Positions 1-64,000 of a DNA stretch of 64,000 nucleotides are shown here, piece by piece. The position numbers were made by a program, and so were the translations under genes. Location: the NCBI GenBank assembly GCA_012295275.1, contig CM022672.1, positions 15,562,001 through 15,626,000 on the forward strand, written 5' to 3'. Source of the DNA: Chrysomallon squamiferum (Eukaryota > Animalia > Mollusca). Every line of letters starts with the position of its first letter. Position 1 is the first letter of the stretch. The notes under the pieces are model-generated. The model was not told the origin of the DNA and made no database searches. It saw only the letters and a list, made by a program, of their open reading frames with translations.

Positions 1-365
1 AAGAATGGATTCATTTTTTAAGTTATCAGTTACACACTTCAAGGCTAAAATAATTTTCTTTCTTCTTTTTCTACTTTCTTTACTTTTATTGTAACGGTTA
101 CTGTTGTTTTGTTTTGTTTTTCTTATATAATTATTATTATTATTATTTAAATCCTTGAATCATCTTTAAATATTCATTCATTTAGATATATAAAAAAACA
201 AGTTAGAAGGGAAAAATGAAAATTCAGGAAACAGCATAATTTTATCAGAATCGTTAGTAACTTTGTAACTATTATACACTCATTGATTATATGACAGTTC
301 ACAAATAATTTATTAATGAATATATATATTTACATATAATAATATATGCATATATATGTACATAC

Positions 366-370
<5 letters not shown>

Positions 371-440
<70 letters not shown>
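371..440. repeat. (TA)n microsatellite
   Basis: Uninterrupted TA dinucleotide run. Confidence 0.95.
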
Positions 441-447
<7 letters not shown>

Positions 448-2243
448 TATATATTTATAATAAAATTTATACTATAACCACAAATTTCTCATGTAATAAT
501 GAGAATAATTAAAAAATATACTTACATAAATTAATTGAAAAAGTAATTAAATGATTACACTGTTACTAAACACTGACTCTAGAAATAAAAATACAGAAAT
601 AACATCCATGGATCAGTGTTCCACAGCAAATAGTTTTCCAATTAAACTCACCGTATGAACTATTTATGAAATTAGCTATTTCCCTGCAGTATTCTGCTAA
701 CAGTATCCACAATGAATCAGCAGTTTATAAAATAATAAACTTATACTAATAAATGTGAACTTTTTTCTAGAACACGTACGTTATGCTTTTACTACAATTA
801 TCTGTATAAACATTTAGATAGTCTGAGACACTTCAGAGTACATTTCATTTTCATGTGAAATAAGTTAAATTACTGCTATGAATTTTTAACTGTATTAATA
901 TCAAATTTAATAATATAATTCTTTGTTTTTTAATGATGGGTAAAGTTATAATGTTAAAATAATGTTCAAAAACTGACATATATACTTCCTGGTTTTTTAG
1001 CTAAACATTTATTTTGAATTTTAAGTTTCTTCTTTTCATTTAATGTTTTATTCTTAATAATAGCAGTAATTTTTAAATTATTTTTATTGAAAGTTTTATA
1101 TAGATGTATATATACCCACACAGACAGATATTTTATTATTATTATTTTATAGGTATATATACATTTTTTTGATATACATTTAAAAGAATAAATGATAAAA
1201 TATCTAGACAGTAATTATTTGAAATAATCAGTTAAAAAAAAGCAGCCATTACAGCTAGACTATAACAATTAGGTCACACAATGTCACAAACTGTAAATAT
1301 GAAAAAATACATTTCATAAATTCATTGCAATACAGTTATTGTCTGAATAATAATTATCTGACGAAAGATTCCATAAAATCAGACTGTGACATTTGAAAAT
1401 AAATAACAATTTTTTAAGTACAACATAAATTTCTCTTTTTCTAATTTTATATATATACACACACACACATATAAATTATTATTATTATTATTATTTTAAA
1501 TTAAACATATAAATTTACTTTGGATAAAAAATTATTGTTTTGTAATATAAAATATATAATAATATCACATAAAAATATACTTAATTTGTTTCAATATTAT
1601 TATCTAAAAAATGAAAGAAATAGCACCCCAGGCAAAGTTAAAAATGAAAAATTATTATTATTATTATTATTATTATTATTGATTTTTATAAATTATACAA
1701 AATTTAATTAATTGCAAAATTTATAATAAAAAACATAATATCAAAACTAAAATTTATGAAAATATATGGCACATAAAAATATATTTAATCTTGTTAAAAA
1801 AGAAAAAACTGAAAGAAAAAAGTGTACAAGAAGAACATATTTGTATTTTCATTACTATTATTATTAACCCTGCATTACGTAAACTGATTCTTGCTTTTAT
1901 CAATTAAAATCACGCCGCGATAAACGAATGCTGCAGTTCTTAGTAAACTGAAATTCGGTCAGCTGACGCGTTTTTGTTGGTAACAGAAACTTGTCAGCTT
2001 TGAGGATGGATTAAAAAAAAAAAAAAAAAATCAATATAGAGATAGGGAAAGAGCGTCGTGAAAGAATTTTGTTTTTAATTTTTTTTTTTTTTTTTTTTTA
2101 AATGCATAATAATAATTAGCTGCAGGTCACAAAGTCAGATGTAACAAATCTGTCTTGAAGAAAATAAGATATTTTATGTAAATTAATCACTATCTGCATG
2201 AATGTAAGAAATGATTGGAGTAACAAGCAATAAGCGATCTTAC

Positions 2244-2500
2244 CGTATAAAGTGCAGTTAACATCTTGCCTGTTTCCGTCTTTCTCAAGATAATCAGTGA
2301 AATATCAAAGCAATGACATATCCTTCCCCTCCTCTTATCCAAGGAAGGCAGCAGCAGCCATCTTTGTTTTCTGACAATGAAAGCGAGGCATATACTTGGT
2401 TCCACTTCCCTTTGAACTTCGGCTGCATTGCCTCTCAAGACTGAGGGCTTCACCGATTAATGGCGCTGCCGCGCAAAGCGATAGTCAAAATGGTGGCGAA
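2244..2500 (-). other. Probable first (largely 5' UTR) exon of a minus-strand gene extending leftwards
   Basis: Locally GC/CpG-rich island in very AT-rich DNA. Strong minus-strand donor TATACG|GTAAGA at 2244/2243; YY1-like AAAATGGTGGCG at ~2487-2498; last ATG gives MLTALYT in phase 0. No recognisable product; 5' boundary approximate. Confidence 0.4.
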
Positions 2501-3835
2501 TTCAAAATAGTGTGTGTGTGTGTGTTTGACTGTTTTTGTTACATTGGTTTATTTATTTATTATTAAACATTTCTTAGGTGTTGTTTGTGTGTGTGTGTGT
2601 TTTTGTTTGTTATTTTTTAGATAGTCTTTAGAATATTTTTATATTATTAAATTTCTTTATTTCTTCCTTACTCCATTTTTAAATTAATTGTAATAAAATG
2701 TTCTTAAGTAGATTTGTGTGTTATTAGCTCATTAGTACAATGATGCAGTATTTTCAGATCATTTCATAGTAGCTAGGATCATCTTCTATGTTAATATGTT
2801 GTAAATGGTTGATCAACTGAGAATATCCACTCCAAGGATTACTATTAACATAGGATATGCTGCTAGTATCTTTCATTTATTATTACGTTTTGTTCGACAT
2901 TTGTACAATAAAGGCACGAGACATAACACGCTAATAATAAAACAAGTGAATAACATTATACAGTATTGACAAAAATCCAAATCGGTTCACCTTAAATAAG
3001 CCATATACCTGAATCATTATTTTATTCAGTGTTTATTCAGTATTTCGCACATCACTACTCCTTTAGAATTTCTTCAGAACAAGACTTGGCTGTGTTTCAG
3101 TGTAATACTTTTTTATTTCTCCCACGAATTACGTAGTTATCACCGTTGGTGTTACTCCTTAGCTTCTGTCGAATATGATATTTGTTAACAGGCATCTTTT
3201 GAAATTTTCCATACAGTAGGAAGTATATCGGAAAGGATATCCTACAAAAAGATAGCGCCGGTTTCATTTGTTTCATTTCAGGAACTAAAATACACTTAAT
3301 AATAATAATAAAGTAAATAAATAAACAATTATAAGCAAAGACTGAATATATTCAACTTTAAAAAACAACCCATCTGACACCCACCCACCCCCAAAAAAGA
3401 AGAAATGAATCGGCGGGATAAAAATTAAAATTATTACACTGTTTTTTTATTCTCGTCAAAATACGATTTTACGAAATTATTTAATCATAATAATTAACGA
3501 CAATTATAACAATTTTGTTCAGTTAATATTTTAATGTAGTCTATTTAAAAATAAATGTACTTAGTGTGTCCATCTGTTTTTAGTTTATATTGTCGTATTT
3601 CTCCTTGAAGATCCGTAAATATGTTCAAATTTTACAACTATTTCATGACACCTTTCAATGGCAAATGGATTTTAATTTGTAGGTTGGATTTTCAGTTCAC
3701 GAAAAGATAATGCCATGATCAAAACTGGTTGTCGTGGCTAGTAAATCGTAACTGGAAACGTAAACTTGTTTTTCAAGATGATGATATATTAATCAAATTA
3801 AACACTGAAAAACAAGAACATGTTAAAACTTCTTT

Positions 3836-3985
3836 ATTTTTATTTATTTATTTATTTTATTTTACTTTATTTATGTTTGTATGTATGTGTTATCGTTATC
3901 ATTATTATTTATTTATTTATTTTATTTTACTTTATTTATGTTTGTATGTATGTGTTATCGTTATCATTATTATTTATTTATTTAT
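3836..3985. repeat. Local tandem duplication (two copies of a ~66-nt T-rich unit)
   Basis: TTATTTTATTTTACTTTATTTATGTTTGTATGTATGTGTTATCGTTATCATTATT occurs twice in tandem; this explains the spurious ORFs at 3729-4087. Confidence 0.85.
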
Positions 3986-5901
3986 TTATATTTATTTGTA
4001 TTATTTGTTTTATTATTATTAATATTATTTACCTTTCTTTTTCTTCTTCTTGTTGATGTTGTTGTTGTTTTCATTGTTGTTGTCTAAAATTATTTACACA
4101 GATTACCCACTTTTACCATTTTTTTATTTTATATTTTTGTTTTTATAAATCTAATTTTACTGTGTAAATGTCAGTTTATACTATCTCTATCTTCACCTGA
4201 AACTAAATGAAAATTCCTTTTATTTATTTTAAATAAGCAGACTAAATATAACTGGCAATTCTTTACCTTTTTCGAAATAAATTAATAATGAAAACATTAA
4301 AAAGAATAATGATAATTACCAGTTTCCAGTATCGTGTATATGGATGAGAATTTGTGATTAACAGATCTGATATTTCGGGTTCATCTTCAGATAAAAAAAA
4401 AATTATAATAAGGTATAGACATAAAGCACAACTTTTGTTTAGTATATAAATATGTTTCTTTTCTATACTTTTTCTTCATTTGTTTGTTGTTGTTGTTGTT
4501 GTTTTGTTTTTGTTTTTGTTTTTTTAATTGCATAGTCGTATCATTTTCTTAAAATAAAAATGTAAACATAGGATTTTACGATGTTATTTAATAATAATAA
4601 TTAACAAAAAATAATAAATAAATAAATAAATAAAAAATATTTAAAAAAAAAATTAAATAAATAAATAAAATAAAAACATTTATAGCAGTTTTGCTGTTAA
4701 TATTTTTTCTCACTCTGGTACATGTATATATGTATAATTGTTTTTATTTATTATTATAAATATTTATTTATTTATATATTTACTTATTTATTATATATAT
4801 ATTTAAATTATAATTAATAATAATAACAATAATAAAAGAAGAAACCAAACAAACATTTACTTTGTTAACTGTCAAAAGAAAACAATGAAATTTCCTAGAA
4901 ATTTTACATACATAAAAAGTATCACTTTTATTATTGATAAAAGTCGCGACTGTCATTACCGCTTGACTGGTTCCATTCTCTATCCATTTCCGCTTGCGCA
5001 GTCATTTCTTTCAGCAGACATCATTATGACAATACTGACGATTACCAGTATAAACATAAAACGAAGTGGAATCATTGCTACTTTTGAAAATAAACATATA
5101 TGTTTGTTTATTAACACCTCCATATCTTCTTCTTATTTATACACTTATAAAGTATCTGGTGAATTTTAGACGGCTTCATTTTAGTCAAAGGAGGAAAATA
5201 AATAAATAATGAAAACAAAAAAAACAAAACAAAAAAACAAACAAACAAAACAAAACCAAAAAAAAGAAAAAAAGAGAAAAAACGCAGAAGGAAGAAATAT
5301 TTTAATTAACATGAGATTTAATAACATAATGAAAACAGATAAGATAATGACATTTTTTTATTTTTTTTTTTATTTTTTAAAAATACCAGCTGTTAAGCTA
5401 CCCTTGTTTGATTAGCAGAAATGGATATTTTATGTGAAGCTTCCCACGGAGATGTAAACAGTCTGGATAAAAATAAGAAGTAAAACATAAAAAGAAAAAA
5501 CTAACAGGAAAGTCTAGACTGAAAAAAGAAAAAACAAGTTTATAATGATTGTATTGTAGGAAACTTGATAAATAAATAAATACATAAAATTTATTTTTAG
5601 AGTGTCATTAGCATAATATATTTTTTTAGCATAATATATATAATTCAGTAAATTAGACCTCTAATCGTAAAAGTGAATTTATTGTTTTGGTTATATTCGG
5701 TAAAGAGTATAATATGTAAATGAGTATATAGATAGCCGATATAGCTGGGGTAGTTCATGGTTTATGTTACCAAGGGAAATAACCCATTTTAAGCAGTTGT
5801 GTTTTCTACAAAAGCAGTTGCCTGTGCTTATAAACTCTATAGTACGAGAGAGGGGCCCAGACAGCTATGCGGTATTTCGGGGACGGGCCAAGATATCAAA
5901 G

Positions 5902-5907
<6 letters not shown>

Positions 5908-5944
<37 letters not shown>
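5908..5944. repeat. (CA)n microsatellite
   Basis: Direct reading. Confidence 0.95.
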
Positions 5945-5945
<1 letters not shown>

Positions 5946-7910
5946 CTTCAATACTGAGCACCAAAAAGGGATTCTAGAAATCAAGCCTGCCTTGGTCTGG
6001 TGATTTAAAGAAAAAGTAAGGTGTTCCCTTGGTGGACCAGACTATAATCCCTCGCGGTTACAGTCATTTAGAGAGAGAGAGAGATAACAAGCGGTATTAA
6101 TAACAAATAGAACAATTTATTTTTAGCTGCAATAAAATTAGAATTAAAACTATTTTCAGCTGCAATAAATTTAAAATTAAAACTACTTTTAGCTGTGAGA
6201 TTCTCTATTAATAATCAGGCGAGCATGCCTGCATGCCTGTGAGTGTGTATATGTGGGTTGTTTTAATTGTTATTATTACTTTCGTTTAATAAAATATATT
6301 TTTCATTATATATAAATCGATATATTACGTTTTTATAATATTACAAGAAACTATTTTAGCTGTTTCTCTTATTTGAGACGTTCCCTAAATGCCGTTCATT
6401 TTTCTAGTCATATTTTCATTAAAATGTAAATTTGCTTATAAAAAAATTTATTCTGTTAGTTATTTTATTTTTTCGTTAATTTTGTCTAATCAACAAGTCT
6501 GGATCCAGATTTTTAGAAAAGAGCGGTGTCACACTTATGATGGATTATTTTTCAAGATGAATTGAGTTTCCTTACAAAGAAACAGAAAATGTCGGCAGGC
6601 AAAACATTAATGTTTGCATATAATGTACCTCATTTCTTTGTGATACCTATATATTTTGACTCGTTATTAAGTTTTTTTTTTTAATATTTAGATTTATTTT
6701 TCCTTATGATTTTATTTAAATGAATTGATTGATATCAGAATTTGGAGTCACTATGTTTCAGTTTCAAAAATAAACTCAACAAACTGAGTTGATAACAGCA
6801 TCGTAATCTCCGATTCATTTTCGTTTAATCTACACAGAAACAGATTTTAGGTTTTGTTTCAGTAGTTTGTAGATTAATTTTCTACAGATAAATATGTTTA
6901 CGTGTAAAACAACATGACTGATAATTCCTAAAAAGTTAAGACTGCTGTGATTAATTGTTGATAATATGTTTAAATAACCACACCTGAAAACTGTAGTTCA
7001 GTATTCTAATTTAAAAAAATATTTTTTTATTTTTTATTATTATTATTATTATTTTAAAATTAATAAATTTAACATTAGTTTATAATAAGGAAATATGAAA
7101 GTGATATTCAAATTTTATATATTACATATATTTCAGATTTAGATTATAGTAAAATTATTATTTTTATTTTTTCGACTATTTAATTTTCTGTAGACGCTAG
7201 GTCTAACTTAGACTGCATTTAATTTTTTTATTTTTATTTTTATTTTTTTTATTTATTCATCAGGTCATCATCATCATTTTATTATTATTTTTTCTCATAC
7301 TCACAGACACATACTAACAAAAATACACATATATATTCACCCATAAGCAAAGTTCCTTTTAGGATAGACCTACTTGATCTAAAATATTTCATTTGATATT
7401 AAAATATCATTAAATCAAATGGAAATTGTGTCTAAGTCCATTAAGCTATATATTTTTGTTTTGTTTTGCTGTTATTGTTTTCAGTTGTTTTGTTTTCCTG
7501 CTAAAAGCTAGAATCTAGTTAGATCATAACTTAACTGACTTTATTTTGGATATATATTTTCAATCACAGTCTTTTTATTTTTCAAAAATGTAACAGGCAG
7601 TAATAATAAGCAAGATTTTATCGAATTTCCAACCGAGTATATAAACTGAAAAACATACAAACAAACAAACAACGAAATAAATAAATACAAATATTAATAT
7701 GTTTAAATGTTTCTCATTGATATAATAACAGGTACAAGCAAATCTAGAGAAATGGTTAATCTATCGACTTTTAAATAATTATTCACCTCCACGTCGGAGC
7801 TTCTTGCCGTTGTTCGCAATATAAAAAGATACTCCAGTACTTAAAAATGATTTCATCTTCAAAATAACGACATTTCCGTACAACCTTTTTCCAGAAATCT
7901 TGCAGGTTTA

Positions 7911-7948
<38 letters not shown>

Positions 7949-8689
7949 AATAAAATCATTAACCGATTTATTTTGTTATATTTAAAATAAATACTCTGTG
8001 TACATCAGTTTTATAGTTACTAAAAGTGTAGGCCATTGTACGTATATGTATGCGTGCGTGTGTATGTGTTGTGTGTAATGTGTATATACCTATGTATGTA
8101 AGAGTGTGTGTGTGTCTGTTAATATGTACATGTATATATGTGTGTAAATATTTTACTCTATATGTACGTTCAGTCAATGTATTGGTTTTCTTATTTATAA
8201 TTTTATTAATGTTATTAGCTGCATACATTATTCTCCAGAAGTCACCGGTGCAATGAACTGTTTAAATAAATACACACTTAAACCTGTAGTTCAGTCTTAT
8301 TTACATATTAAATAAGAAGAAGAAGAAGAAGATCAAGAAGAAGAACTTTAAGAATAATTTATTATTATTATATTAATAATATTAAGGTTACTTTGGGTTA
8401 TATCAGTTTTACACAGACATAAATACATACATACACACACACATACACATACATACATACTAATAATATAAATAATCATAGTACATAAATCAGTAAATAA
8501 ATATTTAGTTATGGATATAATTAATTACAAGTCCATTATTAATGCTTATATTTTAAGACTGGTGTTAAAAATCCATATTAAATCCAATAAAACCACCAGT
8601 ATTCTCTGCGTCACTGATAATAACTTAAGCACATTCCATATCTGTCACTAAATATTAATATCATCCATTACTGTTGCCTACATTAATAG

Positions 8690-9330
8690 AAATATGCATG
8701 TCACCACGTCTAAAACGCAGCTGCCACTAACGAGTAACAACTGGTCGATATTGCCGATCACGTGATCATATCCAGCTTTGTTCGCAATCCGGATTTTAAG
8801 TCGTGAGAATAAAATAATAATCATTATTTGTTAATACGTTTGCCAGTGAAAAGAGAGCCCCCTTTTAATTTTAGGGATGACCACTGTGTGATATCGCGCC
8901 GTTTATTCAAAGCCTCTGGTATCAAACCAGTTTTTAACGACAACGTATACTTGTCGTCTGCTTTTATTTCAACGTACACTCGCCGCTTCGTGCGGGTTAT
9001 GTTTACTATCGCGTGTCTGTGACAGGAGTGTATACCATTGACTGAATTCACGAAAAAGAAAGAAAGAAAAGAAAAGAAAAGAAAAAAGAAGAAGAAAATT
9101 ACATTAAAGTCAACACGAAATATTGTTGTGACAAGCTATTAACGGGTGTCGTCTGATATCGCAGGCTTGAACGAGGCACAGTGCCAAGGTCTGTATGCAT
9201 ATCTAAGTATATGCTGGTATCTACGTATATACACTGCGTGTAGGCCAAGGGTACACAGGCGTCGATATTACCGGGTTGTCATTTCATATAAACACTGGGA
9301 ACCGATGTGCCTGGCTAAGTGAAGCAGCAA
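8690..9330 (+). promoter_or_regulatory. Candidate promoter/5' UTR region of the HOPX-like gene
   Basis: CpG-enriched stretch just upstream of the first coding exon; contains the perfect palindrome GATCACGTGATC (8756-8767, E-box). TSS cannot be determined. Confidence 0.35.
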
Positions 9331-9593
9331 CACTGGATAAAAGGATTATTACTTTTACCTTCTTCCTTTCTCTGCGGGTTTCATCTTTTTTTCTTTTCTT
9401 ATTTTTAAACCAACAAGGACCGAAGAGAAGGTTGTTATGAATATCGAATACAAGGAAATAATACACAAGAGTGTATAAAATACGGGTGATAACAGCTTCT
9501 AGAAACGGAGTCTTGTTTTGTGGCATATCTAGTCGTGACGTTGTATTTATTTCTGTTTGATGTCAGTTCAGTATCTTAACGATGTGCTTATAG

Positions 9594-9788
9594 ATGGAGA
9601 TTCTGTCACACAGTATGGCTGACAACACGGGTATACACGCACACTTGACCCCAGCACACCTGCTGCCGAAAATCAGCATGGATCAAATGAGGAAGTTGGA
9701 AGTAAATTTCAAACAGAATAGAAACCCGTCAGATCTAGAAATATGCATAATATCAGCGGAGGTGGGCATTTCAGAAGAAGATACTAAG
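9594..9788 (+). CDS. HOPX: Homeodomain-only protein (HOPX-like), coding exon 1
   Basis: ...DQMRKLEVNFKQNRNPSDLEICIISAEVGISEEDTK aligns with vertebrate HOPX DQVEILEYNFNKVDKHPDSTTLCLIAAEAGLSEEETQ. Phase-0 donor AAG|GTAAGA at 9788/9789. The start could be a downstream Met (MADNTG). Confidence 0.9.
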
Positions 9789-10302
9789 GTAAGAATGACC
9801 AAAGCTGAATTAGAAAGAGACAGGAGAATAATAATAAAGTTAATAGAGAAATAAAATAAATACATCTCGAAAAGTATATTTTCCTGTCTTTATCTCGAGA
9901 ATTTTACTGTAATTTTTAAACGAATTTTTAAAATTTTATTATTATTTCTCTTTTCTTTTTTTTCTTTTTTTTTTTTTTTTTTTTGAAATTATATTCAGTA
10001 TGAATGAATGAATGAATAAAAACTAATAACACAAATAATTATACTGAATGACGAACAAATTTATTGATATTCGTTATTCTAACGCAGAACTGAAGCAATC
10101 CATTTACGAGTTTAATTTCGAGACAACAAAAAATGGTTGAACTTTCTGACGCATTTATATAAAAACGTTGTGACATTTTGTTACACAATGCTCTATTACT
10201 GCAGGGCTTACTAATTATAGATTGGTATTCTGTTTTAATTTATGACGATTTAATGGTGAAAGACTTCAGCAGTTCTGTACATGAGTAAATGTAATGGTAT
10301 TA

Positions 10303-10305
<3 letters not shown>

Positions 10306-10358
<53 letters not shown>
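10306..10358. repeat. (TG)n microsatellite in HOPX intron
   Basis: Direct reading. Confidence 0.95.
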
Positions 10359-10364
<6 letters not shown>

Positions 10365-12320
10365 TGTGTTTATGTCTGTCTGAATTTATGTATATATATC
10401 TGTGTATTCATATGTATGTGGTGTTGGTGTGTATTGCTTTAGACAAAATATTTATTCACGTCATACCAGCTTTTCATTATTAATTTTAATGACCACTGCT
10501 ACAGTCAAGCAAATCCATTGATTTATGTCTTGTTCTAAACAGTGCTCCGCCAAAAGTGTATTTAATATCGATCAACAACAACAAGTTATTGATTTCTATA
10601 GACAGTGAGTTGTGGTCTGACTAGCTAGTTCAGTGCTAGCGAAGAAAACTAAAGATGTTTTTAACGTCAAATACAAAGATTGTGTTGCCAAGTTTGTAGC
10701 AGACGAGAGTTTATTACAGGCAGGAAAAAAACTAATTCTACATTTATATATTAACAACTTTCAAAAGAAAAGAAAGATGAATAAATATTCAATTTGTGTT
10801 ATAGACAAAGCTGTGTACACTATGCCTATTTAGGGCCTAATATTGCTTCTTAATATTAATAATAATAATAATAATAATACATTTTTTTTTAAAAACTACA
10901 AAGAAATAACTACAATATTTATATAATTTTGCTTTTCAGTAAACAGCATATATTATTTTGTTGTCGTCAAACAAACACTATAATATTATATAGGCGAATT
11001 AATATTTTTCAGAAATGCTAACAAAACTGTGAAATAGTCCTGTAGCGGACCTGTGTGTGGAACAAGAACATACAGAGCATATTCGTTCCTCTGCAGACGT
11101 TTTTTGACCATTATCTTAGTAATGAATAATTATTATAACAAAAATCAAGTAAAATTACGGACTATTTCCATCCACATGCTTATAATTTCAGCGTCAGACT
11201 GTATGCTAAATGAAAATTAATCGACTTTTCGTTTTAATTATTACATTGTTCACAGAGTTTAATCCCAGGCGAAATATCGACCAGTGCCAGTGCACTAAAC
11301 AGGCAACAGAAGGTAGTTTCCAAGTTCTTTGTTGTACGCTGAAGTGTCTGAAATCGATCCGACAACAAGACGATTCATGAGCACAGCACGACAGAAAGAA
11401 AAATGTTCATTTTACTAAATATATCCACGCGTGCAACAAAATTTGATGTGTTTACCACGTGCACAAAAACGATTACGCATTAGTTGTGAGGAAAGCCTTT
11501 GTCCAATCACTCCAGATAATTGGTGAAAGAATATTTTAATACTTCCTTTTTCATGTTACGAAATCACCTATTTATATTTTTTCAGAAGATATTGCTTTTA
11601 TTCACAATATTTTATATATATATATAGTTTTATTTTCATTTTTGCAGAAGTAATAATTATCTATTTATTTATTTTATTAGTATTATTATTTTATTATTAT
11701 TTTATTAGTATTATTATTATTATTATTATTATTATTTTTTTTTTCCCTTATCGTAGGAAATTATATATTTTTGGCATCAAAATTACGTATATAAAGATTT
11801 AAATATTTGTGTTTTTATAGTCGAAATAGTTGACTAAATAAGCTGTTTAGTAAACATCGTTAGGAAGTCCATCAATTGTAATCTTTTCAGATCTTAAATC
11901 CGATTAGCAAACTCACTGAATTTTCTTGGTTTAACATTCCAGCTCTTATGTTATCAATCGATTTGATAAGTGGTGGGTGACCTGAACGAAGGTGTATTAA
12001 CATAGATAGTTATTAATAAACGGTAAATAAACAGTTATTTTTATATATATATATATATATATGACATATGATAGTATGACTGAAACTGGGGTCTTGTTTC
12101 AGTTATATATATATCTATATCGTGTCTGTAGCACTGTAATAATACAAGACATGGATATACAATAAACGCAGTGTTAACAAGGTTCAGTGTAACAGAGAGA
12201 GCGGGCATGGGTCACCTAATGCTTCTTTTGTCAGATCCTTGACTGTGAGCAGATGTGACCTGAATAACTCAGCAGGGATAATTCGGTGATCAGTGAAAGC
12301 TAGGATCTGTTTATAATTGC

Positions 12321-12357
<37 letters not shown>

Positions 12358-13628
12358 CGTGTTTGTGTGAAATTGTATTTATTGGATGTGTGTGATGTGT
12401 GTGCGTGTGTGTGTGCATGTTTGTATGCATATATGTACACAATCTATACCTTGATTTGTATGTATGTATGTACATAATCTGTACATTGATTTGTATGCAG
12501 GTATGTACATAATCTATACGTTGATTTGCATGTAGTTAGGTACATTATCTATACCTTGACTTGTCTTCAGTATAAACTAATAATTTAACACAAAGTGGTT
12601 TGTTTATTTTTAAGTAAAAAGAAGATTAAAACAAACTATGTTCTGCTTCGTTTTACTAAACATCAGCTGTTAATCATTATTCGCTACAGCAATGTCATAT
12701 CTGTTTATGAAAAAGCAAAAGCATTTTTTTTTTTATACGAGCACTGAATTGCAACCACAGGAAGTGTTTTTGTTTATTATCATTACATATTTGTAATTAA
12801 GGCTATTAAAGATACACCACATACACACGAGGACAAATACATACAGATCCTACACACACAGTGTCCACGTAACATTACAGACACATATAAACTTGCCCTG
12901 CTGGATTTAAGCAAATCAGTAACTCAGTCAATATAAAACGGGATTTAATTATGCGATATTACAAATCGTTTTTCATAAATCATTTAACACGAGCAACACC
13001 TATATATTTAAACATGGATACGAGCATTTCCATTATAAGTAGACAGAAAACGGAATATTTGTATGCGATAAACAGAACTGTTTTCCATTACGAATCGTTT
13101 TTGCAAACCATTTAATACGAACAATGCTTACACGCATGTAAAATCATTATCACCAGAACAGTAGTCTATGTTATATTACATAGTCGTAGCATTCATGCTT
13201 AACTAATAGTAAAACGACAAGAACGACAATGTCGTGAATACCATCATTGTATACCCTGACGTTTTGACAAACAGTAGTTAATTTGTTATGTATGTCATTT
13301 CGGGGACTGCTAGTACTCCGAAACAAACAATGTCAACGGTAAAGAGATTAACTGGGGATTAATTCCACATTCACAATATACTGTTTGTTACGGTAATTAC
13401 AGAAGACGATATAATTTTTTGATCAGACACTGTTCTTTCAATTCTTTTCTTCCGTTCTCTCTTTTGTTGCTTTGTTAATAAGAGTCGTGTGTGCCGCAGA
13501 GACTTGTTTTTATTTGTTATGAAAGTCTAACCCGAGATCTTGATAATAAATATTATAAAGTTACGGATAAAATGTTTAATATTTAATAGCATATGTTTTT
13601 ATGTTTTATTCTTTATTATTATTATTAC

Positions 13629-13661
<33 letters not shown>

Positions 13662-16600
13662 ATGAGTGGAGAGGGAAGATTTATCTTAATTATTTTTTCT
13701 CCCACCCCAAGACCATTTCCTTTTTCTTTTTTCCCCTCCCTGCATACATATTCACTCACAAATACACCATTCTCTTACTCTGGGAAATAAAACATCTGGA
13801 CGAAAATGATGTCTATATCTACATACTTTTCATGTTTACTTTTCATTCAGTTATTTTGTTTAGTCATTATCTTCAAGATTGTCTGTACATGAACCTTCAC
13901 AGGATTTGTTAGACTGACAAAACCAGTAGAACTTGAACTAACAAACTAGAACATGTTCAGTACCATTTCAACCTCTTTGGTGTTTTTCATCAGCTTTTTG
14001 TCACGTACAGTTTTCCTTAACATTTCTCTGCCGTTTATTTAATCTGTAATAACATAACTATAAAGTATGAGATTTATTTATTTATTTTTTTAAGAGATAT
14101 AAATACTGTAGTGAACAATTGTTTTTAAAATTCATTTGTCTACTACTACTATTAATTAAGCTTGAATAATACGATTAATTAGCTTTTGTGTATACTAGCA
14201 GCTGGTAGCTATGAACAATATGTTGAGACAAAAAAGCTTATGCACCGTATAAAAGTTTTTAGTTCATTTTTTTTTTCTAGGTACATTTTATACATTCATG
14301 CAGTTTGTAAAAGATTAAAAAAAAAAAAAAAAAAAAAGCTGTCTTTCCCACACTGATTTGAAAATGCAAGGTCATGGTTAGTTTTGTGAGAGTTCTGTAC
14401 ATTTTACTATGATTCATTTCTGCACACTCGTAACACGTTGCTCGCTTTTGTACTCGCTGACATAAAGTCATTTTATTTACGGAACATTTTCTGTGTAAAC
14501 CTCTTTTTTCTTTACTTTTGTTTGTTGATAGGTTAACATACTTACAGTAAGTTTGTACCGCCTGCGTTAGATGTATGTTCGTTCGTATAAACAAAGAAAC
14601 AGACAACGTGTTGTAGTTATATACATTCATACATAACTAACATATGTATCAAGGTGTGTGTGTGTGTGTGTACGTACATATGCAAACATATATTCACAGG
14701 ATATCTGCCTATACGTACATATATATATATATATATATATACAGACATACACACACATATGTACATGCATACATCATAATAGTAATAAAAAGATAGATAA
14801 TAAATAAAAACACACTGAGATGTGTCAGAGCCCGAGGCTGGTTGGTTGACAGTTATGAACAGATTAAATGTACATGAAAACCATGGTTTAGGATGCATAT
14901 AAATTTATAGTTTTAAATCGACCTTTTTCTTTTTCTTCTTCGTATTAATCTTATTTTATTATTATTGTTATTATTCATTAAGGAAAATACAGCAGATAGC
15001 AATAGCAATATATATATATATATATATTCTTGAAACAGTGAAATAAAAAAACCTGATTATTCATATACACACATCTATATGCATGCATACATAACAAAAA
15101 CACATGCACAAACACACTCATATCAAATTATAAACTTATTCAGAAAGGAAAATGTTCTGCATCCATACGGAAACGACGGATGCTAACACGGTGCCGTCTA
15201 CAGTATGTTTAAAAACTAAATATATTCCTACTTATTTTTTAATGCACAGGGAAGATTTCTGTGTTTTAAATTACTAGCAAAAGAAAAAAACACTATAAGT
15301 ATGTCCAGAAAAAACCCAAAACACACATTCATCTGCATTAGAGTGTTGATACAACTGTTGGTCGTCTACATTTGACCATTGTTCAGTTAAATCAACATGG
15401 CCACTAATGGTCTCAGAACCACAAATGGTTTTAATTTATTTTAAGGCAACTTAAAAAAAACAAATAATAATAATAAACTGATAAAGAAAAAATATTTACC
15501 CGGATTTGCAGAATTATCATTTTAGCTTTATAGTTACAAAATAAATAAATAAATAAAAATAATAATAAATAAATAAATAAATAAAATAAAATAAATTTTA
15601 AATTAGTTTTCACTGGAACTGTTAAAAGACATGCATCACAAATATTCAGATATTTCTTATCCGAAATCATTTGTGGGAGGGTACAAATGAATCAGTACAT
15701 AATTATACAAACAATGCTTTACCTTAAAAAAGTATATTATCGAAGCTTTTTACGGATTTGGGTTAATGCATTGTCTACCGGTACCTTTTTGTATTTATTT
15801 ATAATTTATTTTATATTTTACATATTGTGTTCTTTTACCGTCATTTTTTTTTATATGTATCTTTTTTTAAAATTTTATTAATCATCTTCATTATTATTGT
15901 TGCTGTTATTATTGTTGTTGTTGTTATAATTATAATTATAATTATAATTATTGTTATTGTTATTGTTATTGTTATTGTTATTATTGTTATTATAATAATG
16001 ATTATTATTACTGTAAAGTGCCTAACATGTTTTGGCGCTTGTTTGTTGACAGTTAGAACTCTTAAACCGGACCAAATCTGGTTCAGAGTAAAGGTGACTG
16101 ACTCATTTTTGCGATAATTTTCACCAATTAGGCTAGCCCTAACATAAATTATACATGCTATTCCTGCCAACTGATCGTAATCTCCAGCCTTCTACACATC
16201 TGACATTTTGATTCATAGAAACGTTTGATATATAATCTTTAACTGCTGATAAGGACAGAGATATTCACGGAATACGGTGGTGTGTTTACGTCAAATCTTT
16301 CTGATCGTGCAGAATGATTTAAAAGAGTGGACTTGCTTCCTTAATAACGAGCTGACCATTGTTGATCTCAACAACGCTACGACAGAATGGACTCTAAAAA
16401 ATTTGCAAAACACGTAAACAACGATAATGAAAAGACGCTGACGTTTTTGTTATTAGATCGACGTTCCAACGTCTTAATGGACCATTCTTGTGACAGGGTT
16501 GAATAAGTCCATTATTGTGGATGTTGCTTGTCATATAACGATAATACCTACCTGCGCCACCCACCATTTGTTTATGGAAATATCCATATACTTCAAGTCC

Positions 16601-18176
16601 CTTCGAGTGACATCTTAATATATTAAACAGAAACAACAGTTAAGATATTTTATTAATTAAGCCAAAACATTACGAAGTCGTTCCTTGTAATTATTACACA
16701 CTGTGTATTTTCAGTTTCTAATGTTTAGATTAAGCATTAATTTCCAAGACTGGAAATTTGAAAATATATAGCTTGAATCAACGTTTAACACAGTTTTCTG
16801 TAATAATTAATACAAATGACATATATTACATGTTTTCCTTTAATAATTAATACAAATTATTACATGGATTATTTTTTTTTTGGTGTGTTTTTCTTCTTTA
16901 CTCTGCACGCACCATTACTCTATAATTGTAATAATTTTATCACCAGCTGTGTTCATAAATGACCTTCTGCCTGTTAAATATCACTCAGTATTTAATCTTC
17001 CGTGAATTTTCCTCCAGGACATCGGAGAATATAGCAGATCTTATATTACAACAAGCTGATAAAAACAAGATCTGAGGCGACGTGAGGCGAGCACAAAATC
17101 ATTTCATCATGGGTCTTGTGTCACCACGGGTGTCGGATTCAGTCTTCTACATGACTTTTGTGTACCTAATCACACTTATTGTATTGCCTTTCAGTTCAGA
17201 TCAGCCGATACGTGTTTATGGCTAGAAGCTATTCCTTTTCGCGAAGATTTCACAGGATATAGCTCAGACGTGTATAGTCGATGTTAATACATGCATTCGT
17301 GTTTAGTAAGAAAAAATCTAAAAGAAAAAAAACAAAAAAGTGAGAAAAAAAGAAAAAAAGAAAAGGAAGACAAGAAGAAGAAAAAAGAAAGAAGCTGTTT
17401 ATAAAAAGCCTCTGTGTTGATAACGTTGACGCCATGATTACCAAGTTGAATATCTAATGTCAGGGGTGTGCTTTTATTCACACCCGCATGCACATAATTA
17501 TATACATATATAAATTGAATAAGCACGTTTTTTTTTTTTTTTTTTTATTTTTTTTTTTTTTTTACCATAGTAGAGATAATGCTTTAAAGTAATCTTAATT
17601 AAGAATATTATTTCAGTAAAATTATATAAAATTAAAAGGGTATGAAGTAAATATAAACATGTGAAGTAATTAAAGCGATATTATTTATCATATGCTCTCA
17701 TATCTGAACAAGAATCAATAGCATGTGTGTTTCAGGTGTGCAAACAAAAGTACACAAGACAAATGCTCACAACAAAATAATATTAGTGGAGTTCAAACGC
17801 TTTAAGCAGTTCTCAGTAGTTAAAAAAGGTTAAAAAAAGAAGAAGAAGACAAAAAAGGAGGAGAAAAACTCTGTCATCATGGATGTATGTATGTAAAGAA
17901 GAGAATCCACAAACATTGGATGCAAAGAAACCTTACAACTGATGATTCCTATGACAATGAAAAATCATATGCCAGTCACACCTGAGCTATAGGAATATAC
18001 AAGATTACTAAACATACATATGTTGTATAACTGTATGTCGGATTTATGATATAGAATATTACCAAAATGCTCCAAATATACAGTTATGGTTTTAATGTAT
18101 GATTTTAATGCTAAGATCAGTTGCAGGAAAAGCAATACATTAGACAATAAGAGTGATTATTAAGTTTTTATATAAA

Positions 18177-18178
<2 letters not shown>

Positions 18179-18254
<76 letters not shown>
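18179..18254. repeat. Compound (TC)n(AC)n microsatellite
   Basis: Direct reading. Confidence 0.95.
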
Positions 18255-20052
18255 GAACACAACCCCCCCAAAAAACCCACACACAGACACAGAATACAGA
18301 TTACATGATTATGTTTTCTAAGTAATCTTTACAAAGCTTGTTTAAAAGGGTGATAGAGAGAAACTGTTATTGACAAGAACTATGTAACTGTCAAAAAGAA
18401 TAGGAAAAACCGAACTTGCTAAAATGAATATTCGTTTGTAAAAAGCAAATAAAACAACGATGAAATAACAGTATTTTTATAATTTGGTATCTACTACAAC
18501 TGTATCATAAATTATCAACATCCCTGTTGTTCAGTGATGTCTGCTCTACCATGGAGTTAAAATACATCTTCGGCCATACTGGATAATAATTTATCTTCAT
18601 CTTGATAATTCAGTGTTTTTTATGGCCAAAATGCTGACGGTAGCAAACTACTGCATGACTGATTTTACTATATGAAAACACAGATTTAAAGGTCGCGAGA
18701 GATGCTGGCTATCATTCATTCAGTCAAACATTTTGATACGAGGCTATATACACCGAATGTTTACGCAGATATTTCCTTTACATAACTCGTAATGAGGTTT
18801 TTTTTTGTTCACGACAATGTTAGAGTTGATGTGCTAGTATCAGAAATTACATATAGATCTTAATCTTTCATATAGAGACATATTCAAATAACTGCCAGCC
18901 TGGGAACTGAAGTCTTAACCCCTACGTTACCCTGGCTCACATTTTATAAGAGCTCTTTTTTTTTTTTTTTTTTTTTTTTTTCCCATAAAGATATTTGTAA
19001 AAAAGAAACAGTTATGTTTAGGGACTTGCTAAAAAATAATTATGATAATTTTAGATTTCATGATTTTTGTATTTAATCTTTAATACAAAAATTGTACTAT
19101 GTTTCTTTAACGAAACATTTTATTTCTACTTGATTAACACGAAGTCATCATCAGCCACTTCCTTTAGACAAGAGATACATAATCTGAATTTTAATCTTAT
19201 GTTTATGTTTCAGTGCATGGTTAAGTAAATGTACTCATATGCAACACTAACACACAGACAAGCAACTAGAATTCACCCGATCTTTTTATGCTTAATTTAA
19301 TATCGCCTTTGATATATCCATAATTTAAAAATTATTTCTACGTGGGGATTTTTGTGGTTTTTGTTGTTGTTGTATTTTTACTTCTTCTCTTCTTTTGTTT
19401 TGTTTTGGAGGAGGGGTTCCAGTAGAATCTTTTTAATCATATATAAATGATACCCTATATGAATGTAAATTTTAATTCTGGTTAAAGAAGTATCCGCTTT
19501 CCTTTCCACTTGAACTTATTCTGAATCCTTTATATCGTGTAGAACAGATCACTACAGGAAAAACCGACACTGTCAAAACACACGGAAAATGTGCTTGGGT
19601 AAATGTACATGTCATAATAAACCTGTCCAAAGGGATTTCAGCTTGACAAGGTTCATGTAACCTACTGAATATATATCTAGTAACGGTGGGAAATATATTT
19701 TTAGAATAACCAGGAATGGTGTCTTACAAGTTTAATGTAAGATATATCATTTTATGACAGATATTAACATGTTCGTTATTAGGTTAATTTTGCTTTTGTT
19801 TCTTGTTTTCTGGTTTAGTGTAATTGATAATAGTCTTTTTTCACGAACAGTATGATAATACTAAAAGTTTTGTGTGCTGTGGATAGTTTAATATATTCTA
19901 AAAGCATTCTTTAAACATTGTATGCATGCTATGGTATTTACATTTTGTGCGGTTTAAATTAAACAAACGGAAATTAACTAAATAAATGGCTTAATTTCAA
20001 AATTATGAACTACATGTCAGTAAAACTAAGACACTTTTCTTCTTTATTTCAG

Positions 20053-20130
20053 AAATGGTTTGAACATCGGCTCGCCTGCTGGCGCCAGTCTCAGGGCCTT
20101 CCAGCCAATAGTCGATCAGTTAACGACTGA
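20053..20130 (+). CDS. HOPX: HOPX-like, coding exon 2 (terminal)
   Basis: Acceptor TTTATTTCAG|AAA in phase 0; KWFEHRLACWRQSQGLPANSRSVND* matches the HOPX C-terminus KWFKQRLAKWRRSEGLPSECRSVTD*. Too short for the ORF track. Confidence 0.93.
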   Translation, partial: KWFEHRLACWRQSQGLPANSRSVND

Positions 20131-22324
20131 CGTCATCAGACATTCTGCCGTCATGTTGGAGACCTTACTGCAATACTGTGATCACTGACTTGAAATTTTA
20201 CGTCATGGGTGTCGCTTAATATTTAATGACATAAACATACTAAGGAGCTGTTTTTAATTGTTACATTTGCGAATTTTTCATTTTTCGGCATACACGTAAA
20301 AGCTTTTGTTTTGGCAGTAATTAAATGTATATCTAGATTCAGAAACAAATATTAAAATTTAATTGTAGGATTTTTTTTTCTGCATACGTCAATTTTAGGA
20401 TGCTTATACAATCTGAGTGGAAAAAAAATTATTTATTTATTTTTTATTATTATTTTTTATTTTATTGTTATTTATATCTTCCTCTCTTTCTTCTTCTTCT
20501 TTTCCCCATTTTTCCTTTTTATTTGTATAGGTCTACACTAGTAATGAGACTTCCATGCAGATCTGGTTGTGGTATAACATTATTTTATTTGATTCACTAC
20601 TGTATATAATATGGAGATACCGGGTAATCTTACAATAAACTGAATAGCTGATGATATAACCATATCACTTCCGTCTTTTTCCTTCTTTCTTTCTTTTATT
20701 TATTTATTTATTTATTTATTATTATTATTATTATTATACATTTCACTGGAACATCATTACTAACATTAGATAGTGATGCATCACTCATCTATGAATATAA
20801 ACGTGTATAAATAAACTTAACATTTACATACACAGCGAGTGAAAGACCTTCAAACAGGTTAAAATAGACATGTAAATTAAAAATGGCTGGTAGTAGTTAA
20901 ACAATTTTGTCACTTTAAGATTTAATTCTAGTATTTTGAATTTGTTTTTTTTTTCTTTTTTTGAATTTGTGTACTATTTTTTTTTTTCATAATACAGATT
21001 ATTATTATTATTATTATTATTATTTTAAAGAAAAATGATTGCACTAAAATTAAATATAAAAAACAAAAACCTAAATAAAAATAAAACAGAAAAGAAAGAA
21101 TCAAACTTCTAAACATTTTCTATCCAATGCTTTTTTTAATGTATGTCATGGTTTATCAACAGTAGCAGAAGCAGCAGCAACAATAATAAGAATTTTATCA
21201 TGAAATTCTACAACAAACTTTTCACTAGACTCGATTTAATGAAAATATAAAAGAACAGCGCATAATCAGCATGAAGATTATTCTATTGTATTTTTCTTTT
21301 TCTTTATATATATATATAGATAGATAATAAGTAAAACATTTGCTTATGTTTTCATATTATTAAAATCAGAGTTAATAAGAGTTGTGCACAAACTAATCTT
21401 TGTTAGAATATTTCACTGTGGATCACCCTTAAATCTTCAACTGACCCACAACTAAATTTCTCTTGTTCTGAGTGCATCCATAGTCACGTAAAGTATCTTA
21501 AAATATTGTTAGATAGATTCTGTCTCATTTTATTTTTATTAATATTTTTTGCGATTTGACATGTGTAATATATAAGTTAAAATATATTTGTTTCTTTATG
21601 AATATGAATAACTTTAATTATTTCTAGATTTTATTTTTCTGCTTATCAGTTACGTTTGTCTGCTTAGCTTAACTTTAATTTAGATAGATAAATTTTGTTA
21701 ACAAATAATAGGTTTTTAATGAACATTTAGAAAGTGTATGGTTTGGATTTTAAGAACTGACACTCATCAGTTCTGTTTTCTGAGATTATTCCGAATATAA
21801 TTATCAGAGGATTGTGTTGAATTTGTAAAATTGCATTGAACTTTTGCTAAACGTGTCCATCCAGCAATAGAAATAAACTTTATAAAATGACAATGATAGC
21901 TTCAAACATCCAGCAGAGAAAAAATGTAGGGATAAATTATTATGTATAATTATATAAAAATAAGAGAAGAAAACTTAGACTATGAAGCAGTAGATATATA
22001 GATAACTGTTTTGAAATATTTCTTCTTTTTTTTGGTATATATATATTTAAGTTTATTTATTTGTTTGTTTGGTTGGTTGTGAGAATGTGAAAATTCTTGT
22101 GTCTCATGGTACTTGCAGAAAGAATTTTTGTTAATGTCACCAGCTTATTAATATCAATGTTATAGAAAATTAATAATAATAATAATAATTAAAAACAATA
22201 ATAATAATATGTTAATTAATTTTAAAAATAACAAACATATTATCTCTTAAGTCAAATCATAAGTTATTCATTACTCTATTCATGTTTCTGCTTTTTATGA
22301 CATGGAAATATACATGATATAATA

Positions 22325-22367
<43 letters not shown>

Positions 22368-23989
22368 AAGGTGTGTGGACTAATATTATTATTGTTAGTG
22401 TTTTTTATGTTGAAATCGCTGACTGGTTCCATTCCTATTATTTTTTTTTTTTTTTTCTGCTTCTTTCTTTTTTTTTTATGTGTACGAACTTGTTGAAGCC
22501 ACCAGATACAGCTGATAAAGAACAACAAAACCAGTCGTGGATGTTCTAGTTTAAACGACTTCCTTCCGCCTGATTGAGAATATGTTATTTTAATAGCTAC
22601 AGCATTTCCTTACATTCTTATGTTTTTAGAACAGTTACAGATGATTGTAAATAAAGTATATTGCTTTTACTCATGGGTGAATTATAATACATTATATTCT
22701 AAATTAATTATTAATCAGACGTTCATTTACCGTTTGTTTCAAATTTCATTTTTAATTTATTGCAAGATGCTGCCATTTTTATTTATGTTGTTATTCAGTG
22801 TTGGAATAAACATGTTTTGTTTCCATTAGTTGCATTATTATTTATTTTTTTTCTCTGTTTTAGAATTTTGTTAATACACATTATAAAACACAATTTTAAC
22901 ACAGATTAGCTAACAAAATAACACTCAGCAGGCCTAACATGATCACAACATACTGAAATGCTTTAAAGGCGCAATTAATGTAATTTACAGAAATTTGTTT
23001 ACTTCATAGCATATATCTATAATTATTTACTCCACTGATTACTTAATTGCTTAAAAAAAGCCAAAAAAAACCTTTCACTTGCAAAATTAAAAATTATAAA
23101 TCAAAGTTAGAAAAATAATGTATTCTCTAATGGATCAGTCAACAAACAAAATAACAGTAGTTATTCACAAAAACTCAGATTAAGTTTGAGTTCTACATTG
23201 CGTTGCCAATGCTGAATAATTCTTGTTTCAGTCTGTCAGTTGATCTGCATAGGATAAATATATTTGGTTTTTAGCCTGTTTTGTTTTTCTTTTTATATTG
23301 TTGTTTGTTTGTTTGTTTGTTTATTTGTCTGATATCTTTTTTATTTCTTTTTTTTTTTTTCCTTCTAAGTTATACCTTTTTATAGCAAATAAATAATAAT
23401 TAAAAATAATTATTGGTGATATACAACAGCTTATCCATAATTAAATTACTAAATAATAACAATAATAAGCCTCCAATCAAGAAGAAATCATGATAAACAG
23501 TATAGCGGCCGCCATACCCTTTTACATTTGTGGGCTGACTTCATCCACGTCACTTATAAATTTTACCACAATCACAACAGGCAATAATAATAATACAACG
23601 CTTAAAATGAATCTCAAGAGAGACAGAGATAATTTTCTACGTAGCAGCAAGGAAAAATGTCACAGCCTTCAAGAGTTATCGTTCTCAATGTTTCATTATA
23701 ATTATTTTTGCAATAATATGTTAATATGCTGTGTTGTTTGTTGTTGTTATTAATAAATTGTGCTTTTATTTACTAATAAAACATCGCCAATTCTATAACT
23801 TTTGTTACAAATTTTAGCTCCCTCGATATATCATGTAGGTTCGATTCCTCGACAAACGATAATTGGAATATCATGTAATATTGGGGAAAAAAAAATAATA
23901 ATAAAAAAATAAATAAATTAAAAATTAAATAAATAAGATACAGTAAAGATAAATTAAGAAAGGAAATTCAAAGTAAAAAATCTAGAAAT

Positions 23990-24600
23990 AAATATAGTCT
24001 CCACGAATTAAATCGCGGCGCATAAATATTTCAATGAGAAGGAAAATTTTGACACGCCAATGAGCTGTGATATATTAATATGATCATTTAAAAAATTACT
24101 CAATATTAGGTAATATTTCTGCTGACATCAGTCAAATCTGTAATGACAAGTCGTAAATGAAAATGCAAAATTAACAAAATTACAATAAGTAGGAAAAAAA
24201 TATCTCAATATTAAAGCATTAAGGTCAACCAAAACTAATTGCCCCCGAGTTTGTTATCAGGGTAGACAACTCTAAAGGGGATTTCTAAAGGCGTACGATG
24301 ATTTTCTTTGTCCGGTAAAAGTGAATTTTTGGTGAGAACTGGAAATAAATTTGAATTGATATCATTGTCTCATTTTGGGGTCAACCACTGCTGTCTGTAT
24401 ATCAGGTAGGCTGCGATTAATTTCAAAGAATTTACGTAGAAAATGCAATTTGGAAGCAGAATGTTGCGTCCTAAAAAGAACGCCATTTATAAATAGACTT
24501 GCACCAAGTCAAATGTGAATATCTGAAACAAGAAAACGCACCAACATTGGCCACGAAAATATTAAATAGCAAACAGAAAAACCGAACCCATACAGAAAGT
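23990..24600 (+). promoter_or_regulatory. Candidate promoter and non-coding first exon(s) of the multi-isoform TF gene
   Basis: Last CpG-containing stretch before the CpG-poor gene body. Candidate donors CAG|GTAGGC (24405/24406) and AAA|GTAAGA (24598/24599). The acceptor TTTCAG at 25546, 23 nt before the ATG, implies an upstream UTR exon. Confidence 0.35.
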
Positions 24601-25569
24601 AAGATATATATATATATATATATATAATATAAAGTATAATATTTTACATTTTATAAATATTATATTAATTTAAAAGAAAGAATCACTTTTTGTTAAATAA
24701 TTTAATCTCATAACTAGATTAATTTACTATTTAGACAAAAGTGAATCCATTTTCACGATTTGGTGTATATTTATAACTTGTTTGACCTGTATTAACTTAA
24801 ACAATTTATAAAGACAAATGTTTAAATATAAAAACTATAAGTGGCTAAATACTATTTTTATTTATGTTTCTCATTTTAAAGATACTTACAATGTAAAGTG
24901 ATGTTTACTTGCACATATGTATGTTCACCTAGCCAATAATTATGGTAATTTCTAATTTTAGTATTGTTTTTGTTATAAAAAAATATATATCAATATTTTT
25001 CGCTATTTTTTATTTCTGTTGTTTATTGTAAAATGGATTTTTCACTATTTTTTATTTCTGTTGTTTATTGTAAAATGGATTTTTTTAAAGGATACTAGCT
25101 GTTAATTATTTAAACTTAAAAAGTTAAAGTGAGTTATTTTCAACCATTTTTAAAACAGAAATCATTTTATAACTTAATAATTACAGATAGTTTCAAGTGA
25201 ATATTTTAGATATACCAGTTTACAGTTATTGTCTTTGATTGTTTCTGTTTATTGATCTGTGTAAAATATCCATGGTTAATATTAATATTTGAAGATACTG
25301 TCACATAATTGTGATAAACAGTGTGTTGGGCAGTTAATTCCAGCTCTTGTATTAAGTTTAATTAAATGAGGACATTGTTATATGAGCTAATTCTATAAGA
25401 ATGGAATTCTGTTTGCTTTAAACTAAAAATGAACATAATAAAAAACACCATGAAAATGATATTAATATGAATGTGGAATGAATTTATAAATGTTTCATGT
25501 AATTGGCATAATTATTATTTTTTAAATTTATTTATTTAATTTTCAGAACATTTTCCTGAAATAAACAAA

Positions 25570-26134
25570 ATGGAGAAACAGTACTCTGTTAAATTTTTTA
25601 CTTCATTTTTGGAAGCCTTACAGAAAGTGTGTCGTGATTTTGTTGACTTTGAAGACAGTATTGAACTCAGTGGCTACCTATCCTTAGAGATAGACAATGT
25701 GAAAAAAGAACGATATGTACTTAGTGAGATGCTAAACAGCTCAGGAAATGTCATCAGTGAAAGTTACTGCACTAAAGCCTTCAAAACAGTCAGAAAATAT
25801 CAACAACAGTCAAGTGGAAGAGAAAACATAATGCCAAGATCACAGACAGTTATGAACAGATCACAAAGAGACTCACATCATTCATATATTACAGACTCCC
25901 ATCATCAGAATTCATCTAGTTCATATGTTAATTATAAAGATCATTCATCAGATTCTAGAGTTCCAAAACAATGGGGACATGATGTGTATGGATCAAATTC
26001 ACGGATTTCTCCTCTGCGTGGCTCAGGACACCAGTTTGGAGACAGTGGTACTGGAACTCATGAACTAAAAACCTCAACTCCCAAAAGAAGTTTATCAGCC
26101 ATTGTAATAGATGATGCACCTTCAAATAAAAGAG
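25570..26134 (+). CDS. Multi-isoform transcription factor, constant exon A (~75-aa ordered N-terminal domain + Ser/His-rich linker)
   Basis: 190-aa ORF; acceptor at 25546/25547; AAAATGG start context; phase-1 donor AGAG|GTAAAT at 26134/26135. Confidence 0.88.
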
Positions 26135-26580
26135 GTAAATAGTTATTGTTTTTAATTAAACCATCAAGCCTTTATTCAAATTACAAAAATACATTATTGT
26201 TATTATTACTGTTATTATTATAGAATGATGATACGGCTTAACTGAAAGGAAATTGTCTGTCACCATATGAGTTACCTGCATAGTGCAAGGGATCTTCTTA
26301 AATATCAAGGCACTGATATATTATTTTCTATAATCCTTAACCTTCAACTGTAAAATTTAATAGTTTTTATAAAACTAAGATGTAATCTACCCAGAATCGC
26401 TGTAAGTAATCTAATAATTTATCTGTAAATATTATTTGTTAAAGTTCTGGTAACACTTATTTTTTTTCTCTCTTTTTTTTTTGTTTATAGGTGACCCATT
26501 TTACAATTATTTTTAATTTGAGAATGTAACTTGTTTTCCTGTGGATGATTTTTATATCATAACTTATCATTAACTTGCAG

Positions 26581-27017
26581 GAAGAAGTGACTCTGTTCCT
26601 GATGACAAATCACTATCAGAAATGACTTCTCAACAAGGTATGTGTAAACTGGATGCAGATTCCATGCAGACTTCCTTTTCTGATACCTCACATTCTCAAA
26701 CCACGCCTCAGATGCCAGCAGCAAGCTCCTCAGCACAGTCATCTCAAGCTAATAATAACAGTAATAATAATAACCACAACATTTCATCTCAAGCATCATC
26801 TTCACATCAAAATTCAGAAAGTATACGCTTACCACTACAAATGACAATAAAAGATGAACCAGACATTCCATGTGTTGACATTGATTTGTCAGAGTTAGAT
26901 AGTGCAGATTCTATGGGTGGAAGTGACAGTGGTTCAGGTTATCCTTCAGCAGAAGGAACATCTTCAGGAGCTTACAGAATGGCAGCAAATAACCAAGGAA
27001 CATCTGAAACTTATCAG
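26581..27017 (+). CDS. Multi-isoform transcription factor, constant exon B (S/Q/N-rich linker, IKDEP motif)
   Basis: Acceptor TTGCAG at 26580 continues exon A in phase 1 (G|GA-RSDSVPDDKSLSEMTSQQ...) with no stop; ends at phase-0 donor CAG|GTAAAT 27017/27018. A+B = 1002 nt = 334 aa. Confidence 0.88.
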
Positions 27018-30000
27018 GTAAATACTTTATAATTGCTCTTATTTTCTTATCTGTTATCCCAGGTTCTAAAAAAAACCCCAAAACCCCCAAATCCCCCTAA
27101 TAACTTAAAAGAGTATTTTTCTCAAAAGACTTAAAACGTTATATAGTTATACTATTAAATTCTTCCAGTCCTCCACAGCTGAATGATGAAATAATATATA
27201 ATTCAAATAACTAAAATGAATGTTTAAAAAAAAAATCAATTTAGAAAGTCATGCATTTAGAAAACTAATAAATTCCTCCTGCAGACAAATCGGAGTCATA
27301 ATAACAATTTGTATACTTCTGCATCACTGAATGTCGACTTAATTTCAAGTTAAATAAACATCTAGATTTTTACTTTTTAACCACTGATAAATATGAAGAT
27401 ACTTATTTCCAAACTTTTGTTAATTGTTTGTCATTAATCTTACGAATAAGGTGAAATTATTTTTTATATAGATACAGACAGAGAAGTTTAAGAATAACAT
27501 AACAGCTTTGTCCTGTGACAAAATTGAAACAACCATTTTCACACAGTAAAAAAAAAAAAAAAAAATTCATCATATTTTATCTCCACCCCCAAAAAGTAAA
27601 TAAAAAAATAAATAATTTTAATCATTAATTAACCACACTTCCAAACTCGTAACTTTTTATGACCAAAAGTGATGTCATAAAACATTAATTTTTTTTTAAT
27701 TTACCCTTTCTGTTTGTTTTAAAAATGAAAAACAAATAATATGTTCAACAACCATATCATTTCTTATCTGAATTACAGTCTATTTCTTTTCTCTCACAAA
27801 TCATATTGGTGTTTCATAAAACCCCTTAATAAATGAGATAGCATTTCCTACATCAGCTCTGCATTTTTCTGATTATAGAACCTGGAATGACAGATATTCA
27901 GAGACGAAAATATGTTAACAAGATGGTTGTACAGTAAAAACTCACTAAACTGATTAATAGTACTATATGCTATATCTATATTTCTAATTAATATTTTCAC
28001 ACAAGTAAATTCCTGAAGCTCCTGTCTTCAAAGTCTCTTGAAAAATATCAGTCACTGACATACTTATTTTAAAATAATTCCTTTAACAAGAAAATATTAC
28101 TAATTTATTATTATTATTTTTTATAAAAATATGTTTATCTTTCAAAAACAAAATGTCAGTATTTGTTTAAGTTCATGTACCTATTACATGGTTTTGGAGT
28201 TTAAACAATTATTTTTGTTGTAATAACTGAAAGTGGGTTTTCAGATACACCATTCCTTGACTGTTTTCATCTCTTTCACATATTTAATTTTAAAGATTTA
28301 AAATTTTATTCATTTTGAATTTCATTTATTTATATATGTATATATGTGCATATTTGAAAGGTTTACTGTGGCACAGCAGTACTATATGTATTTACTGACC
28401 AGATAGCAAATAAGTAATAATTGTTTTTAGGAAAGCATCATAAGCTTAGGGAATCAGACTTAGATTTAAGGGTTATCAAAAAGTTCTGAATAATATATAT
28501 AATATATGTACCCAGACTAGTATGACCTCTAATTTAGACTATAATATAGTAAACACACATACATATTAATGTAATTAATAAAATACTGAAAATTACAACT
28601 AGTTTCGTAGGTCAGTGCCACAAATTCTGTTTTTAATAGTGTTTTGTAGGAAATTTTTTTTTTTCTCTCTTTTAATATTATATTATTTTTTATTTTTTTT
28701 TATTTGCTTACTTCTGTGTAATATTTGCCATCTGAAACTGTTATATAATTATCTTAGAAAATGTTAACCACTTAACATAATTTTCTCATAAATTATTAAT
28801 GTATTGGGGAGGGATTCTGTTCCTATGTGACAAATATTCAAATGCATATCAAAAAATAGGTATACAACTGAGTGATACATTTGTGTGTGTGTGTGTGTGT
28901 TCATAGCAATGTTTTTTAGGTATTTAATGGTTAACTATATCTGTTCAGTACAAAAAAAAAATGAACCAGAGCTTAGATATTACATCATTCTACAATTAAC
29001 ATTTTCTCATTTTATTTTCAATATTTAGTCTTTAGTAAGATTTAAAATATGGTTTCTGTATGTTTCTAAGTTTCCACTAGACATCCTGTTGGTGATACTT
29101 AAATATACGATTATAAATTCACTATACTGACTTACATAGCTATTACTACAGTTCTATAGTAGGAACAAATTTGAAACATAAGTACCTTTTGTGAATATTA
29201 CAATAGCATTAGCAATAACACCAGTTAAAATATTTTATATAATTGTAAATAAATTGTTAATTCATTAATTAAAGTAACTAAATACATAAAAATATATTTA
29301 AACATAAAAGAAAAAAAACAAAAAAACTTAATTAATAACAGCATGTATCTTCAATTATATTAGTTGCTGAATAGTATTTAATGTCAGTTGGAATGGGATT
29401 TTTGTTCACAGTATTTCACAATAATTGAAAACAAATAAATACAGACCAAAATCTAGTGTTTATTATCATATGGAAAGATAATTAAATATAAATATTACAA
29501 TTATGTTGTTAAATTGCATACAGTGTGAATGTGATTAGAAATGCCGTTTATGTAGTATTGGATAAAGGTCAACTTATGTGCTATGGATTTTTATATAATT
29601 TATTATGATTCAGTTACATATCTTCTTATTGCACATAAAGAATTTTAAATTAATTAATTTAATTGTATTTGTTAATTATAACGTACTTCAGTAATGTTTT
29701 TCAAACAACAAAATGGTTGGATATAACTGTTACATAATGATCCAGCAAATGATATTGTTATTTTGAAATACTATAATTAAGTGTTATGACGAATACTTCA
29801 TCACTTAAATAATGAAGATGAATAATATGCTAATGTCAGCTTATTTTTATATAATAAACATTTCATTTGTCTTGTAAATATATATTTAGAAATGATTACA
29901 GAATTTAATGGATAGCAGAATTGTGTGATATGTGTTTTAATTGTGTAGTTATCTCTGAAATGTTTTCCCAGGCGTGCACAAATTCCTTTAAAGATTGTTT

Positions 30001-33000
30001 TGTTTCTGCATCAGTCATCCATTTTGTCTGGCATGACCTATTTACCATTCATGTAAAATGTACTGAATGATTAGTCCTATGTTTACCAACATATTTTTAT
30101 TAACAGTACAAACATTCTTTCCAGTGCAATGCTTTTTTGTTGCACATAACATATGCAGTCAAATTAATATAAATTTTGCAAAGTAGGTGCATTCCCATTG
30201 GTTTTTAGAAGGCATCATAGCCAAATTTAACCAATCAAAAATCAGCAAAGCTATATAAGTTTAATTTAAAAAACCAGAGGAATCCTATATACAGGTAAAG
30301 AACATATGACAGTCCCTTACCATCGCAAACTGGACAGGTATCCGGTGTTGCTGAAAAAAAAAGAGTTAGCAGGAACAGTAGCTCTGGTGCTCATGCACAT
30401 ATTTTATTGTTCTGCAAGTTCCACGAAATACCAGAATGTGTTACAATCATGAAGAAAGCCTCCCACTAAATCATTTTGTTAAATGAAAGTATTGCTTTAC
30501 TTTAAATATTTGTCACATCACTTAATATTTTATGTGTTACAATAATTTGGCAGAGACTCAGATACTCATATTTACTAACTACACAAATAAGCTGACAATT
30601 TTGAATTTACCTAATTAAATTCTCCAAATAATTTATAGCTTTCATATTCTTATGGGCATAATATTTCTGTTTTGATAAAACTTTATTTGTCTTGAATGTA
30701 TTTGGACCTAACTACTTCACTGTGTTGATTTAACACATTAAGTTTAATTTAATCTGCTAATAACAGTGGATTTGTGTGTAACTCATCTGTTTGTAAGGAT
30801 CAGTAATGAAAAGTACATTATAAAGAAAGTGATAAATGTTTAGCACATATTTCTAGCTGTATCAAATAATACTAATTCAAGTTGAATTGAGTCTGTTTTG
30901 TCAAAGTGATATACTCTGGAAAAAAATGGAGACAATATCTGCCAGTTTATTTGCTACCCACACCTAGAGACATGTTAGGTTTGTTTTGTGAAATTTTCTA
31001 ATGTTACATTCTGTGTTTAGAAATGTTCTACACCATTTATTACTTTATTTTGTTACTGTTTTAGACCTGCTCAGAAAAACTGTAAACTGTTGGTGTGCTG
31101 ACTGTTTTTGTTACCGATGCAACAAGTTCAATCTTTCTAACCATGTTCATGTCATTGCTGGCAATGGCTTATATCAAAAGTTGTGTCCAAAAATGTCTTT
31201 TTCATGCCTTCAAATCAGTTTTGGAAAAAAAATGGCTGAAAATAAAACCAATATTCATGGGATAAAATGAAAGATCATTCAATTAACTTTCAAACAATAT
31301 GTGACACTATGGTGTGTTTTAAAGTAGCACATGCTTAGCAAAATTCCCATTAACTGATTAAGTTAAGTTTTCTACAGACCGAAATCACTGTAGATTTTAT
31401 GTACAATTAGAAAGGTCTGGCACTGTTTAAAATGATTATATTTGTATGTTTATATTTTTAATAACTTGTTGGCTGTTTTTCTTCTAGGTTCCTACCTTTA
31501 GCATATCCATTATAGCTCATGCTTAGCAAAATCGCTGTAAATTGTTTCGTACCTAGTCAAATTGCCGTAGATGGCAACTAAAAATAACTGGCTTTATTTG
31601 AAATGATTATATTTCTATATTGATTATATTGTTAATAACTTGTAAGATGCATGTTTTATTATATGTTATGGCTTTTACTGAATATAATATGAATATGTTC
31701 TGAAATAAATGAATTAACATTATTTAGCCAATAGTATCTTCCGTTTAAAACAGTTGATTATTTTGCTTTCAAAATTCTTGCAATAAACAGAGAATCACGA
31801 ATCCTAAACTAACAAATTATACTACATAACAGAACAATGTATTCAGAGGTATTGATGGAATGCTGAATAAAAATCTAAACATTTTTTTTTAAATAAAAAA
31901 TCATAAATTGATCATTTTTAAAACATCATTTTTGCTTGTGAATAAGCTCTATCAGAGAAAATTTCAACAATTGTCAGATAATACATAACTTTTGTTTGCT
32001 GTCAAACTACAGCAAGTACAAAGCTAAGAAAATTCTGTTATGTCTGCTTCAAATGACAGACCTATAACACCTGCGTGTTTAATTGCATCTAGCCTCATGA
32101 TTACATACATTTTATTGCCCTTAATTAATACCTGCAACACCTTTCTGGAGTAGACTACAAGGATTAGCTGAGTTTATGTATTGTAGAGGATTATAGTTAA
32201 ACATCAAATACTTGTATTCCTTTTAAGTAACAAATATATATGTGTGTTATATACACATCACATTAACTTTTTACTACTAATTATTTAATAGAGAAAATTC
32301 AAGCTGCTTATGTAAACAAAGTTGTGCTGTTCTATATAAATTGAAAAGGTAATTTTTTATATGGTCTTTATTAAAAATGTTAGATTCAAGTATGTCATTT
32401 GAAAAATCTTGTTAAATTGTTCGTAACACAGATTGAATTTTTCAAATAAAACCAAAACTTACACCACAGTGTCTGTTTGCACTTTTAACCATTTTGGCAT
32501 GTTTAGCATGATACTGTGAACACACATACAAACATACAGGTCTGAAAAAAATTGAGCTCATTTAGAAAGTTGGTCCCATCAGTCTTGTCTTTTGTGTCAG
32601 TTACTTTTCAAACTATAGTTGGCCAAAGTTGTCAGTTACTTTTCAAACTACAGTTGGCCAAAGTAAGGCTGAAAACCGACCAAATACCTGTCATACTGAT
32701 TTGCATATATCTTTTATTTCTTTTTGCTACAGTTTTCGTTATGTGCATATTATGTGAAATTAAAGTTAGAAAAAATTTGCCTTTCGGTACCTATTAAATA
32801 ATATCTATGGTTTAAGAATTTGCTAGAGTAAATGATATAAGTAATGTGTACAGATTTTGTTCTGTTCTCATACTGGATAAAAATATTATGTTTCTTTACA
32901 TTCATTTTCATTTAAAGAATGTGCAAGTTATTAAAAAGAAGGGAAAAAATAATAAATATAAATGTTTATGCACACACATTTAAATAATTTAATTTTTATT

Positions 33001-33738
33001 CCTCCTGGAGTTTCATCTAACATTAAAACTGACAAAGGCTTAAATTTGTGTATTAAATGTATTATTAGTATTTCAATATATTTTGTTGAAGGAAATAATG
33101 AGGATGTTAGAGTGATTTTAGTATAGTTTATAATAATTTTATTAGTAAAATAAATGCAAGCTTACGTCAGCTTTTGAGAAAAACTAAATATTTTCTGTTG
33201 AAATAGACATATTTCTTAAATATTAAGTTACTTTCTTGCACGAAAATACTGATTTGTTTCAAAACAAGTAAATATGCAGCGAGCATTGGCTTAATTGAAT
33301 TTACTATATGTAAACAGATTTCTGAAAACAGTTCTCTGTTCTGTTTTTATGTGAACATGACTCTTTCTGATATTTTTCTGAATATACCTCTTTTGCAATT
33401 TAAAATTTTAATCCAAAATATATGAACAGATTTATATCTCAAAATAATTATCACCAAAATTAAACACTGACCTGGTATGAACAAAATGCAAAAACTAACA
33501 AGCAAAAAATGTTAACAGATAACTGAAAACAGTAAATAAATATGTATTGTGATAAATATTTTACCAGTGGTTAAAAAATGCATTCCACATCCCTTACTGT
33601 TATTAGTAACTGCTGTAAAAATGAAACGGTGGACATTAATGCTTACATAATAATGACGCAAGTATACATTATATTTGTAATTATGCTAAGATCTTTGTTT
33701 GAGTGTATTGTTGAGACTGCTTCCTCTGGTTTCTGCAG

Positions 33739-34032
33739 ACTCCATCGAACTTCATCCATCGTTATGCCAAGCGGCCTTCTCTTGCCATGCAGAATGCTTT
33801 TATTGCTGTCCAAGAGGGCCTCCTAACTGTATCAGCAGCAGCTCGAGTGTTCAACGTCACCCAGCAAGCCCTGCACCACAGAGTGAAAAAGGGTGGTTTG
33901 TTGACAACAGTAAAGCGTGGTTATCAACATGCTTTAACAGGCGAAAAGAAACTGCGACTGGAACAGTTACTAGCTGACTGTAGTCAAGAAGAAACTTTTG
34001 AAGACATTCAGTTAATAAAAACTAATTTTTAA
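33739..34032 (+). CDS. Variable terminal exon V1, pipsqueak-type HTH
   Basis: Acceptor CTTCCTCTGGTTTCTGCAG, phase 0; TPSNFIHRYAKRPSLAMQNAFIAVQEGLLTVSAAARVFNVTQQALHHRVKK... with its own stop. Confidence 0.88.
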   Translation, partial: TPSNFIHRYAKRPSLAMQNAFIAVQEGLLTVSAAARVFNVTQQALHHRVKKGGLLTTVKRGYQHALTGEKKLRLEQLLADCSQEETFEDIQLIKTNF

Positions 34033-34950
34033 AAATGTATGGCTACAGAAACTATAATTTAGGCATAATTTGTGCATGGGATTTTGTTCAAAGTGTTTAA
34101 TGGCAAATTTATGTATTTAAGCACAGATTCGTAGGAATTATGAAGTTTAAATGAAGTAACATTATAAGGACACACACACACACACACACACACACATGCA
34201 CATACAAATATCAACACAAATGCATTCATATACATCCTACAAACACAAACACAAATACTTAAAACTGTATTTTGAAACCTTTTTGTTTACATTTTTTTAT
34301 ATATCTGTATTTGTGGGGGAAAAACTTGAAACAAAAAACCCACCAGACTTATATACTTGACTCTTCAAGAATAAATGACTGACAAATAGTTGTAATATGC
34401 AAAAGCACACTAGAGATGAACAGATACATTATAAATGGAAAGTTAAAGGTTTAACATTTAACATACATTTATGGTGATTTGATCTGTGGTAGATAAAATT
34501 TCAAACATATTACATTTTATAAAAGGTTAAAATAATATCAAGTCAATTGTAATGTTTATTTCCTAGATACGGAAAATCCAAATGCATTTATCATTTTTAT
34601 TTTTATTTTTATTTTTAATGTATAAAATGAGACCTTTTTGAATCTTTATTTGTTTTCAACTGATCTGCCAAAATAGCTTTATTATAAGATTATTAAAAAG
34701 ATATCAAGTTATCCTTTTATTATGTTACATTTGTTTTTTTTAAAAAGCCCAAAATGCGGCAATACTTTTTTCTTTTTCACATTAATGAATTGCAAATCAT
34801 GCATGTCTGTGGGATATTTGGAAACTTTGCCTGAATCTCTAAAACAGTTGAAAATTGTTTATAAAATGTTTTTCATTCATTTAAAAAAAAAAATGCATAT
34901 GGATAAAAAAAATTATCTGTTGCTTAGAGTACTTCCTCTGGTTTCTTCAG

Positions 34951-35199
34951 AATAAAACATCCTTTCGAAGTCTGTCAAAGAAAATCAACCTAGCTTTCAC
35001 AGCTGTAGAGGAAGGGCTTGTAACTGTTGGTGCAGCAGCAAGGTTGTTTGGAGTATCTAAACAGGCACTGTACTATCATGTCAAGGTTCGCAGAATACAG
35101 AATATTGTCAAACATGGATACCAAGAAGGTCTTGAAGACTGGGAAAAAAAACGAATCGATGAACTTTTAGCAGCATGCAATAATGATCCAGAAAAATGA
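34951..35199 (+). CDS. Variable terminal exon V2, pipsqueak-type HTH (absent from ORF track)
   Basis: Acceptor CTTCCTCTGGTTTCTTCAG, phase 0; NKTSFRSLSKKINLAFTAVEEGLVTVGAAARLFGVSKQALYYHVKVRRIQNIVKHGYQEGLEDWEKKRIDELLAACNNDPEK*. Contains no Met, so it must be spliced to an upstream exon. Confidence 0.88.
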   Translation, partial: NKTSFRSLSKKINLAFTAVEEGLVTVGAAARLFGVSKQALYYHVKVRRIQNIVKHGYQEGLEDWEKKRIDELLAACNNDPEK

Positions 35200-35392
35200 A
35201 ACAAAATCGAAACTGTTCAATACATTTAGGTTTGATTTCAGTATACTTGGTGTTGGCAAACAGGCAGATTTAGATACTTTAACTAATATTTTTGGATTGA
35301 CCATAAAAACATTAACGTATGTTATTCTTAATAAATGAAGCACAATTTATCTAGCATTAGACAAGTACATGGATTAATGGTCTTAGCAGTTG

Positions 35393-35458
<66 letters not shown>

Positions 35459-36218
35459 CATAATTTAGAAATATTTTGATACATGTCTAGCTGTATTTGT
35501 CTCTTACAGATTATTACATATCAGTATATATTGTATTAACTTGTATATATTACAAATATTATTATCATTGGTATAATTGATATTTGCCACATATTTAGTT
35601 ACTGCTCATGTTTTATTAAATCAAGTACTTGTTTAAACATTTTAATATTGTTGAAATATTCCTGAAAGATGTTAGGTTTTTCTTTTACAAAGTTTCAGTA
35701 CCCCACACATTTGACATTTGCTTTGGAGTTTAAAAGTTTGTTACTTATAAGACTTTGGTAGTTTGTTAGTTCAAAAATTTTCATGTGCTGTTATAATTGG
35801 CTTCATTATTTGATTTTAATGTTATATATATATATCTTATTTATTTATTTATTTTTTTAAATAGTTTTTGAAGTCTAGTTTCTTATTAAGTTCCACTCTA
35901 TGGTGAGGAGTTTATCACAGAAAGATTTCTCGTTAATTGATTGTTGTGTGTACGTACATAAATTTGTTGTTTCATTACATGAGTATACTACTGGTTATGA
36001 TAATGATAAAGTTTAAACTAAAATATATGATCCCTTTAAAATTTTATTTTTGTTATTATTTTTGTTAATTATTTTTATTATCTTGTTATTATTATTATAA
36101 TTATTGTATATAATAAAAAAAACAAAATTGTTAAAGACATTTTATACATTTACAAGAAAAACTGTCGACTTTGTTAATGTTGGATGTTTCTATGACACCC
36201 TTCCTCTGGTTTCTGCAG

Positions 36219-36464
36219 AATATTGCGAGGTCTTGCAGTCGGAGAACTCTTGCCATGCAGAGTGCGCTTACTGCAGTTGAGGAAGGCCTTCTGACTGTCA
36301 GTTCTGCAGCCAGGGTGTTTGGATTAACACAGAGCGCAGTGTATTACAAAGTCAAGCATCATGGTTTGTTACCATTAGTGAGACGTGGAATACAACCTGC
36401 TTTAGTAGGACGGATGAAATTGAGAATTGAAGAATTATTGGCAGTCTGCAACAAAGAATCTTAA
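36219..36464 (+). CDS. Variable terminal exon V3, pipsqueak-type HTH
   Basis: Same acceptor motif, phase 0; NIARSCSRRTLAMQSALTAVEEGLLTVSSAARVFGLTQSAVYYKVKH... Confidence 0.88.
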   Translation, partial: NIARSCSRRTLAMQSALTAVEEGLLTVSSAARVFGLTQSAVYYKVKHHGLLPLVRRGIQPALVGRMKLRIEELLAVCNKES

Positions 36465-38133
36465 TACTTTTGTAATTATTTGAAAACATTATTTTATAAA
36501 GATTATTCAAGTCTGTATGATTATTATTATGATTATTATTATTTATTTTTTTAAATGTTTGTTTATAATTTACAAGATCTCTGTTGTGAAAAAAAAAGTA
36601 TAATTTCTCTAGTTTCTCACATAAAATCTGATCTTTATGCACCTTCAAACTTAGTAACATAAATTTTATAACAGCATCTAAGAGGTCTATAAAAACTAGT
36701 TGCATTATTTCTTTGGAAAGTTCAATAATTTTTTTGAATATATATTTTCTTTTAATAGATAGGCTGGTGATTTCTATAATGTGAATCATCCATTTTTGCA
36801 GTTTATAATTCCTTTATAATATTACTCTCTTTTGAAAATAAGAATCAAAAAAATTATTTAATATTTTTATAGAATATAGAAATAAAGATTTGAACATAAA
36901 ATGTAGCTCTAACTGTTTAACACAGAGGATCAAAGTTATAATTTTCTTCTGTGTTCAGAGGAATAAAATACTGAAGAGAAATGTAGCCTTACTTATAGTA
37001 TTATATTTTATTTAATACATCAACATTTATACACACAGCATATATAGTTACATTTTGTAGCTGTTATATACAATAGTGTTAATAGGTTTCAAAGCAACTG
37101 TACTACAAAATGAAAATCAGTATGTTGGATCATAGAAAGTTACAGAGCTGTTTAAATTAAAATAATTAAATATGTCACAACTGAATTCAAAAGTTCTCAT
37201 ATGGAAAAAAATTTGTAGCTAAATTGCAAAAGTAAGAGCTTAGTTCACTGTGTTTTTGTGTATGAAACCAGCAATTTAAAGTGAGTAATATCAATACTGA
37301 TATTTTCACTAAATATTAATGATACACATTTTCACCACTTGATTATATTTGACATTTCCAGTTCATACCATTCTTTTTATTATTATTATTATTATTATTT
37401 TTGTTACTTTCATTGTTTGAATTTATTTCACATTGTGTTCATCAGAATAATAAATTGTTACTGATAGTTATGTAATACAAATGTAGAAAAAACAATAAAT
37501 ATTTCATATGATGTTAATCACTTTGTTGTGAATGGTTATTTTGAGCAGTACTGTTTTAGTGAGGTTTTACAGCATAGAATAATAATTTAAACTTCAAACC
37601 AGACTGTAAACAGTTCAGATCCAAATTTACATTGGTGTCATTATTTCACTGGTCTCATATAGTATTGCATGCATACACTTTAGTTTTGTATTTTCTTGTT
37701 AAATCTAAACGTTTACACTGATGCAGATATTTTATCTATAAACATAATAAGAAAAGCATCATCATCTATGTTATGGAGAAAAGTATGTCATATTGAATGC
37801 AGATTGTGTATGTGGAAAACAAGTAAAAAAAAAAGAAGGCATTTATATAATGTAGCAGATACATTCATACTGATGCATTACATTTGTAAATAAGATGGCA
37901 CGCATACCATATAGTAGGCAGAACATTTTATACATTTAAAAATCTCAGTAATCTAAAAAATCTTCTGTTTAATGTACAAACTATTGAATGCAGAAATCGT
38001 AAATTAGAAAATATAATAATATAAATAACCCTGCATAACATACTCCAGTCCCTGCCAAAGAATCCCATCTATCTAATGTAGCAGATTACATCATACTGAA
38101 TGATGCTCAGATCACTTCCTCTGGTTTCTTCAG

Positions 38134-38400
38134 GACTTACCACTCAAATACATCAGCCAGAGGACACTTGCCATGCAGAATGCCATTACTGCTGTTAAGG
38201 AACATTTGCTCACTGTAACATCAGCTGCAAGACTGTTTGGTGTGTCCCAGTCAGGCCTGTACTACCATATCAAGAATAAAGGTCTGCTGATGACTGCTCC
38301 AAGAGGAACCCAACATACACTGACAAATGACATGAAGAAGAGAGTAGAAGAACTTCTTGAACAATGTCAACTTGGATTTAATTCTAATTTTGTCCATTGA
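38134..38400 (+). CDS. Variable terminal exon V4, pipsqueak-type HTH
   Basis: Acceptor CTTCCTCTGGTTTCTTCAG, phase 0; DLPLKYISQRTLAMQNAITAVKEHLLTVTSAARLFGVSQSGLYYHIK... Confidence 0.88.
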   Translation, partial: DLPLKYISQRTLAMQNAITAVKEHLLTVTSAARLFGVSQSGLYYHIKNKGLLMTAPRGTQHTLTNDMKKRVEELLEQCQLGFNSNFVH

Positions 38401-39346
38401 TGTATATACTGTAGTTTGTCTTTAGGTAGCCTTGTTGATTTTAGAAATAATGTAATATTAACTTGACTGTAAAGAGTTGCATATTGTAAGAACAGTGTTT
38501 TAAATTGATAACATATACCCTCTGCATTATAACAATGCTGAAACAGTTATATGTACAATATGTAGAATAGTAAAAAGTGTTTTATTTAAATTACAATTTA
38601 GTGCAATTTACTTTCATATAGCTCAAGTTTAAAATATAAAAATATATCAGTGATATGATGCATGGGGGTGCAATGTCACAGATTGTAGATGAATCATGTT
38701 AAAATAAGAGTAATTTTAGCATATATATTCTTTAATTAAGATTTTGACAGGTTACACGAAAACACAAAGAACATGTTTTATTGACTGATTTCAGCAAACA
38801 ACATGTATAGACATGAAAGTCAAGATATATTAAAAACTATTGATGGCAAAAAAAAAAAAAAAAAATCAATGCAATGGTCTGTATTAACACGCTGTAACTC
38901 AAAACTAAATTGCATGACATCCAACTGTTTATCCTATGCTTCCCCACAATTTTTGACCTGATTTATATAAATAGATATTTTAATATTTATTGTAAATTCA
39001 TTTTTATATATATGTTAATAATATATGTTTTAACAGATGGAATCATAGTATTCATAAACTACTCACATAAAAACTCACATCATTATGAAATATTCCAAAC
39101 TATGCGAGCATTTTATTATTTTTTTCATTTTATATGGACGTTTATAATTTTTTGGTTTCTATGAGGGTATTTAATAATTTCTTTGATTTCATATGGACAC
39201 TTTATCTTTTCTTGATTTTATAAGGACATTGTATCTTTTCTTTGATTTTAAAAGGGCATTAATTGTATTGATTTTATAAGGGCATTTTATAATAATCTTT
39301 GTAACTCATTGCCTGGAACTCAGACACCTTCCTCTGGTTTCTGCAG

Positions 39347-39613
39347 AATTGTTTGACAGAAGATCTTTGGTGTCGGCGTCGAAACAGGTACCCACCGGTT
39401 GCTATACAGAATGCTGTGGTTGCTGTTGAGGAGAGAATACTGACTGTTAGTAGTGCTGCAAGGATGTTTGGTGTACCACAGCAGACTCTGCATCACAGAG
39501 TGAAGACATCAGTCACAACGCCAGTGTTGACGGGCCTACAGCCCACGCTGTCAGAAGAAGAAAAATTAAGGCTTTCAGAATTGCTTTCATGGTCAAAAGA
39601 AGGATTGTCCTGA
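39347..39613 (+). CDS. Variable terminal exon V5, pipsqueak-type HTH
   Basis: Same acceptor motif, phase 0; NCLTEDLWCRRRNRYPPVAIQNAVVAVEERILTVSSAARMFGVPQQTLHHRVK... Confidence 0.9.
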   Translation, partial: NCLTEDLWCRRRNRYPPVAIQNAVVAVEERILTVSSAARMFGVPQQTLHHRVKTSVTTPVLTGLQPTLSEEEKLRLSELLSWSKEGLS

Positions 39614-39929
39614 AATGTTTGGTCAAGAATTATCTGGAACCTATTCACTGCAAACTATCTATTTTACCTAAAAAAAATAATGATAATGCTATTCAAAATA
39701 ATGAAAACAAGTGGAATATTTTGATGTAAAATAATCATCTATATTTACTGTATTTATTTTATTTTATTTTATTTTATTTTATTGTTAGTTTAAAAAAACT
39801 TAAACAACGGTTCATTGAAAAACCTTACAAAATTTGTTCACAGTGGTTTGATGGCCAATGGTGTCATTTGATATTTATAATTGTTTTTATTTATTTATTT
39901 TCTTTTATTACTATTACTATTCTAACTAT

Positions 39930-39981
<52 letters not shown>

Positions 39982-40538
39982 TTTAATATAAACTGATTGT
40001 AGTGCTTTTAGTGTTTGTCAGACTTAACCTGTCACTTGCAAAATGTGTGACTTCAATACCACTTTGGTTAAAACTTATTTTAATTTGCTTTTAAATGTAT
40101 AAATCAAGTCTGATATAATAGTTAATCATGACAACATTTAATCTTCTAAGATGTATTGATATCACATATCTACACAGCATATCACGTGAATAGTCAAAAG
40201 AAAAATAATTTCTTTGAAGATGTTAAAAAGCCACATACTGTACCTGTTAAAACATTTTGTTGGGTGGGCTTTTTTTTTTTTTTTCAAAAATTTGTGATGT
40301 GACAGAATATTGTATTTAAAATCTTATTTATTTTAATTATTAGAAGAAAGATAGTGCACAATGGAACATGTTTTTTTTTTGTGTGTATGTTTGTTTTTGT
40401 TTTCTTTGTTATTTTCAAATTATTTATCTGAAGAAAAAAAAATAATAATAATTAGTATATTTTTTAATTTTTAAAATGTTTTTTTAAATATTGTTATGAG
40501 TTTTGTGGGACTCAGACTCCTTCCTCTGATTTCTGCAG

Positions 40539-40799
40539 AATCCTTCAGTGGACCTGTTTCGCAATCGTCGCTATCCAGCTATTGCTCTGCGGAATGCCTT
40601 AATTGCTGTCCAGGAGAAAATATTGACTGTTAGCAGAGCTGCCCAAATGTTTGGAGTGCCACAGAAAACATTGTACCGTCAAGTAAAACGACTGATTACA
40701 AACCCTGTGCTCACAGGCATACAGCCTCCTCTCACAAACAAAGAAAAGTCACGACTCTCCCAACTACTTTCATGGACAAATGATCAAGTCAATTCTTGA
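40539..40799 (+). CDS. Variable terminal exon V6, pipsqueak-type HTH
   Basis: Acceptor CTTCCTCTGATTTCTGCAG, phase 0; NPSVDLFRNRRYPAIALRNALIAVQEKILTVSRAAQMFGVPQKTLYRQVK... Confidence 0.9.
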   Translation, partial: NPSVDLFRNRRYPAIALRNALIAVQEKILTVSRAAQMFGVPQKTLYRQVKRLITNPVLTGIQPPLTNKEKSRLSQLLSWTNDQVNS

Positions 40800-41390
40800 C
40801 CTGAAAAATAACATTTTAACTTTTAAAAAAATTATTATTGTTGTTTCATTCTACATTCATATATATCAAAAGGGTCTGTTTTCTTATTCTCATTTTTAGT
40901 ATATAATTTATTAATTATTACATCTGTTTCAGTTTCAGTATGTAAATTACATTTAATTTTAAATCATTTTACATTCAGATAGTGAAAACATGTGTTTCCT
41001 TTTTGGTAATATCTTTAATTTTTAAAAAGTTATGAATTCACAAATAATTTGTAACTCATATTGTCTCTGTTAATTACATTTGTTCCATAAGGAGATATTT
41101 TGTGGATGTAATACTATTAAAAGAGTTCTGATAGAAACAGCTGAAGACTTCATTTGATGCATTTAGATAGTCAACCATTGATGTTGAATATTTGTGCTGT
41201 TATATTAATAATAACAGTGATTAATAAGAAATTGTTATCATAATAATTTGTATTTGCATTGAATACAGAATGTTATATAGTCTAGTTGTGAAATTGTCAT
41301 TTAATTTAAATTATATATTTACTGACAGTTATTTATAATAAAATTTAGATATATCCTTGTGTTCCATTGTTTGAATTTTGTCTGTAATTT

Positions 41391-41404
41391 ATTATTATTA
41401 TTAC

Positions 41405-41464
<60 letters not shown>
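41391..41464. repeat. (ATT)n microsatellite
   Basis: Direct reading. Confidence 0.95.
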
Positions 41465-41465
<1 letters not shown>

Positions 41466-42715
41466 TTAAAATATGAAAATATGGATTGTTGTGATGAATA
41501 CTGTTAAGATTTGTTTTGGATAAAGTCTGGAGTTTTCACCAACACTTTTCTTTATTGAAGATTTTATTTCTTGTCTTTAGCATTATAAAATCTCTGCCAT
41601 GTCTTCATAGACACAAGAAAAATTACCCTTTGTTTCTCTGAAACCTTCCCTCACTTATAACTGACAACATAATCTTGATGTCTTTTAATCCAGGAAATCT
41701 GTAAAAGCTGAATACAGTTTGTAATGAATTTTAAGATAAAATTTACAGTTTGTTTTTTAAAACTATTGATAAAATATGTGCATCAGTACACACCAACATA
41801 TCTGGGTTTCAGTGTAAATATATCACTAGTAAACTGAAGTTTAAAAAAAGTGGATGTAATTGTGAGGTTTGTATAAAGTTGTCATTTGAAATGGCACATT
41901 TATATGACTGTACCAAGGAAAAGATAAAATTTAAAAAAAAAGTTTTTCATTTGTATTTTGAAAAAAAAACCCAGTTATTTATAAAGGTTTTATTAAAAGG
42001 ATACTTAATTTTTTTAAGAGTTCCTTTCTGTCATTTTGTAGTGTATGTTTCTAAATATATATATATTCCAAATTTGGAATCCATACCTGAAATAGTTTTC
42101 ATGCGGCATCTTCCCCAATATGTTTGAATAGTCAGAAAAATGATATGTGATAAAAAACCAAATGACATTTTCTAAACCATATTACCACTTAATATGGCTT
42201 AAGGGGTGATGTTATGCATTGTTATAAAGTTATCTGTATGCATATGGAATTCCTTTTTAAAAAAACCTGAAATATTTATCACAAAATATAAACATTTTAT
42301 ATTCATTTTCTAAATGGTCATGTCAGAAACAAAAAATAAGTTTTGGTTTATTCAAATTTTATCATTTTTCATCTAGCATGTTCCCTTATTCTCACTGTGT
42401 ATATTTCACGGTTTTCTAGTATTGTCGCTTATCATGTCAAAGGACAGAACTTGTATACAAGAAAGTAAATTATGTTTTAGATAAGTGAATAACTCCTAAT
42501 ACATGTATGATTCATTTTGTTTGGTTAGAATTGTAAATTACTTCATGATCATTATTCAAGTTTGGGTAGATTTCACAGTACTAAATAAATGGGAGAAAAG
42601 GATAAAATCACAGTGAAACTAGTTAAAAATGATGAGCTAAAAGTTAACAAATGTTAATATTAATTGTTACCATGTTACTCGCGTACTTCTTAGAATCTGT
42701 ATCTGGTTTCTTCAG

Positions 42716-43096
42716 AGTTGCCTGCAGCAGACATTTCGACGGACTCAGTGCCAGTACTCTCCTGTTGCCATGGAACACGCTTACATGGCTGTTCAACAAG
42801 GCAAAATGACAGTCACTGCTGCTGCCCGAAAGTTTGGTGTCCCTCAGCCCACACTCCACGCTCGCTTCAAGTTTGGGCGTGGTCCAGGAGTCCTGCGCCG
42901 GGGACGCAGACCAGGGATGTGTTGCAGTTTCTACAAAGGCTTGCCAACAATGGTGCAGAATGAAGTGCCAGATCTAGAGAGTATTGATATGTGTAACAGT
43001 GGTGTTGATGTTTCTTTTGATAGATCTTCTTGTGAAAACTCGGCAGATGCTTGCAACACTCTTGTGCAGGAATTGATGCCCGGGGGTACAGGATGA
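42716..43096 (+). CDS. Variable terminal exon V7, pipsqueak-type HTH with acidic tail
   Basis: Acceptor ATCTGGTTTCTTCAG, phase 0; SCLQQTFRRTQCQYSPVAMEHAYMAVQQGKMTVTAAARKFGVPQPTLHARFKFGRGPGVLRRGRRP... Confidence 0.9.
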   Translation, partial: SCLQQTFRRTQCQYSPVAMEHAYMAVQQGKMTVTAAARKFGVPQPTLHARFKFGRGPGVLRRGRRPGMCCSFYKGLPTMVQNEVPDLESIDMCNSGVDVSFDRSSCENSADACNTLVQELMPGGTG

Positions 43097-45045
43097 ATAA
43101 AAATGGAGTTAATGTCTTTTTCTTCTTTTTTTTTTTTTTTCTTTTTTTTTTTTTGCATGTTAAATGTTTGAACACCTATATGTGTGTGAAGTGACTAGTA
43201 CACTGAGTTCTCTGTTCTTCTGGACGACCAGACATTGTCATAGAACATTCCAAAAGAAAAATACTAATAAACAGAATAGGATATGTTGTTTTTGCATTAT
43301 CAGAAAGCAGAAGTATGTGTAAATATATGCGTTTAAGAGATCTTGTTTATATTTGTGTTTATTTTACTTATTTAGTTTTGATATTATTTTATTTTATTTT
43401 TTTTTTTTTTTTTTTAAAGATACAAATTTATATTGAACTTTAATACCAAAATCCAAAATAGGTCCCAACATAGTATTATTTTAAATATACCTTTGTCCTG
43501 CTTAAAAAGCAGTTTTAAATCTTCCTTGAATCATCCAATATTCTGTCTTAGGGTGAGACTTGTTACATGTATGTGTACAAATTTGTCTCAGATGTGCTTA
43601 CATTTATTGCTTTGGGTCCATTTCTCATTTTTCCTTTTTTTTTTTTTTTTTTTTTTTTATATTGCTTTATATTGCAGATACCTCTCATAATATGTAAGAA
43701 CATTTATTGTCTAAATTAAAGCTGATTATACCATCTTCAATGTATAATATTTGTCCTCACTAATAATATTATATATATATATATATATAAAATCAGTTTG
43801 GGGCAAAATATTTTATGGCAGTTAGTCCCATATCATCCATGTTTATCCCTCCCTGTGAATTTTGGGTTAAAAACTATCTCCTTTTTAACTTTATATATAT
43901 TTTAAATAATGATTATATGAATAGTAATGAATAATGTTGTTCAACAAATATAGGATTGTTGAGAATGATTCAGTCAGTTTTTTTATTTGTTTTATTTTCT
44001 AATTGCTTGTGAAACTTTTTTCATTAAATTATACTTTTCAGTTGTTGATCCTGTATAGAATATATTTATAAATAATTATTTAACTATTTTATATATAATA
44101 TTAATTAACACTTTTTGCACAAAAAATTGTTTTGCTGTATACAAAGAGGAATTCAAGATAAATAATTAAACTCTACATTATATCTGAAGCAGGTAAAAAA
44201 AAAGGTTGGGAGGCCATGTAACTGTAATCTGAAATTACCCTTGTGTCTCTTTGGGAAATACATTGATATAAAATTTTTAAATTTCATGTTTTAGAAATTA
44301 TATTATGTTGCTAGTATAGAACTATAAGATGTTTTATTTGTTTATTATATTAAATTATTTGCATAGGTGTATTAAAATAACTAAATATGGTATTATGAAT
44401 AAATACAAACGATGTACTGGACTTAATTAGTAAGTGTTTGGAATTTAAATTCATTTTATGAGTCATTTCAGCACATACACACATAATTGTATAGATTTTT
44501 CTCTTATATCAGCAGCTGATATCTGATGTTTATTTTTCAGACAAAAATGATGTTTAACTATTTTATTTATGAAATGTAACATGTTAGTTCAGTAGGATTT
44601 AGTAAACATTTAGAAAAATATAAACTATTAATCAAATTTAATAACATTATAGAGGTGGTTATTTGAACTGCAGAGTTACTGTTTAGAAAACATACAAATT
44701 TTCAAATATCCACTGACTTATTAATTATGTAAATATACAATCTGACAGAAATCTGATCACAATGTTTTGTTGCATGCCTCATATTTACACAATTAAATTC
44801 AGTTCATATATTTTTTTGTAATATTTTTATGTATTATATTCAAACCTAATGTGTTTGTATTGATGCAGATACTCTTGGATTGAAATGTATAACAAATAAT
44901 AGTTAGAATAGTTTTTACAAAAAACGTAACTCATCTATCAGATGTAAAAAACCCAGCTTAAAGTACTAGATAAAAAATCTTTATATAATGTGGAAGTACA
45001 AAAAACATTCTATAAAAACAGAAATAATTTAAATAATCAGATAAA

Positions 45046-45095
45046 CTTTGTATTATGAACCTCATATGACCTGATATGAGGTTCATAATACAAAG
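45046..45095. repeat. Perfect 22-bp inverted repeat with 6-nt loop
   Basis: CTTTGTATTATGAACCTCATAT-gacctg-ATATGAGGTTCATAATACAAAG. Confidence 0.95.
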
Positions 45096-45209
45096 CAAGA
45101 AAAAAAATTAAAAATTAAAATGTAGCTGCCAGATAAAGTGATAAAATTTAACTCCCAGATAAAAGTTCATATTGGATGATGCTCAGATCACTTCCTCTGG
45201 TTTCTGCAG

Positions 45210-45467
45210 AATTCACTGTCATACATCAACCTGAGAACCCTTGCCATGCAGAATGCTGTGACTGCTGTGAAGGAACGCTTGCTGACTGTAACCTCAGCTG
45301 CAAGACTGTTTGGTGTGTCGCAGCCAGGTTTGTACTACCACATAAAGAACAAGGGTCTGCTGGACATAGCACCGCGAGGAATCCAGCACATCTTGACAGA
45401 CGAAATGAAGAAGAGACTGGAAGAACTCGTTAAACTCTGTCAACCAGGGAAAAAATCTGATATTTGA
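45210..45467 (+). CDS. Variable terminal exon V8, pipsqueak-type HTH (close paralogue of V4)
   Basis: Acceptor GCTCAGATCACTTCCTCTGGTTTCTGCAG, phase 0; NSLSYINLRTLAMQNAVTAVKERLLTVTSAARLFGVSQPGLYYHIK... Confidence 0.88.
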   Translation, partial: NSLSYINLRTLAMQNAVTAVKERLLTVTSAARLFGVSQPGLYYHIKNKGLLDIAPRGIQHILTDEMKKRLEELVKLCQPGKKSDI

Positions 45468-45679
45468 TATAAATCTTGTTCACGCTTTTATTTAGAGTAG
45501 TATATCAGTTATCATTGTTGTGTGGTCTATGTGTATCCAGAACTTCGAACAATATGAATACTAAACAGTTGTGTATTCCAGTTAGTAAAAATAAAATTTG
45601 TAGTACAATGATATAAGCTATTTAAGGGAATTTTTTTTTCTAATTTCAGAGTATTAAATTAAAACATTTTTCAAATATG

Positions 45680-45721
<42 letters not shown>

Positions 45722-46069
45722 CATAATGGGAAATTTCATGTCATATAATGGATCTTTTATTGGGAGGTAATTTAATACAGGTAGTATATTTAAAATAGCA
45801 TCTTATGAATGCTTTTTAAATGTTTGAAAACAGTTTCAGTGTATGTATAGTGTTTTTAAACACTGGATTCAAAAGAATAGTTAAATTACTTTCTGAAACT
45901 GCAATTATGTTCTTGCATTAGTTTTCATCAGCATTTATTAAAATAGGATTTTTAACTTGAAATTCTAATGGCATTTTCATGTTTTAAAAATATTTATCAC
46001 AGGTTTACCTGGTAGTTGTTCACTTTAAAAATAATTATAGTATTGGTTCTGATTCTTTTACTGATCATA

Positions 46070-46106
<37 letters not shown>

Positions 46107-48312
46107 GTTCTTCTTTTCCAATCATTTCCTCTTCTTCTCACAATTACACACACACACATAAAATGGATTTCATAAAAACAATTTTGTCAGGGAAATATGT
46201 TTAGTGCAATAATAAGTTTCTAATTGTTTATATTGAAACTCTTCACAGGTATACATTTTTAATATAAATTGATTTCTGTTTTGTGTTATTATATAAATAA
46301 TTACTACAGGTTTTTAATTATGTATTGAACAAAAAGAAAAAAATGGCATTTAATTGCATGTTTCCCTAATTGTTTAAGGGCTACATTTAGCAATCATTAC
46401 AAAATGTAATCTCTTGTTATGTTTGTTTGATGTTTATTTTTTAAATACAACATTGACCAAAATCTATAGAAATCCTTTTTCACTGTTTGATTTCTTGTAA
46501 AAACTTCTACAAAAAGTATTAACATTATTAAGTATTAAGTCAATATTTAAACTGCTTTAAGAACTTTATTATTGAATTATTTTAAATTGAATTACCTCAT
46601 TAGTTAAATTGTCTTTGTACAGCTCTTGATGTTTTAATGTATATGCTTTGATGTAGTACAGCAATATTGGTAGTTATTATTTTCTAAATTGTTAGCAAAA
46701 AATTTGGATACAAAAGGTTATATTAGTTATGTTGTCCATTTTTAATATGAAATATTTATGCAACTGTATATCATGTCTTGTTTTCATAATATTTATTTAT
46801 TGGGCATTTGTACTTTAAGTTTCATGTCTAAACTGCTTATATTATTATTGATGCATTTCATTTCAAGTAATGACACACCAAAGAATGTTTTATTTTTTAA
46901 TTTTTAATTTAAAAAAAAGAAATGTATGGGTATTTTTAAATACTTCCTCATATGAACAGGGCCAGTAAGATTTCATCAAAGGTTCAAAGTGACTTGGATT
47001 TTATTATATTGAAAGAGAAGTTATTCTTATCTAATACCGGAGAAAATATATCTGTAATTTCCAATTGTACAAAATGATTATAATATTACTGGTATAAGCA
47101 GTTGAAATATGTTTGATATCTATAGTTTTATATGTATTTCATTGAGATCAGTATTTTTACAAATGCAGATTTCATGACTTGTGAGCCTAAATGTTCAAAT
47201 AAAACATGTTTGTGAAATTAAACATGTAACTGTTATTAGTTTGAAGCATCATAAACTCAGTATATCTTGTGCTTTTTATTTGTCTCTTTGGTCTTAAATT
47301 CCCCATAAGTCTGAGTATGAGTGAGTTGGTGTTTGTGTGTGTCTGAAAAAAAAAAAATAAAAAAAAAAAAATGAATTTTGAAGTAACTTGATTATATATT
47401 GCAAAAAGAAACAAAATCATTTTTAACTGCACATGCCATATATAATGAGTGGGGAGTTATCTTAAGCAAAGATCATCCAATTTTTGAAAAACTACAGCAT
47501 GAAAAAGATAAATACTTTGTTTTATGTATATAGACATGATAATGATTCTTTTTCTATGATAGAAAATCCTGTTTATTTTGTGTTCATTTTGTTTACTAGA
47601 ACTGTATACTCTTGTATACTATTAAATAGATAAACAAAAATTTGATGGTGTTTATTTTCTTGTCTTTTCTGTATGATATGCAGCAGCCCATTATCATAAT
47701 ATGATAATTATCATTGTGATAAACTAAAATAGTGAAGTGTTATAATTAAATTCAGGTAGGAACTGGATTCAGATTGAAATATTCCTGGAAATATATTAAT
47801 TCAAATGAGTTGATTACTAAAGAAACTTTAGTTCATTGGAAGGATACTTGTACTAACACATTCAACAGATTTCTGTTTTGATTTATTATTATATAAAACA
47901 TTTTAATTAAAAATCTGTTAAATACTGGTACTGTTGAAATGGATACTTTATATTTATTGGGACATTCAGAAATTTCTTCTTAATTTTATTGTTTGTTACG
48001 GAAATTCAAACTATAGATAATAATTATTTCTGATTTTAAGTTATAAATACATCTTTACAAGAAGAGCTGTAATATATTTAGAAACACCTATATAACAAGA
48101 AATGTAACATTTTGATTTAGAAACATACCATTACACGAAGAGGTATAACTTTTTATTTGGAAACCTGTTTTTACATCAAGAAACATAACATTTTGATTTA
48201 GAAACATATCTGCATCAAGTGTGTTATATTTTTGTTTCTTTACAACAACAACAACAATCCACAAATATTTGTAAAGAAAATTTTGTCTGAGATTGTGTTT
48301 TGGTTTCTACAG

Positions 48313-48540
48313 AATCTGACATGGAGAAAACCAGTGCAGCACTATTCTCCTGAAGATATGAGGAATGCTTACAACGCTGTAAGGCAAGGTTCGATGAAAC
48401 TGTCTGAAGCCTCCAAGTATTATGGCATTCCTAAACAGACTTTGTTTGACAGAATTAAATTTAACAGAGGGCCTGGCATACTCAGAAAAGGAAGAAGCAT
48501 TTTGATACTACCTTCACTTATAAATACAGGACACAACTAA
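48313..48540 (+). CDS. Variable terminal exon V9, pipsqueak-type HTH
   Basis: Acceptor TTTTGGTTTCTACAG, phase 0; NLTWRKPVQHYSPEDMRNAYNAVRQGSMKLSEASKYYGIPKQTLFDRIK is a canonical psq pattern. Confidence 0.92.
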   Translation, partial: NLTWRKPVQHYSPEDMRNAYNAVRQGSMKLSEASKYYGIPKQTLFDRIKFNRGPGILRKGRSILILPSLINTGHN

Positions 48541-49274
48541 AACAAAAACTAAAAATTTAATCAGAAATGGTAATGAAAATAATTCTATGTTTCATGGATA
48601 GTTTAACATTTAATCTAAAGAAAAAGCCAACCCAGTTTATCTACAGATTCACTCTCACCATGATGATTTGAAGAAGAATAATAGTTTTCCCTGAAAAAGT
48701 TTGTAAAACTGTAATTTTATTTTGGAATCTTCTGAGAATGGCAGCACCTCAAGACGGGCTTTTATTTTTTTCATAAAATTTGAATTTCATTTTTAAAATA
48801 CTATTCTTTAGACATTCATTGGAAGGAAGCCCAATATTTTTATGGGAGTTATCCAGGAAGGTGAAAATGTCAACAACAACAACAAAAAGACACTCAGAAA
48901 ATAAATCTATATAATAAATATAGTAACATCTAAGAAGTTAAGAGTCAACAATAACTTTGTAGCTGTCTGAATATTTTAATTTCAAGAACTGATGACTGTT
49001 CTGTTTGCTATATGTGTTTCATTTTGACTTTGACATTGTTATTAATGAAGTATCAGATTTTTTACATTTCATATTTTAAAAGTGACCAAATCTGGAATAC
49101 CATTATTCATAATACTGGGTACTTTGACTTTGAGAGTCATAAATATTATATCTTCATGTCTTGCAGATGATTCCTTTCTAGTCCTATCTAGTTGATACCT
49201 CTATTGTCTTGCTGATTTTCCTCTAGATCATTTACCTTGTATGGTTTACACTTCTCTCAGACATAAATTTAAGG

Positions 49275-49310
<36 letters not shown>

Positions 49311-50852
49311 AATAATAATTTCAAAATTTCTGGACATTTGGTTCTGTTTTGTTCATTTGTTATTTATTTTATTTATCCTCAGACATCAATATATTTCTTA
49401 GTTTGTACAGATGATACTTGACATTTCTGAAATACAGTTTACTGAAAAAGGTAGAATATACAAAATATAAGTTTTGGCTGAATGTATTGAAACTAAGAGA
49501 ATAGATGGTCAAAACTCTGACAGCATTAATTGAAAGTACTTGTTTGTACATCACCAGCTTAGTATTAATAATTTGTATTGTATGTTGTTAGCTTTAATTT
49601 TACTAATTAATGAACTTCCAGCAAATTTGTCTTTATTTTTAGTTATATTTTGAATAATCACAAATATTTTCTGTTAAAAAACACACACACACACACACAC
49701 ACAATTTGATTTGTATTCTTGCAATATTTTTCTTACGCTTATGCAGTGTTATTTTTTATTTTAAAAATATTTTTCATACATTACATTTCTTGCTCAAACA
49801 GTTCTGTCTAATGTTTTGACTGATTAATATCTAATACAATATACACTGAATATAGCCATAAACTTAAGCATAGTGTGCTGTTGTTTTACTTCTGTATTAA
49901 AAGTCTTTAAAATGTTTTTTACCAACTAAATGGCAAGAGAAGGCTCTGTTATGAACATAATCAAATCATAATCTATACAAATTGACTGAAATAATATTTA
50001 GTGATTGGTACTACCCTTCATGAAATGCCTAAATAAACTTTTTATTAATGCTTCCAATGATGAAAATACTGAATAGAACACAGGCAGAAAAACCTGCAAC
50101 AAATAATTTTGGCTACTCTGATTAAATTGTTTCTATACATTATACTACTTTGTGAGATAGGAAAGATGTTTAGAAAATTGGTAATGTTGGACATTTTGGA
50201 TGAAATGAACTAAGCATTTAAACTTATTATCATTATGATAATAATAATTATTATTATAATTATTATTATTACAACCACATGCTGTATTAAAACTAAGGCA
50301 GTTGATGAGGTGTCAGTGTAGGTTATTTGTCAAGTCTTAACAAATCAGATGTGTTGTAATTGAACATTATACAAAAGCATAATAGTATTATTCATGTTGA
50401 AATTAAAAATTATGCTGAGCTTTTAGCATACATAATTTCACCAAACCTATTAATGTTTCACTCATATGGCATATGTTGTAATTATACATTTACAAGGTTT
50501 CATATATATATGTACAGCTTAAGAAAATACTTGTAACATATTGCACAGAAATTAAGTGGACATAACTAAACATTGTACAAAAACCTAGTAGAAATAACCA
50601 AACACAACAGAAACTTCACTGGACTGGTAATTAAACAATGTACAAATATTAGTACGCATATCTAACATCTAACTTGTAGATAAACATATAGAATTTAAGT
50701 AGACACATACAACAACACTATAAAATTTTAAATAGACATAACTAAACCCTGTGTAAAAATTTAAACCGATGTATAACTAAAGTGTATAAAAATTTAAGTA
50801 GACATGTACCTTAACGTTGTCGTTCACGTATCAGTGTTTCTGACTTCTTCAG

Positions 50853-51065
50853 ACGCGGTGGTGCAAACTGCGACATAAGTACACGCCAGAGGAACTGCGT
50901 GCTGCCTACGAGGCTGTCGTGGAAGGCAAGATGACGGTCACAGCAGCCGCGAGAATGTTTGGCATTCCTAGACAGACTCTGAAGGATCGCTTGAAGTTCC
51001 AAAGAGGACCTGGCATACTTCGAGGAGGAAACTCTTCAAAGGCATTCCAGACTTCTAGAGAATGA
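50853..51065 (+). CDS. Variable terminal exon V10, pipsqueak-type HTH (absent from ORF track)
   Basis: Acceptor TTCTGACTTCTTCAG, phase 0; TRWCKLRHKYTPEELRAAYEAVVEGKMTVTAAARMFGIPRQTLKDRLKFQRGPGILRGGNSSKAFQTSRE*. Confidence 0.92.
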   Translation, partial: TRWCKLRHKYTPEELRAAYEAVVEGKMTVTAAARMFGIPRQTLKDRLKFQRGPGILRGGNSSKAFQTSRE

Positions 51066-53816
51066 TAAATACTTCATTAACAACATGATTTGCCCCATCC
51101 CCTACAAAGAAAAGATTAAGAAACGTGGTGGATACATTTGATGGTGCCTGATAATCTTTGACATAGAAAGTTGCAAAACTATTTTTTGTTTCATTCTGTT
51201 TTGTTTTGTTTTTTTTTCACTGTAAAGGATGTTTTGAAGAAAGTTTTTGTTAAATGGATTAAATAATGAAAAAAGTGGTGTTTTTTTCAATTTGTTTCAG
51301 TTTTGATAGTGTTATATATAAAAAACACAAATGCCTAAATATAACTAAATGTTACTGATGAATAAGACTTGTTTATAAATTTGTTATGATTCTTCGAGTT
51401 ATGAACTTATGCTGTATGTTTGAACTGTTTCATATCATAACATTATTTTTTTAACATGTTTCTATTTGTTTTTTCAAATTGCTTGTTCTGAATTTCCAAA
51501 TCTGTTGAGTTTTGGTGACATTCGTTCTTTTTATCCTTCTGTCAATCATTTTTTCATAGTTATTACATCCTTTAAGAAAAATATTGAATAATAAACCATA
51601 TATTATATAGTTTATCATAAACATTTCCAAAAATACAGTTGTAGACACTTTTATGAAATAAAGTTCTCTTTAAGTTTATTTTTCTTGTTGTTTATGAATT
51701 AATACATTAAGAAATTTTATAATTTAAGAATACAGTAATCCTACCAAGTATTACATATTACATTTGTTTTTGTTTAGTTTACTGGATTTCTCCAGATCCC
51801 TTTGAACAGATGCAGTAATTAATATGACCAGTTAATTTGCAGTGCCAGCAAAGAGATATGGACATTAACGAAATGTACCGAATGAAGCACAGACTAAAAT
51901 AGCATGGTACCATCTTATAGACTGTGTTGCCTAGAAATAGTGTTCACCTCAAAACACCTTCTGTTATAGAACAAAAACATTTGTTTCTTGGAGTATTCAA
52001 AAAGAAAAGGCAGCCAATGATACCAGCTAGAAAACAGTAGAAACTAAATATGGACTAGTCATGCAAAAATCAGTGTTCCAATCCTAAGTTGGTCTGGTAA
52101 AAGGTGTCCTGGAACCAGTTTATTGTGGAAAAATATCAAAATTACCTGCAGTTCCTTTGAAGCTGTCACACAGAAGAAGAAAGATAGATTTTTCAAATTT
52201 CTTGGGAAAAAGCTTTTAACAAATTCCTGTTGAATATTTTCCTATTTTCTTTCCTTCTTTCTTTTTCTTTTTCCTTCTTTCTTTCTTTCACTCTATTTAT
52301 TAATTTTTATTTTTAGTCCCTGCTTTTATCTATTTGCGAAAGTTATTTTACATTTATTGTAAACAAGTTTCAAATTTGGTTGTTTTTTAACATGTGATTA
52401 ATTTATATATGTGTGTGTCTGAGAATATGGCTTTAGGGTTTTTTTATTGTTTTTTTTTTTCACTTTATGACTCTATACCTACTATTTTTTAGAATTAATA
52501 GTATTTATTGTTTCATGGATTATTTTAATGATACATTAACTTTTAACTTATAATCTGACAGATCATGTTGATTATTTTGTGATGTTTTATTCTTTGAAAA
52601 CAATTTTGGATACTGTAGGAGAAGTTCATTAAATGATCATGGTGTGAGACTGCTATTTTTAATTTTATTTATTTTTAAATTTGAATTGTGGATTATTACT
52701 TTATAATCAAAACAGAGAAAAAGAATACATGTTATTTAATAAAGAATTTTGTACCAGTGGTTGTAATTAATGATTTTATAATCAATATAGACAAAAAGAT
52801 AAAATCTAATTTAATAACACATTTTGTAAAAAGAGATTTGGAAATAATATAACAGTTAGTGGTAATTGCTTTATAACAAACACTGAGAAAAAAGATAAAA
52901 TATTATTTAATGCACCATTTTGTACACAGGTGCTGGAAATAACATTCAGTTGTTACTTCATAATCAATATAGAGAAATAGACTGGGATATAATAAAATGG
53001 TGGGAAACTTCTAATAACATGAACTCTTTATTATTAAAATAAATAGAGAATTTGTTTAATGTAAATTAATTCCACATTATTTATTCAGCTGGCTTATTTT
53101 ATTTTTATATTTTGAATTATTAATCATGAATTAGCATATTGTATATAATAGAGACACAAAAAAAAAAAATTTGAAGTAGATTTTTAAAAACATTAATGTT
53201 ACACTGACAAGTGAGTGGAAATAAAATGAGCAGTTTATATATAATTTGATAAGATTATTTTGCTTTATTCTTGTTTGTAAACCATAAATTATTACAGGAT
53301 GCATAATAAGTGAAAAAGAAAGCTTAAACAGGTACATTAATAAAATGTGTTAATATTAGATAAACAAGAGGGAGACATTCACATTTTTATGTGTAATTTA
53401 ATGCTACTTTATGCATTCAAGTGATTTTATTTTATTTTACATTTGTGTAGCAAACAATACTTAAATGTGGTTACTGGTAATATAAATGTAATATAAATGA
53501 GAAAAAATTGGTATACTTTAATATTACATTAACAAGATGGGAAATACATGATGAGGAGATATGTTTTCTTTTACCTTTGCCTATCTGTTTAAGTTTGTAT
53601 TGCTATGTGTACATAATATAAGTGAAACACATAACATTTGTGTATATATAAATATAACACCTCTATACTCCTTTACATATTCAGTTCACATATCAAATAA
53701 CAAGAGAGGAAATTTCTATATGATTCTTAATAATATTAAATGAGAAAACTTTTTAAAAAAAACCTTAATAAGAGACAGTTTTCAGATTTTATTTCTATGG
53801 TCAATATTTGTTTCAG

Positions 53817-54194
53817 AGGACACCCAAACTTGCTGATGACATATTGGTCATGCGCCAGGACGTCCAACCCTCCAGTGCCTCTGATGCAGTTTTTGTGCCC
53901 CAGCGCAGAAGACAGTTCAACTACCGCTGCAACATATGTAATCGGGGTTACACTCTGTTGGCTAGCTTGAGGCGACACGAACACTCTCACAAATCATCCA
54001 TTATGTGCCGGAAGTGCACAATGTTCTTTAAGACAGGCGAGGAGCTGAAGAAGCACAATGAGAAGAAACATGCCAAAGTGGCCTGTGTGATCTGTGGCAA
54101 ATCTTTCTCCACTCCTGCTGTACTTCGATCTCATCACACACTGTGTCTGGCTCGCTCTTTTAAAAACACACAGAACAAAAACAGTCCTTTTTAA
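53817..54194 (+). CDS. Variable terminal exon V11, three zinc fingers (C2H2, C2H2, C2HC)
   Basis: Acceptor TTTGTTTCAG, phase 0; CNIC..HEHSH, CRKC..HNEKKH, CVIC..HHTLC. Confidence 0.9.
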   Translation, partial: RTPKLADDILVMRQDVQPSSASDAVFVPQRRRQFNYRCNICNRGYTLLASLRRHEHSHKSSIMCRKCTMFFKTGEELKKHNEKKHAKVACVICGKSFSTPAVLRSHHTLCLARSFKNTQNKNSPF

Positions 54195-56994
54195 CAGTGT
54201 AAAAACCATAACATTCCATAAAACTTGATCGTGAAATTCAGAATGTTACCGTCTTTGGTCTAGTAGTAATTTTCTGAAGTTGTTATGTTACAGTAGCAAT
54301 CTTTGGTGCGTTTTAGAAGCTAGTGATTGCAGATAAAGCCATTTCTCCATGATAGTTTACAAAATGTGTTTTGCTATTACCTTTTAAAGCCCCAAAAAGT
54401 CATCCAATAAAAGATAGCAGTGTATTTTTATTCTTGGTTATTTTTGAAAGCTCACAGAAGTCGCATATTAAATGTATCTAAAATCATAAACACATTATTT
54501 TCAAAGAGTGTTTATTTGAATTGTTAATCTTGAATGATACCAAAATAATTAAACCTAAACATTGAAATTAGAGCATTCATACATGCTTGTTAAATTATTG
54601 TTCACAGTGATGCATTAACTACCAGTATATTTTAAATAACAACCAGTAGATAGTGACTGAAAGAGAGAGAGAAAGGTAGTGAGAAAATAATTATAACTTT
54701 GTGAAAGAGAGAAAAGGACATATAATTTGGGTGAATGAGACAGAAAAAAAGCAAATTGTATGTTTGAGTGAATGATTGATAGTGTATTTGAAAGAGAGAG
54801 TCAGTATTACAAATACTTCTAATTTGTATAATAAAGTCAGCATATGTTATTATTACTTTATTTGCAACAATAGTGATTGAAACAAATGTTAATAAAATGT
54901 GTTGACAATTCAGTAATATTCATTTAATCATTTTTATCAATGTATCTAAATATTAGGTATATAGTGGGTTTTTACTCTTTTTTTTAATTATTTGTTGTTT
55001 TTTCTTTGTTTTTGTTTGTGTGTTTTTAAAATAGTACTATTGCTAATACCAACATCACCATCACCACTGCCAATAATAGTGATAATTATAATAATGATGA
55101 TGATGATATCTGTTTTCATAAGTACTTGTTACCAGTGTGTCAGAAAATTAAAAAAGTAATTACAAAAAATAAGAAAACAGTTGGGTATGTTTTGTTAAAT
55201 ATGAAATAACATTCGTTTATTATTCTGTTGTTCTTCTAGTAATGTTTGTAAGAATGGCGTAAATTGATTGTTTTGTTATGTTTTATTATTTTTACACCTC
55301 AGTTTTATATATCAGACATACATGATGTTTGGGGTTTTTTCGCTATTAAACACCAATCAAATTGCTATGTTTCTAATTATTATTATTCTCCTGTTCATTT
55401 TTTAATTTTATTTCAATATAATATTACTTGTGGATGGATACAAGAGTTTACTGATGAGCAAATTGTAAATAAATAAATAAATAAATAAATACTATTAATA
55501 ATAATAACCTTAATTATAATAATAACAATATTTATTAGACTATTATAAATTCAGTTTAAAATGAAACCCCTAAAAAAAAAACTTTTCTTTTTCTATTTCT
55601 TTTTAAATATAAAAAAAAAAAAAGAAAAAAAAAAAAAAATTGAAATTTCGAAAATAAATAAATAATAAAATAACTGGCTACTGGCTACTGGCTACTGGCA
55701 GTTATTCTATGGTCATATATAATTATATTCTGACCACAGAATGACAGAAATAGCCAATTATATTTTTTGTTTTTAATATTTATTTTTTATACCATATCTT
55801 AATACATTTGATGGGAGTGGGCTGTTTCCATTCTAATCATTACTCTCCATAGCTAGTGTTTCAAAAGCCCTGTGTTAAACTGTCTTTAAGAAGATACGTT
55901 AGACATTAATTGGTAAGAGTAACACATATAATGGCAATGGCAGATTTCTTCTCACATATGTTATCAAACAATGGCTTGTACAAAATAATCGATGTAATAA
56001 TTAGTGAATTAGTTCATATGTTTATCTTTTATCTTTTTTTTTTTTTAAACATTGATTTTTGTTACTTTGTTTGGTTTGGAATAAAGTTAGTTTTATGTTG
56101 GTTATCTTGGTATATATCTTTTGTGTGTGTGTGTGTCTGTCTGTGTGTGTATAATGTGTATAATGCACATGTGTATTTGTGTGTTAGTATGTAGGTAAGG
56201 GTGTATGAGTGGCATGTACATACATCTGTACAATATTCAAAATGTTTAATTATGAATGAAAAAATAAAATAAGTAAGAATACAATGATCTTCCGTACAGC
56301 CTGTCTCATAATCCTCATCCTTCTTAAGAGTTATAAACAAATTTAAAATGATTTCCTTGAAAAAATAATGTGTAATACAAACTGGATTTGATGTAAAATA
56401 TTTGGTTGACCTTCACTGTTAAGAGTAGTGATATAGTAATATATATATATATATATATATGAAAGTTGAGATAATTGTATTATCAGTTTTATCTGATTGT
56501 TCTGAGAGAAGTGTATGGGTAATGGGATTAATTCTTTTCAGTATATCTGTAGTCTGTTTTCCATTCCAACCAGTGTCTATCAGAGGTTTATCAGAGACAA
56601 TATTTAATTATGAGACTTACATTTATACAGCAAGTTTCATCAATTATGATCTAATGTGCATAACAATACTTCCAAACTGACACAATAAAATTCAAAATCT
56701 AAAACACAGAGGAATAATAACTGAAATGAAAAATGTTCTTTCATGATTATTGAAAGGTTCTGATGATCAGAATAGTAATGAAAGTTATCATCAGAAAGTC
56801 ATGTTTCATAAATATAGTTAATCTATAAATCAATATTCATTCATTCATTCATTCATTCATTCACACATTTAAAATATGACAGTTTAACACTAATTTGGAT
56901 TCTGAACACAATGAACAAAGCATAAACACTCCGTTAGTCAGTTAGAGACTTCTCATCCCAACTTTTTATTTGTTAATTCTGATATCTGTTTCAG

Positions 56995-57375
56995 ACCACT
57001 GCGATTGCCTCAGCGAAAAATGGCAGTGAAGAAGAAGCGATGGCTATATGCAGCAGCCTCATCAACAACAACGATCCATTTAACAATATGTATTCAAGAC
57101 GAGTGCGAGAAGCCAATTTTCAGTGTGAAATTTGTCACAGAACTTACACACACATGAAAAGTCTCAACAGACACAAGGTGTCACACGTGTATTCTATAAT
57201 GTGCAGAAAATGTACCATCTATTTCGACTCAGAGGAGGCTCTGAATACCCATAATAAACTGAAACACTCACCAGTCCAGTGTGCTGTGTGTGGAAAAACA
57301 TTTTCTTCGATATCCTGCAGGAAGAATCATCAGAAAAGCTGTAGGGGTTTTGTTGAAGGAGCAAATGGTAGTTAG
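56995..57375 (+). CDS. Variable terminal exon V12, three zinc fingers (C2H2, C2H2, C2HC), paralogue of V11
   Basis: Acceptor TCTGTTTCAG, phase 0; CEIC..HKVSH, CRKC..HNKLKH, CAVC..HQKSC; shares SIMCRKCT with V11. Confidence 0.9.
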   Translation, partial: TTAIASAKNGSEEEAMAICSSLINNNDPFNNMYSRRVREANFQCEICHRTYTHMKSLNRHKVSHVYSIMCRKCTIYFDSEEALNTHNKLKHSPVQCAVCGKTFSSISCRKNHQKSCRGFVEGANGS

Positions 57376-57999
57376 ACCAGGCTTGCTGAAAAAACCCTTA
57401 ATAGGGGTAAACAGACCCCTACAGGGGTTTGAAAAAACATAAACAGAGTGTGTATTACATAATTATATGCATAAAGAATCAGTTTGTGTATTTGAATGGG
57501 ATGATGGCATCATTTTTATAAACATACCTTGAAATGAAACAAGTTTCATACACTGGAGAAAGAAAACACTGATTGTGACAGCAGATACACTTTCGAAATG
57601 AAATGTTTCATTATAATAAAAATAACATGACAATAAAAACATGTAAAATAAAGGAGTGTGTGTGTAAGCTTGAAAATGATCTATTTGTGTATTTCGAGTC
57701 AACATAATTGTGGTGTTGAATATACTTTCAAGATGAAATGGGTTTTATTACAATGAAAAAAGAATGAAAAAGATCATAATAATAATGATGTGTGTAACCG
57801 TTTTTATATACTTGTTAATAATAGTTTTGTATTCACAGTGAAAATTACCAATATAAACAGCAAACAATGGTTATTTTTAAGAGTTTTTGTTTTTTTTGTT
57901 TAACAGAAAGAATATTGTGTGTTTATATTGGGTATGTATGTATGTACCAACAATATTGATACAAGGAAAGTATTGTTTTACTTATGCATAATATTTAGT

Positions 58000-58260
58000 G
58001 GAAAATATATTTACAAAACTGATATGTTGAAGATTAGTTCAATGTTTAATGGAAAATATATTTACAAAATTAACATTGTTGAAGATTAATGGTATGTTTG
58101 TAGAAAATATGTTTGAAAAACTAAAATGTTGAAGATTAGAGGAATGTTGGTGAAGAAAATATGTTTACAAAACTAATGTGCTGAAGTTTAGAGGAATATT
58201 TAGGAAAAGATCTTTACCAAAGTAATGTGTTGAAGATTATTGCAGTGTTTAGAGAAAAGT
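58000..58260. repeat. Degenerate minisatellite, ~51-nt unit x ~5
   Basis: GAAAATAT(A/G)TTTACAAAACT...TGTTGAAGATTA recurs at ~58001, 58052, 58103, 58156 and 58204. Confidence 0.8.
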
Positions 58261-59136
58261 AATATATTTATTAGTCATACTTAAAATGAGTTATTCATCT
58301 GTGAAAAAGAAAATAAATAGAAAACATTCTAAAATACGTTTACTCTTTATAGCTATTCCTAATTTCAAGATGATGTTTTTATTATTATTATTATATGAGA
58401 CAATAAATGATTCTTATATCAATATATTCCATGTTCATCATTATTTTTTGACATTCTTCATTTTTTCTTATTCTTCTTCATCTTCTTCTTCTTCCACTTC
58501 TTCTTCTTCTTCTTCTTCTTATTATTATTATTAAATATTATTTATAACTTCTTGTTATTAAACATTCTAGGAGCTGAGTAAATATTCTCTCTTTTTTTTC
58601 TTTTCTTTTCTTTTTGTTGTTTTGGTCATTTTGAAATATCCATGTGGTTTTAGAAAACTGTTTTAATTATCTGACTGTAATATGGATGTTTATAATATCT
58701 TAACTAAACTTCTATAAGATATTACCTTTATCTTCCCCTTGGAAAGTAGAATTCTTTTGAATTGAGGATATAACAGGTTATGTTTTGAAATTTACTATTA
58801 TATGTATGTCTATATATGTATGTGTGTATGGTATGTGTATATGTATGTATATACGTGTGTTTGTATGTATATATATATATATGTGTGTATGAATGGGTAG
58901 ACTAAGATGACCACATTGTTAAACTACTTATGGTAAAGTTAAGTAAACTATGGTGTCCAATGTTTGGACAGAAGGTCATTTTCTGCATTAGCCACAGGAT
59001 CATGTTAACAAGTTTCCACTTACAACATTATTATACATTAAATATATGATTAACATATATTCAAATATATAAATATTAAATAAATCGTTCATTAGTTCTT
59101 TTAATTTTTACAGATGAGTAGCACTTTACACTCCAG

Positions 59137-59377
59137 ACTAATAGACACGCCAACAGTTTCACTGACTTCCCTGGTACACAAGAACAACTTAGCGGAAAGC
59201 GAGAAATGCGAGCCAGTGCTAGTCGAGATCCTGCTGGGACTCTGCTGAACCTTCTCATTGACCTGGTATTCACACCGACAGAGCTAGCAAACTCTAATGG
59301 GCTCGGATTGAGGTTCAGACACTCCGAAGACCCCAATAAGAAACCATTAGACCCAGCCAAAGTTGAAGCTATCAAAG
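59137..59377 (+). CDS. Variable exon V13a, N-terminal part of a BEN domain
   Basis: Acceptor ACTCCAG at 59136 is phase 0; TNRHANS...AGTLLNLLIDLVFTPTELANSNGLGLRFRHSEDPNKKPLDPAKVEAIK has the BEN hallmarks (L..vF..eeLa.sn..G ... LDp.kv.aIk); phase-1 donor AAAG|GTAAAT 59377/59378. Confidence 0.85.
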
Positions 59378-60759
59378 GTAAATGTTACACAGAAATGTTT
59401 TGTTAAAATGGATCTCTGTGTAGGGTGGAATAGTGAGTATCCTTTCATTGGATTGTTTTTCTAGTTCTTTAAATCTCTGGCAATAATAGGGGATAAGAAA
59501 AAAATGTATAACATGTCCCTGAAAAGGCATAAAGGCTGCCAATTTCCTCTTTTCTTTAATTTCATTTCATGCTCATAGATACATAAAATGTCTGACATAC
59601 TCATAGACTGAGAAAATCATTGCAAATTCCCTATAAATTCAGTTCATTAGGCTAATAAAAATTATATTTCTGTATTGAAATAATGTCAGAAAATGGCTAC
59701 TTAAGTGGGCTTGTTATATTTTCATATTAGGAAAGACTGAGGTCTAGTTATAACTATATAGTTTAGGCAAAACAAAATTTGGCTATTTTATGTACTAGCA
59801 GAGATACATTTTTATATTATCTTGTCCCTTTTTAATTCTTTCCTTTTGATTGTTTCATCATTTGTCTGGATGAACACTTGAAATGATTTGAGCACTGAAA
59901 GGATTTTTTTTTCAAATAAATTAAACTTAGAAGTTGAGGAAAAGGGTTAACATTTGCTTCTCTTTTTTATTTTTTCATTCTTTTGTGTTTTTTTGTTGTT
60001 TTTTTTGCCCCCTTTATTTATGGTTATTCTGTAATTTTCTCTTTCTTTTTTATGTCAGTGACATTTGTCCATTCACTTTTTTTAACATATTAGTTCACAA
60101 GTTTTCTAAAGATAAAAATAAAATTGAAATCTGGCTATGGCAGTTAGTGAAAAAGAAACTGTTTTATGATAGTTATGTGTAAAACATAATTTGTGAAAAA
60201 AAAAAAAAAATTTTTTTTTTCCTTTTATTCTGTTGCTGATGGTGGTATAGCTGGTTTTCAGTTTTAATATTGATGAAAGTACAATTGAAATTAATGCTAG
60301 GGTCAGAAAGTGAAATATTTCAGGAATGTAGATTTGAGAGATTTGGACCATTGTGGCTTTTTGTGTTTGGTATTACAGCCTTTTGAGATCAGCCATTCCA
60401 AGATATTTGACTAACATTAACCAAAACTCCGGAACTATTATCAAATTTTGTGGTATTTACTTTTCTATCTATAAGAAAGTGCACCCCTTGCTGCTAACCA
60501 AAAAAGACTAAACTGTGGGTTTTATCTCTCCTCATCTGCATGATCATGAAACATATAGTATTCAAATGTTGATTAAAATCAGTTTGTATGACACTAAATA
60601 AAATATTTTTTCTCCTATTCAAACTAACATGCAAATGACAAAATTCTGTAGCATACCATTTAAATGTCTTCTCAGTTAAAATGTGTTGGGTATGACTCAA
60701 AATAAAATATTTTTTTCTCAGACTAACACACGAATGACAAAATTGTGTTTGTCTTTCAG

Positions 60760-60896
60760 ATTATCTCAACTCAGTTTGCTTACAGAAAAATTGGCTAATG
60801 TTGTCACTCAAGGATGTCAATCGGAAGTTTACAAACAAGTGCTCGGGTGCGCGTAGACCTCGATGCGATTACAGCAAAAAGTCACAACATTACTGA
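60760..60896 (+). CDS. BEN C-terminal alternative exon V13b-1
   Basis: Acceptor GTCTTTCAG, phase 1; (D)YLNSVCLQKNWLMLSLKDVNRKFTNKCSGARRPRCDYSKKSQHY* completes the BEN domain. Confidence 0.85.
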
Positions 60897-61615
60897 TACA
60901 CAGCTTATATAGCAGCTTTCTCAAAATACCTCAAATCCCTTTACTCCAAGTGTTTGATACTCAGTTGACATTCATTGGCTGTTTCAATTTCTACCACAGT
61001 TGCTTGTTCTTTTCTTTTTTTCTCTCTATTTATAAATATATACATGTGTGTCTTTGTTGTTGTCTGTAAGAAAATACATAGTGACCAAATTTTCACTGAG
61101 TTTAATACAATGTGGAAAACAGTATAGAATCTGTTGTTTTAACAATAATTAGCCATCTGTTTTTATTAGTAGTATTTATTTATTTATTATTTTATTTATT
61201 TATTATTATTATTTCTTTTCTTTTTTCTTTTAATGTTTGCATTTTGAACTCAATTTATTAAAGTTCAGTAAATATTATTTTTATTTGTCAATGCTCAAAC
61301 CATTTATCTATTGATTTACATTGTATACTATTAGTACAGGATCATTCTTCCAAAGAAAGAAAATCCTTAATCTTAAAATTACATTTTCTCTCTCATAATA
61401 ACTTAAAAACCTTTCAGTTAAATCCATTCAAATCATTCAAAGGAATAAAAAGGGAAAAGATTATCATTTTGTTTATTATTTTTTTAAACAAATATAATAT
61501 TATCATTATTGCGATCCTCATTAACATCCTTATCATCATTATTGTTGTTATTTTCATTTCCTGGATGTGTGTGTAAAAATAGAAATCATTCCAAGAAAGA
61601 TCATCATTATTATTA

Positions 61616-61892
61616 TAGATTGAAAATGCTTTATCTGAAATGTTTGGGACCTGAATGTTTCTGATTTTGGAGTATAAGGAGATAGCTCAGAATAGGATCT
61701 AAAATAGAAATTATGAATTCTATTTTTTATTTCACATACAGCTTATGCAGATAATCTCAAGGATTTGTTATATAATATTTTTTATACCTTTGTGCATAAA
61801 ATAAAATTTGTGTGTGCCATATATCTGAAAACTGTAAGATATTACTACTTCTGCTGTTCAAAACATTTTTCAGATAAGGGATCATCAATCTT
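61616..61892. mobile_element. Degenerate non-autonomous pogo/Tigger-type DNA transposon (MITE)
   Basis: Imperfect terminal inverted repeats TAGATTGAAAATGCTTTATCTGAAA ... TTTCAGATAAGGGATCATCAATCTT, flanked by TA. The left end resembles Tigger4-like termini as I recall them (CAGGTTGAGTATCCCTTATCCGAAATGCTTGGGACC). Confidence 0.6.
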
Positions 61893-62062
61893 TATTATTT
61901 TTATATAGATTTTCTGTGTGTGCTTGTGTGTGTGTGTAAACACACTATCCTGTGTCTATGAAAAGGCAGAAACTATTCCAAGAGATAAAGAAACAAATTA
62001 CATAACAGTGCAGCTAACTGAAGTGATGAGTGGACTTTTCACAACTCTGTGGTTTATTTCAG

Positions 62063-62184
62063 ACTACATGCAGACAGTCCACCTGCGACTTGGTTGGGAA
62101 CTGCTTTCATCAAAGAAACTGCACAAAAAATTTGCTAACAAAATGTGTCATGCAAGAAGAGATCTGCGTCTTGTCATCACTTAA
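62063..62184 (+). CDS. BEN C-terminal alternative exon V13b-2
   Basis: Acceptor TTATTTCAG, phase 1; (D)YMQTVHLRLGWELLSSKKLHKKFANKMCHARRDLRLVIT*; aligns without gaps to V13b-1. Confidence 0.83.
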
Positions 62185-62324
62185 TATCAGTGACACTTTT
62201 ACAAAAATATACACTTCATATTTAGTTGTTTTATTGTCAGAATATATTACGTTTTTGTGAAAAAAAAAGGTTGAAATGAAGCAACACATCTTTTTTTTTT
62301 TTTTTTTTTCTTCCTTTTTTTCAG

Positions 62325-62440
62325 AACATCTGCAAACAGTGTCTGTTCAAAATGGCTGGGTTCCTCTTCAAGAAAAGCAGATTAATAGAAAGTTTAACAA
62401 CAAACGTACAAACTGCAAGCAAAAAATTTGGCCTAATTAA
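62325..62440 (+). CDS. BEN C-terminal alternative exon V13b-3
   Basis: Long poly-T tract + CAG, phase 1; (E)HLQTVSVQNGWVPLQEKQINRKFNNKRTNCKQKIWPN*; aligns without gaps to V13b-1/2. Confidence 0.8.
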
Positions 62441-63550
62441 TACGTAATCAACACCATAAACTGCCAAAGGTTGTCACTTCTTTGTGTCATTTTCCTTTCA
62501 AAACATGTTCATAAAGAAAATGTTTAAAGATGTAATAAAATTACTGTTATATTAAAATTGTTCTTTTTGTTTCTTTTCTTTTATGTGTGCAAATGTGTGT
62601 GTGTGTGTGTGTTGATGAATAGTCCATTACAATCATCATAAAATCATAATTGATACCATAATCATCAAACACAGTCTTAAGAAGTGGAAGTGTCTTCACT
62701 CATATCATCATCATTACATACAAAACACATGACTGGAGTGAATATAAATAATAAAATTAAAATAGTCAGGACAGGTCCTTAATCAGAAAATGTTGACTTG
62801 TTATTTTAGTAACTATTTAACATTTACAATTTAAACAAGCTCTTCAGCAGTCATCTGAATATTGTTTTATTTTAGAGCATGTATTTCTTTTGATTTTTTA
62901 ATGACTGTAAATAAATGCTTTCTGGAGTTAATTGAGTTATTTTATTTGAAGTAACACACTATGTGGTTAGAAGTGACATTGGCTGAATGCTTCTGGAGAG
63001 TGGAAAAAAGAAAATACCTTCTTTTTATTTTTATTCTTTTTTAAATACTTTTTTCTATTGATTTTTTTGCAAAATTTATTACAAAATAAGATATATTAAT
63101 AACTGTATATCAATGTTATTTGTTTCTTGCTCAAAAAGAAAAATTCATTTACTTGTTTACTGAACAAGAATACTGTAGATATAGACTTAAAATAATTGTC
63201 AGCCATTTATTTATAAAACAGTGTTAAAATATTTTCAGTCTTCATCTTCTACTCATGTTAACTGTTAACCTCATGAACAGTTTTAACAACTGCAGACAAG
63301 ATCACTCAGTGTCGTGATTCTTGTCAACTCTTGAATCCATTACTTCATTATTTAAGTGGTTTATCATTTTGAACTGGTCTGTTTTGCTAATTGAGTTAAC
63401 TGTTTCTGATGGCATTTACTAAGTGACATGGTTAATGTATTTCTATAAAGGTTTCATGTGAAGTTTAACTGTAGAAAACCACAGAGTTCTTGAAAACAAC
63501 CAAAACAGGAAGAATCTGAAAAAAAACAGTTATACTACCATTTCATAAGT

Positions 63551-64000
63551 ATGTCTTCCATTCTGGCAAGTGATAGTGTCCTTTACAAATCAAACAAACG
63601 TGTGGGATTGGGTGATATTACAAACACAGTTTGTGATAAAGAAATATCCAGAAGTGACACCAAGTGTTTTTGTCAATCATCTGTTTTCCCCGAGCCTGTA
63701 AAGATCTCAATGTTGAAGAAACAATCATTGAGAAAGAAATATAGCATTTCTGTGGAAGTTACTTCAGAAGAAATGCTAGTAAACAGAGAAGATGTTGGAA
63801 TAGTAAATGTAAAAGAAAATGTTTCAGGAATGCTTGTTGTCAGTAATGCATCTCCACTTGATGTGAATGAGAAACAACTAACAAAGACAGAAAAAACAGA
63901 GATGAGTTTTCAAGCAAGTGTCATTTGGGATGGAAACAAAATGCTTGATAATATTGTCAACAACTTTGAAAAAGCAATAAAATATGATTTGTTGCAGAAT
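63551..64000 (+). CDS. Open reading frame running off the window end, unknown product
   Basis: Frame is open from 63494 to 64000 (ATG at 63551: MSSILASDSVLYKSNKRVGLGDITNTVCDKE...), which is unusually long for this AT content. No domain recognised. Confidence 0.5.
   Translation, partial: MSSILASDSVLYKSNKRVGLGDITNTVCDKEISRSDTKCFCQSSVFPEPVKISMLKKQSLRKKYSISVEVTSEEMLVNREDVGIVNVKENVSGMLVVSNASPLDVNEKQLTKTEKTEMSFQASVIWDGNKMLDNIVNNFEKAIKYDLLQN

Follow-up and report, generated by a model that had tools for sequence, protein, structure and literature searches.

A Chrysomallon squamiferum gene with a constant non-BTB N-terminal region, one shared donor and an array of predicted DNA-binding last exons

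In a stretch of 64,000 nucleotides from the mollusc Chrysomallon squamiferum (contig CM022672.1), hereafter the window, we find a gene in which a single donor at position 27017 leads to alternative last exons, yielding about 15 predicted transcription factor isoforms, probably in cis, that share a non-BTB N-terminal domain (N-domain). We assign this reading a probability of roughly 0.8. Its constant-plus-alternative-terminal-exon organization is supported by two joins in RNA contigs and by the RefSeq isoforms of the orthologous gene in Gigantopelta aegis.

Constant region and array of last exons

All features described here lie on the + strand. The coding part of constant exon A (25570..26134) comprises the ATG, a conserved N-domain of 76 aa and a low-complexity linker, and closes with a phase-1 donor; constant exon B (26581..27017) encodes a Ser/Gln/acidic linker and its 3′ edge is the common phase-0 donor. 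Together they form an open frame of 1002 nt (334 aa). The donor dinucleotide GT directly follows 27017 and RNA contigs depart from the genome right after that base, both in agreement with the earlier note, which had placed the end of the constant region at this phase-0 donor.

Residues 1-80 of exon A were 97% identical to G. aegis LOC121383526. That the N-terminus is not a BTB domain, as also claimed in the earlier note, was borne out by Pfam, which at E values up to 1 reported no BTB in exon A or B, in 22 close members of the family or in 53 diverse members. The N-domain matches no catalogued family, and a PDB sequence search with the 53-member N-domain profile gave no match at E values up to 10. 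Its predicted structure is one helix with three strands (pLDDT 79.6, pTM 0.65), unlike the BTB fold, which is mostly helical, and fold searches with this model produced no clear match. The N-domain is likely to serve as a putative oligomerisation module.

Downstream of the donor, all 13 acceptors showed an AG immediately 5′ of the first exon base and opened a phase-0 frame of 70-126 aa. Direct reading of the sequence reproduced the description from which we started, with 13 phase-0 exons on the same strand, 12 of them with their own stop codon, and Met absent from V2; their spacing, given there as roughly 1-3 kb, measured 1.2-3.2 kb. Since every last exon has its own stop, each mRNA can take only one end. 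An AG followed by a 70-aa open frame has 8 further occurrences in the region, which makes 21 groups altogether, so this feature by itself is no proof of an exon, which comes instead from domain content, orthology and RNA joins. GC content was 0.39-0.52 in the exons vs 0.28 in the region.

Ten of the exons encode psq-type helix-turn-helix (HTH) modules according to Pfam: V1 (33739..34032), V2 (34951..35199), V3 (36219..36464), V4 (38134..38400), V5 (39347..39613), V6 (40539..40799), V7 (42716..43096), V8 (45210..45467), V9 (48313..48540) and V10 (50853..51065). HTH_psq was the best match in nine of them and ranked second in V2, and seven passed the curated cut-off, with V2, V3 and V8 slightly under it. 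V11 (53817..54194) and V12 (56995..57375) are triple C2H2-type zinc-finger last exons, and zf-C2H2 was found in both. Pfam thus supports the proposed inventory of ten psq-type HTH exons, two triple zinc fingers and one BEN module with three ends, the three psq exons named above and the BEN half scoring below cut-off. Of the claimed 15 or more DNA-binding specificities, what stands is 15 predicted sequences; the specificities themselves are predictions, and V4 and V8, which are 75% identical, may share a target. Conservation among the psq exons at codon positions 1, 2 and 3 was 0.48, 0.61 and 0.37. Six-frame scans of both window strands revealed no additional psq, C2H2, BEN-end or N-domain exon. 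Poly(A) hexamers occurred at background frequency (2.4 AATAAA per kb), with none between V5 and V6.

The last exon of the array, V13 (59137..59377), encodes the N-terminal half of a BEN domain, covering Pfam positions 3-45 of 76 with 20.8 bits (cut-off 23.2). A phase-1 donor follows 59377, and read-through reaches a stop at 59406. The domain is completed from three acceptors, 60760, 62063 and 62325, which open BEN end a (60760..60896), with its predicted C-terminal recognition helix, BEN end b (62063..62184) and BEN end c (62325..62440). Both Pfam and an alignment with NAC1 indicated that the alternative ends span the C-terminal part of the domain. In a solved fly BEN-DNA complex, BEN helix 5 sits in the major groove (PMC4281564). 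On sequence grounds, the nested choice is predicted to exchange this major-groove helix and to keep the remainder of the domain. Our literature search found no description of a nested swap inside one BEN domain, and these exons would offer a natural series for how one helix determines DNA specificity.

RNA joins and the Gigantopelta aegis orthologue

The RNA evidence consists of assembled contigs from three runs of one study, in which the constant side is represented by the 3′ part of exon B only. Contigs from runs X1 and X2 joined 27017 to 50853 (V10), passing nine nearer acceptors across 23.8 kb, and run X3 joined 27017 to 42716 (V7). The junction check set out in the earlier note therefore came out positive for two different acceptors; the remaining 11 of 13 joins from 27017 were not seen in the contigs of these three runs, which contained no junction with V11, V12 or V13 and no second-tier BEN join. 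Assembled contigs give no depth ranking, and cis and trans joins look alike in them. One contig of run X3 continued unspliced into the intron, and a contig of the unclassified run X5 read unspliced through the donor.

In G. aegis, the 13 RefSeq isoforms of LOC121383526 that we compared (X9 was left out) are annotation models with exactly 317 aa in common, 242 of which (76%) are identical to the constant part in the window, and they diverge at the position corresponding to 27017. As a comparison with orthologous loci had been expected to show, their ends correspond nearly one-to-one to the window exons, matching V2, V3, V5/V6, V7, V4/V8, V9-V12 and all three BEN ends. V2, V3, V7, V9, V11 and V12 pair with isoforms X11, X10, X3, X13, X4 and X6, respectively. 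V5 and V6 both have isoform X8/X7 as best match, V10 has X14 and V8 has X12, V4 groups with V8 and X12, and V1 has no clear partner among the 13. BEN ends a, b and c are identical to isoforms X1, X2 and X5 at 83 of 95, 83 of 94 and 80 of 92 positions. None of the 15 window frames is broken, and for 14 of them G. aegis has a corresponding isoform end that is likewise intact. Each of the 13 isoforms could be placed on exons of the window, so 62440 is probably where the array stops, and the earlier suggestion that it may run past 64000 is not upheld.

Route of splicing, acceptor motif and rival explanations

In the reading we prefer, donor 27017 would be spliced to one of many last exons; thirteen such joins are predicted, two of which were seen. 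The splicing would likely take place in cis and be coupled to the 3′ end of each exon. The resulting isoforms would have the N-domain in common and differ in their predicted DNA-binding end, presumably binding DNA at distinct targets, and in a nested second step the BEN domain would be finished by one of three exons. The array probably grew by tandem exon duplication within the gene, as the psq exons cluster by locus in a grouping analysis. In this family the source modules often resemble transposase DNA-binding domains, and capture from transposons may have supplied them.

A conserved acceptor motif precedes V1 (33720..33738) and also V2, V3, V4, V5 and V8, and with one change V6. Its positions -19..-7 (13 nt) are 98% identical among these seven exons vs 44% at four-fold sites. 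An exact 12-nt complement of the motif lies in the upstream intron (30271..30282) as a candidate docking site; it is unique in the window, matches 6 of 13 acceptors exactly and a seventh with one mismatch, and a complement of this length was reached in 4 of 2000 simulations. Its duplex energy, -16.6 kcal/mol, is no better than that of the best control windows (-14.8 to -17.1 kcal/mol). In PGRP-LC, CG42235 and Pip, several tandem 3′ cassettes are preceded by sequence to which one intronic element is complementary, and docking-selector pairing in Drosophila was proven by mutation to activate the cassette (PMC6191721). In the snail, by contrast, the 12-nt complement falls on the pyrimidine tract itself (-18..-7). 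The pairing is a candidate route by which distal exons could compete, and as a docking mechanism it is only a lead. The acceptor motif likely tunes the choice of end, and it would provide a direct, mutable handle on the choice of distal over nearer last exons, a step that is unclear in mod(mdg4) and lola.

It is possible, though we think it unlikely, that the ends come partly from separately transcribed variable exons by trans-splicing, as in lola and mod(mdg4), with the acceptor motif as the trans-splicing signal. This would fit the use of V10 past nine nearer acceptors, the conservation of the motif far above that of neutral sites, and the habit of the closest fly analogues (PMC11426971). 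However, the exons are all collinear on one strand, so cis splicing suffices, and trans-splicing between paralogues, as opposed to alleles, to which this result does not speak, is opposed by the lack of any 25-residue end word common to different constant regions of G. aegis (14 regions, 143 isoforms).

We consider it improbable that only a few ends are real, most of the array being rarely used duplicates and many RefSeq isoforms annotation noise. The two joins in RNA contigs, which carry no depth ranking, and the marginal psq scores of some exons would agree with that view, but every frame is intact, 14 have counterparts in G. aegis even though the constant parts of the two species agree at only 76% of residues, and both the codon-position bias and the near-invariant acceptors point to selection.

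The view that the psq, finger and BEN segments are dispersed remains of transposons, or small genes of their own within a long intron, can practically be dismissed: HTH_psq and related ends do look like transposase DNA-binding domains, but RNA contigs contain spliced joins, a transposase-sized ORF is absent after every exon, DNA similarity among psq exons is limited to about -40..+200 with background identity (0.33) beyond -40, and the exons share one strand and one phase, V2 lacking Met. Pogo/Tigger-type copies were rejected, as the psq frames stop within 70-126 aa and no DDE transposase ORF lies behind the HTH. A search for terminal inverted repeats gave 2287 inverted pairs, and the longest 25 have long low-identity or simple AT-repeat arms.

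A mollusc gene family and its comparison with known systems

At least 14 constant regions are found in G. aegis on one contig of 91.7 Mb, and the 143 isoforms examined from 14 of them had 129 different end starts. The same layout was seen in proteins of Pomacea (isoform X26), Littorina, Babylonia, Patella and Haliotis, and in a protein pair from contigs of 1.8-2 kb. It spreads from limpets to pulmonates, and the N-domain is present in bivalves too. Ends in the family include FLYWCH, a piggyBac-type finger, CENP-B_N, Tc5 HTH, DUF3504, psq and C2H2, and one paralogue combines a single BEN half with 11 full BEN ends. What the earlier note took for a single independently evolved locus therefore belongs to a family of mollusc genes, its non-BTB constant-plus-variable character being retained. 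A search of openly accessible article text found no description of the gene or family.

Until now, the known cases of the constant-plus-variable transcription factor design were a handful of BTB genes in insects. Its occurrence on an unrelated, uncatalogued domain at many mollusc loci indicates convergent evolution, and molluscs are likely to have arrived on their own at a multi-gene equivalent of the mod(mdg4)/lola system of flies. KRAB-, SCAN- and ZAD-zinc-finger clusters likewise join a lineage-restricted N-terminal module to many DNA-binding ends in clustered, expanded sets. In those clusters, diversity comes mainly from duplicating whole genes with C2H2 arrays, whereas the snail family combines gene duplication with alternative last-exon arrays of several folds.

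Drosophila genes of the lola kind include broad, fruitless and tramtrack. lola itself joins constant exons to alternative zinc-finger last exons, and 17 of its 20 isoforms have different fingers (PMC11426971); it pairs BTB with finger ends, whereas the snail gene has another N-domain and mostly psq-type ends. mod(mdg4) is described as a constant N-terminus with at least 30 isoforms, mostly FLYWCH and one BEN (PMC11426971, PMC4281564, PMC5094011). Unrelated folds (HTH_psq, zf-C2H2 and BEN) are indeed mixed here, the finger and BEN joins coming from orthologue models, but this is not the novelty it had been taken for, since mod(mdg4) already has FLYWCH and BEN isoforms. A FLYWCH end in the Pomacea relative is a further likeness. 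With mod(mdg4) and lola the snail gene shares one constant region with many alternative terminal exons (two RNA joins, 13 orthologous isoforms); it is not a member of their TTK-BTB group by sequence, Pfam having reported no BTB, and PMC11426971 reports that TTK-type BTB is specific to arthropods and did not turn up in Mollusca. Unlike the snail gene, mod(mdg4) uses a TTK-type BTB and trans-splices its isoforms, and in the fly only one other locus is exceptional in this way, in contrast to the 14 or more constant regions on one snail contig.

More tentatively, these observations could be joined into a chromosome-clustered mollusc transcription factor family with a new oligomerising N-domain, whose genes would capture transposon-derived modules as alternative last exons and swap single recognition helices, with hundreds of specificities mixing in hetero-oligomers and with an RNA docking site setting exon choice in each cell by masking the shared acceptor motif. 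We hold this combined picture to be doubtful; if true, it would give Lophotrochozoa an equivalent of mod(mdg4), KRAB-ZNF and ZAD-ZNF together. The family suggests that mollusc transcription factor diversity is badly undercounted, its isoforms carrying dozens of misleading RefSeq names. In one paralogue end, a weak Tc5 HTH comes after psq.

RNA joins and the orthologous gene

Exons A (25570, the ATG, to 26134, forward strand) and B (26581-27017, forward strand, ending at a phase-0 GT donor) join into a 334-aa open frame, the constant region, in a window that is AT-rich by composition (GC 0.20-0.35). The constant region was present in five runs, four of which were compared, namely three RNA runs of one study (X1, X2 and X3) and one unclassified run (X5), with contigs aligned over 26780-27045 only. 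Contigs of X1 and X2 departed from the genome exactly after 27017 and resumed at 50853, the acceptor of psq-type exon V10, which was the single site in the window matched by their continuation letters. A short X3 contig resumed after 27017 at 42716 (V7), the main X3 contig ended at 27017, as a branch would predict, and a second X3 contig and the X5 contig continued into the intron. The junctions from 27017 called for in the earlier note were therefore seen, over this interval, for two different acceptors among 13, both of distal psq exons.

Orthologue LOC121383526 of Gigantopelta aegis showed 97% identity across the first 80 residues, and 242 of 317 residues were identical over the whole constant part, which places the window in a related gastropod. 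RefSeq isoforms labelled X are RNA-guided models; the 13 compared here (X1-X8 and X10-X14, with X9 left out) had exactly 317 residues in common and then split at the residue equivalent to donor 27017. Their ends matched V2, V3, V5/V6, V7, V4/V8, V9, V10, V11, V12 and the three BEN ends a, b and c (83/95, 83/94 and 80/92 identical), and none of the 13 was a clear partner for V1. In a tree of 28 psq ends, V2, V3, V7 and V9 each fell into a starred pair across the two species, and one starred clade of 12 rows held only ends of LOC121383526 and the window locus, with ends from two other loci falling into their own, unstarred groups. The claim of one constant part with alternative ends is thus backed by orthologue isoforms and two RNA joins. 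RNA confirms this gene architecture partly, and the orthologue supports it strongly; we put the probability that it is real at about 0.9. The full cis mechanism we regard as probable, with somewhat less assurance.

The exon array and its predicted DNA-binding modules

All 13 previously proposed acceptors proved on checking to have an AG just ahead of a 70-126-aa frame in phase 0, with 1.2-3.2 kb between acceptors. Since an AG with a 70-aa frame was also found at 8 other sites in the region, the case rests on RNA, the orthologue and other evidence. HTH_psq was the top Pfam match in nine of the ten exons V1-V10 and second for V2, and zf-C2H2 was matched in both finger exons (V11 and V12). Seven of the ten psq exons exceeded the cut-off, and V13 covered the BEN profile up to position 45 of 76, in keeping with the modules listed in the earlier note. 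The phase-1 donor of V13 lies after 59377, and the domain is completed by exons at 60760 (end a), 62063 (b) and 62325 (c). No further members of the exon families were found on either strand of the window using profiles from the exons and their relatives, for which self-matches are circular. The suggestion that the array runs past 64000 was not upheld: it probably ends at 62440, because every compared orthologue isoform maps within the window.

Full-length orthologue BEN isoforms exceeded the Pfam cut-off (28-37 bits) and aligned weakly with NAC1 BEN (E 0.003). As the splice point follows profile position 45, the C-terminal third of BEN is supplied by alternative exons. In a fly BEN-DNA complex of known structure, the major groove is entered by helix 5 and the minor groove by the loop between helices 3 and 4 (PMC4281564, in the portion available), which makes it likely that the nested exon choice swaps a predicted recognition helix on a fixed scaffold.

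Several smaller features were observed on the forward strand. Read-through of the V13 donor (59378-59406) meets a stop nine codons on and could yield a sixteenth product bearing only half of the BEN domain, and an isoform of one paralogue terminates five residues past the same BEN point. Between the V5 stop and V6 (39614-40538) AATAAA and ATTAAA are absent, and V5 messages may share the 3′ end of V6. Just 5′ of BEN end a (60598-60740), a short stretch of the intron is locally duplicated and may contain a decayed copy of the acceptor of that end. A 150-aa open frame at 63551-64000, which continues past the window edge without a Pfam match and carries a motif that we take to resemble a cell-cycle destruction box, is probably the next gene and not part of the array.

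A gastropod family built on an uncatalogued domain

The N-domain, the conserved 76 aa at the start of exon A, had no fitting Pfam family and no matching PDB sequence. An AlphaFold2 model built from a 53-sequence alignment (pLDDT 79.6, pTM 0.65) showed a helix (3-24) and strands at 30-41, 45-56 and 61-72, the last one weak, and fold searches with it gave no clear match. By its position, its conservation and its likeness to the role of BTB, the domain would be expected to oligomerise.

The earlier reading as a lone locus gives way to a family. When defined by identical first 150 residues of fetched proteins, G. aegis has at least 14 constant regions, with at least 143 proteins and at least 129 different end starts, all 14 on one contig (91,665,651 bases), and two additional groups were found beyond them. 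No 25-residue end words were common to different constant regions among the 14 groups. Paralogue LOC121383032 combines one BEN half with 11 full BEN ends, plus four psq-like ends. With an E limit of 0.001 the N-domain profile search gave 252 representatives, the best 150 of which were listed; among 20 checked, the 17 with names came from the gastropods Haliotis, Gigantopelta, Patella, Pomacea (isoform X26), Littorina, Babylonia, Nucella, Batillaria, Lymnaea and Physella, and the bivalves Solemya and Sinanodonta. The same constant part with differing ends was found in Pomacea, Littorina, Babylonia, Patella and Haliotis, and in another protein pair on 1.8-2 kb contigs, and no alternative ends were seen for the Solemya and Sinanodonta proteins found.

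Pfam searches of 83 proteins identified C2H2, DUF3504, psq, FLYWCH, piggyBac-type finger, CENP-B_N and Tc5 HTH among the end domains, more than half of the proteins having no match at E 0.0001. One paralogue end carries psq and then a weak Tc5 HTH, the order of pogo-type transposases, and from such sequences we infer that ends may have been captured from transposons. Several ends of relatives without any Pfam family (proteins P0053, P0069, P0073, P0028, P0043 and P0231) may be more uncatalogued DNA-binding modules. Most close N-domain relatives P0088-P0108, mostly from Haliotis (abalone), have a DUF3504 end, and DUF3504 may have been the original partner in that subfamily.

In mod(mdg4) and lola, 20-30 ends are joined to a constant BTB region by trans-splicing (PMC11426971, in part), and the snail gene likewise has a constant part and many alternative ends. 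Membership of that group was rejected, since the BTB test failed by sequence, in agreement with the non-BTB N-terminus first described, Mollusca yielded no TTK-type BTB as far as the accessible text of PMC11426971 goes, and mod(mdg4) is arthropod-specific according to the portion available of PMC4208683. In line with the idea of an independently evolved locus with a different N-terminal domain, the snail system is convergent on mod(mdg4)/lola; its N-domain is uncatalogued, and its layout recurs at many loci. The mixture of unrelated folds is not new, because mod(mdg4) isoforms already include FLYWCH and BEN (PMC4281564 and PMC5094011, in part). No description of such a mollusc family was found in the accessible portion of the open literature, and the supplement of a mollusc genome paper could mention it; the isoforms are already public in RefSeq under uninformative names.

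Acceptor motif and choice of end

Upstream of the acceptors, positions -19 to -7 were 98% identical among V1-V6 and V8, compared with 44% for four-fold degenerate sites and 33-37% farther out than -30, a contrast for which recent duplication does not account. Across the 64 kb the 12-nt motif core has a single exact complement, located at 30271-30282 in the intron that separates exon B from V1. In a test chosen after the match was seen, a 12-nt complement was reached in 4 of 2000 Markov simulations of the intron, and nine real control segments gave longest complements of 7-9 nt; in a duplex-energy scan the site ranked second in the intron, not above the best control-region windows. Acceptors of V9-V13 did not match the complement. 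Docking-selector pairing is known from fly 3′ variable regions, where it activates a cassette (PMC6191721, in part), whereas pairing here would cover the pyrimidine tract and would more likely dampen proximal acceptors than activate them. We consider 30271-30282 a doubtful candidate for a docking site in the choice of ends. The complement is contained in an 86-nt segment bounded by AG and GT (30210-30295, forward strand), which would place an in-frame stop behind exon B if included and might be a cryptic or poison exon.

What the first reader, a model, noticed from the sequence alone, without database searches (positions are those of the whole stretch)
59137..62440. Second, nested tier of choice: a split BEN domain with three interchangeable C-terminal exons
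Seen: exon 59137-59377 encodes only the first part of a BEN domain and ends in phase 1. Three downstream phase-1, stop-terminated exons align without gaps (DYLNSVCLQKNWLMLSLKDVNRKFTNKCSGARR / DYMQTVHLRLGWELLSSKKLHKKFANKMCHARR / EHLQTVSVQNGWVPLQEKQINRKFNNKRTNCKQ). They keep W and KF.NK but vary in the neighbouring residues. Established: in the Insensitive-type BEN-DNA structure the C-terminal helix lies in the major groove. Inference: splicing swaps the recognition helix within one domain scaffold, giving sub-domain reprogramming of specificity nested inside the larger array.
Basis: partly seen in the sequence, partly recalled or inferred. Interest (0 to 1): 0.85.

Follow-up and report, generated by a model that had tools for sequence, protein, structure and literature searches.

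The report
Splice-swapped BEN recognition helix in snails
A snail transcription-factor gene splits its BEN DNA-binding domain across an intron and carries three alternative last exons, conserved in a related snail (eleven in a sister gene), so splicing likely swaps the predicted DNA-reading helix and would give isoforms with different targets.

Summary
Largely confirmed. A phase-1 intron after 59377 splits a BEN domain; exons at 60760, 62063 and 62325 each complete it. One RNA contig shows the junction to 62325; the other two junctions were not seen. The Gigantopelta aegis orthologue (LOC121383526) has annotated isoforms with all three halves, 1:1 orthologous (25-26 of 33 residues; 48 of 54 in the last helix). 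Its paralogue LOC121383032 has the same split with 11 full alternative halves. By alignment to NACC1 and low-confidence models, the variable exons hold the major-groove helix and the shared exon holds the minor-groove loop. The intron is old and shared with sturgeon. Correction: the shared exon most likely starts at 59114, and the window sequence has a 2-nt frame break near 59200 (assembly error or allele, unresolved). Different DNA motifs are inferred, not shown: at three base-reading positions the exons read N-S-R, N-C-R and N-T-Q, so the first two may bind alike and the third lacks the key arginine. It works like FoxP exon swapping nested in a mod(mdg4)/lola-like array without a BTB domain. 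Not found in print.

The parts
59114..59377 (+). Shared BEN exon (N-terminal part of the domain up to the middle of predicted helix 4, with the loop equivalent to the NACC1 minor-groove loop); phase 0 in, phase 1 out
   Evidence: Pfam BEN 3-45/76; start by homology to G. aegis, 13/30 aa from 59114 and 53/57 aa downstream of the break; donor used in RNA contig 17 of run X8
59192..59207 (+). Approximate place of a 2-nt frame break in the window sequence relative to the G. aegis orthologue; assembly error or real allele unresolved
   Evidence: no run covers 59100-59215
59135..59136 (+).
   Evidence: 1 of 23 identical
60760..60896 (+). Alternative last exon a, coding part; orthologue of G. aegis isoform X1 (P0004)
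   Evidence: 26/33 aa to orthologue; junction not seen in RNA contigs
62063..62184 (+). Alternative last exon b, coding part; orthologue of isoform X2 (P0001); no AATAAA/ATTAAA before exon c
   Evidence: 26/33 aa; junction not seen
62325..62440 (+). Alternative last exon c, coding part; orthologue of isoform X5 (P0006); lacks the arginine equivalent to NACC1 R469
   Evidence: 25/33 aa; RNA contig joins 59271-59376 to 62324-62432
25570..26134 (+). Common coding exon with the unnamed mollusc N-terminal domain
   Evidence: 75/77 aa to G. aegis in the domain; no Pfam family at cut-off
26581..27017 (+). Last common exon; phase-0 donor that serves the first-tier array
   Evidence: all 13 G. aegis isoforms seen share the first 317 residues
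33739..57375 (+). First-tier array: 10 psq-type HTH exons and 2 C2H2 exons, all on the + strand, upstream of the BEN branch
   Evidence: (8 of the 10 psq-type exons scanned)

Best explanation
A gastropod transcription-factor gene has a BEN domain split by an old phase-1 intron and three duplicated last exons, of which each mRNA likely uses one, so that the predicted major-groove helix is exchanged on a constant scaffold and at least some isoforms likely differ in DNA motif or affinity. First tier: the common N-terminus splices to one of 13 phase-0 exons. Second tier: if the BEN exon is chosen, its donor picks one of three acceptors. Shown: exon anatomy, one junction in RNA, 1:1 conservation, recurrence in a paralogue, age of the intron. 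Inferred: mutual exclusivity (each exon has its own stop); choice by cis competition between acceptors and poly(A) sites, with exon b probably sharing exon c's poly(A) site; origin by tandem duplication of the last exon behind a pre-existing intron; DNA binding and changed specificity; and that the frame break near 59200 is an assembly error.
For: Junction to exon c in an RNA contig. G. aegis RefSeq models X1, X2, X5 hold the three orthologous halves. Orthologues 25-26/33 against 11-18/33 across paralogous exons. Last-helix part 48/54 identical against 29/45 for the first part (p 0.007) and 167/240 for the linker (p 0.004), while tails diverge after about three residues. Among the window's exons pS 0.79-0.88 against pN 0.41-0.44. 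Paralogue LOC121383032: 12 of 16 isoforms share the BEN N-half and diverge at the same residue, 11 with full halves; all 17 first residues are D, E, G or V, as a phase-1 G demands. Helix 397-413 spans the junction at 404/405 and helix 421-435/437 lies in the variable exon. In NACC1 helix 5 makes the major-groove contacts through D462, T465, R469 (PMC11472053 passages), which align to positions 26, 29, 33 of the variable exons. 13 different residue sets at positions 26/29/30/33 among 14 G. aegis halves.
Against: No binding data. Only 1 of 3 junctions seen; X9 contigs run unspliced through the donor and through acceptors a and b. RefSeq isoforms are predicted models whose read support I did not see. 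At positions 26/29/33 exons a and b differ only by Ser/Cys. Those columns are not the most variable among the 14 halves (1.9-2.2 bits against 2.9-3.1 at positions 9, 13, 14, 19, 25). Whole C-half identity (77/99) is not significantly above the linker (p 0.14), and the 15/16 boundary was set by me after seeing the alignment. Models are low-confidence overall (mean pLDDT 40-42; 66-86 in the last two helices). The frame break is unexplained. Some BEN domains bind protein, not DNA (PMC8887127 section 11).
Confidence: 0.65

Rival explanations
1. All three exons are spliced but recognise the same or nearly the same motif; they differ in affinity, partner surface, C-terminal tail or 3' UTR, and exon c may be a weak or non-binding competitor.
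For: Position 26 is N in all three; a and b share R32 and R33; the minor-groove loop is constant; variation is highest at positions not mapped to base contacts; the R469A change nearly abolishes NACC1 binding and exon c has Q or H there.
Against: Exon-specific residues of the last helix are fixed between species (48/54); the paralogue's halves vary widely at positions 26, 29 and 33.
Confidence: 0.2
2. The BEN branch is damaged in the window's lineage: the frame break is real, so transcripts from 59114 stop early and those from 59137 lose the N-terminal strand and helix.
For: 2-nt excess in the exon; the common exons align to G. aegis without a frame change, so such breaks are not common in this window.
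Against: 53/57 residues downstream of the break and all three last exons stay conserved and open; spliced RNA exists; 3 of 4 variant sites in the last exons are synonymous and the fourth is D to E.
Confidence: 0.08
3. Only exon c is a real isoform; a and b are rarely spliced leftovers that gene prediction joined.
For: Only the c junction was seen; contigs over acceptors a and b are unspliced.
Against: a and b are as conserved as c (26/33 each), have intact acceptors and frames, and are annotated as separate isoforms in G. aegis. The two RNA runs are shallow (depth 3-10) and 81 rows were not shown.
Confidence: 0.05

Closest known systems
FoxP / FOXP1 alternative forkhead exons (PMC3002244 passages; PMC5423462 passage on FOXP1 exon 18b)
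   Same: A duplicated exon replaces part of one DNA-binding domain, including base-contacting residues of the recognition helix; for FOXP1 a changed DNA preference is reported.
   Different: Two alternatives in a forkhead domain; here 3 and 11 alternatives in a BEN domain, nested under a first tier of whole-domain choices.
Drosophila mod(mdg4) and lola (PMC4387717 passages)
   Same: Common N-terminal exons joined to one of many 3' exons; at least 31 isoforms for mod(mdg4) and 20 proteins for lola.
   Different: Those carry a BTB domain (recalled) and use trans-splicing; here no BTB match, all exons lie on one strand in order, and the second tier cuts inside a domain.
Type I BEN domains: NACC1, Insensitive, BANP, BEND4 (PMC8887127 sections 11-12; PMC11472053 passages)
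   Same: Best solved match is NACC1 BEN (E 1e-4); vertebrate BEND4 is among profile hits; long loop before helix 4 and basic last helix.
   Different: No alternative C-terminal half was seen in the 10 deuterostome clusters looked up (most have 1-2 members, so this is weak).

Membership tests
BEN domain (PF10523) | Whole-domain match above the Pfam cut-off | tested here: met
   G. aegis isoforms 34.0, 36.8, 28.1 bits against 23.2; the window's N-half alone covers profile 3-45
Type I (DNA-binding) BEN | Long loop between helices 3 and 4 and a long basic helix 5 | tested here: met
   Alignment to NACC1; predicted helices 397-413 and 421-435/437; net charge +5 to +7 over positions 16-37
Type I (DNA-binding) BEN | Same fold by structure comparison | tested here: inconclusive
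   The search with the 456-residue low-confidence model was filled by N-terminal helical matches, best Z 6
Type I (DNA-binding) BEN | Sequence-specific DNA binding | not testable with these tools
   Needs SELEX, PBM or DAP-seq
FoxP-like exon swap inside a DNA-binding domain | Homologous duplicated exons, each completing one domain from one donor | tested here: met
   one junction in RNA
FoxP-like exon swap inside a DNA-binding domain | Isoforms differ in DNA preference | not testable with these tools
   Inferred from residue mapping only
mod(mdg4)/lola-type BTB loci | Common N-terminus with many alternative 3' DNA-binding exons | tested here: met
   13 G. aegis isoforms share 317 residues; window array
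mod(mdg4)/lola-type BTB loci | N-terminal BTB domain | tested here: not met
   No BTB match in Pfam scans; the atlas gives only unnamed mollusc clusters as close matches
mod(mdg4)/lola-type BTB loci | Trans-splicing | tested here: inconclusive

The most novel reading that the evidence does not exclude
These snail genes hold a splice-programmable library of recognition helices: one BEN scaffold with 3 and 11 interchangeable helices, each reading its own motif, inside a gastropod family of a dozen or more array genes whose unnamed N-terminal domain plays the part BTB plays in insects. It would be a natural variant series for working out the BEN recognition code and an independent origin of mod(mdg4)/lola-style diversification with an added sub-domain tier.
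Probability: 0.4. Interest if true: 0.8.

Novelty: new variant of a known kind. Interest (0 to 1): 0.64.

Why it matters
Known swaps inside a DNA-binding domain (FoxP) offer two choices, and known arrays (mod(mdg4), lola) swap whole domains. This locus combines both, and the paralogue takes the inner tier to eleven. Fourteen natural helices on two nearly identical scaffolds make the open question of how BEN domains choose their motifs directly testable. It also shows how an old intron in the middle of a helix can become a hinge for exon duplication.

Tried and rejected
No whole genome is held for the window, so the paralogue and the DNA beyond 64000 could not be read in this species. Searches for close relatives of the BEN part returned one cluster only, G. 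aegis (1 of 209 and 1 of 150 candidates). Two scans of metagenome contigs found nothing. No run covers 59100-59215, so the frame break is untested. Docking-site/selector pairing: 110 inverted-repeat pairs, the 25 longest shown, mostly AT-rich, with no common docking arm for the three acceptors; not supported, not excluded. U1-type pseudo-donor: not enriched. The tree of 17 halves (33 columns) pairs each window exon with its G. aegis orthologue but only one of the three pairs has strong support, and deeper forks are open, so I cannot say whether the two genes' arrays expanded independently. Fold search uninformative. Self-association of the N-terminal domain was not modelled and is not claimed. 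Earlier scan findings: none in three look-ups. Literature searches (listings and abstract starts only) showed no description of this locus or of a split-BEN array; subscription journals and supplements were not seen.

Full report
Observation. The window holds an AT-rich (28% GC) animal gene on the + strand. The N-half covers Pfam BEN positions 3-45 of 76. A profile of the three orthologous C-halves finds 3 of 2877 six-frame segments, these three, at E 2e-19 to 6e-17, with the next at 0.28. The exons are 34-48% GC against 23-29% in the introns.

One correction. The shared exon most likely starts at 59114, after a stronger acceptor. The exon is 2 nt longer than the orthologue predicts, with the frame break near 59192-59207. 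Downstream of the break 53 of 57 residues are identical. No run covers the site, so assembly error, allele, or rescue by the 59137 AG stay open; I favour an assembly error by inference from the conservation.

What the gene is. The closest relative is G. aegis LOC121383526, close but not identical. The 13 of its isoforms that I retrieved (numbered up to X14; X9 not seen) share 317 residues and then carry psq-type HTH, C2H2 or BEN ends. The window has the same plan: two common coding exons, then 10 psq-type exons, 2 C2H2 exons and the BEN branch, all on one strand. The common N-terminal domain has no Pfam family at cut-off and recurs in many G. aegis genes on one 91.7-Mb record and in Haliotis proteins with PF12012 (107 hits of 154 candidates). 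An ORF from 63494 runs off the window and looks like another gene (weak cyclin lead), and G. aegis also has three halves among the isoforms seen, so the inner array probably ends at three.

Splicing. In RNA run X8 one 215-nt contig lies on 59271-59376 and continues on 62324-62432, which is the junction to exon c (table 8). The other two junctions were not among the rows shown (81 rows were withheld). Contigs of run X9 read unspliced through the donor and through acceptors a and b, which may be pre-mRNA or DNA. G. aegis models X1, X2 and X5 join the shared half to each of the three exons; they are predicted models and I did not see their read support.

Selection. Each window exon pairs with one G. 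aegis exon at 26, 26 and 25 of 33 residues, against 11-18 of 33 across paralogous exons. Positions 16-33, the predicted last helix, are 48 of 54 identical between orthologues, against 29 of 45 for positions 1-15 (p 0.007) and 167 of 240 for the linker (p 0.004); the whole half, 77 of 99, is not significantly above the linker (p 0.14); I set the boundary after seeing the data. The same positions are only 21 of 54 identical among the window's three exons. Tails beyond the helix diverge after about three residues. Synonymous sites among the three exons are saturated (pS 0.79-0.88) while pN is 0.41-0.44. Of 4 variant sites listed in the last exons, 3 are synonymous and one is D to E.

Recurrence. 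The paralogue LOC121383032 has 16 isoforms, all retrieved. Twelve share an 87-residue BEN N-half and diverge at exactly the same residue; 11 have full C-halves and one a 5-residue stub. All 17 full halves of the three genes begin with D, E, G or V, as expected when the shared exon gives the first G of the codon. Among 12 gene groups with three or more retrieved isoforms, sharing that ends inside a domain occurred only in these two BEN genes; isoform sets for the other genes were partial.

Origin. A profile search gave 71 hits. Of the 70 new ones, 20 stop short of the last helix, and all 20 have Gly at the junction column, the read-through of a G|GT donor; two further truncated rows from one unrelated protein (P0182) were dropped and one fragment did not reach the column. 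43 of 47 full domains have a GNN-coded residue there, though Glu may be favoured for structural reasons. A truncated sturgeon model breaks at the same place. So the intron is old, and the snail arrays most likely arose by tandem duplication of the exon behind it (inference). The 10 deuterostome clusters looked up showed no alternative half at this junction, but most have one or two members.

Structure. The best solved match is the NACC1 BEN domain (E 1e-4). Models of two G. aegis isoforms put a helix at 397-413 across the junction (404/405) and a helix at 421-435/437 wholly in the variable exon; confidence is 66-86 there and about 40 overall, and the fold search was uninformative. In NACC1, helix 5 reads bases through D462, T465 and R469, and R421 in the loop before helix 4 reads the minor groove (PMC11472053, passages). 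With the chain numbering offset taken from the alignment, these map to positions 26, 29 and 33 of the variable exons and to an Arg in the shared exon. The window's exons read N-S-R, N-C-R and N-T-Q. Insensitive also uses both middle and C-terminal residues, and one BEND3 domain binds protein and not DNA (PMC8887127, sections 11 and 12). Among the 14 G. aegis halves K23 and K27 are invariant and position 32 is R or K, while positions 26/29/30/33 form 13 different sets; these columns are, however, not the most variable ones.

How it most likely works. The common exons splice to one of 13 first-tier exons. If the BEN exon is taken, its donor picks one of three acceptors and the protein gets a constant minor-groove loop and backbone frame with one of three last helices. 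Each exon has a stop, so only the first one included counts. Poly(A) signals follow exons a and c but none lies between b and c, so b likely shares c's 3' end. No docking-site pairing and no excess of U1-type pseudo-donors were found, and colinear same-strand exons need no trans-splicing, so cis competition is the simplest reading. Changed specificity is inferred: most likely for exon c and for the paralogue's set, least sure between a and b.

Comparison and verdict. It works like the FoxP exon swap (PMC3002244, passages; PMC5423462, passage) placed inside an array like mod(mdg4) or lola (PMC4387717, passages), but it fails the BTB test and so is not a member of that family. Seven literature searches (listings only) showed no description; the isoforms exist in RefSeq as uncharacterised proteins. 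Supplements and subscription journals were not seen. Verdict: a real feature, new variant of a known kind, interest 0.64; confidence 0.65 in the best explanation.

Noticed in passing
window 33739-51065: Ten psq-type HTH exons; seven share a near-identical acceptor (CTTCCTCTG-TTTCT-CAG), pointing to recent tandem duplication. The window has more psq-type exons than the 8 seen among the retrieved G. aegis isoforms.
   Followed up: partly
window 25570-25800; P0007-P0112: Unnamed N-terminal domain of about 75 residues shared by a dozen or more G. aegis array genes on one chromosome-scale record and by Haliotis proteins with PF12012; no Pfam family, atlas matches only mollusc clusters.
   Followed up: partly
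window 63494-64000: Open frame running off the window end, no Pfam match; weak atlas lead to cyclin clusters and a destruction-box-like motif (recalled); probably the next gene.
   Followed up: partly
window 9594-9851: Homeodomain fragment on the + strand (E 9e-5, just under the cut-off), upstream of the common exons; probably another gene.
   Followed up: no
window 60586-60748: About 100-nt tandem duplication just upstream of acceptor a, including its branch-point-like site (families D3 and D14).
   Followed up: no
P0117 (G. aegis LOC121383032 X15): Isoform with the BEN N-half followed by only five residues: a possible truncated, non-binding form or a model artefact.
   Followed up: no
P0176 and P0252 (Saccoglossus LOC102807301): Two models of one locus differ in the last residues of the BEN helix, downstream of the junction studied here.
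   Followed up: no
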